Assembly: GCF_052425735.1 (NCBI RefSeq) | Contig: NC_135771.1 | Location: 8,308,001 to 8,372,000 of the forward strand | DNA from: Oculina patagonica | Taxonomy: Eukaryota | Length of the DNA: 64,000 nt | Reading direction: 5' to 3' | Part shown: positions 1 through 64,000 of the stretch, piece after piece | How the letters are laid out: each line of letters starts with the position of its first letter | Numbering within the stretch: the stretch's first letter is position 1 | Translations under genes and position numbers: made by a program | The notes under the pieces: model-generated | Database searches by the model: none | Told to the model about the DNA's origin: nothing | The model's input: the letters and a program-made list of their open reading frames with translations, nothing else

Positions 1-117
1 TGGAATGAGTCAGATACTTTCACATTGGATTTCCACACAAAAACCATCTTGCACAACATGTCTGCACCTAATTCAAAATAGAGAAAAAACCCGCAAACTC
101 ACTGATAGTGAGGTTAA

Positions 118-294
118 GATAAAGTCTGTGTTCGAGCCAAGTGGCCCATCAGGTTGGAGCTTATTGCTGTTTCAGTAAAATGAAGCGACTAGGAGCATGG
201 GATGCTAGTCCATCGCAAGGTTTCCTCCAGCAGTAAATTTGCTGGTACCCATTTTTGCAACTGGGTAGACAGAGGCACTAACCATTAGGCCACT
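118..294 (-). mobile_element. tRNA-derived SINE, internally deleted copy
   Basis: Reverse strand reads gtggcctaatggttagtg...aaatgggtacc...gcgatggactagcatccc. Same family as the copies at 15.7/16.8, 21.6, 30.4, 38.8, 41.2, 47.8, 57.1 and 63.4 kb. Confidence 0.7.
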
Positions 295-683
295 GCTTTT
301 TCATCGATGGCGAAAAAAAACGTCTCGTAATCCATCTCAATCTTTCCCAATTTTACCATCCTTGTTCCTTTCTAGCGTGTTATCATTTTTTGCAACCTCG
401 TTTCCGGGGTCTCTCTCTCTCTCCCCCCCCCCCCTTTTTGGTGTTTTTCTACATTACTAAACAGATATTTTGCAAAAAAATGTGTTGCGGCAAAGCTCCG
501 GTTTTCCCAAATAATTTATTATGCAGAAACAAGTCAATTCTACCTTTCAATATGTTCTGCACTTCCTCCTCTGTCCTTGAATGTGAATAAGATGCATGGA
601 TGGATGCCTGTTAACACAAAACATAAGAATGTCGCATGTCACTGTCTTCAGAGACCTAACATCAGAAACACATTAGTAGTATA

Positions 684-870
684 CAGCTATTTCGAGAAAC
701 GTTGTCGGAAAAAAGCACAAAACTGCACAAGCCAATCCCTAAAGGTAGTATGGGTAGACGTATTGAGCTACTGCACGTGTTGTATCTCATACTAATGAGA
801 TATAACAACAAAATAAGCGCAATTTTCAGGTTTTCTTCTTTTCAGACATGTAGAAACAAGGTACGTTTAG
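684..870. mobile_element. Partial copy of the MITE at 42104-42494
   Basis: Starts ta|cagctatttcgagaaacgttgtcggaaaaaagcac and continues aaaggtagtatgggtag, matching the reverse complement of that element's right arm. Confidence 0.6.
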
Positions 871-1081
871 ACCCTCTGAAGTTCAGAAGTAATTTTTCTA
901 TTAAAGACTTGGGGATTAATTTTAATTTATTTGTTCTGGAAGAAAAAAATTTTTTAAATATATATTTTTTTTTTGTTTAATCTTTTTTTGTTTTTTTTTT
1001 TTTTTCCTTTTTTTTTAGTACCTATAATATAAAGAAACTAAATTCTTCAGCCTAAAAAGAACTGGCATAAGTATTGCTATC

Positions 1082-3300
1082 CCAGTCTTAACTCCAAGCC
1101 TTCACAGATCAAGAAACTCAGGAAGAGAATTAGTGATTGCAACCAGCCCCTTATCAGTTCTTACCCCCATCTCCTGTACAAAGCTCAAGATCCATTTGGC
1201 GCATGCAGACAGTCGCAGGTCCAAAACAATTTTCTATTTGAAGCAATTTTGATGAAGGACCATGCAGTCTTTGCTTCACAGATCAAGAAACTCACGAAGG
1301 GATTTACTTGGTGGAACCGACTCCTTTGCAGGTCAGTTCTTACACCCATCTCCTGTACAAAGCTCAAGATCTATTCAGCACATGCAGGCAGTCCTAGGTC
1401 AAAAATAGTTTTCTTTCTGAAACAATTTTGATAAAGGACCAGTCTTTGCTTCACAGATCAAGAAACTCAGAAAGAGATTTACTGGGTGGAACCGACTCCT
1501 TTGCAGGCCAGTTCTTACACCCATCTCCTGTACAAAGCTCAAGATCCATTCAGCGCGTGCAGACAGTCCCAGTTCCAAAACAATTTTCTTTCTGTCACAA
1601 TTTTGGTGTAGGACCAGTCTTTGCTTCACAGATCAAGAAACTCAGGAAGAGATTTTCTGGGTGGAACCAGCACCTTATCAGGCCAGTTCCTACAACCTTC
1701 TCTTGTACATAGCTCAGGATCCATTCAGCGCATGCAGACAGTCCCAGGTCCAAAACAATTTATTTCTCGCTGAAACAATTTTGATGAAGGACCAGTCTTT
1801 GCTTCACAGATCAAGAAACCCAGGAAGAGATTTACTGGGTGGAGCCAGCCCCTTATCAGGTCAGTTCTTACACCCATCTCCTGTACAAAGCTCAAGATCT
1901 ATTCAGCACATGCAGGCAGTCCTAGGTCAAAAATAGTTTTCTTTCTGAAACAATTTTGATAAAGGACCAGTCTTTGCTTCACAGATCAAGAAACTTAGGA
2001 AGAGATTTACTGGGTGGAACCAACTCCTTTGCAGGTCAGTTGGTACACCCATCTCCTGTACAAAAGCTCATGATCCATTCAGCGCATGCAGACAGTCCCA
2101 GCTCCAAAACAATTTTCCCTCTAAAACAATTTTTAAGAAGGACCAGTCTATGCTTCACAGATCAAAAAAAAAATCAGGAAGAGATTTACTGGGTGGAACC
2201 AACTCCTTTGCAGGTCAGTTCTTACACCCATCTCCTGTACAGCTCGATCCTTGTGCTGAGAAGCCTCAAAGCTCAAGATCCATTCAGCACATGCAGACAG
2301 TCCCAGGTCCAAAACAAGTTTTAAACTGAAAGAATTTGTATCAAGGACCAGTCTTTGCTTCACAGATCAAGAAACTCAGGAAGAGATGTACTTCAGGGTG
2401 GAACCAGCCCCTTATCAGGCCAGTTCTTACACCCATCTCTTGTACAAAGCTCAAGATCCATTCAGCGCATGCAGACAGTCTCAGGTCCAAAACACTTTTC
2501 AACGTGAAATAATTTTGATGAAGGACCAGTCTTTGCCTCACAAATCAAGAAACTCAGGAAGAGATTTACTGAGTGGAACCAGCCCCTTATCAGGCCGGTT
2601 CTTTACTGGGTGGAACCAACTCGTTTGCAGGTCAGTTCTTACACCCATCTCTTGTACAATGCTTGTTATCCATTCAGTGCATGCAGACAGTCCCACTAGC
2701 TCAAGACACTTTTCAATTTGAAGTAATTTTGACGAAAGACCAGTCTTTGCTTTACAGTTCAAGAAACTCAGGAAGAGATTTACTGGGTGGAACCAGCTCC
2801 CTTGTGGGCCAGGTCTTACACCCATCTCTTGTACAAAGCTCAAGTTCCATTCAGTGTATGCAGACAGTCTCACGTCCAAAACAGTTTTCTCTCTGAAATA
2901 ATTTTGAAGAAGGACCAGTCTTTGCTTCACAGATCAAGAAACTAAGAAAGGGATTTACTGGGTGGAACCAACTCCTTTGCAGGTCAGTTCTTACACCCAT
3001 CTCCTGTACAAAAGCTCAAGATCCATTCAGTGCATGCAGACAGTCCCAAGCTCAAAACACTTTTCAATTTGAAGTACTTTTGAAGAACGACCAGTCTTTG
3101 CTTTACAGTTCAAGAAACTCAGGAAGAGATTTACTGGGTGGAACCAGCTCCCTTGTGGGCCAGTTCTTACACCCATCTCCTGTACAAGCTCAAGATCCAT
3201 CGGCGCGTCCGGCTCAGCACATGCAGACAGTCCCAGGTCCAAAACAAGTTTTAAAATGAAAGAATTTGTAGGTTTTGTGTTTTTTGCTTTACAGATCAAT
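1082..3300. repeat. Tandem satellite, ~175-bp unit, ~12.5 copies
   Basis: The anchor gaccagtctttgcttcacagatcaagaaactc recurs near 1437, 1612, 1790, 1965, 2141, 2346, 2524, 2739, 2914 and 3089. Spacing is 175-178 bp except for two units with insertions. Confidence 0.95.
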
Positions 3301-4375
3301 CTATAGGCTCACCCCTTGCCCCTGTTTTGGCCAACCTTTTCTTAGGGCCTGATGAAAATTCTTGGATATAAAACTAGAGATAGGAGATCATTAATTAACA
3401 TTCTTAGTTGTCTTTGCTCATAACAAGTAGTTTTTAGTAAGAAAATTGTCAAAGGTTTACTAAATAAGTTAACTGTTTTAGTTTTATCTGAGACATGCCG
3501 CACATAACTGAGTTTTTAAAAGACCAGCTTTCCCATGGTGGATTATTCTGCACCAAATAGACTACATTTGTTAGAAAATAGTTGCTTGACTGCTTTTATC
3601 AAGACTTTGAATGAATATTAATAATGAATTCAAAAATCATCCTTTGGTTATCACAATTTGAGATAGTGGAGGTTAAAGTAGGTTAAAAATTAGGCAAGGT
3701 AAATCATTGTAAGTGATTGTGGGGAGATCAAGAAAGCAGGGTTATATATTCTCACAGTAAATGAATGAAACATTTTCCACCACATTCCAATGGGTAATTG
3801 TAAAATATTTTGTTTGAGATAGTACTGGGACTTTGAGATAACACATTGGTCAATTATAGCAGTGCCCAGTCAACCCACCTCTCACACACAATGTCTATGG
3901 CATATATTTTTAAGCCACCCAATGCACTTATGGTAGTAACTGGGGTTGTTCGAACTTGGGGGGGGGGGGGGAATAGTTTAAAAAGTTAACAATACGACAT
4001 GTGAAATAGGTCCATTTAATAATATAACAAATAACTCTACCTGGAGATTTTTCATACAAAGTTAGTCTATACTACTGTACATAAAATCACCTTACCTCTG
4101 TCTACCTTGAATAGACCTGTGTGCTTTGCTTTGTTGTTCTCAACATCATTATTGCCTTTTAAACTTAAAAAAGAAACATAAGCTTATGAAATACCCTGCC
4201 AACATATGACTTTCTTGAAAGCAAGAAATGAGTGCAAAAAGGTGGAGGACAAACACAGTCTAACATAACTTAAAGAGTGTATTTTGAAAATAGTATGATT
4301 AGGTAATCCATACACAGGTGAATCAGAAAGATACATTGTATAAAGTTTGCGGACAATTTATTGAAATGATGCATA

Positions 4376-4707
4376 CTGTAAAATTCTGGTTGTAAGCCCT
4401 GGGCTTATACAACTTCATGAGGGGTTTTGGGTGCTGGGCTTTTACACAGAGGGGGAAGGAGGGAGGGGGGCTTGTAAGCAGAATAAAAAATGTTTCGTAC
4501 AGGATGGCAGTGTTTGAAATACGTTTTTAAGTTAAAACAGCATAAAAAAGCAATATTTGGCCCTGTTCAGTACTGTTATCCAGCAGAGGGGGCTTTTCTC
4601 TGGGGAGGGGGGAGGTTATTTCTTATTTCATTCTCTTTGGGTTGTATTTTTTTGTTTCGACGTAGATAGGCCTGTAACCAGGGGGGCTTATAACCAGAAT
4701 TTTGTGG
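4376..4707. mobile_element. MITE, TA-flanked (Tc1/mariner-pogo type)
   Basis: Imperfect 24-bp TIR ctgtaaaattctggttgtaagccc / gggcttataaccagaattttgtgg, with TA on both sides. Confidence 0.7.
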
Positions 4708-4963
4708 TACGTGTGGAAACCAACATAGTGCAGCAGTGTCAACTACAGTTTTTAAACCAATTACAGGCTGAAAAATTGAAGTTCATGATATTCCTTGTAT
4801 TACACATCCTTAAAAGACCCCCGAAAATATTGGGAGAAAATCAGATGTTTCAAGAAACGTTGTTTAGAACCCAAACAATATCACCCTAAAAAACCCTGAA
4901 AAGTTTTGGTGCCCGAACAGTTTTGTGGTGATTTTAGAATTATGCAGGTCTGAACATCCTTAA

Positions 4964-5469
4964 TGCATCAGTAAATTCCAGCGGTGCCAATGCCCTCCCC
5001 CCCCCCCAGGACGATCCCCGGGAATTAGTATTTTTTGAAACCAACAGGCAAATGCCCCACTTCTGTCACAAACGAGCTGTTCTATTACCCAGGGGAAGCA
5101 GCTCAAAAATGTTTATTTTCCTTGAATCTTGCCTTACTTCTACCAAAATATCACCTAATTCAGGCCAAATTAAGATTTAGCTATGTCTTATTTCTTTTAA
5201 ATATTGCAAAATTTGGTCATTCTGCAGGTCTAGTGGCCCATTTAAAATGTTCTATGCAGACATATTAGATATGAAACTTATGGTATTTATTGATGAAAAT
5301 TGGTCATTAAAAAAGCGGAAATGCTGTAAGGTGAAAAAAGTGAGATGGTCAAATGCCCCAGGAAAGTTGGGTGGAAGGCTAATGCCCGACCTCTGCACGA
5401 TGGCCATAATAGGAAAATGCCCCACTATTGCCCGAGGGGGGTTGGGCACTGTTAGAATTGACTGATGCA
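4964..5469. mobile_element. MITE, TAA target duplication (PIF/Harbinger type)
   Basis: TIR tgcatcagtaaattc / gaattgactgatgca. TAA at 4961-63 and 5470-72. Confidence 0.7.
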
Positions 5470-5667
5470 TAAGTAAAAGCAAAACCTGTAATTCACACCC
5501 TAAGTGAGATGTCAAGCATCTCCATCCCCTTCATATGGAGTTCCCCACCTCCACCCCCTCCCTAGTCCCCCCAGTCCAGTATAGCTGATATACCAGTATT
5601 TGTTTTTATCCTTTGCTTCATTAGTTACAAGAGAACTAATAATCCACTCCGCATAATTATAAGCTTA

Positions 5668-6621
5668 CCGTAATGATTGGATTTAGCGCCCGGGTAGGCT
5701 CAGTTTCCAGCCATGGGGGTTTTGGTGCGCCCGCGATCCGGGCGCCGAACCCCGGGCCTAGGGGCGCTTATTTACTTTTGGCACCTTAAGTGAGGGGTGC
5801 TTATTCGAGACAGGGCGCTTATTTAATTTTTTTGCGAAACAACCAAATGTTCAAAACAAAACTTTAATATATATTAAAAATAACTAACAATAACATAAAC
5901 TGTAACAGTAACAAATTATTGCAAGTTCAGTTACTTTTACAAGAAATGTTCATTTTAGCAGTAAGTATATACATGTACGGTGCGGTGAATGTTTATGAGT
6001 TTATCTTTTCAGTCTTTTCGACGACGACGACTTCAGTAGGGTCAGTTAGCCACAATAGGAGCGCTTTAAAGGCTGGTTTTCATATGTCGGCAAAATCCCA
6101 GATGATCGGGGATTTTACCGTTTCCGACCATCCCAGATTTTGCCGTATATCAGGAAAATCTGGGATCAGAGTCGCCTTGATCGGCAATAACAGACGCCAT
6201 TTTTAGTTGTGAGGGGCGGTGAGAGACTGGAGCTAAGCAATTAAAAGATTGGTAACGAGCTAAAACTATCGCCGACGTCCCCGACACTAAGAATTGGAGT
6301 TTTCATATATCTTGAACGATCGCCGACCATCACAGAAATCTGGGACCCGTCGGGAAAATAGAAACGCTCCCGATTCTCCAGATTTGTCCCCGACCATCCC
6401 AGACGATCGGGGATATTTACGATTTCGAGTCTTCATTAGTCGGCAAAGTCTGGGACGGTCGGGAAACAGTGAAATCCCCGATCGTCTGGGATTTTCCCGA
6501 CATATGAAAACCAGCCTTTAAGAATAGGGGCGCGTAAAAAATTGGGGGCGCTTATTAGAATGGGGGCGTTATTCGGATGGGGGCGCTTATTGAAATGGGG
6601 CGCTAAATCGAATCATTACGG
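5668..6621. mobile_element. MITE carrying a nested MITE
   Basis: 24-bp TIR ccgtaatgattggatttagcgccc / gggcgctaaatcgaatcattacgg, with internal ggggcgcttatt subrepeats. Confidence 0.75.
6070..6517. mobile_element. Nested MITE (Harbinger-like ends)
   Basis: Perfect IR aggctggttttcatatgtcgg / ccgacatatgaaaaccagcct, flanked by TAA/TTA. Confidence 0.75.
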
Positions 6622-7115
6622 AATATGACATGTTGCAAATCCAAATGGGGAAACAAGGAACGATTTTGATAAATACGATTAATTTTTGTAAACAAACTCA
6701 GTTTAATTAAGACTAAGAGTTCTACCCGCTAGATTTTGCCATTTTACATGTGTGTGCCTGTGCTATGGCAGAATGAACTCCTGTGGGTCTATGTCAAATC
6801 TACTCTTATGCTTGTAAAACCAAACTGTAAACCAATATTAAGTCTTTACGAGCTTTAAATTATAGCTTACTTTTATCAAGAGGTCTTCAGAGCAGAGGTC
6901 AACAAAACGCCTCCACATTTCACCCTCTCGCTGCGAACTGCAGACAAAGCGAAGCAAGTTAGCTTATGTTTCACATCACTGATTCAAGAAGCTTTAGCAC
7001 AAAGAACAAACCTTTGAAAGTGCAGTAAACACAGTTTTTCACCATTTCAGACTGCTTTCCTTTCTCAAGTCCAACATGGCGGAAAGACACACTCGCAAAG
7101 ATCAGTGGGAAGCAG

Positions 7116-7309
7116 CTGCCTCGTCCCCAGGCGCCGCTTGGCCGGACGTTGAGGCGGTAAGGCGGGAAAACAGGGAGCGCGGGGATTGATGGTTAGGGAG
7201 CGAGCCGTCCGCATCAGGCCCAGAACGCCAAGCGAACCGTGCACGTCAGTCCCACAACACCAAGCGAACCGTGCACGACCAAGGACGAGGACGCCTGGGG
7301 ACGAGGCAG
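7116..7309. mobile_element. MITE with 9-bp TSD
   Basis: 18-bp perfect TIR ctgcctcgtccccaggcg. The 9-mer gggaagcag is duplicated at 7107-7115 and 7310-7318. Confidence 0.85.
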
Positions 7310-7727
7310 GGGAAGCAGTAAAGTAAGAGGGGAGGGAGGGGTGGAGTGCGCAAGTTGCAACTTTCACAACTTTTTCCAACAAAATTACATTTTATTCCTA
7401 TTCCTACATGAACGAGTAAAGTAAAAAGATAAGACTTTTCTAACGGGAGCAAAGGCGACAAAAAGATCAACAAAACCACAAAAGAAAGAAAGCGAAAAAA
7501 GTAAACGGAAAAACGCAAGAAAGGAGAAAGCCTAAAGTGGTATTATCTTTTTCCAACCCAAAACCTCTTCAAAGTTTGCTTTTTGCGCAATCCCAATCAT
7601 TCACTACGAGTACGAGATCGAGTACGACTTTGGAATTTTGACACAATTATATTCCCCAAACTATAACTCTTCCCTGTTGCTGACTAACACATGAATAAAA
7701 GTTAGGGGTAAGATTGGTGTGATAAGT

Positions 7728-8159
7728 CAGTGGCGGATCCAGACCTTCAGCTAAGGGGGGCCCGCTTGACTATGAATATATAGACGGCAAACTGATCCTG
7801 ACGGCTAAAGCGGTCAAAAATAAACAAAGTGGATAAAAAGAAAAAAACTAGTTTTTTCTATATATATTTTAGTTTTTTTCTTTTTATCCACTTTGTTTAT
7901 TTTTGCCCGCTTTAGCCGTCGCGTCAGGATCAGTTTGCCGTCTATATTTTCCGTTTTAACTAAGTTACTGATCCAGGTCTTCAATAGATCCGGCACCACT
8001 CATCGGTTTGTCGCTGTGATATTGCAGTATCTTATTATGACTATGAATATTGAATTCTGCGAAGAAAATTCCGGCACTTGAAAAAAAAAGCGCTATTTCC
8101 GAAAAAATAAGGGGGGAGGGGGGCGGGCCCCGCGGCACTTCAAAGTGGATCCACCACTG
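7728..8159. mobile_element. MITE with 5-bp TSD, containing a fold-back insert
   Basis: TIR cagtggcggatcc / ggatccaccactg. taagt is duplicated at 7723-27 and 8160-64. A near-perfect hairpin lies at 7778-7947. Confidence 0.7.
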
Positions 8160-10213
8160 TAAGTGATTGGGTTTTTGGGGGGTTATAGGAGGTAAACGAA
8201 TTTGGTTTGAAAGCTCGTACTCGTACTCAATCTCGTACTCGTAGTCCAATCTGAAGGTTGAGCTTACGTATGGAAAACGTGAAAGGCGCGAGGGGGCCAC
8301 GCGAGGATAAAAAACGCTTTTTCTTCGCGTGGTCTTCTTGCGATCGCGCCCTCTCATTTAGTTGCAATCTCTTGCAATGGAAAAAGAGCCAGAAATAGGC
8401 ACGTGTGGTGTCAAATGGCCATTATTTGGGAAAATCCTGGAAGTAGAATCCCAGCTAGCTAGGCTAGAGCTTACGGCTTCTCTTAAGATCTTAAAGCTGA
8501 ATCGAAAGGTGAGTTCTGTGTGAAATGTTCAATGTGGATGGCAAAAGCAGTCGGCAAGCGTCCGACGGAATAACGCAAAGTGTCTAATGTTTCATCCGAA
8601 GTAAAACTTGCCCTGTGAATTTTCTAATGTGTGTAGCCACTCACCTAATGTTTGTTTCAGGGCGAGTATTTGATTGGTTTATCTTCTCATTGGAACCGCA
8701 TTCATGGAGCTTATACTGCGAGAGATTTGAAATTTCCTTTCCGCGATTTTGACCCGGAACTAAAATTGAGACAGGTCGACTTGGAAAGTACGAATACAAA
8801 AATAGACTTCTTCAATCATTCCCCATTTATACTTTAACAAATGTCTGTCCGTATAATGTGTAATGCCTCGGGCGTTGAAAATCAAGCTTAACCTTTCTCA
8901 GAGCCCTCTTCTTCTTTCTGGATGAAGCGTTTTCCGCTAACTCAAACCGATTTGAACGGATTGGACAAACCTCATGGACTAAATTTTGTCGAGGGCCCTG
9001 CTGATTTTTTTTTTTTTTTTTTTTTTTGGGGGGGGGGGGGGGTATAAATTCCATTTTCCCAGCCCAGATCCCATTTCGCAGCCTATTGTTTTTCCAAATT
9101 TTCAAAATCCTAATTCCAGTTCTATTGTTTTTCGTTCTGTGATTCCCATTTCCAGTGACTAAATCCCAGTCCCAGTGACCCATTTTCCCAATTAAAATTT
9201 GCCCAAATCCCAGATCTCATTTTACCCCTTCGAGACCCTTTTCAACCGACCTAACCTGTGCTCTGAAAATTTAGGTCAACTTTTACAAGAGAGTTACACT
9301 GAGCGAGGAAGAAGTTTAACAAGCAAAAGCGGCAACACAGGGTAAAAAGCCTAATGGATTTACTTGGAAACGTCTTTATTGTGGAATGAACTCACAGTCC
9401 TCAAACGCCTACTACATCGGACGTTTAACTGTGAAATAAAGAAATATCACTAAAATACTGTTCAGTAATAAGTTGAAACGACATGACATAAATTTTATCT
9501 ACTACAGCTGTTATCATGAGTTATCTATTATTATTTTATCGCTTTAGTATATCGCTTTAGAATATTTTGGGTCGTAAAATTTCGCTACCGAAAATGTTTG
9601 CACGATCGTTCAAGCTCAGAATCCCTGATACACTTTACAAGTCTGCTACTAGTGCTACGAATGGTGAAATTAGCGTAGTTTACACCATATTACAACAAAA
9701 AGAGAATGAAAAAGCTCGTTAACGTCTTATGAACGTCACCAACAAACTATCTGATTTTTACTTACACTATAATAAGCAATTACATTTATATCTGCAAACG
9801 TCCACAACTTAATATTGTGTTGTCTTCGGCGTAAACTTTAAATCACTCACATTTTGCGAGCTTGCAAGCGATAAGTTCGATCCTTCTTTTGACAAAGTAA
9901 ATATACAAGAATTACAGTTAGAAAAGAGTGTTTTTTTTTTTTTTTTTTTTTTTTTGGTTTTTTAAATATATCGTTTGACATGGTCAAGAGCACAAAATTT
10001 GAAAGGGTTCAAGAGTCACTTTTACTAGACTTGCTTACAAGCCGAGCTACCACCAAACCAGAAAAGAAAAGCGACTTAAACTTTTACCTGTCCGCCATTT
10101 CGGACCTCTAAGAAGGTTCGGTTTAACCTCTCCCCACCCCTCCCACCGCCCCTACAATGACCACATTTAACAAATGTCCCGAGAGGGGCACAGTTCTATA
10201 ACTGCAGTGTAAC

Positions 10214-10377
10214 CAAAGCTGTGCTCTTGGGATTAATGCAGGGTGCCCGAAGGCTCTTATGTAAGGAGTCTTGGGTGCCCAGCTCTTAAAAGCTTTTATG
10301 ATAGAAAGTTATCTAAGTCGCCCAAAGGCAAAAGTAAGTCGCCTCTGGCACCCGGGCCCTGCTAGAGCACATCCCTG
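10214..10377. mobile_element. Short MITE, 5-bp TSD
   Basis: Ends caaagctgtgctct / agagcacatccctg, with gtaac duplicated. It is absent at the paralogous site near 50922 (gtgtaacccgcg). Confidence 0.75.
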
Positions 10378-10678
10378 GTAACCCTCGTAGAATTCGCTGA
10401 GATGCCGGGCAGTTTAAATGGAATGCACAACCTTTTTTCGTTGCTATAGTGGTCTCTACAGATCTGGAAACAAGTTAGTTTTCCCCTCAAATCTAAAGTT
10501 TGAGGTAGCATTGAGATTTCGTGGCTTAATGCGATTCTATAGGGAAAACAAAACTAACTTTTGCACTCAGGACGGCTTATTCAGCCTCGAATCTTAAAGA
10601 CCTAAATTTACACAGGTTTCTCAAAATATCACAATCCAACTGGTTTAAGGATGAGTGGCCAAATATTGGTTGTACAGG

Positions 10679-12526
10679 TTATCCAAATGACGTTGATTAG
10701 GACGATGTACTGAATGAAAAAGGCGATGATGGGACCGCTGCAAATGAAAAACCTGAAGAGATCGTTCCAAATGAAGAAGCTTACGAGGTTGTTCCAAATG
10801 AAAGAGGCTTGACTTCTTCCTGGACAAGGCAAAGTTTATCCAGTACTCCTTTGGAGAGCTCTAGTACACAGCCACTGAATGTATCTTTACTTTTTTCAGA
10901 GATCGTTTTCACGGGTATGGTTGTCGCCTGGATCCACTTGTCCTCTGTGGGATCATAGCATTCAACACTCAATTCGCTTTCAATACCGTTCCTTGTGCCA
11001 CCCAGCACATAGAGCTTTTTGTTCAGACATACCATACTGCCATAGACGCGAACAACATTCAAGCTTCCAATAAACTGCCATTCATTTGTAGAAACATTGT
11101 ACATCTCACATGTTGCCGTTACCATTCTCAATTTGTTTGCGTCTCCGGCAACAAAAATCTTTAATTGGGTGGCCACACCAAAAGCACAGCCTCTTTCTTG
11201 TTGCATGTCAGTAATTTCCTCCCATTTGTTTTTAACAGTGTCGAATCGTTCCGCTTTCGTAACGTACTCCGACTCCTCTGGCGGCTTGCCACCAAGAACA
11301 TAAAGATAATTACCAGAGGCAACAACACAAGCCTCTTCTCTACAGCCCTCGTGAGATGACAAAACTGTCTGCCATGAACACAACTCCACATTGTACCTTT
11401 TAATCGTTGATGTGGCGTCTTCAATCTTGACTTCAATGGCATAGATTTCTCCTCTAACGACAGCCACCATGGCAAAATTTGTGGACAAGTCCAAAGTAGC
11501 CCAGCCATTGAAAACGGGATCATATCTCTCTGCCTTACCAATTTAAGGAAAAGTGTACAACTGATCGCAGAATTTTATCATCTGGGTTGTCTGATTTTTC
11601 TCTGACAGCCCGTCTGGCAAACGCTTCCACTCATCTTTCTCTGGGAGATAACAAAAAGTGTATTTCCCTCCACAAGCTACAATGACGCGTGTTTCAATCC
11701 CTTTTCTCGGTGACTGCAGCAGATCGTCGTCTTCACTTGCAAAGGTAGTCAGCTTGATAGCATCTGAGGTCAGCTTCAAACAAGCAAAATTCTCTTGCAC
11801 GAGTTCATTTGTCACGACATAGAGTAAATAGTCACGCGATAGGAAACCCAGCCGAACGTGACGAAATAATTCTTCAAAAAATGCTTTTCGCTCGCTTTTG
11901 TTTTGTTCAACCCACCTTAATATGATTTTAAAAACATCGGCTTCCACTGCAACACAAATCTCATCACTTGAAATCCACCTCTCAACTTCCTTCGCCTCCA
12001 AGTTTAAAAATTCATCCATTTCTGCTACAGAGGCGACGTTTGCGTGGATGAACTTCCTGCTGTTAGCGATAAGTTCGTCACACTGGTATTTCTCAGCAAA
12101 ATAAAAGGTTGAAATGCAGTTTAATTTGGACATCTGTCCTTCAAGAAATCGCCCAGAAATTGTTTTCAATCCCGGAATGAGCAGATAATTCGCTGCGGCT
12201 ATCAGGTCTGCAGCCTGATTCTCCTGAGTGATCTCGACACTTCCTGTGTAGATGAACTCCAAAACATCTTCCATAACAGACCCCGAAATCTCTTCGAACC
12301 GAGCAATTCCTTCTCGATTCTCTTTCATGTCGCTCTGAAGAAGCTTGTGAAAGAACGGGCTTGCTGCGGAGAGCACATTTCTGTGAGCCTTGAACTCTTT
12401 CTCATCTTTCGTCACCAAAGTTACGTCGCATAAATAATCTTGTTTTCGCTGCATGTTGAGCCGCTTTGTCAATTCCACACAAAAAGAAGCTTGTTCTGTA
12501 ACGGAGATAGGCTGTAGATCTTCCAT
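10679..12526 (-). pseudogene. K1: BTB-BACK-Kelch gene with FG-repeat tail, three in-frame stops
   Basis: A 616-codon frame colinear with K8. TAA occurs at 11543-45, 10781-83 and 10697-99 (K8 has CAA at the first and last). One Kelch GG is mutated to GD. The translatable part is a 327-aa BTB-BACK. Confidence 0.9.
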
Positions 12527-12780
12527 GCTCCAAAGAATAGCCGTATTTTCTGAAGATTTAGGTTCTAACCGTCTAGCGTCTTTATATTAGACGGAGAAAA
12601 AGAAGCGAAAGTTCGAGAAGGTATCTCATCACGAGGTCTCCTCGTGATGACGTCATCTCTGGATTAGTTCCCAGTGTCCTCTTCCTCTTCCGCTTTCGAT
12701 TTTGATGATATCTAAGAGGACTCGATAAGACGGTTAAAAAGGAGTCTTTATTTCAAGGTAATAAGGCTATTCTCTGGAGT
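12527..12780. promoter_or_regulatory. Bidirectional promoter/5' region of K1-K2
   Basis: 254 bp between divergent ATGs. Contains a perfect palindrome tcatcacgagg-tct-cctcgtgatga (12626-50), GATGACGTCATC (12646-57) and cttccgctttcgatttt (~12687-703). Confidence 0.7.
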
Positions 12781-14499
12781 ATGGAAGATTTGAAGCCTAT
12801 TTCTGCTGCCGAACAAGCTGCTTTCTGTGTGGAAATGACAAAGCGGCTCAACATGCAGCGAAAACAAGATCATTTATGCGATGTAACTTTGGTGACGAAA
12901 GATGACAAAGAGTTCAAGGCGCATAGAAATGTCCTTTCCGCAGCAAGCCCGTTCTTTCACAAGCTTCTTCAGAGCGACATGAAAGAGAATCGAGAAGGAA
13001 TTGCTCGGTTCGAAGAGATTTCGGGGTCAGTAATGGAAGATGTTTTGGAGTTCATCTACACAGGAAGTGTCGAGATAACTCAAGAGAATTCTGAATATCT
13101 AATCGCTACAGCGAACTATCTGATCATTCCGGGATTGAAAACCGTTTCTGGCCGATTTCTAGAGGGACAAATGACCAAATCAAACTGTATTTCAACCTTT
13201 TATTTCGCTGAGAAATACCAGTGTGACGAGCTTATCGCTAACAGCAGGAAGTTTATCCACGCGAACTTCGCCTCTGTAGCAGAAATGGATGAATTCTTAA
13301 ACTTGGAAGCGAAGGAAGTCGAGAGGTGGATTTCAAATGATGAGATTTCTGTTCCAGACGAGGCAGATGTTTTTAGAATCATATTGAAGTGGGTTGAACA
13401 AGACACGAGCAATCGAAAATCAGTTTTTGAAGAATTGTTTCGTCATGTGCAACTGGTTTTTCTATCGCGTGACTATTTGTTCGATGTCGTGACAAATGAA
13501 CTCGTGCGAGAGAATTCGGTTTGTTTAAAGCTGACCTTAGATGCAATGAAGCTGACTAGCTTTACAAGTGAAAACGAGTTTTCACAATCGCCGAGAAAAG
13601 GGATTGAAACACGCGCCATTGTAGCTTGTGGAGGGAAATACACTTTTTGTTATCTCCCAGAGAAAGATGAGTGGAAGCGTTTGCCAGACGGATTGTTAGA
13701 AAATCGAAGCTGTTATACCCAGATGATAAATTTCCGTGATCAGTTGTACACCTTTCACGGTTGCAAGGCAGAGAGATATGATCCTGTGTTTGATGTTTGG
13801 TCTACTTTGAAGTCAGCACCCAGGGGTGATAACGTGACTGTAGTTAGAGGCGAAATCTATGCTATTGAAGTGGACACGTACAGTAAGAAGAAATCCACTA
13901 TCGCAAGGTACGATGTTGAGCGTTGTTCGTGGCAGACAGTTCTGCAATCTCACGAGGGCTGCAGGCAAGACGCTTGTGTTGTTGCAGCTGGAAATCATCT
14001 GTATGTTCTCGGTGGAACGCCGCCTCAGACAAGGGAATGCGTTGCGAAAGCGGAGAGATTCGACACTGTGGAATACAAATGGGAAGAAATCGTAGACATG
14101 CAACAAGCAAGAGGCGGTGCTTTTGGTGTGGCCACTCAAGGAAAGATTTTTGTTGCCGGAGGAAGGGATAGAGAGAACTGTATGTCGCAAACTTGTGAGA
14201 TGTACAATATCTCATCAAACGAATGGCAGTTTATTGGAAGTTTGAATGTTAGTCGTGTGTGCGGCAGTATGGTGTGTCTGAAGGGAACACTCTATGTGCT
14301 GGGTGGCACAAGGGATAACTGGTCACGAAGTGATTTGAGTGTTGAATGCTATGACCCTACAGAGGACAAATGGATCAAGAAGACAACCATACCAGTGAAA
14401 ACGATCTCGGAAGAAAATAAAGATACATTCACCGGGTGTGCACTGAAACTCTCCAAAGGAGTACTGGACAAAGCTTACGTTGTTAAACTAAACGAATAG
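12781..14499 (+). CDS. K2: Kelch-like BTB-BACK-Kelch protein, 572 aa, intronless
   Basis: BTB signature LCDVTLV..FKAHRNVLSAASPFF..FIYTG, BACK (NCI..AEKY.C..L; WISNDEI), Kelch repeats (YVLGG, ERFD..KW, FVAGG, ECYDP..KW). Confidence 0.95.
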   Translation: MEDLKPISAAEQAAFCVEMTKRLNMQRKQDHLCDVTLVTKDDKEFKAHRNVLSAASPFFHKLLQSDMKENREGIARFEEISGSVMEDVLEFIYTGSVEITQENSEYLIATANYLIIPGLKTVSGRFLEGQMTKSNCISTFYFAEKYQCDELIANSRKFIHANFASVAEMDEFLNLEAKEVERWISNDEISVPDEADVFRIILKWVEQDTSNRKSVFEELFRHVQLVFLSRDYLFDVVTNELVRENSVCLKLTLDAMKLTSFTSENEFSQSPRKGIETRAIVACGGKYTFCYLPEKDEWKRLPDGLLENRSCYTQMINFRDQLYTFHGCKAERYDPVFDVWSTLKSAPRGDNVTVVRGEIYAIEVDTYSKKKSTIARYDVERCSWQTVLQSHEGCRQDACVVAAGNHLYVLGGTPPQTRECVAKAERFDTVEYKWEEIVDMQQARGGAFGVATQGKIFVAGGRDRENCMSQTCEMYNISSNEWQFIGSLNVSRVCGSMVCLKGTLYVLGGTRDNWSRSDLSVECYDPTEDKWIKKTTIPVKTISEENKDTFTGCALKLSKGVLDKAYVVKLNE

Positions 14500-15377
14500 C
14501 CACACAGCTGTCTAGCACCGTTACGTCTGAAAGGTCCACTTATCTTTAAACTGGGGGAGGGGGGCTTAAACTACTTCGATCTACATTGAATTCACGGTCC
14601 CAAGGAAACCTTTTCTGTCTACAGGTTTGATTAATATAAGCCTGTCTGTTAGCTTCAGTTTAGCGCTTGAAAGATAAAGCTGACAGCTCAAGATCTGCCG
14701 TTTACAGTAGAATGAATGAACATATTTACGGCTTTGTTTCCAGTATGTTTTACATAATTCAAATTCACTCAGAATGATTTAAGTTACGTGAAATTATCAT
14801 ACAATTTACAAAGTGAAACACTATTCTCGTTCCCAGAACATCCAGGTCTACTTGTCAGCGACAGGGAGGGTCAAGGGCCCTGGAAACGAGACCGGTTTTT
14901 AAATAGCGATTTCCCCTTATAACAAACCACGAACGCATAGAAGTGAATAATTGTTACAGTACACTGCCAAACCAAACAATGATTGTATGCTTGCGTGACA
15001 AAAAAATAGCAAAATATCGAGGCTATAAAAATCACACAAGTTAGAAAATTAAGTTAGAAGCTAAAATGTCACGTAAGATGTTTAAAATTGCACGCGAAGT
15101 TAACAAAAATCGTGTGAGAAGTTATAAAGTTCTAATATATATAGCGGAGCTGTAATGTTTGTTTTTCATGTAAGACAAACTTACAACAAGCCAGAACTTT
15201 CGTGACTAGCAATTGGTAACTGACAATTTTTACCATTGTATTATTTTTTTTTGTTGGATTTCCGATTGTAGATAAAGTTTAGCTTAGTCATATTTAATAT
15301 TCTAAACTGAAAGATACACCATGTTAAAATAAAGTAATTGGATTTGAAACCAAGCGAATCGTCCAGGAATTCATATA

Positions 15378-15555
15378 CAGTGGAACCTCGATCTAACGAA
15401 GGGCCAAGGGACTGACAAAATATGTTCGCTTTAACGAGCGGGGTTTCGTTGTATCGAGGTTCTTTTCCATATGTTTTACTATTACTGGGGCGAAGAATAT
15501 AGTTGGTTATATCGAGGACTTCGTAAGATAGAGGTTCGTTAGATCGAGGTTCCAC
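15378..15555. mobile_element. TA-target MITE, right end clipped
   Basis: cagtggaacctcgatctaacgaa / ttcgttagatcgaggttccac. The intact copy is at 63033-63211. Confidence 0.8.
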
Positions 15556-15762
15556 CTCGCCCGGGATCACAAAACAAAACCTGCTTAGCAACGTAAAACA
15601 AAATTAACCAGCAAAATCTGCATCGTTCAAAGTGTCTCAAAACGCCGGTGCTTAACCCGGCTCTGTTCACGATGCGATGCGAGTCCATGGCAGGCTTAAC
15701 CCCCAGATTCACAGTGAGTTGTCTCTTGCCCAAGAACACGACACAATGACACCGGCCAGGGC

Positions 15763-16753
15763 TAGGCCTTTCTCGATTATGCTAGTAAAACTGGCATTTA
15801 ATGCTACTAGAAATTCTCGCATAAAGCCAAAAAAATGCTAAAATAATGCCTGATTTCTTTAAAAAATGCCACTTGAATTCCAAAGAATGCTGTGTTTTAT
15901 TTCAAACAAAACGAACGAACTCTTACATTATATGCTCATATCAACAAGGCTACAATAGTACGCGCGCTTTGATTGGCTGCTGAGCGGGCATTATTTTCTT
16001 GTAATGACCGGGCATTATGAAAATTTTCTCGGCTCGACGGTTTTGAGTTGTGACTAAAAGCTACCAGCGAGGGGGCAAAAACAACAAAAAATGCCGACAA
16101 AATATAACTATCTTTTCAATAACTGAAAAAAATATAAGCATACCGATACTTCTTTAGTATGAGCGACGAAGAGAGCCACAGAGAGCAAGAGCGAGTTTTA
16201 CCTCCAGTGTTCTTTCCCTTGATTTTTTTGAATAGTGGTTAAAGGCCATATAATAAATAACTTATTAACCTCGTCCGTTCGGTCATTACAGGAGAATCTC
16301 AGACCTCGACCTTGATGTATTGACCTCGCTGTCGCTCGGTCAATACATCAAGGGCTCGGTCTGAGATTCCTCTGTAATGACCTCACTCTCGGTTAATAAG
16401 TAGTATATATCAACAACAGGTGATACTTAATAATTGTTTGTTTATAAAAATAAGAAATAAAAAAAAATATTAAAATTTTTAAAAAAATTAAAAAAACACA
16501 CACGTAAGTAATACAACACAAGTACACAAGTAACACAACGCACAAACAGTCGAAACAGACAGAAAACAATCAAATTAAGTAATCAAAACTGTGAAACTTT
16601 AGGATAATTTATCCTTCTGAGTTCTGAAATCTGGATCACAGTCACGAAAAATGACAGAAAATGCTAGCAATTCTTTTTCAAGAAAAAACGAAAAAAATGC
16701 TCGTTTTCCCAAAAAATGTCGAAAAAAATGCTAGCATAATCGAGAAAGGCCTA
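15763..16753. mobile_element. hAT-type non-autonomous element inserted in a SINE
   Basis: 23-bp perfect TIR taggcctttctcgattatgctag and 8-bp TSD gccagggc (15755-62, 16754-61). Empty site at ~63471. Confidence 0.9.
15948..16406. mobile_element. Nested element with ~140-bp terminal hairpin
   Basis: Flanked by the direct repeat atatcaacaa (15938-47, 16407-16). A long interrupted inverted repeat spans 16261-16400. There are no TIRs. Confidence 0.6.
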
Positions 16754-18158
16754 GCCAGGGCTCGAATCCAAACCGCTCGATCCGGAGCCTCGTTGCAGTT
16801 CTATCAAAACGGAAATTTTCAAAAGGAACAGATTCTTTCCGTTCCGTCTTCGTGATGGGAAGATTTGAACTGTTCCATTTAAGGAAAAATTCTTACCAAA
16901 AATTCCATGTAAATGAAAAGTGCCACAGGATACTAATCACCTCTCCAGCTTTGGTTGCCCATGGCAACCGTGGGTGGAGAAGGCTGGTCACCCTGCTTTC
17001 AAATTCTTTCCCTCTACACGTTTTTCTTGTTGGTTGATAGAAATTTATTTACAACCTGAGCACTTTCCATTTGTATGGAAAAACCGTTTGTTATGGTTGG
17101 AAATTTAATGGAACGGGCCTTTCCATTGGAAAGTTTTCGGAAAAAAGGAATACCTTCAGAGGTATTCCTCTTTCCCAGTTTCTCCCGGATTGACCGGAAA
17201 TTTACTGTTCCATTTGCTACAACCAGACCGTTCGTTGACAAAGCAAGGTCAGCAATTGACATTTGAACGCTAAAATTTACCCGTTGAATTGATCAAATTT
17301 ATCCAAAAATATTTCTATCGAGTGTAGATAGAGAGCGTTTCTTTTCAAAGAGCTAGTGTTTTTCCCTTGAACTTTTTTCACGGCTACATGAGGAAGGAGG
17401 ATAAGGTAGAAAAGTTTCACCCTCGATCGCCATGCATGGTTTTTTGGACCCAGGCTCATCGCAGTGTTCTCATATAACCATTAAGACCGTTTTACCACTA
17501 TATGTATTTACAAGTCAAAATCAGTTGCATGCGTTCATCAACATAATAAATAAACGGTTATCCGCGAATATTAACGCGAGTTTCAGGTTAGGAGTTTACA
17601 GACGTTCCATACCTTACATTAAAGGGACTGAGTCACAGTAATTTTTAGCCACTATTTTCTATTTTCTTAGAGGAGCTACGTGACGGGTGCTGATTTGTTT
17701 TTTTAATACGGGGATGAGAGAGGTGCAGTTATTTTCCAAGAGACTGGAGCAACAGTCTGTTTATGTCCTCCAGCTGTTCAGACACATTTTGCTTCAAAGG
17801 CCGATAGTCAGTTAGTCACTCTTCATGCTTTTGAAAGTAATGACTGAGTACAGGCGCTGTATACATTATTGCGGGGTGCATTTTATGATGTTACTGAAAT
17901 CGCGAGTGTTTAATTTTCAGACACTTTACCTGAACGGTACTGCTGAAATGGCGCTCACTTGAATGGTCATACACTAGGGTTTCATAAACATAGAACTAGC
18001 TTGTGCAGCATATTAAATAAACACCATTTAAATAGCCACGGTATATTGCAATTCCTGAGTTTTGATTGGTTTACAAGCCGTGTTATATGAGCTCATATCC
18101 CATGGACCGCAAATGTGCTGAGTGTACGCGTTAGTAATTTTCCACTCGCGCTTGTTGG

Positions 18159-18592
18159 CATTCTCGTCCCCAGAGCCGCTAAGTCACGGCCCTCTTAGTC
18201 GATTGAGCCTGGGGCCCGAGGAACAAAGATTTAAATTCTCTTTGTTGAAAATCCAGCCAAGACACATGGAACTCATTACCAGAGATTACAAAATCTTCCA
18301 CATCACAAAATGACTTCATGACAGCTGGCCACTTTTTTCCGGGGGGAGGGGGGGGGGGTGAATAGACGTAGTGAACTTGTATTTTTATATTATTTTAATT
18401 TGTAAGTAGATAACGGAGATAATAATGTTGTTATTATTAAAATTATTTTTTAACATACATTTTTAACATGTTAATTTCACGAAAGATACTGGCTTATTTA
18501 AAAGCTATAGCAACATTCGTGTTTAAATGTCTGTATTTTGTGCCCCAGGCTCAACCAGCTAAGAGGAACAAGCGGCTCTGGGGACGAGAATG
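18159..18592. mobile_element. MITE abutting the K3 promoter
   Basis: 22-bp perfect TIR cattctcgtccccagagccgct with no TSD. The same element lies at 31902-36594 upstream of K5. Confidence 0.8.
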
Positions 18593-18599
18593 GAAACAC

Positions 18600-18724
18600 T
18601 AGTAATGACGTCATCGGTGAATTCGTTCCCTATTGTTTTTTTCCTCTTCCGCTTTCGATTTCGACATCTCAACGAAACGGTTCAAAAGAAGTCATTTCAC
18701 GGAAATAAGGCTATTCTCTGGAGC
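18600..18724 (+). promoter_or_regulatory. K3 5' block: CRE, ETS/IRF-like, GAS-like motifs
   Basis: TGACGTCA at 18606-13; reverse-strand GAAATCGAAAGCGGAA at 18647-62; TTCACGGAA at 18696-704. Confidence 0.55.
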
Positions 18725-20464
18725 ATGGAAGATCTACAGCCTATATCTGCTGCCGAGCAAGCTGCTTTCTGTGTTGAATTGACGAAGCGGCTCAACATGG
18801 AGCGAAAACAAGATCATTTATGCGACATAACTTTGGTGACGAAAGATGACAAAGAGTTCAAGGCTCATAGAAATGTGCTTTCCGCAGCAAGCCCGTTCTT
18901 TCACAAGCTTCTTCAGAGCGACATGAAAGAGAATCGAGAAGGAATTGCTCGGTTCGAAGAGATTTCGGGGTCTGTAATGGAAGATGTTTTGGAGTTCATC
19001 TACACAGGAAGTGTCGAGATCACTCAAGAGAACTCTAAAGATCTTATCGCTACAGGGAACTATCTTCTCATCCCGGGCTTGAAAACAGTTTCTGGGCGAT
19101 TTCTAGAAGGACAGATGACCAAATCAAATTGCATTTCAACCTTTTATTTCGCTGAGAAATACCAGTGTGACGAACTCATCGCTAACAGCAGGAAGTTCAT
19201 CCACGCGAACTTCGCCTCTCAGGTAGCAGAAATGGATGAATTCTTAAACTTGGAAGCAAAGGAAGTCGAGAGGTGGATTTCGGACGACGAGATTTCAGTT
19301 CCAGACGAAATAGATGTTTTTAGAATCATATTAAAGTGGGTTAAACATGATAAGAGCAATCGGAAAGCAGCTTTTGAAGAATTGTTTCGTCACGTGCAAC
19401 TGGTTTTCCTATCGCGTGACTATTTGTTCGATGTCGTGACAAATGAACTCGTGCAAGAGAATTCTCGTTGTTTGCGGCTGACCTCAGATGCAATGAAACT
19501 GACCAGCTTTAAAAATGAAAATGATTTTTCACAATCGCCGAGAAAAGGGATTGAAACACGCGCCATTGTAGCTTGTGGAGGGAAATACACTTTTTGTTAT
19601 CTCCCAGAGAAAGATGAGTGGAAGCGTTTGCCAGACGGATTGTTAGAAAATCGAAGCTGTTATACCCAGATGATAAATTTCCGTGATCAGTTGTACACCT
19701 TTCACTATTGTAAGGCAGAGAGATACGATCCCGTTTTTTATAGCTGGTCTACTTTGAATTCACTGACAGTGTCCAGGGGCTCTGCCATAGTGACTGTAGT
19801 TAGTGGTGAGATCTATGCTATGGAGGTGGACACGTTTCGTACGAAGAAATCCACCATCGCAAGGTATGATGTTGAGCGGTGTTCATGGCAGACAGTTCTG
19901 TCATCTCACGAGGGCTGCAGAGAAGAGGCTTTTGTTGTTGCAGCTGGTAATCACCTTTATGTTTTTGGGGGAAAGCCTCCACAGACACGGGAATACGTTG
20001 CTAAAGTTGAGAGATTCGACACTGTGGAAAACAAATGGGAGAATATCGCAGACATGCAACAAGCAAGAGGCTGTGCTTTTGGTGTGGCCACTCAAGGAAA
20101 GATTTATGTTGCAGGGGGGAAACAGGACGAGGAATATTACGCATCGTGGTTAACAGCATGTGAGATGTACAATATTTCAACCAACGAATGGCAGTCTATT
20201 GCAAGCTTGAATGTTAATCGTGAACATGGCAGTATGGTGTGTCTGAAAGGAACACTTTATGTGCTGGGTGGCGCATGTGACTTTCCTTCACGAAATGATT
20301 TGAGTGTTGAATGCTATGACGCTACAGAGGACAAATGGATCAAGAAGACAACCATACCAGTGAAAACGATCTCCGAAGAAAATAAAGATACATTCACCGG
20401 GTGTGCACTGAAACTCTCCAAAGGAGTACTGGACAAAGCGCGCGTTGTTAAACTAAAAGAATAG
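18725..20464 (+). CDS. K3: Kelch-like BTB-BACK-Kelch protein, 579 aa
   Basis: Intact ORF. Start placed at the MEDLQP codon shared by the paralogs, because the upstream ATG at 18590 lies in a MITE TIR. Confidence 0.93.
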   Translation: MEDLQPISAAEQAAFCVELTKRLNMERKQDHLCDITLVTKDDKEFKAHRNVLSAASPFFHKLLQSDMKENREGIARFEEISGSVMEDVLEFIYTGSVEITQENSKDLIATGNYLLIPGLKTVSGRFLEGQMTKSNCISTFYFAEKYQCDELIANSRKFIHANFASQVAEMDEFLNLEAKEVERWISDDEISVPDEIDVFRIILKWVKHDKSNRKAAFEELFRHVQLVFLSRDYLFDVVTNELVQENSRCLRLTSDAMKLTSFKNENDFSQSPRKGIETRAIVACGGKYTFCYLPEKDEWKRLPDGLLENRSCYTQMINFRDQLYTFHYCKAERYDPVFYSWSTLNSLTVSRGSAIVTVVSGEIYAMEVDTFRTKKSTIARYDVERCSWQTVLSSHEGCREEAFVVAAGNHLYVFGGKPPQTREYVAKVERFDTVENKWENIADMQQARGCAFGVATQGKIYVAGGKQDEEYYASWLTACEMYNISTNEWQSIASLNVNREHGSMVCLKGTLYVLGGACDFPSRNDLSVECYDATEDKWIKKTTIPVKTISEENKDTFTGCALKLSKGVLDKARVVKLKE

Positions 20465-21562
20465 TCCCACAGCTGTTTGGCACGTTACATTTGATGCTCG
20501 GTCACAAGGGAAACAGTTTTCCTCTATGCCAACAGGTTTGCTTGATAAAGAGTCTATCTGTTACCTTCAACACTCAATTTAGCGCTTGAAAGATGAAGCT
20601 GATAGTTGAAGATCTGCTTAATTAAACGTTGCTACCTTGCAATTGGAAAACGATTTTCATACATTTTACAGAAAAGTTCCCTTTCAAGGTTACCATTTTC
20701 TGACAGTAGAATCAAGTACAAGTTACAAACACTTTTCTTTCAATAGTGTCTTCTTACTGACAGATAAATGATATTAAGTTTCCTTCAACTCGAAGTAGCA
20801 GTACGAGTATGAGCGTGACTTTTTTAAACCTTGCGTGTGCCGAGCCCAAGATCGTCACGTGTCACACAATTCTCGTTTCCAGGACCTCCGCGTCTCCTTG
20901 GCAGTGACACTAGAGGATCAAAGGCTCTGGAAACGAGATTGGTTGTTTGAATATCGATTTGAATTAATGGTCCTAATAACTAAACCATGAAGACCTTGAA
21001 GTAAAGATGTCTACACTACCAGGGCAAACGAGGATTATAGGTTTGCGTGACATAGAGAACAAAAAGGGTGGTGGTGGTGGGGGCGGGGGGGGGGGGGCTT
21101 CAAAAATCATGCTGGAAGTTTAATTAACAAAATTCATACAAGAAAATTTGAAAAGTTTTAGTGTTCGTGAGGCCGTAATTTTACCCTTTTACGAAAAGAA
21201 ACTGAAAAGATTGGATTGTAATGTCAGTTAAGTTTAATTTAGTCATATTTTAGCTTTCCAAGATTCTAAACTGTAAGAATCATTGTGCTAAAATAAAGTG
21301 GTTTCATTTGAAATCCAGGGAATAGTGCAGGTTATCCATGTCTCACTATGTTATATACTACATATAAGACTATTGTTTTTCTGGCCCAGGCTGAATATGT
21401 ATTTTTGTAGCCAATCAGAGCGCACAAGAAGAAGAAATACTACTGACTTGATGAAGACGAGACTTGGAAGGTTCCTTTCCCTGGGAAGTGACCAGGCTTA
21501 TCGCTTTCGTCACAAAACCTTCTTAGCAAAGTACATAAAAATAAGAAAATCTACATCAGGGC

Positions 21563-21762
21563 TTCAGGATGGGATGCTAGTCCATCGCAGGATAGCCCTC
21601 AGATTCGCCGGTACCCATGTATACAACTGGGTGGAGACAGGCACTATAAGAGTAAAGCGTCTTGCCTAAAAACACAACACAGTGACCGCAGACATGACTC
21701 GTACCCAGACCGCTCGATCCGGGGTCCAGTGCACTAACCATAAGAGCTCATTAGGCCACCGC
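21563..21762 (-). mobile_element. tRNA-derived SINE
   Basis: Plus strand gggatgctagtccatcgcagg...ggtacccat...cgctcgatccggggtccagtgcactaaccat, same family as the other copies. Confidence 0.7.
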
Positions 21763-22668
21763 ACCTACGGTTGAATGCTTTGCACGCGAACAATCTTTGA
21801 GAATTACTTCAAGTTTTAAATTTACGGAATAGCACGTCTGTTTCTACTGACCTGAAACTTGCCTATCGTGTTGTAGCTTCGAATTCTTTAATGTTATCTG
21901 CCAGCCTGACTGTCCGTATGTGTACTGAACGTGGGACAATAAAAGCGAAAGAAAAATTACAGAGCGAATCAAGGTCCCTACAACCAGTAGCTTCGATGCA
22001 ACCCTTCAAGAGTTACGTCCTTGGGACAAGTTTCCTTTCCCCTCATACCCAGATGGGGGACTACCATATAAAAGTGACAGGGTGTTCGTTGGAAATTGTA
22101 AAAGGACCCCCTAAAAGGTACAAAAACTTGCTTGGTGGGTGTATCTTAAATTCTTTTTCATCTCTAAAAGGTCCTCTAAAAGTGATCAGTATGAAACCGC
22201 CGGAAGCCGTGTTCTTTTTTCTTCAAATGTCATAGAAAGAAAACACCGCAATATTCCAAAAATAAGACCTGCACTTATATTTGCAAGTAGATGTCCCTTT
22301 CAGGTGGGCTTATATTTGGGAAGCGGAGAGAGGAGGGGGGGGGGGGGGTATCTTCGGATGGAAATTTGCGTTTTAAAAATCTTTGGGTTTCTAGTTGGAC
22401 GGGAAACTGTTTGAAATTTTTTTGGTGCATTTAAGAAAACCACATCGCCAAAATCTCTAAAACTAGCGATGTAAAACCCAAAACAAGCCCTACAGCCATA
22501 AACAGGTCAACAATACAGGTAGGTCCACTCGTGATGAGTGATGACGTCAACTCTGAATTCGTTCCCGGTGTCCTCTTCCTCTTCCGCTTTCGATTTTTGA
22601 CGACATCTCTGAACGACACGCTTCAAAAGTAGTCTCTATTTCACGGTAATAAGGCTATTCTCTGGAGT

Positions 22669-24366
22669 ATGGAAGATCTGCAGCCTATCACTGCTGCCGA
22701 ACAAGCTTCATTCTGTGTGGAATTGACAAAGCGGCTCAACATGCAGCGAAAACAAGATCATTTATGCGACATAACTTTGGTGACGAAAGATGACAAAGAG
22801 TTCAAGGCTCATAGAAATGTGCTTTCCGCAGCAAGCCCGTTCTTTCACAAGCTTCTTCAGAGTGACATGAAAGAGAATCGTGAAGGAATCGCTCGGTTCG
22901 AAGAGATTTCGGGGTCTGTAATGGAAGATGTTTTGGAGTTCATTTACACAGGAAGTGTCGAGATAACTCAAGAGAATTCTGAAGATCTAATCGCTACAGC
23001 GAACTATCTGATCATTCCGGGCTTGAAAACCGTTTCTGGCCGATTTCTAGAAGGACAAATGACCAAATCAAACTGCATTTCAACCTTTTATTTCGCTGAG
23101 AAATACCAGTGTGACAAACTTATCGCTAACAGCAAGAAGTTCATCCACGCGAACTTCGCCTCTGTAGCAGAAATGGATGAATTCTTAAACTTGGAAGCAA
23201 AGGAAGTTGAGAGATGGATTTCAAGCGATGAGATTTCTGTTGCAGTCGAAGCCGATGTTTTGAAAATCATTTTCAAGTGGATCGAACAAAACAAAAGCGA
23301 GCGAAAGGCAACGTTTGAAGAATTGTTTCGTCACGTGCGGCTGGTTTTCCTGTCGCGTGACTATTTGCTCGATGTCGTGACAAATGAACTTGTGCGAGAG
23401 AATTTCGGTTGTTTGAAGCTGGTTTCAGATGCTATTAAGCTGACTAGCTTTACAAGTGAAAATGATCTTCGGCAGTCACCGAGAAAAGGGCTTGAAACAC
23501 GCGCCATTGTAGCTTGTGGAGGGAAATACACTTTCTGTTATCTCCCCGAGAAAGATGAGTGGAAGCGTTTGCCAGACGGGCTGTCAGAGAATCGGGACTA
23601 TGAAACCAAGATGATAAACTTCCACGATAAGTTGTACACCTTTCACCGTTATAAGGCAGAGAGATGCGATCCCGTATTTAATGGCTGGTCTACTTTGGAC
23701 TTAAGTTTGTCCGCCCCTTCTACTATGGTGACTGTCGTTAAAGGAGAAATCTATGCTGTTGAGGTCAACACATCAACGAATAAATCCACTATTCAAAGGT
23801 ACAATGTAGAGTTGTGTTCATGGCAGACAGTTCTCTCATCTCACGAGGGCTGCAGAGAAGAGGCTTGAGTTGTTGCAGCTGGTAATCACCTTTATATTCT
23901 CGGAGGCAAGCGGCCACAGGCAGGATACGTTACGAAAAGTGAGAGATTCGACACTGTGGAAAACAAATGGGAGGAAATCGCAGACATGCAAAAAGAAAAA
24001 AGCTACACTTTTGGTGTGGCCACTCAAGGAAACATTTTTGTTGCCGGTGGGTGGTCGAGAACATGTGAGATGTACAATATTTTAAAAAACGAATGGCACT
24101 CTATTGCAAGCTTGAATGTTAAGCATGTATGGGGTAGTATGGTGTGTCTGAAGGGAACACTCTATGCCCTGGGTGGTGTAAGGAATGTCACCTATTTCCC
24201 AAGTGAGTTAACTGTTGAATGCTACGACTCTACAAAGGACAAGTGGATCAAGAAAACAACCATACCAGTGAAAATGATTTCCAAAGAAAGTAATAATACA
24301 TTTACTGGCTGCGTACTGAAACTCTCCAAAGGAGTACTGGACAAACTTGACGTTGTTAAAGAATAG
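22669..24366 (+). pseudogene. K4: BTB-BACK-Kelch gene with a single in-frame TGA
   Basis: 566-codon frame with TGA at 23866-68 where most paralogs have TGT (Cys). The frame continues unbroken to the normal stop. CRE at 22542-49. Confidence 0.85.
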
Positions 24367-25045
24367 TCCCGCAGCTGTTTCGCACCGTTGTGTTTGAAAG
24401 GTCCACTTAACCTTAAACTTTACGTACATTTTACAGCAAAGTTTCATTTTAAGTTCATTATTTTCCGAGATTAGAAAACAGTAGAATGACCTCTAGAATG
24501 TATGAACACATTTACATAGTTTGAGTATGCTTTCTTAAATGTCAACTTACCGACAGATCGACCTTCAGCTTGAAGTTCTGAGTAGGAGCGTGACTTTTTT
24601 CATAATTAGTGCGCATGCCCAAGATCGTCACTTGTCACACAATTCTCGTTCCTAGAACCTCCGCGTCTACTGAAGGGCTCTGGTACGAGACTGGCGAACA
24701 GGCTCTTTGGTAGAGGATATGGGGCGAAGGGAAAGCGGGATCTATTTGAATATTGAATATTGAATGTCCCTAATAACTGAACCACGAAGACTTAGAAGTA
24801 AATAAGTGTTATAGTACAGTAACAAATCAAACAGTGATGAAAACTACGCGAGAAATTGAAAAATCGAGTTAGATGTTAGTAAAGTCACGCGAGGTGTAGA
24901 AAAGATTAACAAAATCGAGCGAGAAATTATAAACGTTTTAGCTTTCGCGGAGCCGTAGTGTTAGTTTTTCATGTGAGACAAACTTTCAAAGAAAGTTGTA
25001 AGCCAGAACGTTCAGAACGAGCAATCATTGCGCAATCATGTTATA

Positions 25046-25088
25046 TCATGCTGATGAGTCCTTACAAGGACGAAACAGCTGTCCATGG
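25046..25088 (+). ncRNA. Minimal type I hammerhead ribozyme (Penelope-like element type)
   Basis: tcatg-CTGATGA-gtcc(ttacaa)ggac-GAAA-cagctg-TC^catgg: complete core, stem II, palindromic stem III (acagctgt), GUC cleavage triplet ending at 25083, stem I catg/catg. Confidence 0.85.
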
Positions 25089-25205
25089 CTGCCACTCCAC
25101 GGGTAATAGGCTGTGCGCATGCGTACAGGTCTTGGCCGGGCCGTGGAGATGTGTCGTGTGACCATTGCATTCAGTGGTTTATTTATATGTTGGATTGTAG
25201 TTATA

Positions 25206-28200
25206 CCTTATTAACTGCGCTGCGCAGTTCTTGCTCTGCACGTCCTTTTTTTTTTTAACTGCGCTGCGCAGTTCTTGCTCTGCACGTCCTTTTTTTTTTT
25301 TTTTTTTTTTTTTTCTCAGTGACCAGACTGATGCCCCCGCTCGGCCAGGCTGGGGTCACGCAAGGTTTAAAAGCTAGAAAACACTTACTAATGGGAAATT
25401 TTCAAATGCTTTGGTCTTAATAAGCATGTTTAGCGTGAGGTGTCCGATTTTGAAGCATTTTATTCAAACAAAATTCTAAATTTTCATGCCTCGAAAGAAA
25501 AATATATTTCAGCGGGCCAAAATCTGTGAATAAATACCATTACGTTGGTGTTAAAGAATGTGCTGACATGACAAGTTTCACTTTCGATCGGCTAGACCTC
25601 GAGTCACGTAATTTTTCAAAGCTATTTTCAGCTACCTTTCAAATCTTTGCGAATCCATTAATCTTTACTTAAAAAATTCAGTGTGAAGTATTTTGAAGCA
25701 TTTGAATCGAAGAAAATACTAAACTTTTACGCTTTAAATAAATACGCTTTAGCGGGCAAGAATTTACATTTATTTACATTACGTTTGTGTCTTTACTTAG
25801 CATGTTTAATGTAAAATGTTCGATTTTTAAGTGTTTGACTCAACGAAAATACTAAATTTTCATGCTATGAAAGAAAAATATATTTTAGCGGACTTGATAC
25901 TGTGCCTAAATACCATTACGTTCGTGTCAAAGAATGTGCTGACATGACAAGTTTCACTTTTACAAGGCCTTACTTGTGATCGGCCAGTCACGCAATGTTT
26001 TAAAGCTGTTATTCAGCTACTTATGTAAAATTTATGAATCCTTTGGTCTTCATTTAGCACGTTTAGTGTGAAATATTCAATTTTAAAGCGAAATGTATTT
26101 TTCTTTCTTCACTCTGCTAAAAACGGCTCAAGTGTTCTTCTCAAATTTGATTTAAATCTTTGCTTTAATATTCCCTTCTAGGAACGATTGTTCAGTGTTT
26201 AAACATTAATTCAATACAACACTGGATGGATTAAAATAAATCGTCTGGCTTCACGGATCAGGATCGTGGGAATCTGGCTAGCATTAGCATACAAGAAAAA
26301 TAATAAATTGCAGATGGAACTAGTCAACCATGAAATGTCACACAAGGTGTTCTCTTACCATCTGTTTGTCAGTCGCAACATTTTTTGAAAGAGAAATATA
26401 ATTCAGCGGGCCAGAATCTGTAATGAAATACCATTACGTTGGTGGCAAAGAATGTGCTGACATGACAAGTTTCACTTTCGATCGGCTAGATCTTGAGTCA
26501 CGTAATGTTTCAAAGCTGTTACCAGCTACCTTTTAAATCTTTGCGAATCCTTTGGTCTTTACTAAACAAATTAATTGCGAAGTATTTCTCTTTTAAGGGT
26601 AATCTTTTTTTTTTGCCTGTGTCATTGAAAGGATTTTAAAGATATCAAGAAAAATTCCCTTCACAAACATGCCCTGACTGCCGCCCTGACTTGTACCGCT
26701 TACGTCATTCGGTATGCTAGGGAATTACCCTCTGTGCTAGAAACAGCTTGGGAATTCGGCCAGAATTTGCCTATACTGTCGAAATTCTCACGGATACTTT
26801 CGCTTTAGTGAGCAAGAATTTACATTTATTTACATTACGTCTGTGTCCCGGAATGTGCTGACGTTAGCAAATTTCTACTTTCACAAGGCACCGATCGGCA
26901 AGAATCACGCAATGCTCTGAAAGGTTTAAATCTGCCAGAAACGGAAACTAAACAAATCCTTTGGTCTAAACTTAGCATGTTAAGTGTGAAATATTCGACT
27001 TTTTAGCGTTATTTATTTTTGGAGCTGTGTCATCTATAGGATTTCTGAAATCTGATGGAAAACCACCGAGACAAACATGCCTTGACTTGCAAAGATTACG
27101 TCATTGCTAAATTAATTCTCCGGGAAATTCCCATTCAGCAAAACACAGGTCTAGTGTTTTTCTCAAATTTGATTTAATTATTTGCTCCAATATTCCATTT
27201 TCGGAGCTGGTTATTCAATCTTTAAACGGTAATTCAAGACAACACTGGTCGCTGATTTAAAAGATTTTTTTGTTTCACGGATCAGGATCGTGGGAATTAA
27301 ATTTGGCCAGCATTAGCATATAAAAAAATATTTAATTTCGGACGGAACTAGTCAACCATGAAATGTCACGCAAGGTGTTTTCCTACCATCTTGTTTGCCA
27401 GTCGCAACATTGTTCGACGCAGGTAAAGGGGATAAGGGGGGGGGGGGGGTGCAATTTTTTGTTCCCCCCACATGGCTCCCCTAAAGTGCTCACGAGACCA
27501 GCGCAGTTGTAAGCTCTAAGAGCTCTTGTTTTTTTCTCAGTGACCAGACTGATGCCCCCGCTCGGCCAGGCTGGGGTCACGCAAGGTTTAAAAGCTAGAA
27601 AACACTTACTAATGGGAAATTTTCAAATGCTTTGGTCTTAATAAGCATGTTTAGCGTGAGATGTCCGATTTTGAAGCGTTTTATTCAAACAAAATTCTAA
27701 ATTTTCATGCGTCGAAAGAAAAATATATTTCAGCGGGCCAGAATCTGTGAATAAATACCATTACGTTGGTGTTAAAGAATGTGCTGACATGACAAGTTTC
27801 ACTTTCGATCGGCTAGACCTCGAGTCACGTAATTTTTCAAAGCTATTATCAGCAGCTACCTTTCAAATCTTTGCGAAGCCATTAATCTTTACTTACAAAA
27901 TTCAGTGTGAAGTATTTTGAAGCGTTTGAATCAAAGAAAATACTAAAATTTCACGCTTTAAAAAAAATACGCTTTAGCGGGCAAGAATTTACATTTATTT
28001 ACATTACGTTTGTGTCCTGGAATGTGCTGGCGTTAGCAAATTTTTACTTTCACAAGGCACTGATCGGCAAGAATCACGCAATGCTCTGAAAGGTTTAAAT
28101 CTACTTCAAAAAAAAAAACTAAACAAATCCTCTGGTCTTAACTTAGCATGTTAAGTGTGAAATGTTCGACTTTTTAGCGTTATTTATTTTTGGAGCTGTG

Positions 28201-30093
28201 TCATCTAGAAGATTTCTGAAATCTGATGGAAAACCACTGAGACAAACATGCCCTGACTTGCAAGGGTTACGTCATTGGTAAATTAATTCCCCGGGGAATT
28301 CCCATTCAGCAAAACACAGGTCTAGTGTTCTTCTCAAATTTGATTTAATTATTTGCTCCAATATTCCATTTTCGGAGCTGGTTATTAACTGCGCTGCGCA
28401 GTTCTTGCTCTGCACGGGGTTTATTATTATTTTTCGTTTTGTCGGTGACTTGTACCAAGCCTCCACTCGGTCAAGCTCATGTCACGCGATGTTTAGAAGC
28501 TACAAATCAGTAACAAATGGAGACATTTTCTTATTTTTTTTCCTTTAAAAAGAATGTTTAGTGTGAAATATTCGATTTTGAAGCGTTTTATTTAAAGGAA
28601 ATTCTAAATTTTCATGCGTCGAAAGAAAAATATATTTCAGCGGGCCAGAATCTGTGAATAAATACCATTACGTTGGTGTAAAAGAATGTTCTGACATGAC
28701 AAGTTTCACTTTCGATCGGCTAGACTTTGAGTCACGTAATTTTTCAAAGCTATTATCAGCTACCTTTCAAATCTTTGCGAATCCATTAATCTTTACTTAC
28801 AAAATTAAGTGTGAAGTATTTTGAAGCGTTTGAATCGAAGAAAATACTAAAATTTCATGCTTTAAATAAATACGCTTTAGCGGGCAAGAATTTACATTTA
28901 TTTACATTACGTTTGTGTCCTGGAATGTGCTGGCGTTAACATTTTTTACTTTCACAAGACACTGATCGGCAAGAATCACGCAATGCTCTGGAAGGTTTAA
29001 ATCTGCTACAAACGGAAACTAAACAAATCCTCTGGTCTAAACTTATATGTTAAGTGTGAAATATTCGACTTTTTAGCGTTATTTATTTTTGGAGCTGTGT
29101 CATCTATGGGATTTCTGAAATCTGATGAAAAACCACTGAGACAAACATGCCCTGACTTGCAAGGGTTACGTCATTAGTAAATTAATTCCCCGGGGAATTC
29201 CCATTCAGCAAAACACAGGTCTAGTGTTCTTCTCAAATTTGATTTAATTATTTGCTCCAATATTCCATTTTCGGAGCTGGTTATTCAATCTTTAAACGGT
29301 AATTCAAGACAACACTGGATGCTGATTTAAAAGATTTTTTTGTTTCACGGATCAGGATCGTGGGAATTAAATTTGGCCATCATTTGCATTAGCAGATAAG
29401 AAAAATGTTTAATTTCGGATGGAACTAGTCAACCATGAAATGTAACGCAAGGTGTTTTCCTACCATCTTGTTTGTCAGTCGCAACATTGTTCGACGCAGG
29501 TAAAGGGGATAAGGGGAGGGGGTGCATTTTTTGTTCCCCCCAGATGGCTTCCCTAAAGTGCTCACGAGACCAGCGCAGTTGTAAGCTCTAAGAGCTCTTG
29601 TTCAATCTTTAAACGGTAATTCAATGCAACACTGGATACTGATTTAAAAGATTTTTTTGTTTCACGGATCAGGATCCTGGGAATTAAATTTGGCCACCAT
29701 TAGCATATGAGAAAAATATTTAATTTCGGATGGAACTAGGCAACCATGAAATGTCACGCAAGGTGTTTTCTTACCATCTTGTTTGTCAGTCGCAACATTG
29801 TTCGACGCAGGTAAAGGGGATAGGGGGGGGGGGGTGCATTTTTTGTTCCCCCCACATGGCTCCCCTAAAGTGCTCACGAGACCAGCGCAGTTGTAAGCTC
29901 TAAGAGCTCTTGTTATAGGAATATAATGAAGCATTTTAACAACGCGAACAAAATTTACGCGTAATAAAATTATCGCGAATTTAAGAAAAGTTCTGGTTGG
30001 ATGCTTATAGTAAACGTGTTTGCATAAATAAAATTAACGCGTATTTTTGAAATTCGCCTTAATAACATGTATCGTTAATTTCCTATAATAAGG
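25206..30093. mobile_element. TA-target MITE split by the Helentron-type array
   Basis: The rejoined left end ccttat|tataggaa is the inverse of ttcctataataagg ending at 30093. A related fragment lies at ~45890-46015. Confidence 0.7.
25212..29913 (+). mobile_element. Non-autonomous Helentron-type (HINE/DINE-1-like) element with two self-nested copies (25256-27529, 28386-29601)
   Basis: Each copy starts with the palindromic taactgcgctgcgcagtt and ends with the subterminal IR cagcgcagtt, the hairpin agctctaagagct and cttgt. Insertions fall between T and T without a TSD. Internal tandem subrepeats are present. Confidence 0.8.
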
Positions 30094-30324
30094 TAGTTTA
30101 GTCATATTTTTAGCTTTTCAAGAATATAAGTTGAAAGTATAACCGTGTAAAAATAAAGTGGTTTTATTTGAAACCCAGTGTATTGTACAGGGTATCCATG
30201 TACTTTAAGTAGCCAAAACAAACAAGAACAAAGACGAAACACTAGCAACTTGATGAAGTCGAGGCCTGGAAGGATCCTTTCCCTGGGAAGTGACCCAGCC
30301 AATTCTGCATCGCTCCAAGGGTCT

Positions 30325-30515
30325 GAAAACAACGGAGCTTATCCCGGTTTCAGGACGGGATGCCAGTTACAAGAGTTAACACCCAGATTCGCAGGTTCCC
30401 TTTTAAACACCTGGGTAGAGAGTAGTGTCTTGCCCGAGAACGCAACACAATGGTCAGAGCTCGATCCCGGACCGCTCGATCCGGAGTTCAGTGCGCTAGT
30501 GATTAGGCCACCATG
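30325..30515 (-). mobile_element. tRNA-derived SINE (degenerate)
   Basis: ggagcttatcccggttt...ccggaccgctcgatccggagttcagtgcgcta...ttaggccacc. Confidence 0.65.
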
Positions 30516-30693
30516 CCTTCCACGATAAGCAACGTAATTCCAGGGCGGGAGAGGGCTGGTGGCAACCCTGCTTACAGATTCCTTAGCTTCCCTCTACACT
30601 TTTTTCGCTATGGCTGATAGAAATTCATTTACAACACCTTTTTTCATTGAAGGATTTCATTTCAGCATGTAATACATCTTGCACGGTAAGTTA

Positions 30694-31260
30694 GGGCCTG
30701 TTTACATGATTCCGGAATGACTTTCATTCCGGAACGAAACTCGTTCCGGAATGAAATTCGTTCTGCATTTACATGACAGAGTCGACCGGTTCAACCAAAG
30801 GCATTTTCACGTGCACGATTTCCGCGCGAGATCAAAACAAGGTGGCGCATGTTTCGCGCGAGATCAAAACAAGATGGCGCATGTTTCGCGCAAACATGTT
30901 TTTGTGCCCATTAATGGCCGTATCTGCAGTTTTGCCAAGTAATTTGACCATAGAGCTGCTTCTTTGGGCTAAACAGATGTATGTTTTTTCGCTCTGAATT
31001 CAAACTGTGGAGTCCGTATGCGGTTCAACAAGTTGCGAGTTCATCCCGGAACGAAATTCGTTCTATGTTTACATGATACCAGAATGAAATGTCATCCCAG
31101 AACGAAACTTTCATTCCGGAATGAAAACCGGAATGAACTCATTCCGGAATGACTTGACTTTCGTCTCGGTATCATGTAAACAGATAAAGAGAAATGTATG
31201 CGGGGATGGAATGAACTCGTTCCGGAATAAAAGTCATTCCGGAATCATGTAAACAGGCCC
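30694..31260. mobile_element. PIF/Harbinger-type MITE
   Basis: TIR gggcctgtttacatgattccggaatgacttt with TTA duplicated. Empty site near 48081 (agttatttcta). Confidence 0.9.
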
Positions 31261-31938
31261 TTATTTCTACAGAACGGAGAAACGGATGAATAAAACGCGA
31301 ACAATCTTTGAAAATTACTCCACGTTAAAAGATTGTTTTACAAAATATATTTACAAGCCACAGTGTATAGTGTGCAACTTCATCAACGTAATGAATAAAC
31401 GGTTATCTGCGAATATTAACGCGAGTTTCAGGTTAGTAGTTTACAGACGTTCCATATCTTACATTAAAGGGACTGAGTCGCAGTAATTTTTTTTAAATAC
31501 GGGGATGAGAGAGGTGCAGTTATTTTCCAAGAGATTGGATCAGCAGTCTGTTTATGTCCTCCAGCTGTTCAGAAACATTCTGCTTCAAAGGCCGATAGTC
31601 ACTCTCCATGCTTTTGGAAGGGAGCACTATATAATGTTATTTGAAACGCGAGTATTTAATTTTCAGACACTTAACCTGAAAGTACTGTTGAAATAGCGCT
31701 CACTTGAATGGTCATACACCAGGGTTTCATAAACATAAAAGTTAGAACAAGCTTGTACAGCATATTAAATAAACATCATTAAAATCCATTGTAGCCACGG
31801 TATATTGCGAGTTTTAATTGGTTTACAGGCGGTGTTATATGAGCTCATATCCCATGGACCACAGGTGTACGCCTCAGTAATTATTCCACTCGCGCTTGTT
31901 GGCATTCTCGTCCCGAGAGACGCTAAGTGTCCTTCTTA

Positions 31939-32512
31939 AGGGCCTGTTTATATGGAGGAGAGTTGTCCCTGGTAGGAGGGCTACCCTCTTCCCCGAGCTA
32001 TCTTTTGCCGAGCGTTTATATGAAAAAGTTGTCCCTGTTGACCGAGCCAAAACTTGGCCCTCTCGGTTCAAAAGACTGGCGAGAGTTGTTTTGAAACATC
32101 TATTATGTCTGCCTTTTTTTAAATCAGGAACGCTGAAACATCGACCACGACCATTTTTTGGACAAATTCACCGCCGACTTCGATTTCAATGTATCTGCAA
32201 TTTTGTTTTGGTCGACTGCAGCGTTTGCGCATGCTCTGTATGTGTTAACTTGTCCCTGGTAGGCGAGGCGAAAATAACCAAACTGTTTATATGGAAAAAA
32301 GTTGGCTCGCTCCCCAGGGTCACCCTACCTTCAAAGCGAGTGACCCTCCACCCAGGGTCACCCAGCCCTCTGAGCCAACTTTGCAATTTCTTATATAAAC
32401 AGTTCGCAGCTATTTATAAAGAAACGTATGAAAAGCTCTCTCGCCCGGGGTGGCTCTGTATGGAGGGTAACCCTCCTACCAGGGACAACTCTCCTCCATA
32501 TAAAGAGGCCCT
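31939..32512. mobile_element. Nested MITE with ~50-bp TIRs
   Basis: agggcctgtttatatggaggagagttgtccctggtaggaggg and its inverse. Empty site ctcttagtc at ~18192. Confidence 0.85.
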
Positions 32513-32841
32513 TAGCCGATTGTGCCTGGGGCACGAAGAACAAAGATTTAAAATTCCTTTGTTGAAAATTCAGCCAATAAAAATCATGTGTCTCCAGAGA
32601 CACATGGAAGTCATTACCAGAGATTATAAAATCTTCGACATCACAAAATGACTTCATTACAGCTGTCCGACAATACCCTTTTAGCCTTTTAGCTAACACT
32701 TTTTTTTCGTGGGAGGCGGGGGAGGTGAATAGACTTAGTGAACTTGTATTTTTATATTATTTTAATGTGAAAGTAGATAACGGAGATAATAATATTGTTA
32801 TTATTATAATTATTTCTTAATATATATTTTTAAAATGTTAA

Positions 32842-34563
32842 GATGGTTTCCGCCCAACATTCGAGCAATACAGGCAAAAATAAAATTACCAAAAAGGCCT
32901 CTTAGCATGGTAACAGTTTAAGTACAGCTAACAAAAATCTGCCAAAAATTTAGCACTCAAGCTGACCCCGCGAGAGAAAAATAGATTTGAAGTTGTCAAT
33001 ATTTCAGTTAAAACGGACGTTTCGCGCCAGTTCAAAACAAAATGGCGCGCGTTTTAAACATTTTTACGAGGTTTTACTTTATTTTTCTGGAGAATGCTTT
33101 AGAATTTAATTACGGGGTCACTAAGACATGTGAATTTCGATAAGATCTTTAAATAGTATACAAAATGTGGCCGTGCTATGAGTAGATTTTTGGTACTTAA
33201 TTTTCGCACTCATTGCTCGAACCTTCAGCGGAATCCGTCTTAATATCTCGAAAGAAACTGGCTTCATTTTGCTATAGCAAAATTCGCACTCCAGGAGAAT
33301 GTCCACTTTTGGAAATGTGGAAAACAATAGCGTGACGTAACAACATGGCGGTTGTCAATTCTTCCCGAGTGGACTCCACTTGAATTCTATATTTGCCTTT
33401 TTTCAAGTTTTCCCGTGGAGGAGGTTAGAACTTACTTTCGATGCATATGTTTGTTTTGGTTGTCTTTTGGGTCGTTTCTTCAGCTTTAATCCAGTGTATC
33501 TCTTTTGAAAATTTTTTCTGAGCCTTGAAAAAATTCAGGGATGTTCTACAGTTATTCTAGTTGCTCTGTGCGAAATCTGAGTGATTGGCCGCAATTTGGG
33601 TGGATGGGCCGCGATTTTTGCTGGAAGCCATCGTCTACGCAAAATGAGACTACCTTCAACTAATCTGTTTGGGCTTCTTTTCGTTCGCTTCAGTCGATGA
33701 CTTGATGGATAATTGACGTCAAAAAACATCTTAAATATATCCACTATCGCCACAGATTATCTACTGGACGAGTTTAAAGACAAAGCAAGGACAACAGGAT
33801 GCGAGCTTTGTTTTCTTTCTGGTTTCTTTGGACCGAAGAACTACGCGCTTGAAGGCGCAAAAGCACATTTACGCTAAATGTTAAAAGGAAGGGTATCAGC
33901 CGAAAGCAATCAAGCATGGACTCGCCTGAAGCGAAGGAAATTATTTTCTCGATAAGATTCAATTTCTTGATATCCTGGAGTTAGAAAAACATGGAAGGAA
34001 TGAGAACCCTGGCGAAATGCGTGATTGCGCCATGCCAGGGACGCGAAGGAGACTTCAATGTATATTTGTTCATTTCAGTTTAGTCAACTTATTTCTAACC
34101 AGCTAGAAGTTCTGACGGTTTTGTTGATATGTTTATAAGGAGCTCCAAATTCCATGTTTTCAATTGATTGAGCTAGCCTTCGACTTGAGGTCATCGGTCT
34201 GTTTGATTTCCTGGCCAGCTATTTTGCGAAGCAGAGTTTGACACCTTTTGACGCCTATTTGTTGATGAAATATATGTTAGAAAGCTTTGTCGGGACTCAT
34301 GTTTATTGCAAGTTGTAAAATTCATTAAATATTCATGCGGGTGCAAACCAATCCCAGTACCATATTCAGATCACATGTACACAACTGTAAACCCCAATAC
34401 AAATCAAACAATAGAATTAACTTTTGATACAAACTCCTGCTCAGCTAATTAGTATTCATTAACTTTTGATACAGATCTATACTGATTCGCATAACAATAC
34501 TTTGCATTCAATTTATTGTTTTCATTTCACATTTCATTTCATTTCCTATCGGCTCGCCATTGT

Positions 34564-34605
<42 letters not shown>

Positions 34606-36520
34606 CAGTACAGCTCACTTTATGTTTTCACTACAAGACCAGCAGATTATGAGCTGTCGCGAAGGATTTTTTTCTTATATTTTTATTGTGTTAATTACCA
34701 AGCCAGGCTGTTTGATTTACAGCAATGTAATGTCACTGTAATGTGTCGCTTCCTTCGACGCGTGTTCTTTTTTCTTGACTCAGGCCCCGTTTACACGGGT
34801 CCGGACAAATTTTTGCACGGACAAAAACTTGCACGGTTCCACCTTGCGTTTACACGGGACCGGCGGAACTGGACGAATTTTTGAACGGCTAAGTGTGCAA
34901 GTTTTGGACCTGAAAAAAGCAGGTCAAATTTTTGACCGGCACGGTTCCATATTGCGTACGGACTCGTGTAAACACCCGAACCGTGCAACTTTTTGCACAG
35001 ATAGCGCGGTTAAGGCCTGGAATCTAGTTATATTTTGCCTGGTTGCTTAGCAAAAATGAAACATTTTGTTGCATTATGCCCCTATTTTGTTACATTTTGT
35101 TTTAAAAATTTAAAAATTTGAAGTTTAACTTGATCCGTTTTAGTTTGTTTTGGATTCGGTCTTTGTTGAAGCTTCCTGACGCATCGGTACGTCGGGGGAA
35201 TTTCTCCCTGTCGTTATGAGGGTACTTTTCCAAAAACATTTTGGTTACGTCTTCGTACTTGCTCTTGACCGTTTCCCAATCAACTCCTTCCCCTGCTTTT
35301 CTTGTTGCTTAATGTAGTCTATAACTACATTAAGCAACAAATTAATTTCTTCATCAGACCACGTAAAGTTCTTGTCTGCCGCTTCTGCGCATGCCGCCAT
35401 GTTTGATTTGCCGCGTGCTGCATTAGCTGCAACATGATTGGCTTAAAACATTAGCGATAACCAATCACAACAGAGACGTAAAAAAGCCATTCAAATGCCG
35501 CGACTGGTCTAAAATTTGCACGGTTCCGTGTAAACACCACTGCAATCTGTAACAAAATTTGCACGGATCCATGTAAACTGGCGGTCCAGGTACAAAATTC
35601 GTCCGTGCAAAAATTTGTCCGGACCCGTGTAAACGGGGCCTCAGTTGCGCCAAATATTCATGTGGCTTCTACGAAGCTATTTACGTTTTCGTTAAATTCG
35701 TAGAAAACAAGTAATAAGTTTAACGGGTTATGTTAGACCCGTCAGTTCTGGCACGATTATACCAAATGTAAATGTTTTCATGACAGTTTGCGAGATCGCA
35801 TTTAATTTTTGAATTCGAGCCGTCGCTAAGCTAATGCCCAGGATGCAAAGCTTCTTAATCGATTTGGCGTAAATTATGAGGGTATCTTATTTGAAAAACC
35901 GGAGTTCATAGCTTCTGTTATTCAATTTACCAGACCAAGTGCTTAGTGTTACATGTATGTCGCTGGTATGTACATAGCGCGCGACGGAAAACGCTCGTTT
36001 CCGCTTTACTCACCCTCGGACAAGAGAGATCAACGGCATATTTTTTTTCTATCTGCAAGCTGTAAATAAAGTTAGGCCCAGGATGCTTAACTCCTTGCAT
36101 GATGTGGCATAAACTGCGATAGTATCTTATTTTAAAAGCGGAGTTCATAGCTCAGTTCTTTTAATTTACCAAAACCAAGTGCTTGGTGTTATGGGCATAG
36201 CGCGCGACAGAAAAGGATTTAAAATGCAAGCGCTCGTCTCCGCTTTACTTATTCCTGGCCAAGAGAGGTCAATGGCATATTTTTTTTCTTTCTGTAAGCT
36301 GTGAATTTCCGCTTAGTTAATAGTACGAAGCTTGTTTCATTCAGATTCGAGCTCTGTATACTTGGCTGTTCTAGATTGCGATCGACAGAGCCAGCATGAA
36401 TATTTTATGTCAACAGACCTCGCATCATGTGACTCCAAATTCGAGCAATGATTGGATAACTGTTTGTTTGATCTGCGGATCAAAACATTTCCAAAAGAGA
36501 ACATTCGTCTGAACTGATTC
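32842..36520. mobile_element. ~3.7-kb insertion at a TTAA site, right end missing
   Basis: Homology to the 18.4-kb paralog breaks exactly at atg-ttaa and resumes at ~36523. No matching right TIR and no transposase ORF seen. Confidence 0.5.
34783..35640. mobile_element. PIF/Harbinger-type MITE
   Basis: ~39-bp perfect TIR ggccccgtttacacgggtccggacaaatttttgcacgga with TCA duplicated. Confidence 0.9.
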
Positions 36521-36701
36521 GAGTTTAAATGTATGTATTTTGTGACCCAGGCTCAACCGGCTAAGAGGAACAAGCTGCTCTGGGGACGAGAATGGAAACA
36601 CTAGTAATGACGTCTTCCTCTTCCGCTTTCGATTTCGACATCTCAACGAGACGGTTCACAAGCAGTCTATATTTCACGGAAATAAGGCTATTCTCTGGAG
36701 T

Positions 36702-38411
36702 ATGGAAGATCTACAGCCTATCTCTGCTGCCGAACAAGCTGCTTTCTGTGTGGAATTGACGAAGCGGCTCAACATGCAGCGAAAACAAGATCATTTATGC
36801 GACGTAACTTTGGTGACGAAAGATGACAAAGAGTTCAAGGCTCACAGAAATGTGCTTTCCGCAGCAAGCCCGTTCTTTCACAAGCTTCTTCAGAGCGACA
36901 TGAAAGAGAATCGAGAAGGAATTGCTCGGTTCGAAGAGATTTCGGGGTCTGTAATGGAAGATGTTTTGGAGTTCATCTACACAGGAAGTGTCGAGATCAC
37001 TCAAGAGAATTCTGAAGATCTAATTGCTACAGCGAACTACCTTCTCATCCCGGGCTTGAAAACCGTTTCTGGGCGATTCCTAGAAGGACAGATGACCACA
37101 TCAAACTGCATTTCAACCTTTTTTTTCGCTGAGAAATACCAGTGTGACGAACTTATCGCTAACAGCACGAAGTTTATCCACGCGAACTTCGCCTCTGTAG
37201 CAGAAATGGATGAATTCTTGAACTTGGAGGCGAAGGAAGTCGAGAGGTGGATTTCAAATGACGAGATTTCTGTTGCATTCGAAGAAGATGTTTTTCAAAT
37301 CATATTAAAGTGGGTTGAACAAAACAAGAGCGCGCGAAAAGCAACGTTTGAAGAATTATTTCGTCACGTTCGGCTGGTTTTCCTATCGCGTGACTATTTG
37401 CTTAATGTCGTGACGAATGAACTCGTGCGTGAGAATTTTGGGTGTTTTAGGTTGACCTCAGATGCTATAAAACTGACTACTTTTGCAAGTGAAGATGATG
37501 ATCTGCTGCAGTCACCGAGAAAAGGGCTTGAAACACGCGCCATTGTAGTTTGTGGTGGGAAATACACTTTCTGTTATCTCCCGGAGAAAGATGAGTGGAA
37601 GCGTTTGCCAGACGGGCTGTCAGTGAAAAACCAGAAAACCCAGATGGTAAAATTCCGCGATCAGTTGTACACCTTCCCTCAATATAGTAAGGCAGAGAGA
37701 TACGATCCCGTTTTTAATGGTTGGTCTACTTTGGACCTGTACACTAGTTCTGCTGTGACTGTCGTTAAAGGAGAAATCTATGCCATTGGCGTCGACATAT
37801 CAGCGAAAAAGACCACTATCAAAAGATACAATACGTCGTCGTGTTCATGGCAGACAGTTCTCTCATCTCACGAGGGCTGTAGGCAAGACTCTTGTGTTGT
37901 TGCGGCTGGTAATCATCTGTATGTTGTCGGTGGCAAGCCGCCACAGACACAGGAACACGTTAAGAAAGCAGAGAGATTCGACACTGTGGAAAACAAATGG
38001 GAAGAAATCGCAGACATGCAACGAGAGAGAGGCGGTGCTTTTGGTGTGGCCACTCAAGGAAAGATTTTTGTTGCCGGAGGAAGAGACAGAGAGAACCGTA
38101 TGTCGGACATTTGTGAGATGCACAATATTTCAACAAACGGATGGCAGTCTATTGCAAGTTTGAATGTTAGTCGTGTGTGCGGCAGTATAGTGTGTCTGAA
38201 GGGAACCCTCTATGTGCTGGGTGGCACTTACTATATACAAAGTGACTTGAGTGTTGAATGCTATAACCCTACAGAGGACAAATGGACCCAGAAGACAACC
38301 ATACCAGTGAAAATGATCTCTGAAGAAAATAAAGATACATTCACCGGATGTGTCCTGAAACTCTCCAAAGGAGTACTGGACAAAGCTTATGTTGTGAAAC
38401 TAAAAGAATAG
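36702..38411 (+). CDS. K5: Kelch-like BTB-BACK-Kelch protein, 569 aa
   Basis: Intact ORF with the same domain signatures as K2. Confidence 0.95.
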   Translation: MEDLQPISAAEQAAFCVELTKRLNMQRKQDHLCDVTLVTKDDKEFKAHRNVLSAASPFFHKLLQSDMKENREGIARFEEISGSVMEDVLEFIYTGSVEITQENSEDLIATANYLLIPGLKTVSGRFLEGQMTTSNCISTFFFAEKYQCDELIANSTKFIHANFASVAEMDEFLNLEAKEVERWISNDEISVAFEEDVFQIILKWVEQNKSARKATFEELFRHVRLVFLSRDYLLNVVTNELVRENFGCFRLTSDAIKLTTFASEDDDLLQSPRKGLETRAIVVCGGKYTFCYLPEKDEWKRLPDGLSVKNQKTQMVKFRDQLYTFPQYSKAERYDPVFNGWSTLDLYTSSAVTVVKGEIYAIGVDISAKKTTIKRYNTSSCSWQTVLSSHEGCRQDSCVVAAGNHLYVVGGKPPQTQEHVKKAERFDTVENKWEEIADMQRERGGAFGVATQGKIFVAGGRDRENRMSDICEMHNISTNGWQSIASLNVSRVCGSIVCLKGTLYVLGGTYYIQSDLSVECYNPTEDKWTQKTTIPVKMISEENKDTFTGCVLKLSKGVLDKAYVVKLKE

Positions 38412-39730
38412 TCACACAGCTGTTTGACATCTTACTTTTGATAAACGTTTAAACGATTTTCATACATTTTACAGAGAAGTTCCTTATCAAGTTTACCACT
38501 TTCTGACATTAATTTACAGTAAAATCAATGTAAGAATATATTTACGGCATCGTAATACATAGTAGTCATTTTCATAGTAGAGTCTTTACTCTACCACTTT
38601 TGTATAATATTACTTTTGAGCAATGATTGTTGTTGCCAGTTTTTAATGATTATATGTTCATTTACGCAAAAAAACGTTTCAACATTTTTTTCTGTATGAA
38701 TCAAATTTTGGTCCCCTCCAATCAAAATTCCTAGATCCGGCCCTAAAGTGTCTTGCCTAAGAATACAACTTAATAGTAACCGCAGACAGGACTCAAATCC
38801 GCTCGATCCGGGGTCCAGTGCACTAACCATAAGAGCTCATTAAGCCACCGTACCTACGGTTGAATGCTTTGCACGCGAACAATCTTTGAAAATTACTTTA
38901 AGTTTTAAATTGACGGCATGGAACGTCTGTTTGTACTAACCTGAAACTTGCCTATCGTGTCGTAGCTTCGAATTCTTTAATGAAATCCGACAGCCTGATT
39001 GTCCGTACGTATGTGTACTGAACGTGGCACAAGTCCATGTGACTTAATATAAAAGCAAAGAAATTGCAGAGTGAATCAAAGTCATACAATCAATACCTTG
39101 TATGCAACCCTTCCAGAGATACGTCCCTGGGACAAGGTTACACCCCCCTCCCTCCCCGGTGTGGGGAATACCATGTAAAAGTGACGAGGGTGTTCGTCGG
39201 AAATTTTGAAAGGAAACTCTAAAAGATACAAAATCCTTGCTTTGTGGGTGTATTTTGAATTCATCTTCATCCCTAAAAGTTATCAATATGTAAACGCCGA
39301 AAGCCGTGTTCTTTTTTCTCTCTTGTCGGTGAGGACAACGGGAAAAACAAGAGCAGTTTGGGAAGAGACGAAAGAGGAAACAAATCCACTCGTTCATATT
39401 TTGGCCTGTCTTCAACGTAAAATTCCAAAAATAAGCCTAGCAGTTATATTTACTCATTGGCCCTAATAGGTGGGCTTATATTTGGGAGGGGCTTATATAG
39501 GGAAGGAGGGTGGGAGGGGCTTTTTATCGGATGGAAATTTGCGTTTCGAAAATCGTTGGGTTTCTATTTGGACTGGAAACTGTCTGAAAATTTTTTGTTG
39601 CTTTCAAGAATACCAAATGGCCAAACTCTCTAAAAATAAAGATGTGAAACCCAAACCAAATCCTACATATATAAAACAAACATTACAGCTCTTTAAACAA
39701 CAACAACAACAAAAATGAAACAAAAAAAAA

Positions 39731-39902
39731 CGAAATGATTTGAGTGTTGAATGCTATGACCCTACAGAGGACAAATGGATCAAGAAGACAACCGCATACC
39801 AGTGAAAATGATCTCCGAAAAAGGTGAGGATTCATTCACCGGGTTTGCACTGAAACTCTCCAAAGGAGTACTGGACAAAGCGTTGTTAAACTAAAAGAAT
39901 AG
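39731..39902 (+). pseudogene. K6: 3' relic of a Kelch-like gene
   Basis: Only RNDLSVECYDPTEDKW..KLSKGVLDK..KLKE* remains, with small frameshifting indels. The 3' flank matches that of K9. Confidence 0.9.
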
Positions 39903-41159
39903 TCACACAGCTGTTTGGCACCATTGTGTTTGAAAGGTCCACTTACCCTTAAACTCGGGGTAGGAGGGAGGGGAATCATCTGGATCTGGAAAATAATAAC
40001 AAATTGTAAAATTTAAAATAAAACGAAAAAATAAAAACGAAAAATAAAAACGAAAATAAAAAGGAAACCTGGTCGATGATCGGTCCCAAGGAAAACAGCT
40101 TTCCCTTATGCCTACAGGTTTGCTTAATAGAGTCTGTCTGTTAGCTTCAGTTTAGGGTTTGAAAGATGAAGCTGACAGTTGAAGATCTACTGTAAACGCT
40201 ACTACTTTGGTTTAACGATTTAAATACATTTTACAGCAAAGTTTCATTCCAAGTTTACCTTTTTCCGACATTAATTTACAGTCGAATGTTTGAATATATG
40301 AATATATTTAGGGCATCGTTTCGAGTATGTTTTACATCAATAAAATTCACTCAAAATCTTTTTCCTTTGATTTAGAGATGTTCAATTACCATACAATTTA
40401 CAAACACTATTATTTCGAAAGTGTCTACTTACCGACAGATCGATGATATTAAGTGACCTTCAACTCGAACTAGCAGTACGAGTATGAACAGTACGAGTAT
40501 GAGCGTGACTTTTTTAAACCTTGCGTGTGCCGTGCCCAAGATCGTCACGTGTCATACAATTCACGTTTCCAGAACCTCTGCGTCTCCTTGGCAGCGACAC
40601 TGGAGGATCAAAGGCTCTGGAAACGAGAATGGTTATTTGAATTACGATTTGAATAGTCCTTATAACTGAACCATGAAGTCTTCGAAGTAAATAAGTCTAC
40701 TCCACCAAGGCAAACAATGATCGTAGGTTTGCGTGACAAAGAGAGCAAAAAAGGGAGGGGGGGGAGGGGGGGGGGGGAGTATAAAAATCACGAGCGAAGT
40801 TATAAGAAAAGTCACGCAAGATGTTCTAAATGGCGTAAACATTTAATTCCCAAATCGTACGAGAAAAAAAAAAGTTTTAGCTTTCGTAAAGCCGCTATTT
40901 TACCCATTTATGTAAGAGAAACTTATAAGATTGGTCTTTAATGTTAGTATTGTGTTAAAATAAAGTGATTTCATCTGAAATCTTGTGAATAGTGCATGTA
41001 TTAAGTAGCCAATTAGAGCGAACAAGAAACACTAGTAACTTGATGAAGTCGAGACTTGGAAGGATTCTTCGGCTGGGAAGTGACAAACCTGACGGTTCCG
41101 TCTCTTTCGTCACAAAACCTGCTTAGCAAGGTAAAAAAATCAAGTCTGCATCGGATCAA

Positions 41160-41375
41160 GCGTCTCAAAACGCCGGAGCTACTCCTGACTTCAGGATGGG
41201 ATGCTAGTCCATCGCTGGGTACCCCCAGATTCGCCGGTACCCATTTACACACATGGGTGGAGAGAGGCACTATGAAAGTAAAGCGTCTTGCCCAAGAACA
41301 CAACACAGTGACCCCAAACAGGACTCGAACCCGGACCGCTCGTTCCGGGGTCCAGTGCATTAGCCATAAGACCGT
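41160..41375 (-). mobile_element. tRNA-derived SINE
   Basis: Well-preserved copy with reverse-strand B-box GGTTCGAGTCC, then tgtgttcttgggcaag and aaatgggtaccggcgaa. Confidence 0.75.
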
Positions 41376-42103
41376 GTGCGCTTTCTTACCGCACGTAGCA
41401 GCCAGGGCGGGAGAAGGTGTGGCAAACCAGCTAGCAAATTCTTGTCCTATACACTACTTGTTTCTTGTTGGTAAATAGAAATTCCGGTAGTTACCGGTAG
41501 TATCTTCAATGCAACCCTTCAAAAGATATGTCCCTGGAACAAGTTCCCCCACTCTTCCCCCGCTGGGGGACTACCATATAAAAGTTACGGGGGTGTTCGT
41601 CGGAAATTTTAAAAAGAACTTCAAAACAGTGCCTTAAAGTATCGTACCAGAAGCTTGCTTTGTTGGTGTATCTTGAATTCCTTTTCATCCTTAAAAGTTG
41701 TTAAAATGTAAACGCCGAAAGCCGTGTTCTTTTTTCTTTGTAAATGTCATAGAAAGAAAACATCATAAAATTCCAAAAATAAGCCTTGCACCCCCCGGGG
41801 GCGGCCTTGCACTTATATTTTCTCAATGTCCCTTTAGGTTGGCGTATTTTTGGAAGGGGCTTATACGGGTGGGGGGGGGGGGGGGGGGCTTATTTACGGA
41901 TGGAAATTTGCGTTTCAAAATCTTTAGCTTCCTATTTGGACGGGAAACTGTCTGAATTTTTTTTTTGCTTTCAAGAATACCAAATTGCCAAACTCTCTTA
42001 AAAAAACTAATCTAAAAATCTAAATCGGCCTTGAAACAAACACTACAGGTCTCTGAACAAAGAAAAATATAAAAGAAGCTCTACAATAGTAGGGACCTAT
42101 ATA

Positions 42104-42494
42104 CAGCTAATTCGAGAAAAGTTGTCGGAAAAAAGCACAAAATCGCACGCGACAAGACTTGAATTTTGCATATTGGCCTAGAGAAAATGTACAAGTTTGT
42201 ATTTTTGCACATGAATATTCAATTTTTCCTCTCAGGAGGCCTTTTTCTGTAGCTTTACTTTTACTGTCGCATGTCATTGAGTTTCGAAAATTTTTCTAAA
42301 ATTCAGCGTGGCTAAAAGTTCCTTGTTTCCACAAGTCTGACTAGGAAGAAAACATGCAAATTCGCGTTTACCATGTCGCCATCTTAGTAGTTTTTAGCAC
42401 GTGCTGTAGCTCTCTACTTCTACCCATACTACCTTTCGTTCTGGTCGCGTGCACTTTTGTGCGTTTTTTCCGACAACCTTTCTCGAATTAGCTG
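42104..42494. mobile_element. TA-target MITE (Tc1/mariner type)
   Basis: ~50-bp imperfect TIR cagctaattcgagaaa.gttgtcggaaaaaa, TA flanks, empty site gggacctatagtcag at ~57895. Confidence 0.85.
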
Positions 42495-42543
42495 TATAGT
42501 CAGAGGAGTTATGTCAGATGTTATGTCAGCTATAACTAATTAA

Positions 42544-43773
42544 GGTATCAGTGTACCGGCCCCAAAATTAACCATTTTAAAGAAAAATATATTTTGGTAT
42601 TTTCACGTAGATCGCATTAAGACCTCTCATTCAAAAAAGTTACATGTAAAAAGATCGACTCTACACAAAGTTATGAAGGAAAACCATTCCTTGCCATTAA
42701 CAATTTGATAATGATAGCTGTCAACAGGTTGTCTAAAGGAGCGCGGCGATACTACCGTTGTGTGACTATCAGAGTTCTTGGTTTTCGACGAGTTGCTTTG
42801 AGTGTTTTGCGCTGGCAAAATGCATAGTTTTCCTGATGTCAAAGAAGAAACATTTTTCCATTTCTATCTCAAGTTTGAACAATGTTGCAAAGGTAAAAAC
42901 AAAAGATTTGCAGATGCGCCAGTAGATGGAGACAACGAGTTTATATTCACCGCTTGAAGCTGAACATCACGACCTAGCATCATGACCAGTCCCTCAACTT
43001 ACTTAAGAATGCTTGCAATTCCACGTTTTCGTTGTTTTAAATCTAACATTTCTAAAACTGTTGCACTGTGACAAAAATTTTTATAACGCAAGCCGTAGAA
43101 CTGATATCATGCAACATACCGTTTCCGGCCAGAAGCAACATTTGACACGCATGATCATTTTCACACGTCTTGTGTAATTAATCTCATTACACCCAACGAG
43201 ATTACACCGGAAGAACGCCCCAAAATACATTTTCTTTCGTATCTCGAAAACAAAGTTTCGAAGAGAGAGGCGCACATTTTAAGTTCGTTTTCATTTCAGT
43301 TTTAACCGTTTTCGCTGAAATTTGGCAAGAATGTTGCCTGATAATCGATCAACAAAACAGTGTCGGCGAATTCTAATATTTTTCTTCTTTAAAAAGTTAT
43401 GTCTGTTTAAAGAAAGAGAATAGTTGTTTTTTACACTCTGGAAGTTTAACTGCGTGTCAAAAACAAACCAGACAAGTAATCAATATTCCCCGACATAGTT
43501 TTTTAGAGAAAGGTGTGAAGAACACACAGCGATGTTGATCGCTTTTTCCCATTCAAATTTCTCCGGAAACGAACCCGATTTATGAGCCTTGGTACTGTTG
43601 GAAATAACACGCTCTATTTGGACAACGTTAATATTTCAACTTAAAATAAATACATCTCTGTAATCTTCAATTCCTAAGCTTTCAGAAAATATATTCCTTG
43701 CTGGGGTTTGCGTTAATTACCAGTTGGTAAGGCAGCTCCAACGCATGATGGTCATTTGGGGTACACTGATACC
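42544..43773. mobile_element. Non-autonomous element with TTAA TSD (Kolobok-like ends)
   Basis: 14-bp TIR ggtatcagtgtacc with TTAA on both sides. Absent at the paralogous site ~57955. Confidence 0.85.
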
Positions 43774-44022
43774 TTAAAAGCCCATGAGCTTATAGTCGGG
43801 AGGGCATATTTTCGAAATGATGTTTGCGTCTGAGATTTCGGCAGCTTATTTCCCTAATTTTGCGGTACCGAAAAAAAGAAAAAGAAAATAAAACACTGAG
43901 AAATAAAACAATACGTTTACGCGTGATGACGTCAACTCTGAATTCGTTCCCAGTTCTCTCCATCTGAGCAGACGGTTCAAAAGGAGTCTATATTTCACGG
44001 AAATAAGGTTATTCTCTGGAGT

Positions 44023-45723
44023 ATGGAAGATCTGCAGCCTATCTCTGCTGCCGAACAAGCTTCATTCTGCGTGGAATTGACAAAGCGGCTCAACATGCAG
44101 CGAAAACAAGATCATTTATGCGACGTAACTTTGGTGACAAAAGATGACAAAGAGTTCAAGGCTCATAGAAATGTGCTTTCCGCAGCAAGCCCGTTCTTTC
44201 ACAAGCTTCTTCAGAGCGACATGAAAGAGAATCGAGAAGGAATTGCTCGGTTCGAAGAGGTTTCGGGGTCTGTAATGGAAGATGTTTTGGAGTTCATCTA
44301 CACAGGAAGTGTCGAGATCACTCAAGAGAACTCTAAAGATTTAATCGCTACAGCGAACTATCTTCTCATCCCGGGCTTGAAAACCGTTTCTGGCCGATTT
44401 CTAGAAGGACAGATGACCAAATCAAACTGCATTTCAACCTTTTATTTCGCTGAGAAATACCAGTGTGACGAACTCGTCGCTAACAGCAGGAAGTTTATCC
44501 ACGCGAACTTCGTCTCTGTAGCAGAAATGAATGAATTCTTAAACTTGGAAGCGAAGGAAGTCGAGAGGTGGATTTCAAGCGATGAGATTTCTGTTGCATT
44601 CGAAGAAGATGTTTTTCGAATCATATCAAAGTGGGTTGAACAAAACAAAAGCGAGCGTAAGGCAGCTTTTGAAGAATTGTTTCGTCACGTACGGCTGGTT
44701 CTCCTATCGCGTGACTATTTGCTCGATGTCGTGACAAATGAACTCGTGCGTGAGAATTCTGTTTGCTTGAGGCTGATCTCAGATTCTATAAAACTGACTA
44801 CCTTTGCTAGTGAAGATGATGATCTGCCGCTGTCACCGAGAAAAGGGCTTGAAACTCGCGTCATTGTAGCTTGTGGAGGGAAATATACTTTTTGTTATCT
44901 CCCGGAGAAAAATGAGTGGAAGCGTTTGCCAGACGGGCTGTCAGGGAAAAATCAGAAAACCCAGATGAGGAAATTCCGCGATCAGTTGTACACCTTTCCT
45001 AAATATGGTAAGGCAGAGAGATACGATCCCTTTTTTAATGGTTGGTCTACTTTGGACCTGTACACTAGTTCTGCTGTGACTGTCGTTAAAGGAGAAATCT
45101 ATGATATTGAAGTCAACACATCAACGAAAAAGACCACTATCAAGAGATACAATACGTGGTCGTGTTCGTGGCAGACAGTTCTCTCATCTCACGAGGGCTG
45201 CAGGGATGACTCTTGTGTTGTTGCGGCTGGCAATCATCTGTATGTTCTCGGTGGGATGCCGCCACAGCAATCGAAATACGTTACGAAAGCAGAGAGATTC
45301 GACGTAGTGGAAAACAAATGGCAGGAAATTGGAAACATGCAACAAGAAAGAGGTTATGCTTTTGGTGTGGCCACTCAAGGAAAGATTTTTGTTGCCGGGG
45401 GGAAGCCTTTGACTAGAACATGTGAGATGTACAATATTTCAACAAACGAATGGCAGTCTATTGCAAGCTTGAATGTGTATCGTGGATGTGCCAGTATGGT
45501 GTGTCTGAAGGGAACACTCTATGTGCTGGGTGGCACAAATGACTGTTCGCAAAGTGAATTGAGTGTTGAATGCTATGACCTTACTGTTAAAGAGGACAAA
45601 TGGGTCAAGAAAACAACCATACCAGTGAAAGTGATCTCCAAGCAAAGTAAGGATACATTCTCTGGCTGTGTACTGAAGCTCTCTAAAGGAGTACTGGACA
45701 AAGTTTCCGTTGTTAAAGAATAG
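44023..45723 (+). CDS. K7: Kelch-like BTB-BACK-Kelch protein, 566 aa
   Basis: Intact ORF. CRE at 43927-34 and TTCACGGAA at 43994-44002 lie upstream. Confidence 0.95.
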   Translation: MEDLQPISAAEQASFCVELTKRLNMQRKQDHLCDVTLVTKDDKEFKAHRNVLSAASPFFHKLLQSDMKENREGIARFEEVSGSVMEDVLEFIYTGSVEITQENSKDLIATANYLLIPGLKTVSGRFLEGQMTKSNCISTFYFAEKYQCDELVANSRKFIHANFVSVAEMNEFLNLEAKEVERWISSDEISVAFEEDVFRIISKWVEQNKSERKAAFEELFRHVRLVLLSRDYLLDVVTNELVRENSVCLRLISDSIKLTTFASEDDDLPLSPRKGLETRVIVACGGKYTFCYLPEKNEWKRLPDGLSGKNQKTQMRKFRDQLYTFPKYGKAERYDPFFNGWSTLDLYTSSAVTVVKGEIYDIEVNTSTKKTTIKRYNTWSCSWQTVLSSHEGCRDDSCVVAAGNHLYVLGGMPPQQSKYVTKAERFDVVENKWQEIGNMQQERGYAFGVATQGKIFVAGGKPLTRTCEMYNISTNEWQSIASLNVYRGCASMVCLKGTLYVLGGTNDCSQSELSVECYDLTVKEDKWVKKTTIPVKVISKQSKDTFSGCVLKLSKGVLDKVSVVKE

Positions 45724-46296
45724 TTTTGAAGGGAAAACGCAAAAGAGAAAGGAGACTGGGAAAAGGAAACGAATCCTGTCGTTAATATTTCGGCCCGTCT
45801 TTGCTCGCCTTTTTAAACACGCTGGAACTGCTTTTTTTTTTAAACATTTTAAAACATTTAATCCTTGGTTAAATGGAGCCAAAACAATGGAAATTAAGGT
45901 CGCGGAAATTAACGCCCCACTTAATTAACGGCGCGGAAATTAACGTTAACAAAAATTAACGCGACTTAAATTAACGCGAATTTTTGAGATTCGCGTTAAT
46001 TTCCTATAATAAGGTATGTGGTTTGCTCAATGTGAGAACCTGTCTGTTAACTTTAATTTCGCGTTTGAAAGATGAAGCTGTCAGTTAGATTTGCTGTAAA
46101 TGTACCTTGGAAAACGATTTTCATGCATTTACAGTAAAGTTTCATTTCAAGTTTCATTTCATTTTTCGAGATACATGTAAATTCACTGCAGAATGTATTT
46201 ACATTAGCATTTACATTAACATATTTACGATATCGTATCGAGTATGTTTTACATAATTCAGTCTCACTCAACTAGAAACTTTTGGTAGCTACCTTA

Positions 46297-46557
46297 AGGC
46301 CTGGCCAAACGGAGACGCAAGTTGACAACTTGCGCCTACTTGCGTCTCCGTTTCTGAACAGGACTTTTGTGCACTTGTGTTGACTTGCGTTCACTTTTGT
46401 GATCAAATTTGCACCAAGTTTTCACCGTTTGGCCATCCAGCGATAGTCAACGCAAGTCTTGTACTGAATTGCAGTACGCGCAGTAGCATTGAAATGGCTT
46501 TTTTGACAACTTTCATGCAGTTGTAAGTAAACTTGCGATTCCGTTTGGCCAGGGCTT
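46297..46557. mobile_element. Short MITE
   Basis: IR cctggccaaacgga / tccgtttggccagg with TTA/TAA-like flanks. Confidence 0.65.
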
Positions 46558-47699
46558 TAGGTTAAAGAGATGTTGAATTTCCATAAAAAACACTTCTATT
46601 GCTTAAATGTTTACTTACCGACAGCGGATCGAAGGTGCGAGTATACACGAGCGTGACTTTTTTTCAATGCTAGCGCGCGTGCTCAAGATCGTCACGTGTC
46701 ACACCATTCTCGTTCCCAGAACCACCGCGTCTACTTGTCAGTAACAAGGAGGATCAAGGGCTCTGGGAACGAGATTAGTTGTTTAAATATCGATTTGAAT
46801 GTCCCCAAGAACTGAACCACGAGGACTTGAAAATACGAAAGTGTTACTACCAAAGCAAACAATGAACGTAGGTTTGCGTGACCGAAGAAAGGGCAAAAAT
46901 AGAAGCTATTAAAATCACGGGAGAAATATGAATCGCGCTAAAAGTTAAAAAGTCACGCGGATGTTTAAAATGTTTAAATTGTTTTCTCCTTGTATTTTCT
47001 CTTTTAAGCGTAAGCATTTTGCAGCTTTTTAATCCTTTTATTGTTGTAAATATTATTTTTTGTCCGTTGTACAGATATGATGATATCATATAGCTTATAT
47101 ACATAATTGTGGGAAAGCGCCTCGTATGGGTTCTTTCGTCCCGTTCGCGCTCTCCCCTTTGAAAAAATGTTTTTGTAATTTTGTATTAGTATATACATTC
47201 ATTAACACTATACTACTTTTTGTTATGTTTACTAAATGGCGCGAGAAAATAACAAAAATCGTGCAAGAAATTACGTTTTAGCTTTCGCAAGGCTGCAGTG
47301 TTGGTTTTTCCTGTAAGGCAATCTTACAGCAAAGTTGTAAGTCTGAACGTTCAGCGCGAGCACTTGGTAGCTTCGAATTTACGCCATCTTATTAATGTTT
47401 ATGTGTTGAATTGTTTTATAGTTAAGCTAAGTCTTGTTTTAGCTTAACATGATTCTAAACTGAAGGTATATCCGCGTTAAAATAAAGTGATTTTATTTGA
47501 AATTCAGCGAATAGTGTGAATAGTGTTATTCTTGCACTTTTAGTAACTAATCAGAGCGCACAAGAAACACTTCTGACTTGATGAAGTCGAGACTTGGAAG
47601 GACCCTTTGCCCGGGAAGTGACCAAGCCTATCGCTATCGTCACAAAACCTGCTTAGCAACGCAAATAAAAATAGTCAAGTCTTATTTGGACCAAGGGTC

Positions 47700-47907
47700 T
47701 GAAAACACTGGAGCTTATCCCGATTTTAGAATGGGATGCTAGTCCATCGCAGGGTTGACCCCCAGATTCGAAGGTTCCCATTTATACTACTGGGTAGCGA
47801 GTAGCCAGTGTCTCGTCTAAGAACAAAATGCAATGACCCAGGCCGGGGCTCGAACACGGACTGATCGATTCGGAGTCCAGCGCGCTAACCATTAGGCCAA
47901 CGCCCCT
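47700..47907 (-). mobile_element. tRNA-derived SINE
   Basis: The reverse strand shows A-box TGGCCTAATGG and B-box GTTCGAGCC, followed by the family body. Confidence 0.75.
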
Positions 47908-50900
47908 TCCATGCTTAGTGACGTAACGCTTCTTTACCATGGTAACCAGGGCGGGATAAAGCTGGTGACAACCCTGCTTACACGTGTTTCTTGTTGGTTG
48001 ATAGAAATTCATTTACATCACTTATTCACTTTTTTCGTTGAAGGTTTTTATTTTAGCATGTAATACATCTTGGAAGACAAGTTATTTCTATAGAACGGAG
48101 AAACGGATGAATGCTTTGCACGTGAACAATCTTTGAGAATTACTTCACGTTAAAAGATCATTTTCCTATAATGTATTTACAAGTCATAATCAGTCACATG
48201 CAAGTTCATAAACTTAATAAATAAACCATTATCCGCTAAATTCCGGGTTCTTATGTTCTAATATCTTATGTTTAAATGGACTAGGACAGTAAATTTTGAC
48301 AACTATTACTAATCTTCTTAAAGGAGCTACGAAGAGGGTGGTGAATTCTTAAAATACGGGGTTTAGAGAGTTGCAGTTATTTTCCAAGAGACTGGATCAG
48401 CAGTCTGTTTATATCCTCCAGCTGTTCAGACACATTTTGCTTCAAAGGTCGATAGTCACTCTTCATGCTTTTGGAAGCAATAACTGAGTACAGTTAAGGA
48501 GCTTTATGCATAACTGCAAGGTACACTTCATGAAGTTATTGAATATGCGAGTCTTCAATTATCATACACTTTCCCTGAAAATACTGCTGAAATAGCGTTC
48601 ACTTGAATGGGCGTCATACACCAGGGTTTCATAAACAAACAAGTTAGAACCAGCTTGTACAGCATATTAAAAAAAACCCTTACTGATTAAAATATAAACA
48701 TCATTAAAATACATTGTAGCCATGATATATTGCAATTCCTGAGTTTTAATTGGTTTACAGGCGGTGTTATATGAACTCATATTCCATAAACCACAGATGT
48801 GAAAGGGGTGCGCGTTAGTAATTATTCCACTCGCGCTTGTTGGCATTCTCGTCCCCAGAGATGGAAATGCAGGATGATATTACAATATGTGTTGTTTGAA
48901 CAGCTGGCTCTCTGTTGATGGATCTCTAAAACTAGAAACTTTCTATAACCGGTACATTGTATTCTAACTCAACTTAAACTATCATAAATGAATGTCTCCA
49001 GCGTCTTTAATGCGCTATTATTGTCTGGCGCATCCCCCGCATAATGGGGGACCAAAATGGAGTAAATTTGAAGTGAAAGCCCCGCTTTTGCCCCGCTCAT
49101 GCCCGAGGGGAGGGGGGGGGGGAGGGGTCGGGGGTTATTTGGGAAAATCGTGGAAGTAAAATCCCAGCTAGCTAAGCTAGAGCTGACCACTTCTCTTATA
49201 GCGGAAAGGTGAGTTTTGTGTAAAATGTTCAACGTGGATCAGTGACAAAGCAGTCGGCAAGCGTCCGACGGAATCACGCAAAGTGTCTAATGTTTCATCC
49301 CAAGTAAAACTTGCCCTGTGAATTTTCTAATGTGTGTAGCAACTCACATAATGTTTTTTCAGGAAGATTATCTGATTTGTTTGTCTTCTCATTGGAACCA
49401 CATGCATGGAGCTTATACTGCGAGAGATTTGAAATTTCCTTTCCGCGATTTTGTTGAGACAGGTCGACTTGGAAAGTACGAATTCAAAATAAACTTCTTT
49501 AATCATTCCCCATTACTTTAACAAATGTCTGTCCGTATAATGTGTAATGCCTCAGACGTTGAAAATAAAGCATAACCTATCTCAGACTAGAGTCCACTTC
49601 CTCTTTGGTGGAAGCGTTTTCCGCTAACTCAAACCGATTTGAACGGATCGGACAAACCCCATGGACTAAACTTTGTCCATGCGTCGAAAATGGACGTTGT
49701 CCAATTAACTCCATTCGTCGAGGGCCCTGCTGAATTCGGGGGAAGGGGGTGGTATAAATCCCATTTCGCAGCCTATTGTTTTCCCAAATGTTCAAAATCC
49801 CAGTTCCAGTTCGATTATTTTTCGTTCTGTGATTCCCATTTCCAGCGACTAAGTCCCAGTCCCAGTACCTATTTTGCCTAAATCCCAGTTCTCATTTTAC
49901 TCGGCCTTCAGGACGCTTCATGTTCAACCGACCTAACTTGTGCTCTGAAAATTTTTTGTCAACTTTTACAAGAGAGTTACACTGAGCGAGGAAGGAGTTT
50001 AACAAGCAAAAGAGGCAACACAGGGTAAAAAGCCCAATGGATTTACTTGGAAACTTCTTTATTGTGGAATGAACTCACAGTCCTCAAACGCCTACTACAT
50101 CGGACGCGTTTAACTGTGAAATAAAGAAATATCACTAAAATACTGTTCAGTAATAAGTTGAAACGACATGACATAAATTTTATCTACTACAGCTATTATC
50201 ATGAGTTATCTATTATTATTTTATCACTTTAGTATATCGCTTTAGAATATTTTAGGTCGTAAAATTTCGCTACCGAAAATGTTTGCACGATCGTTCAAGC
50301 TCAGAATCCCTGATACACTTTACAAGTCTGCTACTAGTGCTACGAATGGTGAAATTACCGTAGTTTACACCATATTACAACAAAAAGAGAATGAAAAAGC
50401 TCGTTAACGAATGAACGTCACCAACAAACTATCTGATTTTTACTTACACTATAATAAGCAATTAAATTTATATCTGCAAACGTCCACAACTTAATATAGT
50501 GTTGTCTTCGGCGTAAACTTCAAATCACTCACATTTTGCGAGCTTGCAAGCGATAAGTTCGATCCTTCTTTTGACAAAATAAATATACAAGAATTGAAAA
50601 TCCTTTACGCATAAACAAAACTAAACAGATCTAGGAAAAGAGTCTTGCACGTTTTATTGATTATGCTGTCAAACCGCGATTTTATCGCTTGGTCTTGTTT
50701 TATCTCCACCCAGCACGGCGGGAAATAGTTTTCTTATAGATTATATCGTTTGACATGGTCAAGAGCACAAAATTTGAAAGGGTTCAGAGTCAACTTTTAC
50801 CTGTCCGCCATTTCGGACCTCTAAGAGGGTTTTGGTTTAACCTCTTCCCACCCCTCCCACCGCCCCTACAATGACTACATTTAACATATGTCCCGAGAGG

Positions 50901-51229
50901 GGTACAGTTCTATAACTGCAGTGTAACCCGCGTGGAATTCGCTGAGATGACGAGCAGTTTAAATGGAATGCACAACCTTTCTTCGTTTCTATAGTGGTCT
51001 CTACAGATCTGGAAACAAGTTAGTTTTGTCCCCTCAGATCTAAAGTTTGAGGGAGCATCGAGATTGTTTGTGGCTTAATGCGATTCTAGGGAAAACAAAA
51101 CTAACTTTTACACCCAGGACGGCTTATTCAGCCTCGAATCTTAACTGAAGACCTAAATTTACACAGGTTTCTCAAAATATCACAATCCAACTGGTTTAAG
51201 AATAAGTGGCCAAATATTGGCTGTACAGG

Positions 51230-53080
51230 TTATCCAAATGACGTTGATTGGGACGCTGTACTAAATGAAAAAGGTGACGATGGGGGCGCTCCAAATGAAA
51301 AACCTGATGAAGCCACTCCAAATGTAATAGGCGTTAACGGGGTCGCTTTAACTGCAATAGGCGATACTACTTCCTGGACAAGGCAAAGTCTGTCCAGTAC
51401 TCCTTTGGAGAGCTTCAGTACACAGCCACTGAATGAATCTTTACTTTCTTTGGAGATCGTTTTCACTGGTATGGTTGTCGCCTGGATCCACTTGTCCTCT
51501 GTAGGGTCATAGCATTCAACACTCAATTCGCTTTGGGTACAGTTTCTTGTGCCACCCAGCACAAAGAGCTTTTTGTTCAGACACACCATACTACCATAGA
51601 CGCGAATAACATTTAAGCTTCCAATAAACTGCCATTCGTTTGTAGAAACATTGTACATCTCACATGTTGTCGTTACCTTTCTCAATTTGTTTCCACCTCC
51701 AGCAACAAAAATCTTTCCTTGAGTGGCCACACCAAAAGCACCGCCTCTCTCTTGTTGCATGTCAGTAATTTCTTCCCATTTGTTTTCCACAGTGTCGAAT
51801 CTTTCCGCTTTCGCAACATACTCCGATTCCTGCGACGGCTTGCCACCGAGAACATACAAATAATTACCAGCCGCAACAACACAAGAGTCTTGCCTGCAGC
51901 CCTCCTGAGATAACAGAACTGTTTGCCATGAACACAGCTCCACATTGTACCTTTTGATGGTGGATTTTTTCGTTGATGTATCGACTTCAATAGCATAGAT
52001 TTCTCCTTTAACGACGGACACCACAGCAGAATTTGTGGGCAAGTCCAAAGTAGACCAACCATTGAAAACGGGATCGTATCTCTCTGCCTTACCAGTTTGA
52101 GGGAAGGTGTGCAACTGATCACGGAATTTTATCATCTGGGTTTTCTGATTTTTCTCTGACAGCCCGTCTGGCAAACGCTTCCACTCATCTTTCTCTGGGA
52201 AATAACAAAAAGTGTATTTGCCACCACAAGCTACAACGACGTGTGTTTCAAGCCCTTTTCTCGGTGACTGCGGCAGATCATTATCTTCACTTGCAAAGGT
52301 ATTCAGCTTTATAGCATCTAAGGCCAGCTTTAAACAAGCAAAATTCTCTTGCACGATTTCATTTGTCACGACATAGAGTAAATAGTCACGCGATAAGAAA
52401 CCAAGCCGAACGTGACGAAATAATTCTTCCAAAAATGCTTTTCGCTCGCTTTTGTTTTGTTCAACCCACCTTAATATGATTTTAAAAACATCGGCTTCGA
52501 CTGCAACAGAAATCTCATCACTTGAAATCCACCTCTCAACTTCCTTCGCTTCCAAGTTTAAGAATTCATCCATTTCTGCTACAGAGGCGATGTTCGCGTG
52601 GATGAACTTCCTGCTGTTAGCGATAAGTTCGTCACACTGGTATTTCTCAGCGAAATAAAAGGTTGAAATGCAGTTTAATTTGGTCATCTGTCCTTCAAGA
52701 AATCGCCCAGAAACTGTTTTCAATCCCGGAATGAGCAGATAATTCGCCGTGGCTATCAGGTCTGCAGCCTGATTCTCCTGAGTGATCTCGACACTTCCTG
52801 TGTAGATGAACTCCAAAACATCTTCCATTACAGACCCCGAAATCTCTTCGAACCGAGCAATTCCTTCTCGATTCTCTTTCATGTCGCTCTGAAGAAGCTT
52901 GTGAAAGAACGGGCTTGCTGCGGAAAGCACATTTCTATGAGCCTTGAACTCTTTCTCATCTTTCGTCACCAAAGTTACGTCGCATAAATGATCTTGTTTT
53001 CGCTGCATGTTGAGCCGCTTTGTCAATTCCACACAAAAAGAAGCTTGTTCTGTAACGAAGATAGGCTGTAGATCTTCCAT
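51230..53080 (-). CDS. K8: Kelch-like BTB-BACK-Kelch protein with FG-repeat C-terminal tail, 616 aa
   Basis: Intact ORF ending ..ITFGVASSGFSFGAPPSSPFSFSTASQSTSFG. Confidence 0.95.
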   Translation of the reverse strand: MEDLQPIFVTEQASFCVELTKRLNMQRKQDHLCDVTLVTKDEKEFKAHRNVLSAASPFFHKLLQSDMKENREGIARFEEISGSVMEDVLEFIYTGSVEITQENQAADLIATANYLLIPGLKTVSGRFLEGQMTKLNCISTFYFAEKYQCDELIANSRKFIHANIASVAEMDEFLNLEAKEVERWISSDEISVAVEADVFKIILRWVEQNKSERKAFLEELFRHVRLGFLSRDYLLYVVTNEIVQENFACLKLALDAIKLNTFASEDNDLPQSPRKGLETHVVVACGGKYTFCYFPEKDEWKRLPDGLSEKNQKTQMIKFRDQLHTFPQTGKAERYDPVFNGWSTLDLPTNSAVVSVVKGEIYAIEVDTSTKKSTIKRYNVELCSWQTVLLSQEGCRQDSCVVAAGNYLYVLGGKPSQESEYVAKAERFDTVENKWEEITDMQQERGGAFGVATQGKIFVAGGGNKLRKVTTTCEMYNVSTNEWQFIGSLNVIRVYGSMVCLNKKLFVLGGTRNCTQSELSVECYDPTEDKWIQATTIPVKTISKESKDSFSGCVLKLSKGVLDRLCLVQEVVSPIAVKATPLTPITFGVASSGFSFGAPPSSPFSFSTASQSTSFG

Positions 53081-53335
53081 GCTCCAAAGAATAGCCGTAT
53101 TTTCTGAAAATTTAGGTTCTAACCGTCTAGCGTCTTTATATTAGACGGAGAAAAAGAAGCGAAAGTTCGAGAAGAGAAGGTATCTCATCAGGAGGTCTCC
53201 TCGTGATGACGTCATCTCTGGATTAGTTCCCAGTGTCCTCTTCTTCTTCCGCTTTCGATTTTGATGATATCTAAGCGAGACGGTTCAAAAGGAGTCTTTA
53301 TTTTAAGGTAATAAGGCTATTCGATTCTCTGGAGT
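53081..53335. promoter_or_regulatory. Bidirectional promoter/5' region of K8-K9
   Basis: Near-identical to 12527-12780. TGACGTCA at 53207-14; the palindrome has one mismatch. Confidence 0.7.
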
Positions 53336-55051
53336 ATGGAAGATTTGAAGCCTATTTCTGCTGCCGAACAAGCTGCTTTCTGTGTGGAAATGACAAAGCG
53401 ACTCAACATGCAGCGAAAACAAGATCATTTATGCGACGTAACTTTGGTGACGAAAGATGACAAAGAGTTCAAGGCTCACAGAAATGTGCTTTCCGCAGCA
53501 AGCCCGTTCTTTCACAAGCTTCTTCAGAGCGACATGAAAGAGAATCGAGAAGGAATAGTGCGGTTCGAAGAGATTTCGGGGTCTGTAATGGAAGATGTTT
53601 TGCAGTTCATCTACACAGGAAGTGTCGAGATCACTCAGGAGAACTCTAAAGATCTAATTGCTACAGGGAACTATCTTCTTCTACCGGGCTTGAAAACAGT
53701 TTCCGGACGATTTCTAGAAGGACAGATGACCAAATCAAACTGCATTTCAACCTTTTATTTCGCTGAGAAATACCAGTGTGACGAACTCATCGCTAACAGT
53801 AGGAAGTTCATCCACGCGAACTTCGCCTCTGTTGCAGAAATGGATGAATTCTTAAACTTGGAAGCGAAGGAAGTTGAGAGGTGGATTTCAAGCGACGAGA
53901 TTTCAGTTCCAGACGAAATAGATGTTTTTAGAATCATATTAACATGGATTGAACAAGACAAGAGCAATCGGAAAGCAGCTTTTGAAGAATTGTTTCGTCA
54001 CGTGCAACTGGTTTTTCTATCGCGTGACTATTTGATAGATGTCGTGACAAATGAATTCGTGCGAGAGAATTCGGATTGTTTAAAGCTGGCCTTAGATGCT
54101 ATAAAGCTGACTAGCTTTACAAGTGAAAATGATCGTCCGCAGACACCGAGAAAAGGGCTTGAAACACATGTCATTGTAGCTTGTGGAGGGAAATACACTT
54201 TTTGTTATCTCCCGGAGAAAGATGAGTGGAAGCGTTTGGCAAACGGGTTGTCAGAGGATATTTTCTTTAAGACTTCGATGATAAACTTTCGCGATCAAAT
54301 GTACACCTTTCACTATGACAAGGCAGAGAGATACGATCCCGTTTTTGATGGTTGGTCTACTTTGAATTTAGTGCCCAGGGGTTCTGCCATGGTGACTGTA
54401 GTTAGAGGAGAAATTCATGTTATTGAGGTGAACACATCAACGAAAAAATCCACTATTCAAAGATACAATGTTGAGCGGTGTTCATGGCAGACAGTTCAGT
54501 CATCTCACGAGGGCTGCAGGGTAGAGAGTTGTGTTGTTGCTTCTGGTAATCATGTGTATGTTCTTGGTGGTAAGCCGCCACAGGAATCTGAGGACGTTGT
54601 GAAAGCAGAGAGATTCGACACTGTGGAAAACAAATGGGAGGAAATCGCAGACATGCAAGAAGCGAGAGCCAGGGCTTTTGGTGTGGCAACTGATGGAACG
54701 ATTTTTGTTGCCGGAGGAAGACACGGATGGGGAACTACATTGAAAACATGTGAAATGTACAATGTTTCTACAAACGAGTGGCAGTTGATTGCAAGCTTGA
54801 ATGTTAACCGTGAATGGGGCAGTATGGTGTGTGTGAAGGGAACCCTCTATGTGCTTGGTGGCACAAGGGACTATTCACGAAATGATTTGAGTGTTGAATG
54901 CTATGACCCTACAGAGGACAAATGGATCAAGAGGACAACCATACCAGTGAAAACGATCTCCGAAAAAAATGAGGATACATTCACCGGGTGTGCACTGAAA
55001 CTGTCCAAAGGGGTACTGGACAAAGCTCGCGTTGTTAAACTAAAAGAATAG
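53336..55051 (+). CDS. K9: Kelch-like BTB-BACK-Kelch protein, 571 aa
   Basis: Intact ORF. The N-terminus MEDLKP..VEMTK is shared with K2. Confidence 0.95.
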   Translation: MEDLKPISAAEQAAFCVEMTKRLNMQRKQDHLCDVTLVTKDDKEFKAHRNVLSAASPFFHKLLQSDMKENREGIVRFEEISGSVMEDVLQFIYTGSVEITQENSKDLIATGNYLLLPGLKTVSGRFLEGQMTKSNCISTFYFAEKYQCDELIANSRKFIHANFASVAEMDEFLNLEAKEVERWISSDEISVPDEIDVFRIILTWIEQDKSNRKAAFEELFRHVQLVFLSRDYLIDVVTNEFVRENSDCLKLALDAIKLTSFTSENDRPQTPRKGLETHVIVACGGKYTFCYLPEKDEWKRLANGLSEDIFFKTSMINFRDQMYTFHYDKAERYDPVFDGWSTLNLVPRGSAMVTVVRGEIHVIEVNTSTKKSTIQRYNVERCSWQTVQSSHEGCRVESCVVASGNHVYVLGGKPPQESEDVVKAERFDTVENKWEEIADMQEARARAFGVATDGTIFVAGGRHGWGTTLKTCEMYNVSTNEWQLIASLNVNREWGSMVCVKGTLYVLGGTRDYSRNDLSVECYDPTEDKWIKRTTIPVKTISEKNEDTFTGCALKLSKGVLDKARVVKLKE

Positions 55052-55204
55052 TCCCTCAACTGTTTTGCACTGTTGTGTTTGAAAGCTCCACTTACCCTTA
55101 AACTCGGGGTGGGAGGGAGGGGAATCACCTGGATCTGGAAAAAATAATAGCAGATTGTGAGGAAAACGAAACCTGATCGATCCCAAGGGAAACAGTTATC
55201 CCTT

Positions 55205-56032
55205 CAGTGCTCGAAATTAGCGGTTGTCCGGTGGTCCGAGACGACTAAAAGTGCGTTCGGGCAACCAGTTTTTTAGAAATTTAAAAGCCTGGTTGCCCGA
55301 GAAAAAACCGCCGGACAACCAAAGAATTTACATGACCGTAATCACCCAACAGAAATTATACAAACAAAAGAAGTTAAAAAATTTAAACACGAAAATAGCT
55401 TTAAATAGTTCTCTTCTAATCGATAGAATCCACCAAAATTCTTAGAAAAAGGAAATCGAAGGTTAAAATAGTTAATTGGACGTTTGTCGGAGTTCAATAA
55501 GCCAGGAGAATAAGCTTGCCGAGTCGTCTTCTAACATGTACAGACCTCGTCAATGATATTATGGTGCACGTGAGTTGCAAGTGACTAATTAGGCATGCAG
55601 ATTTGCATGACTTCAACAATATCTTGCTTTTGAATGCATTTCTTGCCTTTATCTTGCATCTTGTCTGGGAATCATTTATATTTAGCTGTTTTTAGTTTAG
55701 TGTGTTTTGCGGGTGTAGGGATTTATGAAATTAATACACCGTTTTTTAAAGTACAAAGGAGTATTTCCATTCACTTTAAAAGTAAAAGTGTTGCATTAAT
55801 TTATTTTAAAGGAATTCTGCAGTTTTGTTTAGGATGGGCTGTTTCACACCGCTGTGAATGTAAAACAAATGTTATATCGTCTCACGGCCTGAGAACAAAA
55901 CTTTTAACGAAAAAACATACAACACTTCATACGGACAACCAAGTCCTCAGCAGGGCAACCAAAGTCAATGGTTAGGTTGTCTTACTCTTTGCCATAAGGA
56001 CAACCTGGATTTTTTTCTAATTTCGAGCACTG
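55205..56032. mobile_element. Non-autonomous TIR element with 6-bp TSD
   Basis: 16-bp perfect TIR cagtgctcgaaattag with tccctt duplicated. Empty site ttcccttatgcc at ~40101. Confidence 0.88.
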
Positions 56033-57084
56033 TCCCTTATGCCTACAGGTTTGCTTAATAGAGTCTGTTTGTTAGCTTTAGATAAGGGCTTGAAAGAGAA
56101 AGCTGACAGTTGAAGATCTACTGTAAACGCTTCTATGTTGGTTTAACGATTTAAATACATTTTACAGCAAAGTTTCATTCCAAGTTTACCATTTTCCGAC
56201 ATTAATTTACAGTCGAATGTATGAATATATTTATGGCATCGTTTCAAGTGTGTTTTACATCATTCAAATTCACCCAAGATCTTTTTCCTTTGATTTAAAA
56301 GATGTTAAATTCCCATCCGATACAATTAACAAACACTATTCTTTCGAAAGTGTCTACTTACTGACAGATTGATGATATTAATAGCAGTATATGTGTGAGC
56401 GTGACTTTTTTAAACCTAGCGCGTGTTCCGTGAAGAAGATCGTCACGTGTCACACAATTCTCGTTTCCAGAACCCCCGCATCTCCTCCACATCTCCTTGA
56501 TTGCTTGTTTGAATATCGATTTGAATGGTCCTAATAACTGAGCCACGAAGTCTTAGAAGTAAATAAGTGTTCTAGTACACTACCAAAGCAAAATGATCGT
56601 AGGTTTGCGTGACAAAGAGAACAAAAAAGGGGGGACTATAAAAATCAAGCGTGAAGTTATAAGATAATACACGCAAGATGTTTTAAATGGCGTAAACATT
56701 TAATTAACAAAACCGTGCGAGAAAATATTACAGTTTTAGCTTTCGTGGCACCGTAATTTTATCCTTTTATGAAAGAGAAACTTATAAGGTTGGATTGTAA
56801 TGTTAGTTAAGTGTAGTTTAGTCATATTTTAGCTTTCCAAGATTCTAAACTGTAAGAATCATCGTGTTTAAATAAAGTGGTTTCATTTAAAATCTAGTGG
56901 ATAGTGTAGGTTATCATGTATTTTAGTAGCCAATCAGAGCAAACAAGAAACACTAGTAACTTGATGAAGTCGCGACTTGGAAGGATTATTCGCCTGGGAA
57001 GTTACAAGCCTAACGCTTTCGTCACAAAATTAAACCTGCTTAGCAAAGTTAATAAAAGTATTAAGAAAGTCTGCATCGGTTGTC

Positions 57085-57295
57085 TCAAAACGCCGGAGCT
57101 TATCCTGACTTCAGGATCGGATGCTAGTCCATCGCAGGGTTATCCCCAGATTCGCCGGTACCCCACCTGGGTAGAAACAGGCACTATGAGAGTTAAGTAT
57201 CTTGCCCAAGAACACAACTCAGTGACCCCAGGCTGGACTCGAACCCGGACCGCTCGATCCCGAGTCCAGTGCACCAGCCATTAGACCAGCGCATC
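57085..57295 (-). mobile_element. tRNA-derived SINE
   Basis: Same family; ggactcgaacccggaccgctcgatcc on the plus strand. Confidence 0.7.
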
Positions 57296-58669
57296 TTCCA
57301 TGCTTGTCCCTGGGACAAATTTCCTCCTCCTCCCCCCGGTGGGGGACTACCATGTAAAAGTGACGAAGGTTTTCGTCGGAAATTTTGAAAGGACCCCCTA
57401 AAAGGTACAAACAAGAGAGGATATCCTCTCTTGGTACAAAAACTTGCTTGGTGGGTGTATCTTAAATTCATTTTCATCTCTAAAAGTTATCAATATGAAA
57501 CCGCCGGAAGTCGTGTTCCTTTTTCTTCATAAATGCCATAGAAAGAAAGCACCGTGATATTCCAAAAATAAGACCTGCACTTGTATTTGCACATAAATGT
57601 ACTTTTAAGGTGGGCTTATATTTGGGAGGGGCTAAAACACAGGAGAGAGGAGGCCGGGGGGGGGGGGGGGGGGTGGTGGTGGTGGTATTTTCGGAGGGAA
57701 ATTTGCGTTTTAAAAATCTTTGGGTTTCTATTTGGACGGGAAACTGTCTGAAAAATTTTTTGGTGCATTTAAGAATACCACATGGCCAAAATCTCTAAAA
57801 AAAAACTATGCAAAACCCATAACGGACTTGAAACAAACATTACAAGTCTCTGAACAACGAAAGATATAAAAGAAGCTCGAGCTCTACAATAGTTGGGACC
57901 TATAGTCAGAAGAGTTATATGTCAGATGTTTCGTTATAAAAGAGATATTACTAATTATAAGCCCATGAGCTTAGCATATTTCCCTAATTTTGCCGTACCA
58001 AAAAAAAAAAGAAAAAGAAAATAAAACACTGAGAAATAAAACAATAGATCCACTCGTGATGACGTCAACGTTAAATTCGTTCCCAGTGTTCTCTCCCTTG
58101 GCCTCTTCCGCTTTCGATTTGGACATCTGAGCGAGACGGTTTAAAAGCAGTCTATATTTCACGGTATTAAGGTTATTCTCTGGAGTATGGAAGATCTGCA
58201 ACCTATCTCTGCTGCCGAGCAAGTGTCATTCTGTGTGGAATTGACAAAGCGGCTCAACATGCAGCGAAAACAAGATCATTTATAAAGCTGAGTAGCTGTA
58301 CGAGTGATAATGATGACCTGCCGCAGTCGCCGAGAAAAGGGCTTGAAACACATGTCATTGTAGCTTGTGGAGGGAAATACACTTTCTGTTATCTCCCAGA
58401 GAAAGATGAGTGGAAGCGTTTGGCAGACGGGTTGTCAGAGAATCGAAACTACCAAACCAAGATGATAAACTTCCACGATAAGTTGTACACCTTTCACCGT
58501 GGTAAGGCAGAAAGATACGATCCCGTATTTAATGGCTGGTCTACTTTGGACTTAAGTTTGCCCACCTCTTCTGCTATGGTAACTGTCGTCAAAGGAGTAA
58601 TCTATGCTATTGAAGTCGACACACGCACCCAAAAATCTACTATTCTAAGATACAATGTTGAACAGTGTT

Positions 58670-60676
58670 CAGTTATCAGATTTGATAACCTCGTGACGTC
58701 ACAACATGGCGCCATTTCGTAACTCGGGGAGATTTCGGAGGATATCTCGTTTGTTCGTCTATTTTTCGGTTGTGTTCGTGTGTTCTACCCATAGTTCTAC
58801 GCGATGACCTTGAGAGAAAGATGAACTTCAAAAGTGCATAAAATGGCGAGCATCGGTGGTGAGTTGTGCGGGTATTTGTTTGACGATTTGAAGAGATCGC
58901 TCGAGGATGACAGTTCATTCCAGATATGTTTATATTCTTTGCCGTCAATTTTAAGTCAGTTGCGCATTTTTGTGGAACACGTAGAAAAAATGCTGTGTTC
59001 TTCAGTTATCCTTCTTTCGATTTATCGCTTGCTCATCCGAGGGCACAAAGAATTGTACGAGGGCACTATGGTTTTGTGATTTGCTCTCTGATTCCTCTAC
59101 TGTCCGCCATGTTTAATTGTTTGTGTTTCTAGTGTACGTTCTATAGAATGAGTAGACTTAAGTGGCTAAATAATGGATTTTCGCATAAAGAAAATCGTTC
59201 GTTTGTTTCTTTACTGCTTATGTTTGGAGGGCTTAGTGCTACCGTCCGTAGTCCTTTTGTGGTTGACAGTGAAATCAGCGAAGTATGAGCAACACTATCG
59301 CGGCACGCAGTCTCGAAGTCTTTGAATTTATGAGTGCTTAGAGTATGGCCGCTGTATGCGCATTGGAATTTTAGCGGGCTTTATTTTGTTTGTTAAACAC
59401 GCTTTCAGTTCGCCCTAATCCTTCGCGCAACCCGCTTACAGAGCGAGTAATACACATTTATCTGTTTATTCGACTAAACCATCGCGCAACACGCTTTCAG
59501 AACGACTACTACACATCTACTTTCCAATCTTGGACATATCCTTCGAACAATATGAATGTTGTTATGTAATATCATGAACTGCGTTACTGCGGTAGACGGT
59601 ATATTTATCTCTTTCATTTTGCATACAGATCTAGAAAATCGTTCGTTTGTTTCTTTACTGCTTATGTTTAGAGGGCGAAGTGGTACCGGCTACAGTCGTT
59701 TAGTGGTAGACAGTGAAATTAGCGAAGTATTATGAGCAATTGTTATCGCGGCACGTAGTCACAAAGTCTTTGAATTTGTAATGAGCGGGCTTTATTTTGT
59801 TTGTTATACACGCTTTCAGAACGAGTAATACACATCTGTTCAACATATTTCCTTCATGCAATCCGCTTACAGAACGAGTAACAGATCTGTTCAACTTATT
59901 CTTCGCGCAACACGCTTTCATAGCGAGTAGAATACACATCTACTTTTCAATCTTCAACATATCGGCTCCGAACAATTGTTATGTAAATTCGAAGCGCGTG
60001 ACTGCGGTAGACGGTATATTTTTTCTCTTTCTTCTTGTCACGCTTATTAACCCAAATATTTCTTTATTCAACAGATCATCAAAGCAACTGACCGCCGAAG
60101 GCACTGCGACGAAGAAGTTCTGAGTATGAACTCAATAAACAACGCATCTTTTATTTCTCTACCTTTGTATCGGTTTCGTTCTTGTCTTAGTTAATAAATA
60201 TTAGCAGCGTTGGTGATGAAATTGCTTCAAATAAAGGCATTCACGGTTATATTGGTGTACCAGTACACTTGCACAAATTCAAAAGTCTCAACAAATTTGG
60301 AGAAATACTATTTTACAAGCAAGGGGAATACAATAAAAGCTAATAAACTCCGGATGTCCGGAAAGCTAAGATCTAAGACCGCGCGCGTTCGATGACCTAA
60401 TCTAAATATGCTTTGTCTGTTATTTTCGACAAGAATTTAAACGTAAATGCATGCGGCCAAATGGACATTCAAATCTAGACTTTTTTATCTTTAATTTAGT
60501 GCACAATTTGAATCGCATTTAACTGAGAGCCGTATAAACAAGCTTTCTTGAAATGGCCGCCATATTAAAATGAGAACTGTTGCCATGATAACATGTCACA
60601 TGAGCTCAAACTTGGGGGTTGATTGGCTAATGGTTTGTTTTGGCCGTGATTATCAAATCTGATAACTGTGCCGGGC
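58670..60676. mobile_element. 2-kb non-autonomous element inside K10
   Basis: 19-bp perfect IR cagttatcagatttgataa (58670-88 / 60650-68), 8 extra bp at the right end, tgtt repeated on both flanks, and an internal ~440-bp duplication. Confidence 0.8.
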
Positions 60677-61007
60677 TGTTCATGGCAGACAGTTTTCTCA
60701 TCTCATGAGGGCTGCAGGGAGCAGTCTTGTGTTGTTGCAGCTGGTAATCATCTGTATGTTCTCGGTGGGAGGCCGCCACAGACACGGGAATACATTGCGA
60801 AAAATGAGAGATTTGATACTGTGGAAAACAAATGGGAAGAAATCGCAGACATGCAACAAGCAAGAGGCTGTGCTTTTGGTGTGGCCACTCAAGGAAAGAT
60901 TTATGTTGCAGGGGGGAGACAGAGTGTGGGAGGGTGGGCGTCATGGTTGACAGCATGTGAGATGTACAATATTTCAACAAACGAATGACAGTCTATTGCA
61001 AGCTTAA

Positions 61008-61577
61008 CCCTTAACATGCTTAGCGCGGATTATTCCGGGATTTGGAGGAATGGCCATTCTGCCACTTATGACGTCACCAATTTACACGTCAGCAGATTTT
61101 TGTGATTTGCATCTTATAGAGCTGGGATAGATCTTTCCACAGGACTGTCCATCTTCAATATTGACTGAATTCCGACAGAGCTAATCGAAAAAAACGCGAT
61201 CAGTTTTTGGTGTAAAATTGGTGCTAAAACAGGCCAAAATACCCGTACTTGATCATGATCTCCTTTCCAGGGTTTTCCATTGATTCAGATCAAAACTTTT
61301 CAGGCCAGTAGAAGGGGTGCACAGAGTAAAAGATAGAGAGAATAAGAAAGCAGAGAAAAACGAAAAGGAAAGGAGCAAAGAAAAAATCGGAACGGTTCAG
61401 CAAAAAAAAAAAAAAAAAAAATTGTACATTTTTACATGGAAATTTCATCAAAATCTTCCTGCATTGTCAGAAAGTGCATTTTTAGCAAATTTAGAGAACT
61501 TTTGGACCGTAGAGCCAAGAAAATCGATAAACGGTTAAAGAAACGCGTTTTTAGGAATAATTTCAGCATATTAAAGG
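61008..61577. mobile_element. piggyBac-type MITE inside K10
   Basis: TTAA duplicated; ends cccttaacatgct / agcatattaaagg. Confidence 0.85.
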
Positions 61578-63032
61578 TTAAATGTGTGTCGTGCGTGGGC
61601 CAGTATGGTGTGTCTGAAGGGTACACTCTATGTGCTGGGTGGCACAAATAACAGTTCACCAAGTGAATTGATTCTTGAATGCTGTGACCCTACAGAGGAC
61701 AAGTGGATCCAGAAGACAACCATACCAGTGAAAACGATCTCCGAAGAAAGTAAAGATACATTCACCGGGTGTGCACTGAAACTCTCCAAAGGAGTGCTGG
61801 ACAAAGCTCACATTGTTAAACTAAAAGAATAGTCCCGCAGCTGTTTGGAACGGTTATATTTGATCACTTCGATCTGAAAAATAATTGCAGATTGTGAGGA
61901 AAATAGGAAAACGAGAGCAGACTGGGAAGAGACGGAAGAGGAAATGAATCCAGTCGTTCATAACTTGACCTGTTGGCTTGCGTTTTTGTGTTTTCCACAC
62001 AATAATTGTTTAACACTTTACATTTGATGCTTGGTCTCAAGGAAACGGTTGTCGTCTATGCAGAGTCTGTTTATTAGCTTCAGTTTAGCGCTTGACTGAT
62101 GAAGCTGACAGTTGAAGATCTGTAAACGCTACTTCGTTGGTTTAACGATTTTCATACATTTTACAGCAAAGATTCCTTTCAAGTTTACCATTTTTCGACA
62201 TAAATTTACAGTAGAATGAATGAACATATTTACCGCGTCGTTTCGAGTATGTTTTACATCATTCAAATTCACTCAAAATGATTTAAGAGATGTTAAATAA
62301 TTTCCCATAAAATTGACAAACACTATTATTTCGAAAGTGTCTACTCACCGACAGATTGGTCAAGTGACCTTCAGCTCGAAGTAGCAGTAGGACTATTGTA
62401 TGAGCGTGATTCTTTTTAAACCTAGCGCGCGTGCCCAACATCATCACGTGTCACACTTTTCTCGTTCCCAGAACCTCCGGGTCTACTTGTCAGCGGCAGG
62501 GAGGGTCAAGGGCTCTGGAAACGAGACTGGTTTTTAAATAGCGATTTATCTCCCCTAATTACATAACCACGAACATATAGAAGTGAATAACTGTTACAGT
62601 ACACTGCCAAACCAAACAACGATTGTATGCTTGCGTGAGAAAAAAATAGCAAAAAATCGAGGCTATAAAAATCACGCAAGAAGTTAGAAAATTAAGTTAG
62701 AAGCTAAAATGTCACGTAAGATGTTAAAAATTGCACGAGAAGTTAACAAAAATCGTGTGAGAAGTTATAAAGTTCTAATATGTATAGCGGAGCTGTAGTG
62801 TTTGTTTTTCATGTAAGACAAACTTACAACAAAAGTTGTAAGCCAGAACTTTCATGGCGAACAGTTGGTAGCTGCGAATTTTCGCCATTGTATTATTTTT
62901 GTTGTTGGATTGTTAGGTATAGTTTAGCTTAGTCATATTTAAGCTTATCAAGATTCTTAACTGAAAGAAACACCATGTTAAAATAAAGTAATTGGATTTG
63001 AAACCAAGCGAATCGTCCAGGAAATTCATATA

Positions 63033-63211
63033 CAGTGGAACCTGGATATAACGAAGGGCCAAGGGACTGGCAAATATGTTCGCTATAACGAGCGAGGTTT
63101 CGTTGTATGAAGGTTCTTTTCCATATGTTTTACTATTACTAGGGCGAAGAATATAGTTGGTTATATCGAGGACTTCGTTAGATAGAGGTTCGTTAGATCG
63201 AGGTTCCACTG
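63033..63211. mobile_element. TA-target MITE
   Basis: ta|cagtggaacct ... aggttccactg|ta. Confidence 0.85.
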
Positions 63212-64000
63212 TACTTAAACAAAGAATACTAGTATCTTGAAATCGTGGCTTGCAAGGTTCCCTCGCCCGGGATCACTATCACTTTCCTTACAAAACCTGC
63301 TCAGCAACGTAAAACAAAATTAACCAGCAAAATCTGCATCGTTCAAAGTGTCTCAAAACGCCGGTGCTTAACCCGGCTCTGTTCACGATGCGATGCTAGT
63401 CCATGGCAGGCTTAACCCCCAGATTCACAGTGAGTTGTGTCTTGCCCAAGAACACGACACAATGACACCGGCCAGGGCTCGAATCCAGACCGCTTGATCC
63501 GGAGCCTCTTTGCAGTTCTATCAAAACGGGAATTTTCAAAAGGAACAGATTCTTTTCGTTCCGTTAACGTGATGGGAAGATTTGAACTGTTCCATTTGAG
63601 GAAAAATTCTCACCGAAAGTTCCATGTAAGTGAAAAGTGCCACAGGATACTAACCATTAAGACACCGCGCCTCTCCAGCAACCGTGGGTGGAGCAGGCTG
63701 GTCACCCTGCTTTCAAATTCTTTCCCTCTACACGTTTTTCTTGTTGGCTGATAGAAATTTATTTACAACCTGAGCACTTTCCATTTGTATGGAAAAACCG
63801 GTTATTTCGGTTGGAAATTTAATGGAACGGGCCTTTCCATTGAAAAATTTTCGAAAAAAAAGAATACCTTCAGAGGTATCCCTCTTTCCCCGTTTCTCCC
63901 GGATTGACCGGAAATTTACTGTTCCGTTTGTTACAACCAGACCGTTCGTTGGCAAAGCAAGGTCAGCAATTGACATTTGAACGCTAAAATTTACCCGTTG

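Follow-up and report, generated by a model that had tools for sequence, protein, structure and literature searches.

A tandem array of intronless KLHL-type genes with a conserved BTB and variable Kelch loops in the coral Oculina patagonica

Adaptively evolving families of ubiquitin-ligase adaptors, the F-box and MATH-BTB proteins, were reportedly described in nematodes and plants by Thomas in 2006. A comparable division of labour is seen in TRIM5 and the finTRIMs, a germline E3 family in which the catalytic and docking part is constant while surface loops of the B30.2 domain vary in sequence and length. To our knowledge, how corals recognize intracellular partners and enemies (algal symbionts, Vibrio, viruses) is largely unknown, and Oculina patagonica is a classic model of Vibrio-induced bleaching. 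Full-text literature searches, together with a term search of the main texts of coral genome papers, did not bring up any account of BTB-Kelch expansion in corals; KCTD7 was the sole match for BTB proteins in one coral selection paper.

Here we analysed a window of 64,000 nucleotides from chromosome CM126648.1 of this stony coral, which holds an array of BTB-BACK-Kelch genes. The array shares with the nematode and plant families large lineage-specific tandem expansion, birth-and-death with pseudogenes, a conserved cullin-side domain next to a variable substrate side, and fastest-evolving sites within the substrate-binding domain. It resembles how those families work but is not a member by architecture: its recognition module is a Kelch propeller on BTB-BACK rather than MATH or FTH/FBA, its host is a cnidarian, and its excess of dN over dS is model-dependent. 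With TRIM5 and the finTRIMs it has in common that variation is concentrated in surface loops of the recognition domain beside a constant part, although their RING-B-box-coiled-coil-B30.2 architecture is unrelated and TRIM5 has a known viral ligand, whereas the coral ligands are only candidates. The closest match is to the KLHL Cul3 adaptors (KEAP1, KLHL2, KLHL3, KLHL12, KLHL20, KLHL22), which have the same domain order, fold, six-bladed propeller, phi-x-E motif and ligand face built from B-C and D-A loops. In contrast to these, the coral copies have intronless coding regions, are present many times per genome in tandem arrays, and carry a ligand face that is hypervariable instead of conserved. 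We put the probability at about 0.55 that the array is a coral-lineage tandem expansion of intronless KLHL-type Cul3 adaptors whose loops were diversified with ligand diversity as the driver.

Array layout, turnover and transcription

Using tblastn with K2 as query and the list of open reading frames, we found ten loci between 10.7 and 61.8 kb of the window, eight of them full-length BTB-BACK-Kelch copies and two relics. The loci and the two shared promoters are as follows (positions within the window).

K1, 10781..12526, minus strand: full-length BTB-BACK-Kelch copy of the K1/K8 type (tblastn, ORF list, alignment)
K1/K2 divergent promoter, 12527..12780, no strand: 254 bp, common to the head-to-head pair
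K2, 12781..14499, plus strand: intact, 572 aa; reference copy
K3, 18725..20464, plus strand: intact, 579 aa (ORF list, tblastn, alignment)
K4, 22669..24366, plus strand: full length with one premature stop (ORF list, tblastn)
K5, 36702..38411, plus strand: intact, 569 aa (ORF list, tblastn, alignment)
K6, 39731..39888, plus strand: relic fragment covering family aa 516-567 only (tblastn)
K7, 44023..45723, plus strand: intact, 566 aa (ORF list, tblastn, alignment)
K8, 51230..53080, minus strand: intact, 616 aa, K1/K8 type (ORF list, alignment)
K8/K9 divergent promoter, 53081..53335, no strand: common to the head-to-head pair
K9, 53336..55051, plus strand: intact, 571 aa (ORF list, tblastn, alignment)
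K10, 58187..61829, plus strand: dead copy, now split into four segments (aa 1-32, 256-383, 379-491 and 488-572)

A first reading made from the sequence alone (hereafter the sequence-only reading) had claimed ten intronless paralogues, and this count held, each full-length copy being a single unbroken reading frame with BTB, BACK and Kelch domains in Pfam. Its figure of four disabled loci was also right (K1, K4, K6 and K10, leaving 6/10 intact), with the nuance that K1 and K4 each carry one in-frame stop and no frameshift. In K1 this is a TAA at 11543-11545 (aa 328), replaced by CAA in an RNA contig with 98.3% identity to K1; in K4 it is a TGA at 23866-23868 (aa 400), a position where K3 has TTT and the six remaining full-length copies have TGT. 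K10 lacks aa 33-255 (BTB-BACK) and contains insertions of ~2 kb and 0.56 kb, and still has promoter motifs at 58059 and 58109. Copies are thus lost through nonsense mutations, deletions and insertions. Smaller changes mark other copies: the GG doublet of blade 5 is replaced by GD in K1, the proximal promoter block of K7 is partly deleted, and the ancestral TAG stop of K8 has become TCG, which adds a 45-aa tail rich in Ser, Phe and Gly. An in-frame ATG upstream of K3, at 18590, falls within the promoter; translation probably does not start there.

At least seven further loci lie at 8.37-8.41 Mb of the same chromosome, and a second coral species (assembly ERZ25067872) has at least eight within 70 kb. 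In the tree, copies cluster by species inside subclades common to both, and thus no one-to-one orthologues were found; the K2-type subclade, for example, holds three copies in one species and six in the other. Three subclades and the head-to-head pair had already formed when the two species diverged. The array descends from a unit of two head-to-head genes around a promoter of ~250 bp, and this unit went through repeated duplications, independently in two species or more. Together with the pseudogenes, relics and species-specific clades, this bears out the birth-and-death pattern proposed earlier. Short conversion tracts swap segments among copies; they were significant for K2-K3 (p<5e-4), K8-L001 (p=0.0055), K5-L001 (p=0.0125) and K3-L001 (p=0.03), and marginal for a K2-K5 tract spanning the blade-5 loop (p=0.06).

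The array genes are transcribed. Contigs from RNA libraries of three studies cover the coding regions of K1 and K2, with depth near zero over the promoter gap between them; these contigs are assembled consensus sequences, 95-100% like the germline. Stable one-to-one orthologues and a lack of expression, which the sequence-only reading had named as findings that would speak against it, were accordingly not seen. In the K1/K2 promoter the palindrome ATGACGTCAT lies at 12647-12656 and CGCTTTCGATTT at 12691-12702, and the K8/K9 promoter has its palindrome at 53206-53215. A CRE-type palindrome is present in 14/19 promoters, compared with 5/19 for a strict TTTCNNTTTC core, which makes an IRF/ISRE reading of the promoter weak.

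A conserved docking half and a variable, predicted ligand face

The assignment of the family to KLHL-type, predicted Cul3 adaptors is supported by its domain content, fold and docking motif. In K2, Pfam places the BTB domain at aa 23-128 (PF00651, E=5e-29) and BACK, including the 3-box region, at aa 136-237 (PF07707, E=3e-26), followed by a six-bladed Kelch propeller at ~276-558; the BTB-BACK part aligns with the KLHL3 and KLHL11 BTB-BACK structures (E=5e-40). An AF2 model of K2 (pLDDT 90.6) is helical over 136-260 and has a propeller of 24 strands, that is, six four-stranded blades, with the C-terminal strand 551-558 closing the ring. Foldseek matched the model to the CUL3-KLHL22 complex (TM 0.65) and to the Kelch domains of KEAP1, KLHL12 and KLHL3 (TMt 0.79-0.84; 0.82 for KEAP1 Kelch domains). 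All eight full-length copies carry the putative phi-x-E motif M67-K68-E69 unchanged, conservation of M67 and E69 reaches 90% or more across 49 homologues, and the motif aligns with KLHL3 M83-S84-E85, the phi-x-E contact of that protein with Cul3 (PMC3616122).

The nearest reviewed proteins, KLHL2, KLHL3, KLHL12, KLHL20 and KEAP1, are all only 25-27% identical to the coral family, and no vertebrate protein stands out as a specific orthologue. Although NCBI labels Oculina relatives KLHL24, that protein is absent from the best 30 reviewed matches in a sequence-search ranking made without a tree. Labels are inconsistent among relatives, those from Stylophora being called KLHL2 or KLHL3.

The BTB, described earlier as almost invariant, has an omega of 0.11, against 0.25 for BACK and ~0.4 for Kelch. 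With a BTB dN of 0.027 and dS of 0.258, and pairwise dS of 0.19-0.46 among the copies, this near-invariance reflects purifying selection and not youth of the copies. Gross gene conversion was considered as a cause of the constant BTB and rejected, given its dS of 0.26 and given that separate trees for the N-terminal and Kelch halves agree on the main groups, (K1,K8), K2/K3/K9 and (K5,K7), and differ only in weakly supported details.

Variation lies elsewhere. The B-C and D-A loops, above all those of blades 4-6, carry almost all substitution and length variation. Across 117 relatives from many coral assemblies, mean entropy in these loops reached 1.58 bits, whereas strands had 0.58, A-B and C-D loops 0.68 and the BTB 0.48 (Mann-Whitney p=8e-14 for higher entropy in the B-C/D-A loops). 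Loop lengths range over 7-17, 6-28 and 6-22 aa in blades 4, 5 and 6, respectively, while A-B and C-D loops are almost constant in length; the frame is preserved across all loop indels and the scaffold around the loops is kept. All loop strings quoted in the sequence-only reading were found in the alignment of copies, and its placement of them on the substrate face agrees with our alignment to KEAP1. Positions 418, 445, 462-469, 493 and 510 of K2 align with KEAP1 R483, S508, Y525-N532, S555 and Y572, and the KEAP1 positions aligned with the K2 variable loops include listed substrate-pocket residues (PMC6891428). Sites were placed by DSSP strand topology and HMMER alignment to KEAP1, not by measured surface position. 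Of the label 'CDR-like', the variable face loops stand; the rest is analogy, as the variation is germline and lies between paralogues, and no sign of somatic diversification was seen at the resolution of the assembled consensus contigs.

Tests for positive selection on the loops

Site models with constant dS gave very large likelihood ratios, in custom code with a coarse grid that handled recombination crudely. Comparison of M1a with M2a on 8 sequences gave a 2dlnL of 57, and constant-dS site models on 18 sequences gave 212 and assigned 6% of codons an omega of 4.0. None of this signal came from the N-terminal half (BTB-BACK), and it persisted when each blade segment was given its own tree and when gap-adjacent columns were removed. 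A bug in the codon code was considered as its source and set aside, as null simulations with or without shuffled segments reached a 2dlnL of at most 3.1, in just six replicates each. The expected clustering of fast sites on the binding face was clear: 16/17 selected propeller residues lie in B-C/D-A loops, with none in A-B/C-D loops and none in aa 1-275 (Fisher p=1.4e-6), and dual-rate empirical Bayes placed 13/17 sites in B-C/D-A loops (p=2e-5).

The magnitude of omega is less secure than the location of the sites. A varying synonymous rate improved the fit by a 2dlnL of ~300, with alpha at 1.5-2 in loops and 0.75 in BTB/BACK, and once it was allowed the 2dlnL for a class with beta>alpha fell from 248 to 20 (11 when gap-adjacent columns were left out). 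At 28 hypervariable codons picked solely from 91 proteins of other corals, the dual-rate beta/alpha was 2.0 (p=0.0012), while Nei-Gojobori counts gave pN = pS; at the nine best-aligned of these codons beta/alpha was 1.0 (95% support region 0.67-1.33). Whole-loop omega had a median of 0.56, and the youngest pairs, at 0.5-1.1, were not clearly above 1. The earlier expectation of dN/dS>1 is therefore borne out at constant dS, where omega is ~4, but shrinks to ~2 or ~1 under dual rates. Positive selection on the loops is only partly supported, and dN>dS is model-dependent. Applied to conversion-prone arrays, ordinary constant-dS site models make positive selection look far stronger than it is.

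Possible drivers of loop diversity

If the array works as its architecture suggests, each paralogue would dimerize through its BTB and dock Cul3-Rbx1 through the phi-x-E motif and 3-box, while presenting a different binding face. Because that face differs by paralogue, the array would provide ubiquitin ligases that each have their own specificity. Selection for diverse or changing ligands would be the most likely driver, and these ligands could include viral and bacterial proteins and those of the algal symbiont or of mobile elements. Such ligands may be targets of ubiquitination or antagonists to escape, and segment exchange between paralogues would add diversity. The array fits a diversified intracellular recognition family, and an immune or foreign-target role is what we infer from this fit. 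The fullest version of that role, a coral germline repertoire on Kelch propellers, diversified by selection and exchange, that tags virus, bacterial, symbiont or mobile-element proteins for ubiquitination, is a tentative proposal. If true, it would give cnidarians an equivalent of TRIM5/finTRIM and of the F-box and MATH-BTB families seen in nematodes.

Two explanations without foreign conflict or adaptation are each improbable, though to be taken seriously. According to the first, the paralogues split host substrates, possibly another expanded host family, and the loops diverged after duplication and are now stable. As every test compares paralogues (dS 0.14-0.46), an old subfunctionalization of this kind and an ongoing arms race are indistinguishable in them, and the age of the three subclades and the head-to-head pair relative to the species split, the loop omega of 0.5-1.1 in the youngest pairs, and a conserved promoter with a CRE-type palindrome in all copies, suggestive of ordinary co-regulation, all agree with it. 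Stable partitioning is harder to reconcile with the lack of one-to-one orthologues within subclades (three against six K2-type copies), with the turnover indicated by relics, by pseudogenes and by the RNA contig, 98.3% identical to K1, in which the K1 stop is missing, and with the hypervariability of the same positions over many coral assemblies.

The second explanation, about as improbable as the first, treats the loops as unconstrained surface on genes of mosaic ancestry, with conversion and misalignment inflating the rates and nothing adaptive. It would account for the raised alpha in loops, the beta/alpha of ~1 at well-aligned hypervariable codons, the significant conversion tracts and the modest 2dlnL of 11-20 in the dual-rate mixture test. 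Against it, beta/alpha was 2.0 over the full, independently defined hypervariable set, blade-wise tests with their own trees stayed significant, misalignment drives omega towards 1 and not beyond it, and both the scaffold and the frame through all loop indels are preserved. Moreover, since the aligned face is the ligand pocket in KEAP1-like KLHLs (PMC6891428), it would be surprising for six intact, transcribed genes to carry a face free of constraint.

Expansion with ligand-driven loop diversification remains our preferred reading, and on it the array is a defined candidate set of transcribed, multi-copy, predicted ubiquitin-ligase adaptors with a different ligand face in each copy. It would extend the pattern of a constant cullin end and a variable substrate end from nematodes and plants to BTB-Kelch proteins and to a cnidarian.

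Endogenized genes of a large DNA virus are a very improbable source: poxviruses also have multiple intronless BTB-Kelch genes, whose products (for example vaccinia A55) are reported to bind Cul3 (10.1101/461806), and one Atlas neighbour cluster is from Nucleocytoviricota, but the viral genes subvert a host ligase whereas the coral genes are chromosomal, with array, gene-pair unit and subclades common to coral species by descent, G+C is even over the window (0.38-0.42), and Pfam gave no meaningful match, viral or otherwise, for its intergenic ORFs. The Atlas search itself returned generic KLHL clusters only, with neighbours that all score equally and are mostly animal KLHLs.

Gene array and adaptor identity

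A tblastn search with one copy, together with the ORF list, placed ten Kelch loci within 10.7–61.8 kb of the window (K1–K10 along the array; K2 is the reference for residue numbers). The array lies on chromosome CM126648.1 of the Oculina patagonica assembly GCA_052425735.1. Six are intact single-ORF copies of 566–616 amino acids (K2, K3, K5, K7, K8 and K9), K1 and K4 span the full length without frameshifts, each interrupted by a single in-frame stop, K6 amounts to a fragment of 160 bp, and K10 is a copy in four pieces that lacks BTB-BACK. The pairs K1/K2 and K8/K9 are arranged head to head, with start codons ~255 bp apart. This confirms the observation, made in the sequence-only reading, of ten loci with a near-constant BTB and variable loops, and all of the loop strings quoted there were recovered in our alignment of the copies.

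11543–11545: premature TAA stop of K1
23866–23868: premature TGA stop of K4

One RNA contig, 98.3% identical to K1 over a stretch where K1 and K8 are just 87.5% identical, reads CAA where the assembly reads TAA. At least one transcribed K1-like sequence thus lacks the stop, so it is probably not fixed. Besides the stop, GD replaces the conserved GG doublet in K1 blade 5 (11094–11096), a change that may mark the onset of decay in this allele. In K8 (tail 51230–51375), an ancestral TAG reads TCG, and read-through appends a 45-residue Ser/Phe/Gly-rich tail; C-terminal extensions differ in length among K1-type copies (K8 and, outside the window, L003 10001–11740 and L006 10040–11884).

The proteins contain Pfam BTB (23–128) and BACK (136–237) domains followed by Kelch repeats. 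With 49 homologues as input, AlphaFold2 predicted six four-stranded blades, with a C-terminal strand closing the propeller (mean pLDDT 90.6). Among whole CRL3 adaptors, Foldseek matched CUL3-KLHL22 at TM 0.65, and the Kelch domains of KEAP1, KLHL12 and KLHL3 were matched at TMt of about 0.82. The closest reviewed proteins (KLHL2, 3, 12, 20 and KEAP1) are only 25–27% identical, so the NCBI name ‘KLHL24’ is probably a best-hit label; Stylophora relatives are labelled KLHL2 or KLHL3. Residues M67-K68-E69, invariant in 8/8 copies, align with M83-S84-E85 of KLHL3, the φ-x-E contact whose mutation abolishes Cul3 binding (PMC3616122). In every property that can be judged from sequence, these proteins agree with KLHL-type Cul3 adaptors.

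Variation at the ligand face

By the Nei–Gojobori method, ω was 0.11 in BTB (dN 0.027, dS 0.258), 0.25 in BACK and about 0.4 in Kelch. Together with a pairwise dS of 0.19–0.46 between copies, the low BTB value indicates that purifying selection has kept the BTB constant among paralogues that are fairly old. Loop classes were assigned from the strands of the AlphaFold2 model. The GG doublet ends strand B, and thus the ‘loops after GG’ picked out in the sequence-only reading are B–C loops; the loop after ‘LNV’ is a D–A loop. An HMMER alignment, whose chain numbers exceed the human ones by 7, gave the following KEAP1 equivalences, most of which are listed as pocket residues (PMC6891428).

K2 R418: KEAP1 R483
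K2 445: KEAP1 S508
K2 462–469: KEAP1 Y525–N532
K2 493: KEAP1 S555
K2 510: KEAP1 Y572

The pattern recurred across 117 relatives from many coral assemblies, where mean entropy was 1.58 bits in B–C/D–A loops, 0.58 in strands, 0.68 in A–B/C–D loops and 0.48 in BTB, and B–C/D–A loops held 27 of the 31 positions that exceeded 2.5 bits. B–C loops spanned 7–17, 6–28 and 6–22 residues in blades 4, 5 and 6, respectively; A–B lengths were fixed, as were the lengths of all C–D loops but two.

Tests of selection on the loops

Constant-dS site models (self-written, GY94-type, with F3x4 frequencies and IQ-TREE topologies) gave 2ΔlnL values of 57 (M1a/M2a), 72 (M7/M8) and 58 (M8a/M8) for eight window copies. 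Adding three further Oculina genes and seven from a second coral species (ENA assembly ERZ25067872) yielded an 18-sequence set with a 2ΔlnL of 212 and ω of 4.0 at 6% of codons; the value for BTB-BACK in this set was 0. The signal was kept with the 16 intact genes alone (184), after discarding columns up to two away from a gap (66) and in blade segments each given its own tree (19, 11, 24 and 36). M1a null simulations, with and without tip-shuffled segments, reached at most 3.1 in only six replicates each. Sixteen of the 17 selected propeller residues lie in B–C/D–A loops (Fisher p = 1.4e-6), and the site models selected none in A–B/C–D loops or residues 1–275. K2 residue 566 (14476–14478), in the tail past the closing strand, had P(ω>1) of 0.99–1.0 in each of the two constant-dS data sets. 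Judging from the strand topology, this tail exits the propeller opposite the ligand face.

Averaged across all 110 loop codons, median whole-loop ω was 0.56. At 28 hypervariable codons, defined from 91 proteins outside the Oculina/ERZ25067872 clade, pN = pS = 0.43 (Nei–Gojobori).

Synonymous (α) and non-synonymous (β) rates from the dual-rate grid, with branch lengths held at M0 estimates
BTB/BACK: α 0.75, β 0.2
Strands and A–B/C–D loops: α 1.0, β 0.35
Other B–C/D–A loop sites: α 1.5, β 0.75
Hypervariable set (28 codons): α 1.5, β 3.0

Against α = β, the β/α of 2.0 in the hypervariable set had a likelihood ratio of 10.4 (p = 0.0012). The 18 ungapped columns of this set gave a ratio of 1.33 (p = 0.25), and its nine codons lying more than two columns from any gap gave 2.0/2.0 (support region 0.67–1.33). 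In a non-parametric mixture, variable α improved 2ΔlnL by about 300, and evidence for a β>α class fell from 248 to 20 once α varied (11–16 without gapped or gap-adjacent columns). FUBAR-like empirical Bayes (P>0.9) placed 13 of 17 sites in B–C/D–A loops (p = 2e-5). It is robust that the loops are hypervariable, that this variation sits on the ligand face and that purifying constraint is lacking there, whereas a real excess of dN relative to dS in these loops is likely but not secure. The proposal of a diversifying Cullin-3 adaptor repertoire stands as regards adaptor identity, a variable ligand face, turnover and transcription, while positive selection is model-dependent, supported under constant dS and weakened under dual rates.

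Along the protein, the synonymous rate of the 18-sequence set climbs from 0.75 in BTB/BACK to 1.5–2 in B–C/D–A loops, roughly a doubling. Mosaic ancestry would also explain the raised loop rate, and the rise fits gene conversion that either homogenised conserved parts or imported diverged loop segments. Permutation of identical runs at polymorphic sites detected a K2–K3 tract at residues 267–325 (global p<5e-4) and tracts joining L001, a family sequence outside the window, with K8 (p = 0.0055), K5 (p = 0.0125) and K3 (p = 0.03). A K2–K5 tract at residues 444–469, spanning their common RDREN loop, had p = 0.06.

Turnover, promoters and transcription

A 123-protein tree grouped every Oculina and ERZ25067872 copy in one clade with three subclades, each common to both species. 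Inside each subclade copies cluster by species, the K2 type comprising three Oculina and six ERZ25067872 copies. Head-to-head pairs typed on both sides always joined a K1-type with a K2-type gene, in Oculina (K1/K2, K8/K9 and, outside the window, P0022/P0018) as in ERZ25067872 (L006_12090/P0024), so the pair is the old unit, with independent duplications following later. In evolutionary mode, F-box and MATH-BTB families of nematodes and plants are alike, but they differ in architecture, and TRIM5/finTRIM would be comparable in mode by analogy, though not in architecture. Our literature search found no paper describing a BTB-Kelch family of this kind in corals. We infer that these Kelch adaptors may have foreign targets and an immune function.

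RVT_1 reverse-transcriptase ORFs lie between Kelch genes of the second species' array (L002 12067–13614 and L005 19658–21037), and thus retroelements populate its spacers. In the window, short ORFs with a common peptide motif lie downstream of several copies (21298–21669, 30178–30528, 41056–41478 and 56916–57284). The three scanned (the first, third and fourth) had no meaningful Pfam match, and these ORFs are probably what remains of a repeat element. Upstream of the array, 1243–3194 holds at least seven tandem units of ~175 nt, 61–88% identical.

A proximal promoter of ~150 bp is common to all full-length genes and K10. Of 19 promoters, 14 carry a CRE-type palindrome, ATGACGTCAT / ATGACGTCA(T), at a distance of 96–144 bp before the start codon; among them are those of 3 of the 7 ERZ25067872 genes. 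The window sites of ATGACGTCA(T) are as follows.

12647–12656: palindrome
18605–18614: palindrome
22541–22549: palindrome
43926–43934: palindrome
53206–53215: palindrome
58059–58067: palindrome

Ten matches were found against 0.39 expected by chance; as the copies have the palindrome by shared descent, enrichment alone is no proof of function. An IRF-like reading of the adjoining TTTC motif was weak. An upstream in-frame ATG in K3 (18590–18724) would add 45 residues and overlaps the palindrome; translation probably does not begin there.

RNA-library contigs from three studies covered the coding regions of K1 and K2 at 95–100% identity and, in two of four runs, ran on for about 800 bp into the 3′ flank, with depth near zero over the K1/K2 promoter gap (12446–12833). 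Downstream of K2, at 15356–16500, contig depth climbed into the hundreds or thousands and loose ends were numerous; this segment resembles a dispersed repeat with abundant transcription.

Follow-up and report, generated by a model that had tools for sequence, protein, structure and literature searches.

Interlocus gene conversion with partial concerted evolution is known in MHC, KIR and plant NLR clusters, in RHD/RHCE and in opsin pairs. A role as fast-evolving recognition repertoires has been proposed for the NLR clusters of plants and for MATH-BTB or F-box families in nematodes, and expanded MATH-BTB and F-box adaptor families have reportedly been described in both nematodes and plants (Thomas, 2006, Genome Research). 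The tandem array of BTB-BACK-Kelch genes analysed here, from the coral Oculina patagonica, resembles the first group (MHC, KIR, NLR, RHD/RHCE, opsins) in its tracts of excess identity with divergent flanks and in its incongruent trees; as in the MHC/KIR/NLR-type families, part of the gene is homogenised within the species while old lineages persist in the recognition part, and pseudogenes participate in the exchange. It differs from them in the protein family, in its scleractinian host, and in that no positive selection was seen on the recognition part. With the MATH-BTB and F-box families it has in common that the family is large and lineage-specific, encodes probable cullin adaptors with a conserved docking module and a fast-evolving substrate module, and includes many pseudogenes; however, the coral substrate module is a Kelch propeller, and whereas site-specific positive selection is the key result for those families, pooled omega is <1 here. 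In lamprey VLR and chicken immunoglobulin genes, variable segments of repeat proteins are likewise copied between neighbours, including pseudogenes, but those systems are somatic and programmed, with one incomplete gene and promoterless donor cassettes, whereas the coral array comprises full or decayed genes with inherited mosaics.

In coral tandem duplicates, gene conversion has been described as 'very rare' (Noel et al., 2023; PMC10236652). The 'non-syntenic regions' of Acropora contain tandem expansions that non-allelic homologous recombination (NAHR) drives, with copy number changing by unequal crossing-over (PMC12314368); that paper makes no mention of gene conversion, Kelch or BTB, and the likeness to the O. 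patagonica array is that NAHR would shape the arrays in both.

The Kelch array and its encoded proteins

The window (the whole stretch of 64,000 nt that was analysed) holds part of a tandem array of ~16 single-exon (intronless) BTB-BACK-Kelch genes and pseudogenes. It contains 10 copies or fragments, listed here by window position with the tract discussed below, and the array continues beyond it, with further copies at G000:C14:8374678-8399244.

K1, 10784-12526 (-): type-C BTB-BACK-Kelch pseudogene in which codon 328 is a premature TAA (11543-11545 of the window), head-to-head with K2
K2, 12781-14499 (+): intact, 572 aa, BTB-BACK-Kelch (Pfam BTB, BACK and Kelch); the most mosaic copy
180-bp tract, K2 side, 13579-13758 (+): identical to K3
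K3, 18725-20464 (+): intact, 579 aa; the mechanical ORF begins at 18590, the conserved start is at 18725
180-bp tract, K3 side, 19526-19705 (+): identical to K2
K4, 22669-24366 (+): pseudogene in which codon 400 is a premature TGA (23866-23868 of the window)
K5, 36702-38411 (+): intact 569-aa chimera, type B until about aa 400, then type A
K6, 39731-39888 (+): type-A 3'-end fragment, 92% identical to K9
K7, 44023-45723 (+): intact type-B copy, 566 aa
K8, 51230-53080 (-): intact type-C copy, 616 aa, with an additional C-terminal tail, head-to-head with K9
K9, 53336-55051 (+): intact type-A copy, 571 aa
K10, 58187-61832 (+): fragmented pseudogene in three pieces (58187-58671, 60668-61015 and 61578-61832)

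The copies in the array are without exception complete or decayed genes; each has a start and a stop of its own and a conserved upstream stretch some 90-140 bp long, and roughly one copy in two is broken. In K10, codons 33-255 are deleted and two insertions are present. The pairs K1/K2 (10378-14564) and K8/K9 (50923-55116) are segmental duplicates of each other, with 89.5% identity over 4.2 kb.

K2 encodes a BTB/POZ domain (PF00651, E=5e-29, residues 23-128) followed by a BACK domain (PF07707, E=3e-26, residues 136-237) and a C-terminal Kelch region with Pfam Kelch_1 and Kelch_6 matches, and the best relatives of solved structure (PDB) are KEAP1, KLHL3 and KLHL11. These significant Pfam and PDB matches give the array genes the three-domain architecture of KLHL/KEAP1-type adaptors, and on that basis the encoded proteins are probably Cullin-3 substrate adaptors; unlike the KLHL/KEAP1-type genes, those of the array are intronless, lineage-specific and in tandem, with CUL3 binding and substrates that are putative. 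In the AlphaFold2 (AF2) model, 24 strands form six groups of four, i.e., six blades; pLDDT is about 80-95 for the greater part of residues 280-520, and confidence is low in the BTB part. As in KEAP1, whose propeller begins with strand B (PMC12314335), the predicted six-bladed propeller has strand B first in the sequence. Many relatives at least 70% identical are present in the protein database, and the designation 'kelch-like protein 24' was assigned automatically by NCBI.

Mosaic relationships along the genes

The first-pass annotation had proposed that variable Kelch segments were shuffled between paralogs, and had named beforehand a single tree fitting all segments as a refutation. The single tree is rejected, and the exchange of segments between paralogs is strongly supported. 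PHI is significant over all sites (z=-12.8) and at third codon positions (z=-7.4). In an exhaustive parsimony analysis of all 10,395 trees, the best single tree required 521 steps and four breakpoints lowered this to 471, a saving of 50, compared with at most 20 in site-order permutations; across analyses with up to five breakpoints the observed savings were 20 to 58 steps, versus at most 23 in the permutations (z=11-21). Forty no-recombination simulations that retained the observed spatial rate profile saved at most 13 steps with up to four breakpoints. In AU tests, none of the gene segments B, C and D is compatible with another segment's tree (p from 1e-59 to 0.011), and segment A rejects only the trees of segment B and of the whole gene.

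The annotated switches of nearest relative along the genes are seen at the nucleotide level, and of the specific pairings checked there all but one recur. By nearest-neighbour scan, K2 is closest to K3 over most of 13254-14028, to K5 over 14029-14264 and to K9/K3 over 14265-14493; the later match to K5 spans alignment aa about 424-504 (9-12 mismatches per 120 nt) and is recovered in the ML segment tree (K2,K5) at 94%. K5 has K7 and the K7 clade as nearest relatives between about aa 320 and 400 and then becomes K2-like; its 5' part is of type B, like K7, K11, K14 and K16, and from 37947 to the end it is K2-like. The pieces of K10 are in order nearest to K4, then K13/K3, then K14/K2/K3: piece K10b matches K4 at 87.7% (runner-up 82%), and piece K10c matches K3 at 87.5% overall and 98.8% over 81 nt. 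The exception is the C-terminus of K7, which had been matched to K1/K8: its nucleotide identity to K8 (81.4%) and K1 (78.1%) is lower than that to K2 (84.4%), and it is nearest to its own clade, K14 and K16, both outside the window. The resemblance of K7 to K1/K8 does seem to reflect shared ancestral residues.

Shared tracts are likewise observed directly. The annotated identity of K2 and K3 is exact: 13579-13758 and 19526-19705 agree at all 180 positions, a mismatch directly abuts each end, and the flanks differ by about 12-16%. The tract covers 63 consecutive polymorphic sites in the 8-copy alignment and 78 in the 13-copy alignment (analytic p=2e-7, 1.7e-5 after Bonferroni correction for 78 pairs; permutation p at the floor), and is identical at every synonymous site. 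It extends from the end of the linker through blade-1 strands B to D and the hypervariable first D-A loop to the next strands A and B, and a search of the genome gave no third relative of this loop type. K8 and K16 have in common a tract at 52114-52178 in K8 (Bonferroni 9.7e-3) and K13 and K14 an internal patch (Bonferroni 8e-3), both with divergent flanks; K5 and K16 share a near-exact tract (37709-37796 in K5), and the pseudogenes K10 and K13 have tracts in common with intact copies. The duplicated pairs supply an independent expectation: K1/K2 and K8/K9 are one duplicated unit, and K1 pairs with K8 in all segment trees, but much of K2 resembles K3 or K5.

The annotation had raised the possibility that the mosaics are misassemblies. 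This is contradicted by short-read unitigs from other runs, which reproduce both K2 ends of the 180-bp tract. The X1 unitigs (about 17-28x) match the greater part of K2 13356-14245 with no mismatch; from each K2 flank they reach 30 nt into the tract (about 17-25x) and stop there, as a k=31 graph should; this evidence consists of short unitigs on the K2 side, and the best run may come from the assembly's own source sample. In a run labelled as a different organism, both tract ends are covered with one mismatch, and the same K2 mosaic is present in runs of three samples with three organism labels, one of them a coral metagenome. No alternative joints were found in four runs, in which contigs drop rare variants.

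Contrast between gene halves and position of the variable loops

The new element of this analysis is the contrast between the two halves of the gene, which is seen directly in trees and divergences that include copies from another species (XC and XA). In the Kelch tree, K1, K8 and XC group together (100/100) and a grouping of XC with XA is rejected (AU 1.35e-5); in the BACK tree, XC and XA group together (98/97) and orthology is rejected (AU 0.013). The BTB-only tree weakly favours grouping by species (81/82) and orthology is not rejected by AU (p=0.47), so the claim of concerted evolution rests on the BACK tree and on BTB dS, which is 0.05-0.24 within species and 0.22-0.42 between species, with an ortholog Kelch dS of 0.29. 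The N-terminal half thus evolves in concert, whereas the Kelch half keeps types that predate the species split and is exchanged patchily.

All hypervariable and indel-rich segments lie within propeller loops B-C and D-A, which form the substrate pocket in KEAP1 (PMC12314335). Pooled omega is 0.65 for the B-C loops (confidence interval 0.41-1.01), 0.47 for the D-A loops and 0.23 for the strands; no loop class has pooled omega >1, and positive selection on the loops was thus not detected by this measure. The variants of the loops are confined to this species, a pattern that does not support an old cassette library common to several species. The suggestion that shuffling yields combinatorial binding surfaces is therefore retained for the placement of the variable segments on what is the substrate face in KEAP1, but not for a designed or selected outcome.

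The stretches SHEGCR, ERFDTVENKW and FGVATQG, annotated as invariant, are conserved as protein but not invariant as DNA; the sole invariant DNA run of at least 14 nt in the Kelch half is at alignment nt 896-912. Their proposed role as recombination anchors found no backing, as local identity at 14 tract ends was 0.798 versus a background of 0.825 (P=0.86), in a test biased by the fact that tracts end at a mismatch by definition.

Origin of the mosaics

Heritable gene conversion (NAHR) between paralogs best explains the mosaics, with a probability of roughly 0.85. On this explanation, in which the repair mechanism is inferred, the array grew by duplication of units of about 6-8 kb, including a head-to-head gene pair, and the copies have since exchanged sequence by NAHR in the heritable cell lineage. 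Recent events would be short non-crossover conversion patches of about 65-180 bp, with K2=K3 the best example, and older, longer replacements or unequal crossovers would have produced chimeras such as K5 (5' type B, 3' type A). In such single-junction chimeras, gene conversion and unequal crossover are indistinguishable. Frequent exchange in the BTB-BACK half would keep it near-uniform within the species; patchy exchange in the Kelch half, with types older than the species split, would yield mosaic top-face loops. The Kelch half could escape homogenisation through sequence divergence that limits heteroduplex, through selection against the loss of loop diversity, or both. A direction for any event would be putative: donor and acceptor, and the age of most events, cannot be fixed from these data, and no event was caught happening.

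It is highly improbable that the mosaics are an assembly artefact in which reads of different paralogs or haplotypes were joined into chimeras. Tandem copies 83-92% identical assemble poorly, and 180 bp of identity could permit a switch; but the patch would require two switches, single-copy-depth unitigs join each K2 flank to the tract, the array sits on a 25.6 Mb contig, and the older mosaic segments have an identity of only some 90% to the nearest copy and so cannot have been assembled from its reads. That no exchange occurred, with parallel amino-acid substitutions under similar selection or clustered rate variation misleading the trees, is hardly tenable. The loops, which are short and variable, may be under selection, some motifs could be convergent, and the likeness of K7 to K1/K8 seems ancestral; however, the PHI signal at third codon positions and tract identity at all sites, synonymous ones included, indicate exchange and not convergence, and rate variation is countered by the small savings in the single-tree simulations. 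Equally far-fetched is programmed or somatic shuffling in the manner of lamprey VLR or chicken immunoglobulin pseudogene conversion: the many similar copies and pseudogene fragments close by give a general resemblance only, whereas full genes are present in place of one incomplete gene flanked by cassettes, the K2 mosaic is the same across samples, and those mosaic segments that differ by about 9-12% from the nearest copy are old and inherited.

Selection for diversification would be a layer added to heritable gene conversion, with conversion among intact copies and pseudogenes favoured for new combinations of substrate loops in a recognition repertoire against microbes, viruses or symbionts; we consider it possible but unlikely. 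The confinement of variable segments to pocket loops, the higher omega of loops than of strands, the persistence of Kelch types across species while the scaffold half is homogenised, and the tracts shared by pseudogenes and intact copies are all in its favour. However, relaxed constraint fits the omega values equally well, with an interval for the B-C loops that spans 1, the broken half of the copies fits neutral birth and death, and the loop variants are not old cross-species cassettes. More doubtful still is that the array is maintained for diversification, with intact and broken copies as a shared reservoir of recombining top-face loops of Cullin-3 adaptors and homogenisation keeping the CUL3-docking half interchangeable.

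If conversion were maintained in this manner, it would equip corals with an intracellular recognition repertoire that evolves fast and is directed at microbes, viruses or symbionts. To our knowledge, corals lack an early segregated germline, and some conversions might therefore originate mitotically in long-lived colonies and yet be passed on. On the preferred reading of heritable exchange between paralogs, the O. patagonica array is a case of ordinary gene conversion between duplicates, clearly displayed in an animal group where it has been reported to be rare.

A tandem array of BTB-BACK-Kelch genes

One intronless gene is present ten times in the window (0 N, GC about 40%), as full copies or as fragments:

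10784-12526, - strand: K1, pseudogene with a single premature stop (TAA at codon 328)
12527-12780: spacer between K1 and K2 (254-255 bp)
12781-14499, + strand: K2, intact copy
18725-20464, + strand: K3, intact copy
22669-24366, + strand: K4, pseudogene with a single premature stop (TGA at codon 400)
36702-38411, + strand: K5, intact copy
39731-39888: K6, 3' fragment
44023-45723, + strand: K7, intact copy
51230-53080, - strand: K8, intact copy
53081-53335: spacer between K8 and K9 (254-255 bp)
53336-55051, + strand: K9, intact copy
58187-61832: K10, fragmented pseudogene

A domain search identified BTB, BACK, and Kelch domains in each product, and the best-matching relatives of solved structure are KEAP1, KLHL3, and KLHL11; the array products are thus predicted by architecture to be Cullin-3 substrate adaptors. 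The array runs on past the window as far as C14:8399244, with two frameshifted copies (K11 and K13), three open frames (K12, K14, and K16), and one further fragment. This otherwise tandem family has a dispersed copy on another contig (C12:25404476-25411634), 83-88% identical to K2, in which some 5.4 kb of other DNA interrupts the gene near codon 161, and more distant BTB-Kelch clusters (about 66-70% DNA identity) are present on other contigs.

Three pairs of copies are arranged head-to-head (K1/K2, K8/K9, and, outside the window, K12/K13), separated by spacers of about 255-265 bp (265 bp for K12/K13) that are probably bidirectional promoters. Segmental duplication links the K1/K2 unit (10378-14564) and the K8/K9 unit (50923-55116), which share 89.5% identity over 4.2 kb. 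Upstream of every ATG, about 90-140 bp are kept among the copies, with homology stopping beyond this; at the 3' end homology stops a few tens of bp beyond the stop codon, and the rest of the intergenic DNA is 70-80% alike or unalignable between copies. We distinguish type A (K2, K3, and K9), type B (K7, K11, K14, K16, and the 5' part of K5), and type C (K1 and K8). The C-terminus of the type C copies is unlike that of the other copies: K8 carries about 45 extra residues rich in S, F, G, and P (51230-51375, - strand), and the extension in K1 is shorter. K10 is split by two insertions (58672-60667, about 2.0 kb; 61016-61577, 0.56 kb), with codons 33-255 deleted at 58282. Elsewhere in the window are a satellite-like tandem repeat (1100-3270; period about 175 bp, or 353 or 389; about 12 copies, 76-85% matches) and, between K4 and K5, direct repeats devoid of Kelch coding (25252-29914; units roughly 0.9 kb, 87-96% identical).

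Segment exchange between the copies

The exchange of segments among these paralogs is real and highly significant, and no one tree fits all segments of the gene. Against 2000 permutations the pairwise homoplasy index is far too low (z=-12.8; p at the floor), and third codon positions by themselves give z=-7.4. The 10,395 unrooted trees possible for the eight full copies were scored exhaustively at 257 informative sites, with optimal segmentation by dynamic programming: a single tree requires 521 parsimony steps, and four breakpoints (alignment nt 103, 477, 1270, and 1515) reduce this to 471. One to five breakpoints save 20, 33, 42, 50, and 58 steps, respectively, against maxima of 8 to 23 under permutation of site order (z=11-21). 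For segments A-D of the gene, maximum-likelihood (ML) trees recover ((K2,K3)100,K9)100 and (K5,K7)100 in B, (K2,K5)94 in C, and (K2,(K3,K9)) with K5 in D. In AU tests B, C, and D each reject the trees of all other segments (p 1e-59 to 0.011); for segment A this holds for the B and whole-gene trees, but not for those of C or D.

A sliding nearest-neighbor scan of the codon alignment bears out the first-pass annotation in that nearest relatives change along the genes. K2 is nearest to K3 at about aa 260-400, to K5 at about 424-504, and to K9/K3 thereafter; K5 starts out as a relative of K7, K11, K14, and K16 and switches to K2 at about aa 400; and the pieces of K10 are nearest, in order, to K4, to K13/K3 (98.8% to K3 over 81 nt), and to K14/K2/K3. 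The reported identity of K2 13579-13758 and K3 19526-19705 is exactly 180 bp, with a mismatch at either side and 14-19 differing positions in the flanking 120-nt windows; this tract comprises 78 consecutive polymorphic sites in a 13-copy alignment (analytic p 2e-7, Bonferroni 1.7e-5). Internal patches with divergent flanks pass Bonferroni correction for K2-K3, K13-K14, and K8-K16, and are borderline for K5-K16. No third carrier of the K2/K3 loop type was found, so either gene may have been the donor. The K7 C-terminus had also been matched to K1/K8; however, it is nearest to its own clade (K14 and K16), and within the window K2, K3, and K9 are closer than K1/K8, such that the residues common to K7 and K1/K8 are probably ancestral.

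Clustered rate variation might be expected to mimic such a mosaic, but it was ruled out as the cause, because in 40 simulations on a single ML tree, with per-site rates placed in their observed positions, the maximum saving was 13 steps vs. 50 observed. Misassembly was examined with Logan unitigs of about 60-250 nt, which are too short to span the K2-K3 interval. Unitigs of run X1 (about 17-28x) cover most of K2 13356-14245 with 0 mismatches, and two of them (13488-13608 and 13729-13976) run from K2-specific flanks into the 180-bp tract for exactly 30 nt, which is the behavior of a k=31 graph where a repeat truly has two copies. Both ends of the K2 tract are also covered, with one mismatch each, in a run under another organism label, and no alternative joints were reported in the unitigs searched. 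Identity between the older mosaic segments and the nearest copy is only about 90%, which rules out their having been assembled from the reads of that copy. In the BTB core of K2 (12813-13025), summed X1 unitig depth is about 560-660 vs. about 25-40 in K2-specific Kelch parts; this depth, which does not equate to copy number, is in line with many copies having identical 31-mers in a homogenized BTB.

The interpretation that paralogs exchange segments is right, and the combination of short patches with longer chimeras (e.g., K5) is the signature of non-allelic homologous recombination (NAHR). The short internal patches are explained by gene conversion between paralogs, and unequal crossing-over is a possible origin of single-junction chimeras. 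An independent expectation comes from the duplicated units K1/K2 and K8/K9: K1 is sister to K8 in every segment, while K2 parts ways with K9 along much of the gene, indicating that the type A member of the pair was overwritten in parts. Recombination anchors, suggested in the first-pass annotation, are unsupported, and so are designed combinatorial surfaces and somatic shuffling. The proposed anchor motifs are not invariant at the DNA level, the Kelch half contains just one invariant DNA run of at least 14 nt, and 14 tract ends showed no enrichment relative to background conservation in the Kelch region, in a test that is itself biased.

Contrasting histories of the BTB-BACK and Kelch halves

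With the eight copies pooled, synonymous divergence rises from about 0.10-0.15 in the BTB core (aa 16-105) to about 0.4-0.5 over most of the Kelch half. The copies were compared with a head-to-head pair, XC and XA, in another coral assembly (L031; ENA ERZ25067872). In the Kelch tree, K1, K8, and XC form a clade (100/100) and XA joins the K2/K3/K9 type, with a species clade XC+XA rejected (AU 1.35e-5); the BACK tree (aa 106-265) recovers XC+XA (98/97), with orthology grouping rejected (AU 0.013). The BTB tree weakly favors species grouping (81/82; AU not significant), and cross-species N-terminal protein trees are too weak to decide (AU 0.28-0.45). BTB dS is 0.05-0.24 within Oculina vs. 0.22-0.42 between species (ortholog Kelch dS, K8-XC, 0.29), suggesting that BTB synonymous sites are normal in rate and kept alike within species. 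Copies join by type across species in Kelch and by species in BACK: the Kelch types are older than the species split, and the N-terminal half is subject to concerted evolution, which nucleotide trees and dS settle for BACK and show as no more than a trend for BTB. In the BTB core, GC3 is slightly raised (0.51 vs. 0.44 in the Kelch half), which fits GC-biased conversion, although as weak evidence this is suggestive only. The array of the other coral also includes a reverse-transcriptase (RVT_1) gene adjoining the Kelch genes (L031:19841-21388) and a truncated BTB-BACK-only copy (L031:15807-16658).

An AF2 model of K2 (pLDDT about 80-95 over most of the Kelch part; poor in BTB) has 24 strands, with strand B first in sequence, as in KEAP1, and all hypervariable, indel-rich segments fall in the B-C and D-A loops, whose KEAP1 counterparts make up the substrate pocket (PMC12314335). 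Nei-Gojobori omega is 0.23 for strands, 0.65 for B-C loops (CI 0.41-1.01; 17/48 columns gapped), and 0.47 for D-A loops; the higher loop values point to looser constraint on the likely binding face, and with omega <1 in every structural class positive selection is unsupported. Recombination raises the false positives of positive-selection site models. An old cassette library was rejected: the 112 best homologs from other chromosomes or genomes almost entirely lack the loop motifs of the window copies, and shared loops reflect recent exchange or ancestry inside the lineage.

Significance for coral Kelch families

Gene conversion among tandem paralogs is textbook knowledge, and so is partial concerted evolution that leaves a recognition domain unhomogenized. 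In its domain logic the array parallels the MATH-BTB and F-box adaptor families that expanded in nematodes and plants, on which Thomas reportedly wrote in 2006. Gene conversion is clear in this array, whereas a major coral genome comparison described it as “very rare” in coral tandem duplicates (Noel et al., 2023; PMC10236652), and an Acropora T2T study invoked NAHR solely to explain changes in copy number (PMC12314368). In the coral genome literature examined, neither Kelch nor BTB arrays were found to be described. As a clean case, under statistical control, of interlocus gene conversion with domain-specific concerted evolution, the array is relevant chiefly to coral genomics and to selection scans on such families: trees, orthology calls, and positive-selection scans on expanded coral Kelch families mislead unless recombination is modeled. 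The array illustrates how the ligase-docking half of a ubiquitin-ligase adaptor family can stay uniform as the likely substrate face diverges. This pattern, of hypothetical adaptive value here, is what a recognition repertoire would be expected to show.

Follow-up and report, generated by a model that had tools for sequence, protein, structure and literature searches.

The question raised by this locus is why a gene for a ubiquitin-ligase adaptor should run on beyond the stop codon of its family into a C-terminal tail with FG repeats, which are taken as a hallmark of the nuclear pore, and how such a tail arose and whether it matters.

An array of intronless Kelch genes

The window, by which we mean the whole stretch of 64 kb analysed here, lies on chromosome CM126648.1 of the stony coral O. 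patagonica (assembly GCA_052425735.1) and contains intronless BTB-BACK-Kelch genes arranged in a tandem array, paralogues of which on this chromosome carry the RefSeq name 'kelch-like protein 24 [Oculina patagonica]'. The array is a coral-specific KLHL24-like family with coding regions that lack introns, and the RefSeq model of a sister gene, with 580 aa, is identical in length to the simple ORF. Six intact genes, two full-length copies with nonsense codons and two fragments were found in the window, and the tail under study belongs to the intact gene K8.

Starts 12781, 18590, 36702, 44023 and 53336, plus strand: intact array genes, six in all with K8 (minus strand)
51230-53080, minus strand: K8, an intact, intronless BTB-BACK-Kelch gene of 616 aa in a single uninterrupted ORF, with its stop TAA at 51230-51232
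52694-53014, minus strand: BTB domain, aa 23-129 (Pfam PF00651, E = 1e-27)
52367-52672, minus strand: BACK domain after the BTB domain, aa 137-238 (Pfam PF07707, E = 1.2e-25)
51407-52249, minus strand: Kelch beta-propeller, aa ~278-558 (Pfam Kelch_1, E = 3.7e-32; Kelch_6, E = 7.7e-24)
50653-51229, minus strand: probable 3' UTR of K8, which aligns collinearly with both K1 and the orthologous locus L001
53081-53335: head-to-head spacer of 255 bp between K8 (minus strand) and the plus-strand paralogue at 53336-55051, taken from ORF coordinates
10679-12526, minus strand: K1, a full-length pseudogene copy of K8 with a homologous tail and a terminal TAA at 10679-10681
11543-11545, 10781-10783 and 10697-10699, minus strand: in-frame TAA stops of K1, the first in the Kelch domain and the other two within the tail
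22669-24360, plus strand: second full-length copy with nonsense codons
39731-39882 and 58187-61829: array fragments

The 616-aa product is identical to the one on record for K8 on CM126648.1. By every feature that the sequence defines, K8 is a KLHL-type CUL3 substrate adaptor, with BTB, BACK and a six-blade Kelch domain in the usual order of its relatives in the PDB (KEAP1, KLHL11, KLHL3 and KLHL22), whose Kelch domains match at 1e-24 to 1e-32, and its propeller was modelled in beta-strand blocks with a pLDDT of 80-93 (AF2, 55-sequence alignment); CUL3 binding and BTB dimerisation are assumed for K8 from the domain family. Unlike the known KLHL adaptors, K8 is intronless, belongs to a large coral-specific tandem array and carries a C-terminal FG tail. 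In the literature searched, neither a description of an FG-tailed KLHL protein nor anything relevant on coral KLHL expansions was found, in line with the preliminary description of this DNA, which knew of no such protein. The head-to-head layout of K8 and its neighbour recurs for K1 with the plus-strand gene starting at 12781, and at other loci for the relatives P0002, P0004 and P0007.

The FG tail of K8 and its relatives

The eight plus-strand copies in the window end with ...KGVLDK..VVK(LK)E*, while K8 continues past this family stop for 46 codons.

51233-51370, minus strand: K8 tail, aa 571-616, 46 codons, which reads VVSPIAVKATPLTPITFGVASSGFSFGAPPSSPFSFSTASQSTSFG
51317-51328, minus strand: ITFG
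51290-51301, minus strand: FSFG
51260-51271, minus strand: FSFS
51233-51244, minus strand: TSFG

This extension, its four motifs, its nearly uncharged and S/T/P/A-rich nature and its repeats of about 27-30 bp had all been read correctly in the preliminary description. The tail contains three FG motifs and one FS motif, and its charge is that of one Lys alone, without Arg; the 53 residues that follow the KGVLD anchor include 6 Phe and 3 FG, with 5.7% charged residues and 58.5% S/T/P/A/G. The three FG observed in K8 compare with 0.46 expected from composition-matched shuffles (about 6x, p = 0.004), a comparison in which the units of one tandem array are non-independent, and FG also stood above shuffles in most of the family tails examined. 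For aa 571-616, AF2 returned coil with a pLDDT of 24-31 and no secondary structure, and the tail is thus predicted to be disordered; we infer its translation, its disorder in vivo and all binding partners named below. As an exact word, TCATTTGGA turns up at five places in the 64 kb, all five in the tails of K8 and K1, at a spacing of 27, 30 or 57 bp. The period was taken from these word positions because Tandem Repeats Finder gave nothing at a score of at least 30 on the K8 tail; it called a 27-bp array in K1 only (score 82).

Within the window, the tail DNA is common to K8 and K1 only. K1 is a recent pseudogene, as its three in-frame stops and its likeness to K8 indicate (core 92.5% identical and gap-free, 3' flank 95%, tail 77%). 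Its tail had been credited with one more unit than that of K8, and the homology stands; an expressed tail with an additional unit does not, given the two TAA codons inside the tail and the one in the Kelch domain.

Relatives with FG tails, which the preliminary description had proposed to seek in other genomes, do exist. A search with the K8 tail in 5.8 billion proteins returned the orthologue fragment P0001 only, and the other tails came from a whole-protein search with 1386 relatives, of which the C-termini of the best 120 were inspected. Among these listed matches, 13 of 120 extend beyond the KGVLD anchor by more than 16 residues, and all extensions of at least 30 aa carry FG and fall in one of two clades. 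In trees calculated from the core alone, with the tail columns left out, clade A (SH-aLRT 97) comprises K8, K1 and P0001-P0007, drawn from several assemblies, with a tail or its remains in 9/9 members, and clade B (SH-aLRT 98) comprises P0028, P0107, P0068, P0091 and P0101, with FG tails of 53-181 aa in 5/5; a single clade of A and B was not rejected (AU p = 0.33). The longest tail, that of P0028, has 181 aa and 12 FG motifs, seven of them GLFG-type. Beyond FG, many length variants occur among the cluster members, and one subclade keeps the end P[VI][FY]ELSDDDD.

When six clade-A tails were aligned, the sole invariant residues were the two Phe of a central G/T-F-x-F-G/A, and relatives of K8 read, for example, TSAFNFGS and GFNFG. 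The persistence of the Phe positions, which had initially been read from K8 and K1, where the comparison is weak (flank 95%, tail 77%), is therefore better placed on these six members. Furthermore, K8 and its orthologue have three FG each, in different units. The FG-bearing units themselves differ across the family: they measure 27-30 bp or 63 bp, and a further one is put at about 36 bp from a 12-aa repeat in the protein. Core dS amounts to 0.21-0.50 in clade A, up to 0.86 within clade B and as much as about 1.2 from one clade to the other. Without selection for the motif, it is difficult to account for FG persisting across differing units and over core dS to about 1.2, and this persistence across clades is our main argument that FG tails matter in the family.

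A nucleoporin-like composition had also been noted early on, and it holds for the tail of K8 as for the family. In FG nucleoporins (Nup98 with GLFG, Nup153 and Nup62 with FxFG) as in the K8 family, the FG motifs are set in S/T/G/P/A spacers of low charge, disorder is predicted, and Phe are kept while the spacers are free to vary; the P0028 tail comes near the Pfam family Nucleoporin_FG (PF13634), with E = 2e-6 and 28.9 bits, below the cut-off of 32.2. Unlike these nucleoporins, K8 has a locally arisen tail of 46 aa with a minimal set of three FG, to which no Pfam family matched. K8 is not a nucleoporin, judged by its sequence, because Pfam finds BTB, BACK and Kelch domains only, with no pore-anchoring domain among them, and because the tail stays below the Pfam cut-off; its tail may nevertheless work like an FG repeat. 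A further candidate for the tail end was a C-terminal Gly degron. Gly degrons, as read by KLHDC2, KLHDC3 and KLHDC10, have a conserved C-terminal Gly after -G, -R, -K, -Q, -W, -P or -A. This candidate was rejected since the end residue varies, from -FG in K8 to -SS, -HP, -KF, -HR and -PR in relatives.

Origin and turnover of the tail

The tail had been described as grafted onto the adaptor, and this did not hold up: the junction points to a 1-nt insertion directly before the gene's own TAG, followed by growth in place.

51367-51373, minus strand: junction GAA-G-TAG, with codon E570, an extra G (51370) and the former family stop TAG (51367-51369), now out of frame

Copies without a tail read GAA TAG TCCC at this point, K8 has GAA G TAG TA and P0004, from the same clade, has GAA G TAG TCCC, so that one inserted G takes the family TAG out of frame and the reading frame continues. 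The homology of K8 and K1 with the plus-strand copies reaches the old stop codon. The argument from the junction uses the fixed-position match alone; beyond the eight junction bases, homology of the remaining tail with the 3' UTR of non-tail copies was not significant (free local alignments against shuffles, p = 0.10-0.62). In the ancestor of the clade, the extra G before the family stop opened the frame into former 3' DNA, which then expanded, and keeps turning over, as an in-frame minisatellite of 27-30 bp with a unit coding for x-F-x-F-G.

Turnover is also suggested by comparison of the copies. Units 1 and 2 are more alike within one gene than to their counterparts in the other gene. Compared with L001 (GCA_044670265.1), the orthologous locus, K8 shows 98.1% identity in the core, 94.5% in the 3' flank and 75% in the tail, and a flank divergence of 2-5% thus stands against a tail divergence of 25%. 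Unit likeness within genes, together with this excess divergence of the tail, speaks for repeat turnover or conversion and not for divergence by point mutation. Moreover, L001 carries a K1-type tail on a K8-type core, and in the relative P0028 the tail is an array of 63 bp x 6.6.

Two readings would remove the tail from this history. It might lie outside the protein, in a 3' UTR, an intron or an antisense gene, and one antisense frame is indeed stop-free in K8, L001 and P0028. This openness recurs in unrelated tails and is therefore compositional, and no start-initiated plus-strand ORF of at least 30 aa was found over 51233-51370, the nearby listed ORFs being short and outside the tail. The tail is, furthermore, continuous with the K8 ORF in a family whose coding regions lack introns and whose 580-aa sister model is a simple ORF. 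The first minus-strand AATAAA past the K8 stop is at 50653-50658, and none was found between the K8 start codon and 50658; as the family is intronless and this signal is absent before that position, an expressed K8 gene should have the tail in its mRNA, and we consider a location outside the protein very unlikely. Even less probable, to the point of being nearly negligible, is the idea that exon shuffling or retroposition brought in the tail from a nucleoporin gene, an idea for which the nucleoporin-like composition and the near-match of P0028 to Nucleoporin_FG might be cited. A nucleoporin as donor was rejected on account of the homology with non-tail paralogues, which runs through the old stop at the junction, and of the tails being local tandem arrays, and a donor search with the P0028 tail, the longest, in 5.8 billion proteins yielded that tail itself and one fungal nucleoporin (E = 2e-5) only.

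The FG tail has been discarded or replaced in two members of clade A, P0006 and P0007. P0007 (XP_078353480.1), the next copy on the minus strand, lies about 8.5 kb past the right end of the window and ends with ...EEDDMGFGLFD*, the last nine residues being those of the C-terminus of the ribosomal stalk P-proteins, with an end-to-end alignment to P2 chains in the PDB. In its 3' UTR a decayed FG tail is still legible in another frame, so that in this place one host-like motif has given way to another. The peptide of the stalk P-proteins (SDDDMGFGLFD) is where ribosome-inactivating toxins dock (PMC3280276, PMC2632931). P0007's DDMGFGLFD thus resembles the case of K8 in placing a host-like motif at the tail position, and differs from it in being another motif in another gene outside the window; the combination of a Kelch end with the P-stalk motif, sought in JGI metagenome contigs, gave 0 matches. 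At the level of sequence, these ends show that the C-terminus in the clade of K8 collects short host-like motifs.

Selection, possible function and significance

In K8 itself, the tail lies at the short, eroding end of the family range, as its sequence indicates. The first motif is gone, with IAVKA where relatives have SFG, and the stop TAA of K8 is CAA in P0003, which continues with PVQPIFG, a stretch still legible just after the K8 stop; taken together, the lost motif and the TAA in place of CAA indicate that the tail is shrinking in the K8 lineage. The stop of the L001 orthologue is 15 nt earlier than that of K8. The omega of the tail is about 1.2, both for K8 against K1 and for K8 against the orthologue, with no signal of purifying selection; in both comparisons the tail is more diverged than the non-coding flanks, and its dS is seven-fold that of the core. 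Positive selection was rejected as a reading of this omega, as dS is inflated by repeat turnover or conversion. The open frame was likewise rejected as evidence of selection, the argument being circular and stops being scarce in its other frames as well (8 and 24 per 449 codons of tail DNA).

We tentatively favour, somewhat short of an even chance, the reading in which the K8 tail is a nucleoporin-like binding peptide on a CUL3-type adaptor that arose by stop loss and minisatellite growth. K1, the one clear pseudogene, agrees with this reading in having stops within its tail. The closest parallel is importin-7, whose disordered C-terminal tail of ~30 residues, with GGxxF and a Ser/Thr-flanked FxFG, docks, like nucleoporins, on the outer HEAT repeats of importin-beta, its Phe inserting between the repeats (10.1101/2025.08.04.668392). 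This NlB region of importin-7 is, like the K8 tail, a short disordered C-terminal tail with Ser/Thr-flanked FxFG on a carrier that is not a nucleoporin, and the K8 tail would work in the same manner; unlike K8, importin-7 is a karyopherin with a strongly conserved motif, whereas the tail of the K8 adaptor turns over fast and its binding is putative. A BTB dimer would offer two tails with six FG motifs in total, which by analogy could be enough for weak avidity, and the Phe would make weak multivalent contacts to importin-beta-type receptors or NTF2-like domains, or allow entry into an FG phase. As an outcome, the ligase would be concentrated at pores or FG condensates, or FG-binding proteins would be brought to the ligase.

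The same tail might instead be a neutral by-product, in which a stop-loss frameshift exposed stop-poor, low-complexity 3' DNA and the tail of K8 is translated, unselected and decaying. For K8 this agrees with the omega of about 1.2, with a tail divergence above that of the flanks, with the lost first motif and with stops that creep inward in K8, L001 and K1; other frames of the tail DNA are nearly stop-free, the +1 frame of the 3' UTR of non-tail copies already reads VVPQLFGTVVFE and thus provides one FG for free, and the tail was dropped or swapped in P0006 and P0007. Against it, FG is present in every unit type and in two clades over core dS of up to 0.5 (A) and 0.86 (B), nothing in the tail but the Phe pair is invariant, K8 and its orthologue have equal numbers of FG although their tails diverge by 25%, and no long tail without FG was seen among the matches listed. 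We regard a neutral by-product as possible but rather doubtful. A different use of a selected tail is as integrated bait, where FG mimicry would lure pathogen capsids or effectors that dock on FG to the ligase, in the manner of TRIM5-CypA. TRIM5-CypA carries, on an E3 module, a host peptide to which viral capsids bind. The engineered Trim-NUP153C, an FG domain fused to E3 effector domains, restricts HIV-1 through its FG motifs (PMC3795039). Both of these combine an E3 module with a capsid-bound host peptide, as K8 would do when read as bait, yet they are RING/TRIM ligases and not CUL3 adaptors, Trim-NUP153C is artificial, and a virus caught by K8 is hypothetical. An array of fast birth and death with pseudogenes present, and the rapid turnover of the tail, would suit bait, and the exchange in P0007 of the FG tail for a P-stalk peptide, a docking site for toxins, lends it some weight; however, rapid turnover fits neutrality equally, mimicry of a host motif fits the recruitment of a host partner equally, and no pathogen partner of K8 is known, which makes this reading unlikely. 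More speculative still, and improbable in our estimation, is its extension to the coral KLHL24-like arrays as a whole, which would be innate-immunity-like CUL3 adaptors whose C-terminal mimics of docking peptides (FG, P-stalk and SIM-like acidic ends) trap and ubiquitylate capsids, ribosome-inactivating toxins or effectors, with the FG tail of K8 as one bait.

For the biology of the family, the finding is of interest at the level of its many tails, and for the tail of K8 alone it is modest. FG repeats, regarded as belonging to the nuclear pore, are found here on ubiquitin-ligase adaptors, with 3 motifs in K8 and up to 12 in P0028. If the binding-peptide reading is true, these tails would be a new link between ubiquitylation and either the transport machinery or FG condensates; if they are bait, they would be a natural counterpart of the engineered restriction factors that join an E3 to FG. 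In addition, the locus displays the stepwise birth of coding sequence, from a stop loss of 1 nt through the growth of an in-frame minisatellite to the swapping of motifs between paralogues, and the FG, P-stalk-like and acidic types of tail form a ready comparative series for work on tail function.

C-terminal variation among the FG-tailed relatives

Within clade A, one of two clades of kelch-like proteins with an FG tail, we found XP_078353480.1 as a sister of K8, the intact FG-tailed gene of the array, and in one subclade of clade B we found a different conserved ending.

XP_078353480.1: L008:3001-4743 (CM126648.1 8380475-8382217), minus strand, annotated 'kelch-like protein 24', about 8.5 kb past the window's right end
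P0091: L004:5679-5920, member of the clade B subclade ending in P[VI][FY]ELSDDDD

The C-terminus of XP_078353480.1 reads ...VEEDDMGFGLFD*, and its final nine residues exactly match the peptide that the ribosomal stalk P proteins conserve at their C-terminus and on which translation GTPases dock. The same peptide is the docking site for ribosome-inactivating toxins (PMC3280276, PMC2632931). The gene appears to carry an insertion of about 30 nt encoding GFGLFD and a stop, and a decayed FG tail is still present in its 3' UTR in a different frame.

The extreme C-terminus P[VI][FY]ELSDDDD is conserved in P0091 and its cluster members P0101, P0068 and P0122-P0143, including P0125, P0127 and P0130, which keep it despite a short FG linker. 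We take this ending, in which a hydrophobic core leads into Ser and a string of acidic residues, to resemble a phospho-regulated SUMO-interaction motif.

Conserved sequence flanking the coding regions

53081-53335 and 12527-12780: head-to-head spacer, 255 bp
24362-24405, 39895-39940 and 55049-55095, and minus strand of the further loci L005 and L008: conserved stretch after the stop of non-tail paralogues
51156-51163, minus strand: TGTAAATT in K8's probable 3' UTR

Every tail-bearing minus-strand gene in the window faces a plus-strand non-tail paralogue head to head, and identical pairing was found at other loci for P0002, P0004 and P0007; pair and spacer together look like a conserved bidirectional promoter unit. 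In the non-tail paralogues, about 45 nt directly 3' of the stop (TAGTCCCRCAGCTGTTTGGCACCGTTGTGTTTGAAAGGTCCACTT; +1 frame, VVPQLFGTVVFE) are kept across paralogues and assemblies. Such conservation is not typical of a 3' UTR, and the stretch may be a regulatory element. TGTAAATT, which resembles a Pumilio response element, is retained in K1 (a pseudogene copy of K8), L001 (K8's orthologous locus) and L006, and nearly so in L005.

Pseudogenes and remnants

10679-12526, minus strand: K1, full-length pseudogene, nonsense codons
22669-24360, plus strand: full-length pseudogene, nonsense codon
39731-39882: C-terminal fragment (150 bp) of a further copy
58187-61829: rearranged, multi-frame remnant of further copies

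Both full-length pseudogenes are disabled solely by nonsense codons, with zero frameshifts: three codons that are CAA in relatives are TAA in K1, and reading of the copy at 22669 ends after codon 399. This pattern suggests that both were inactivated recently, inside a birth-and-death array.
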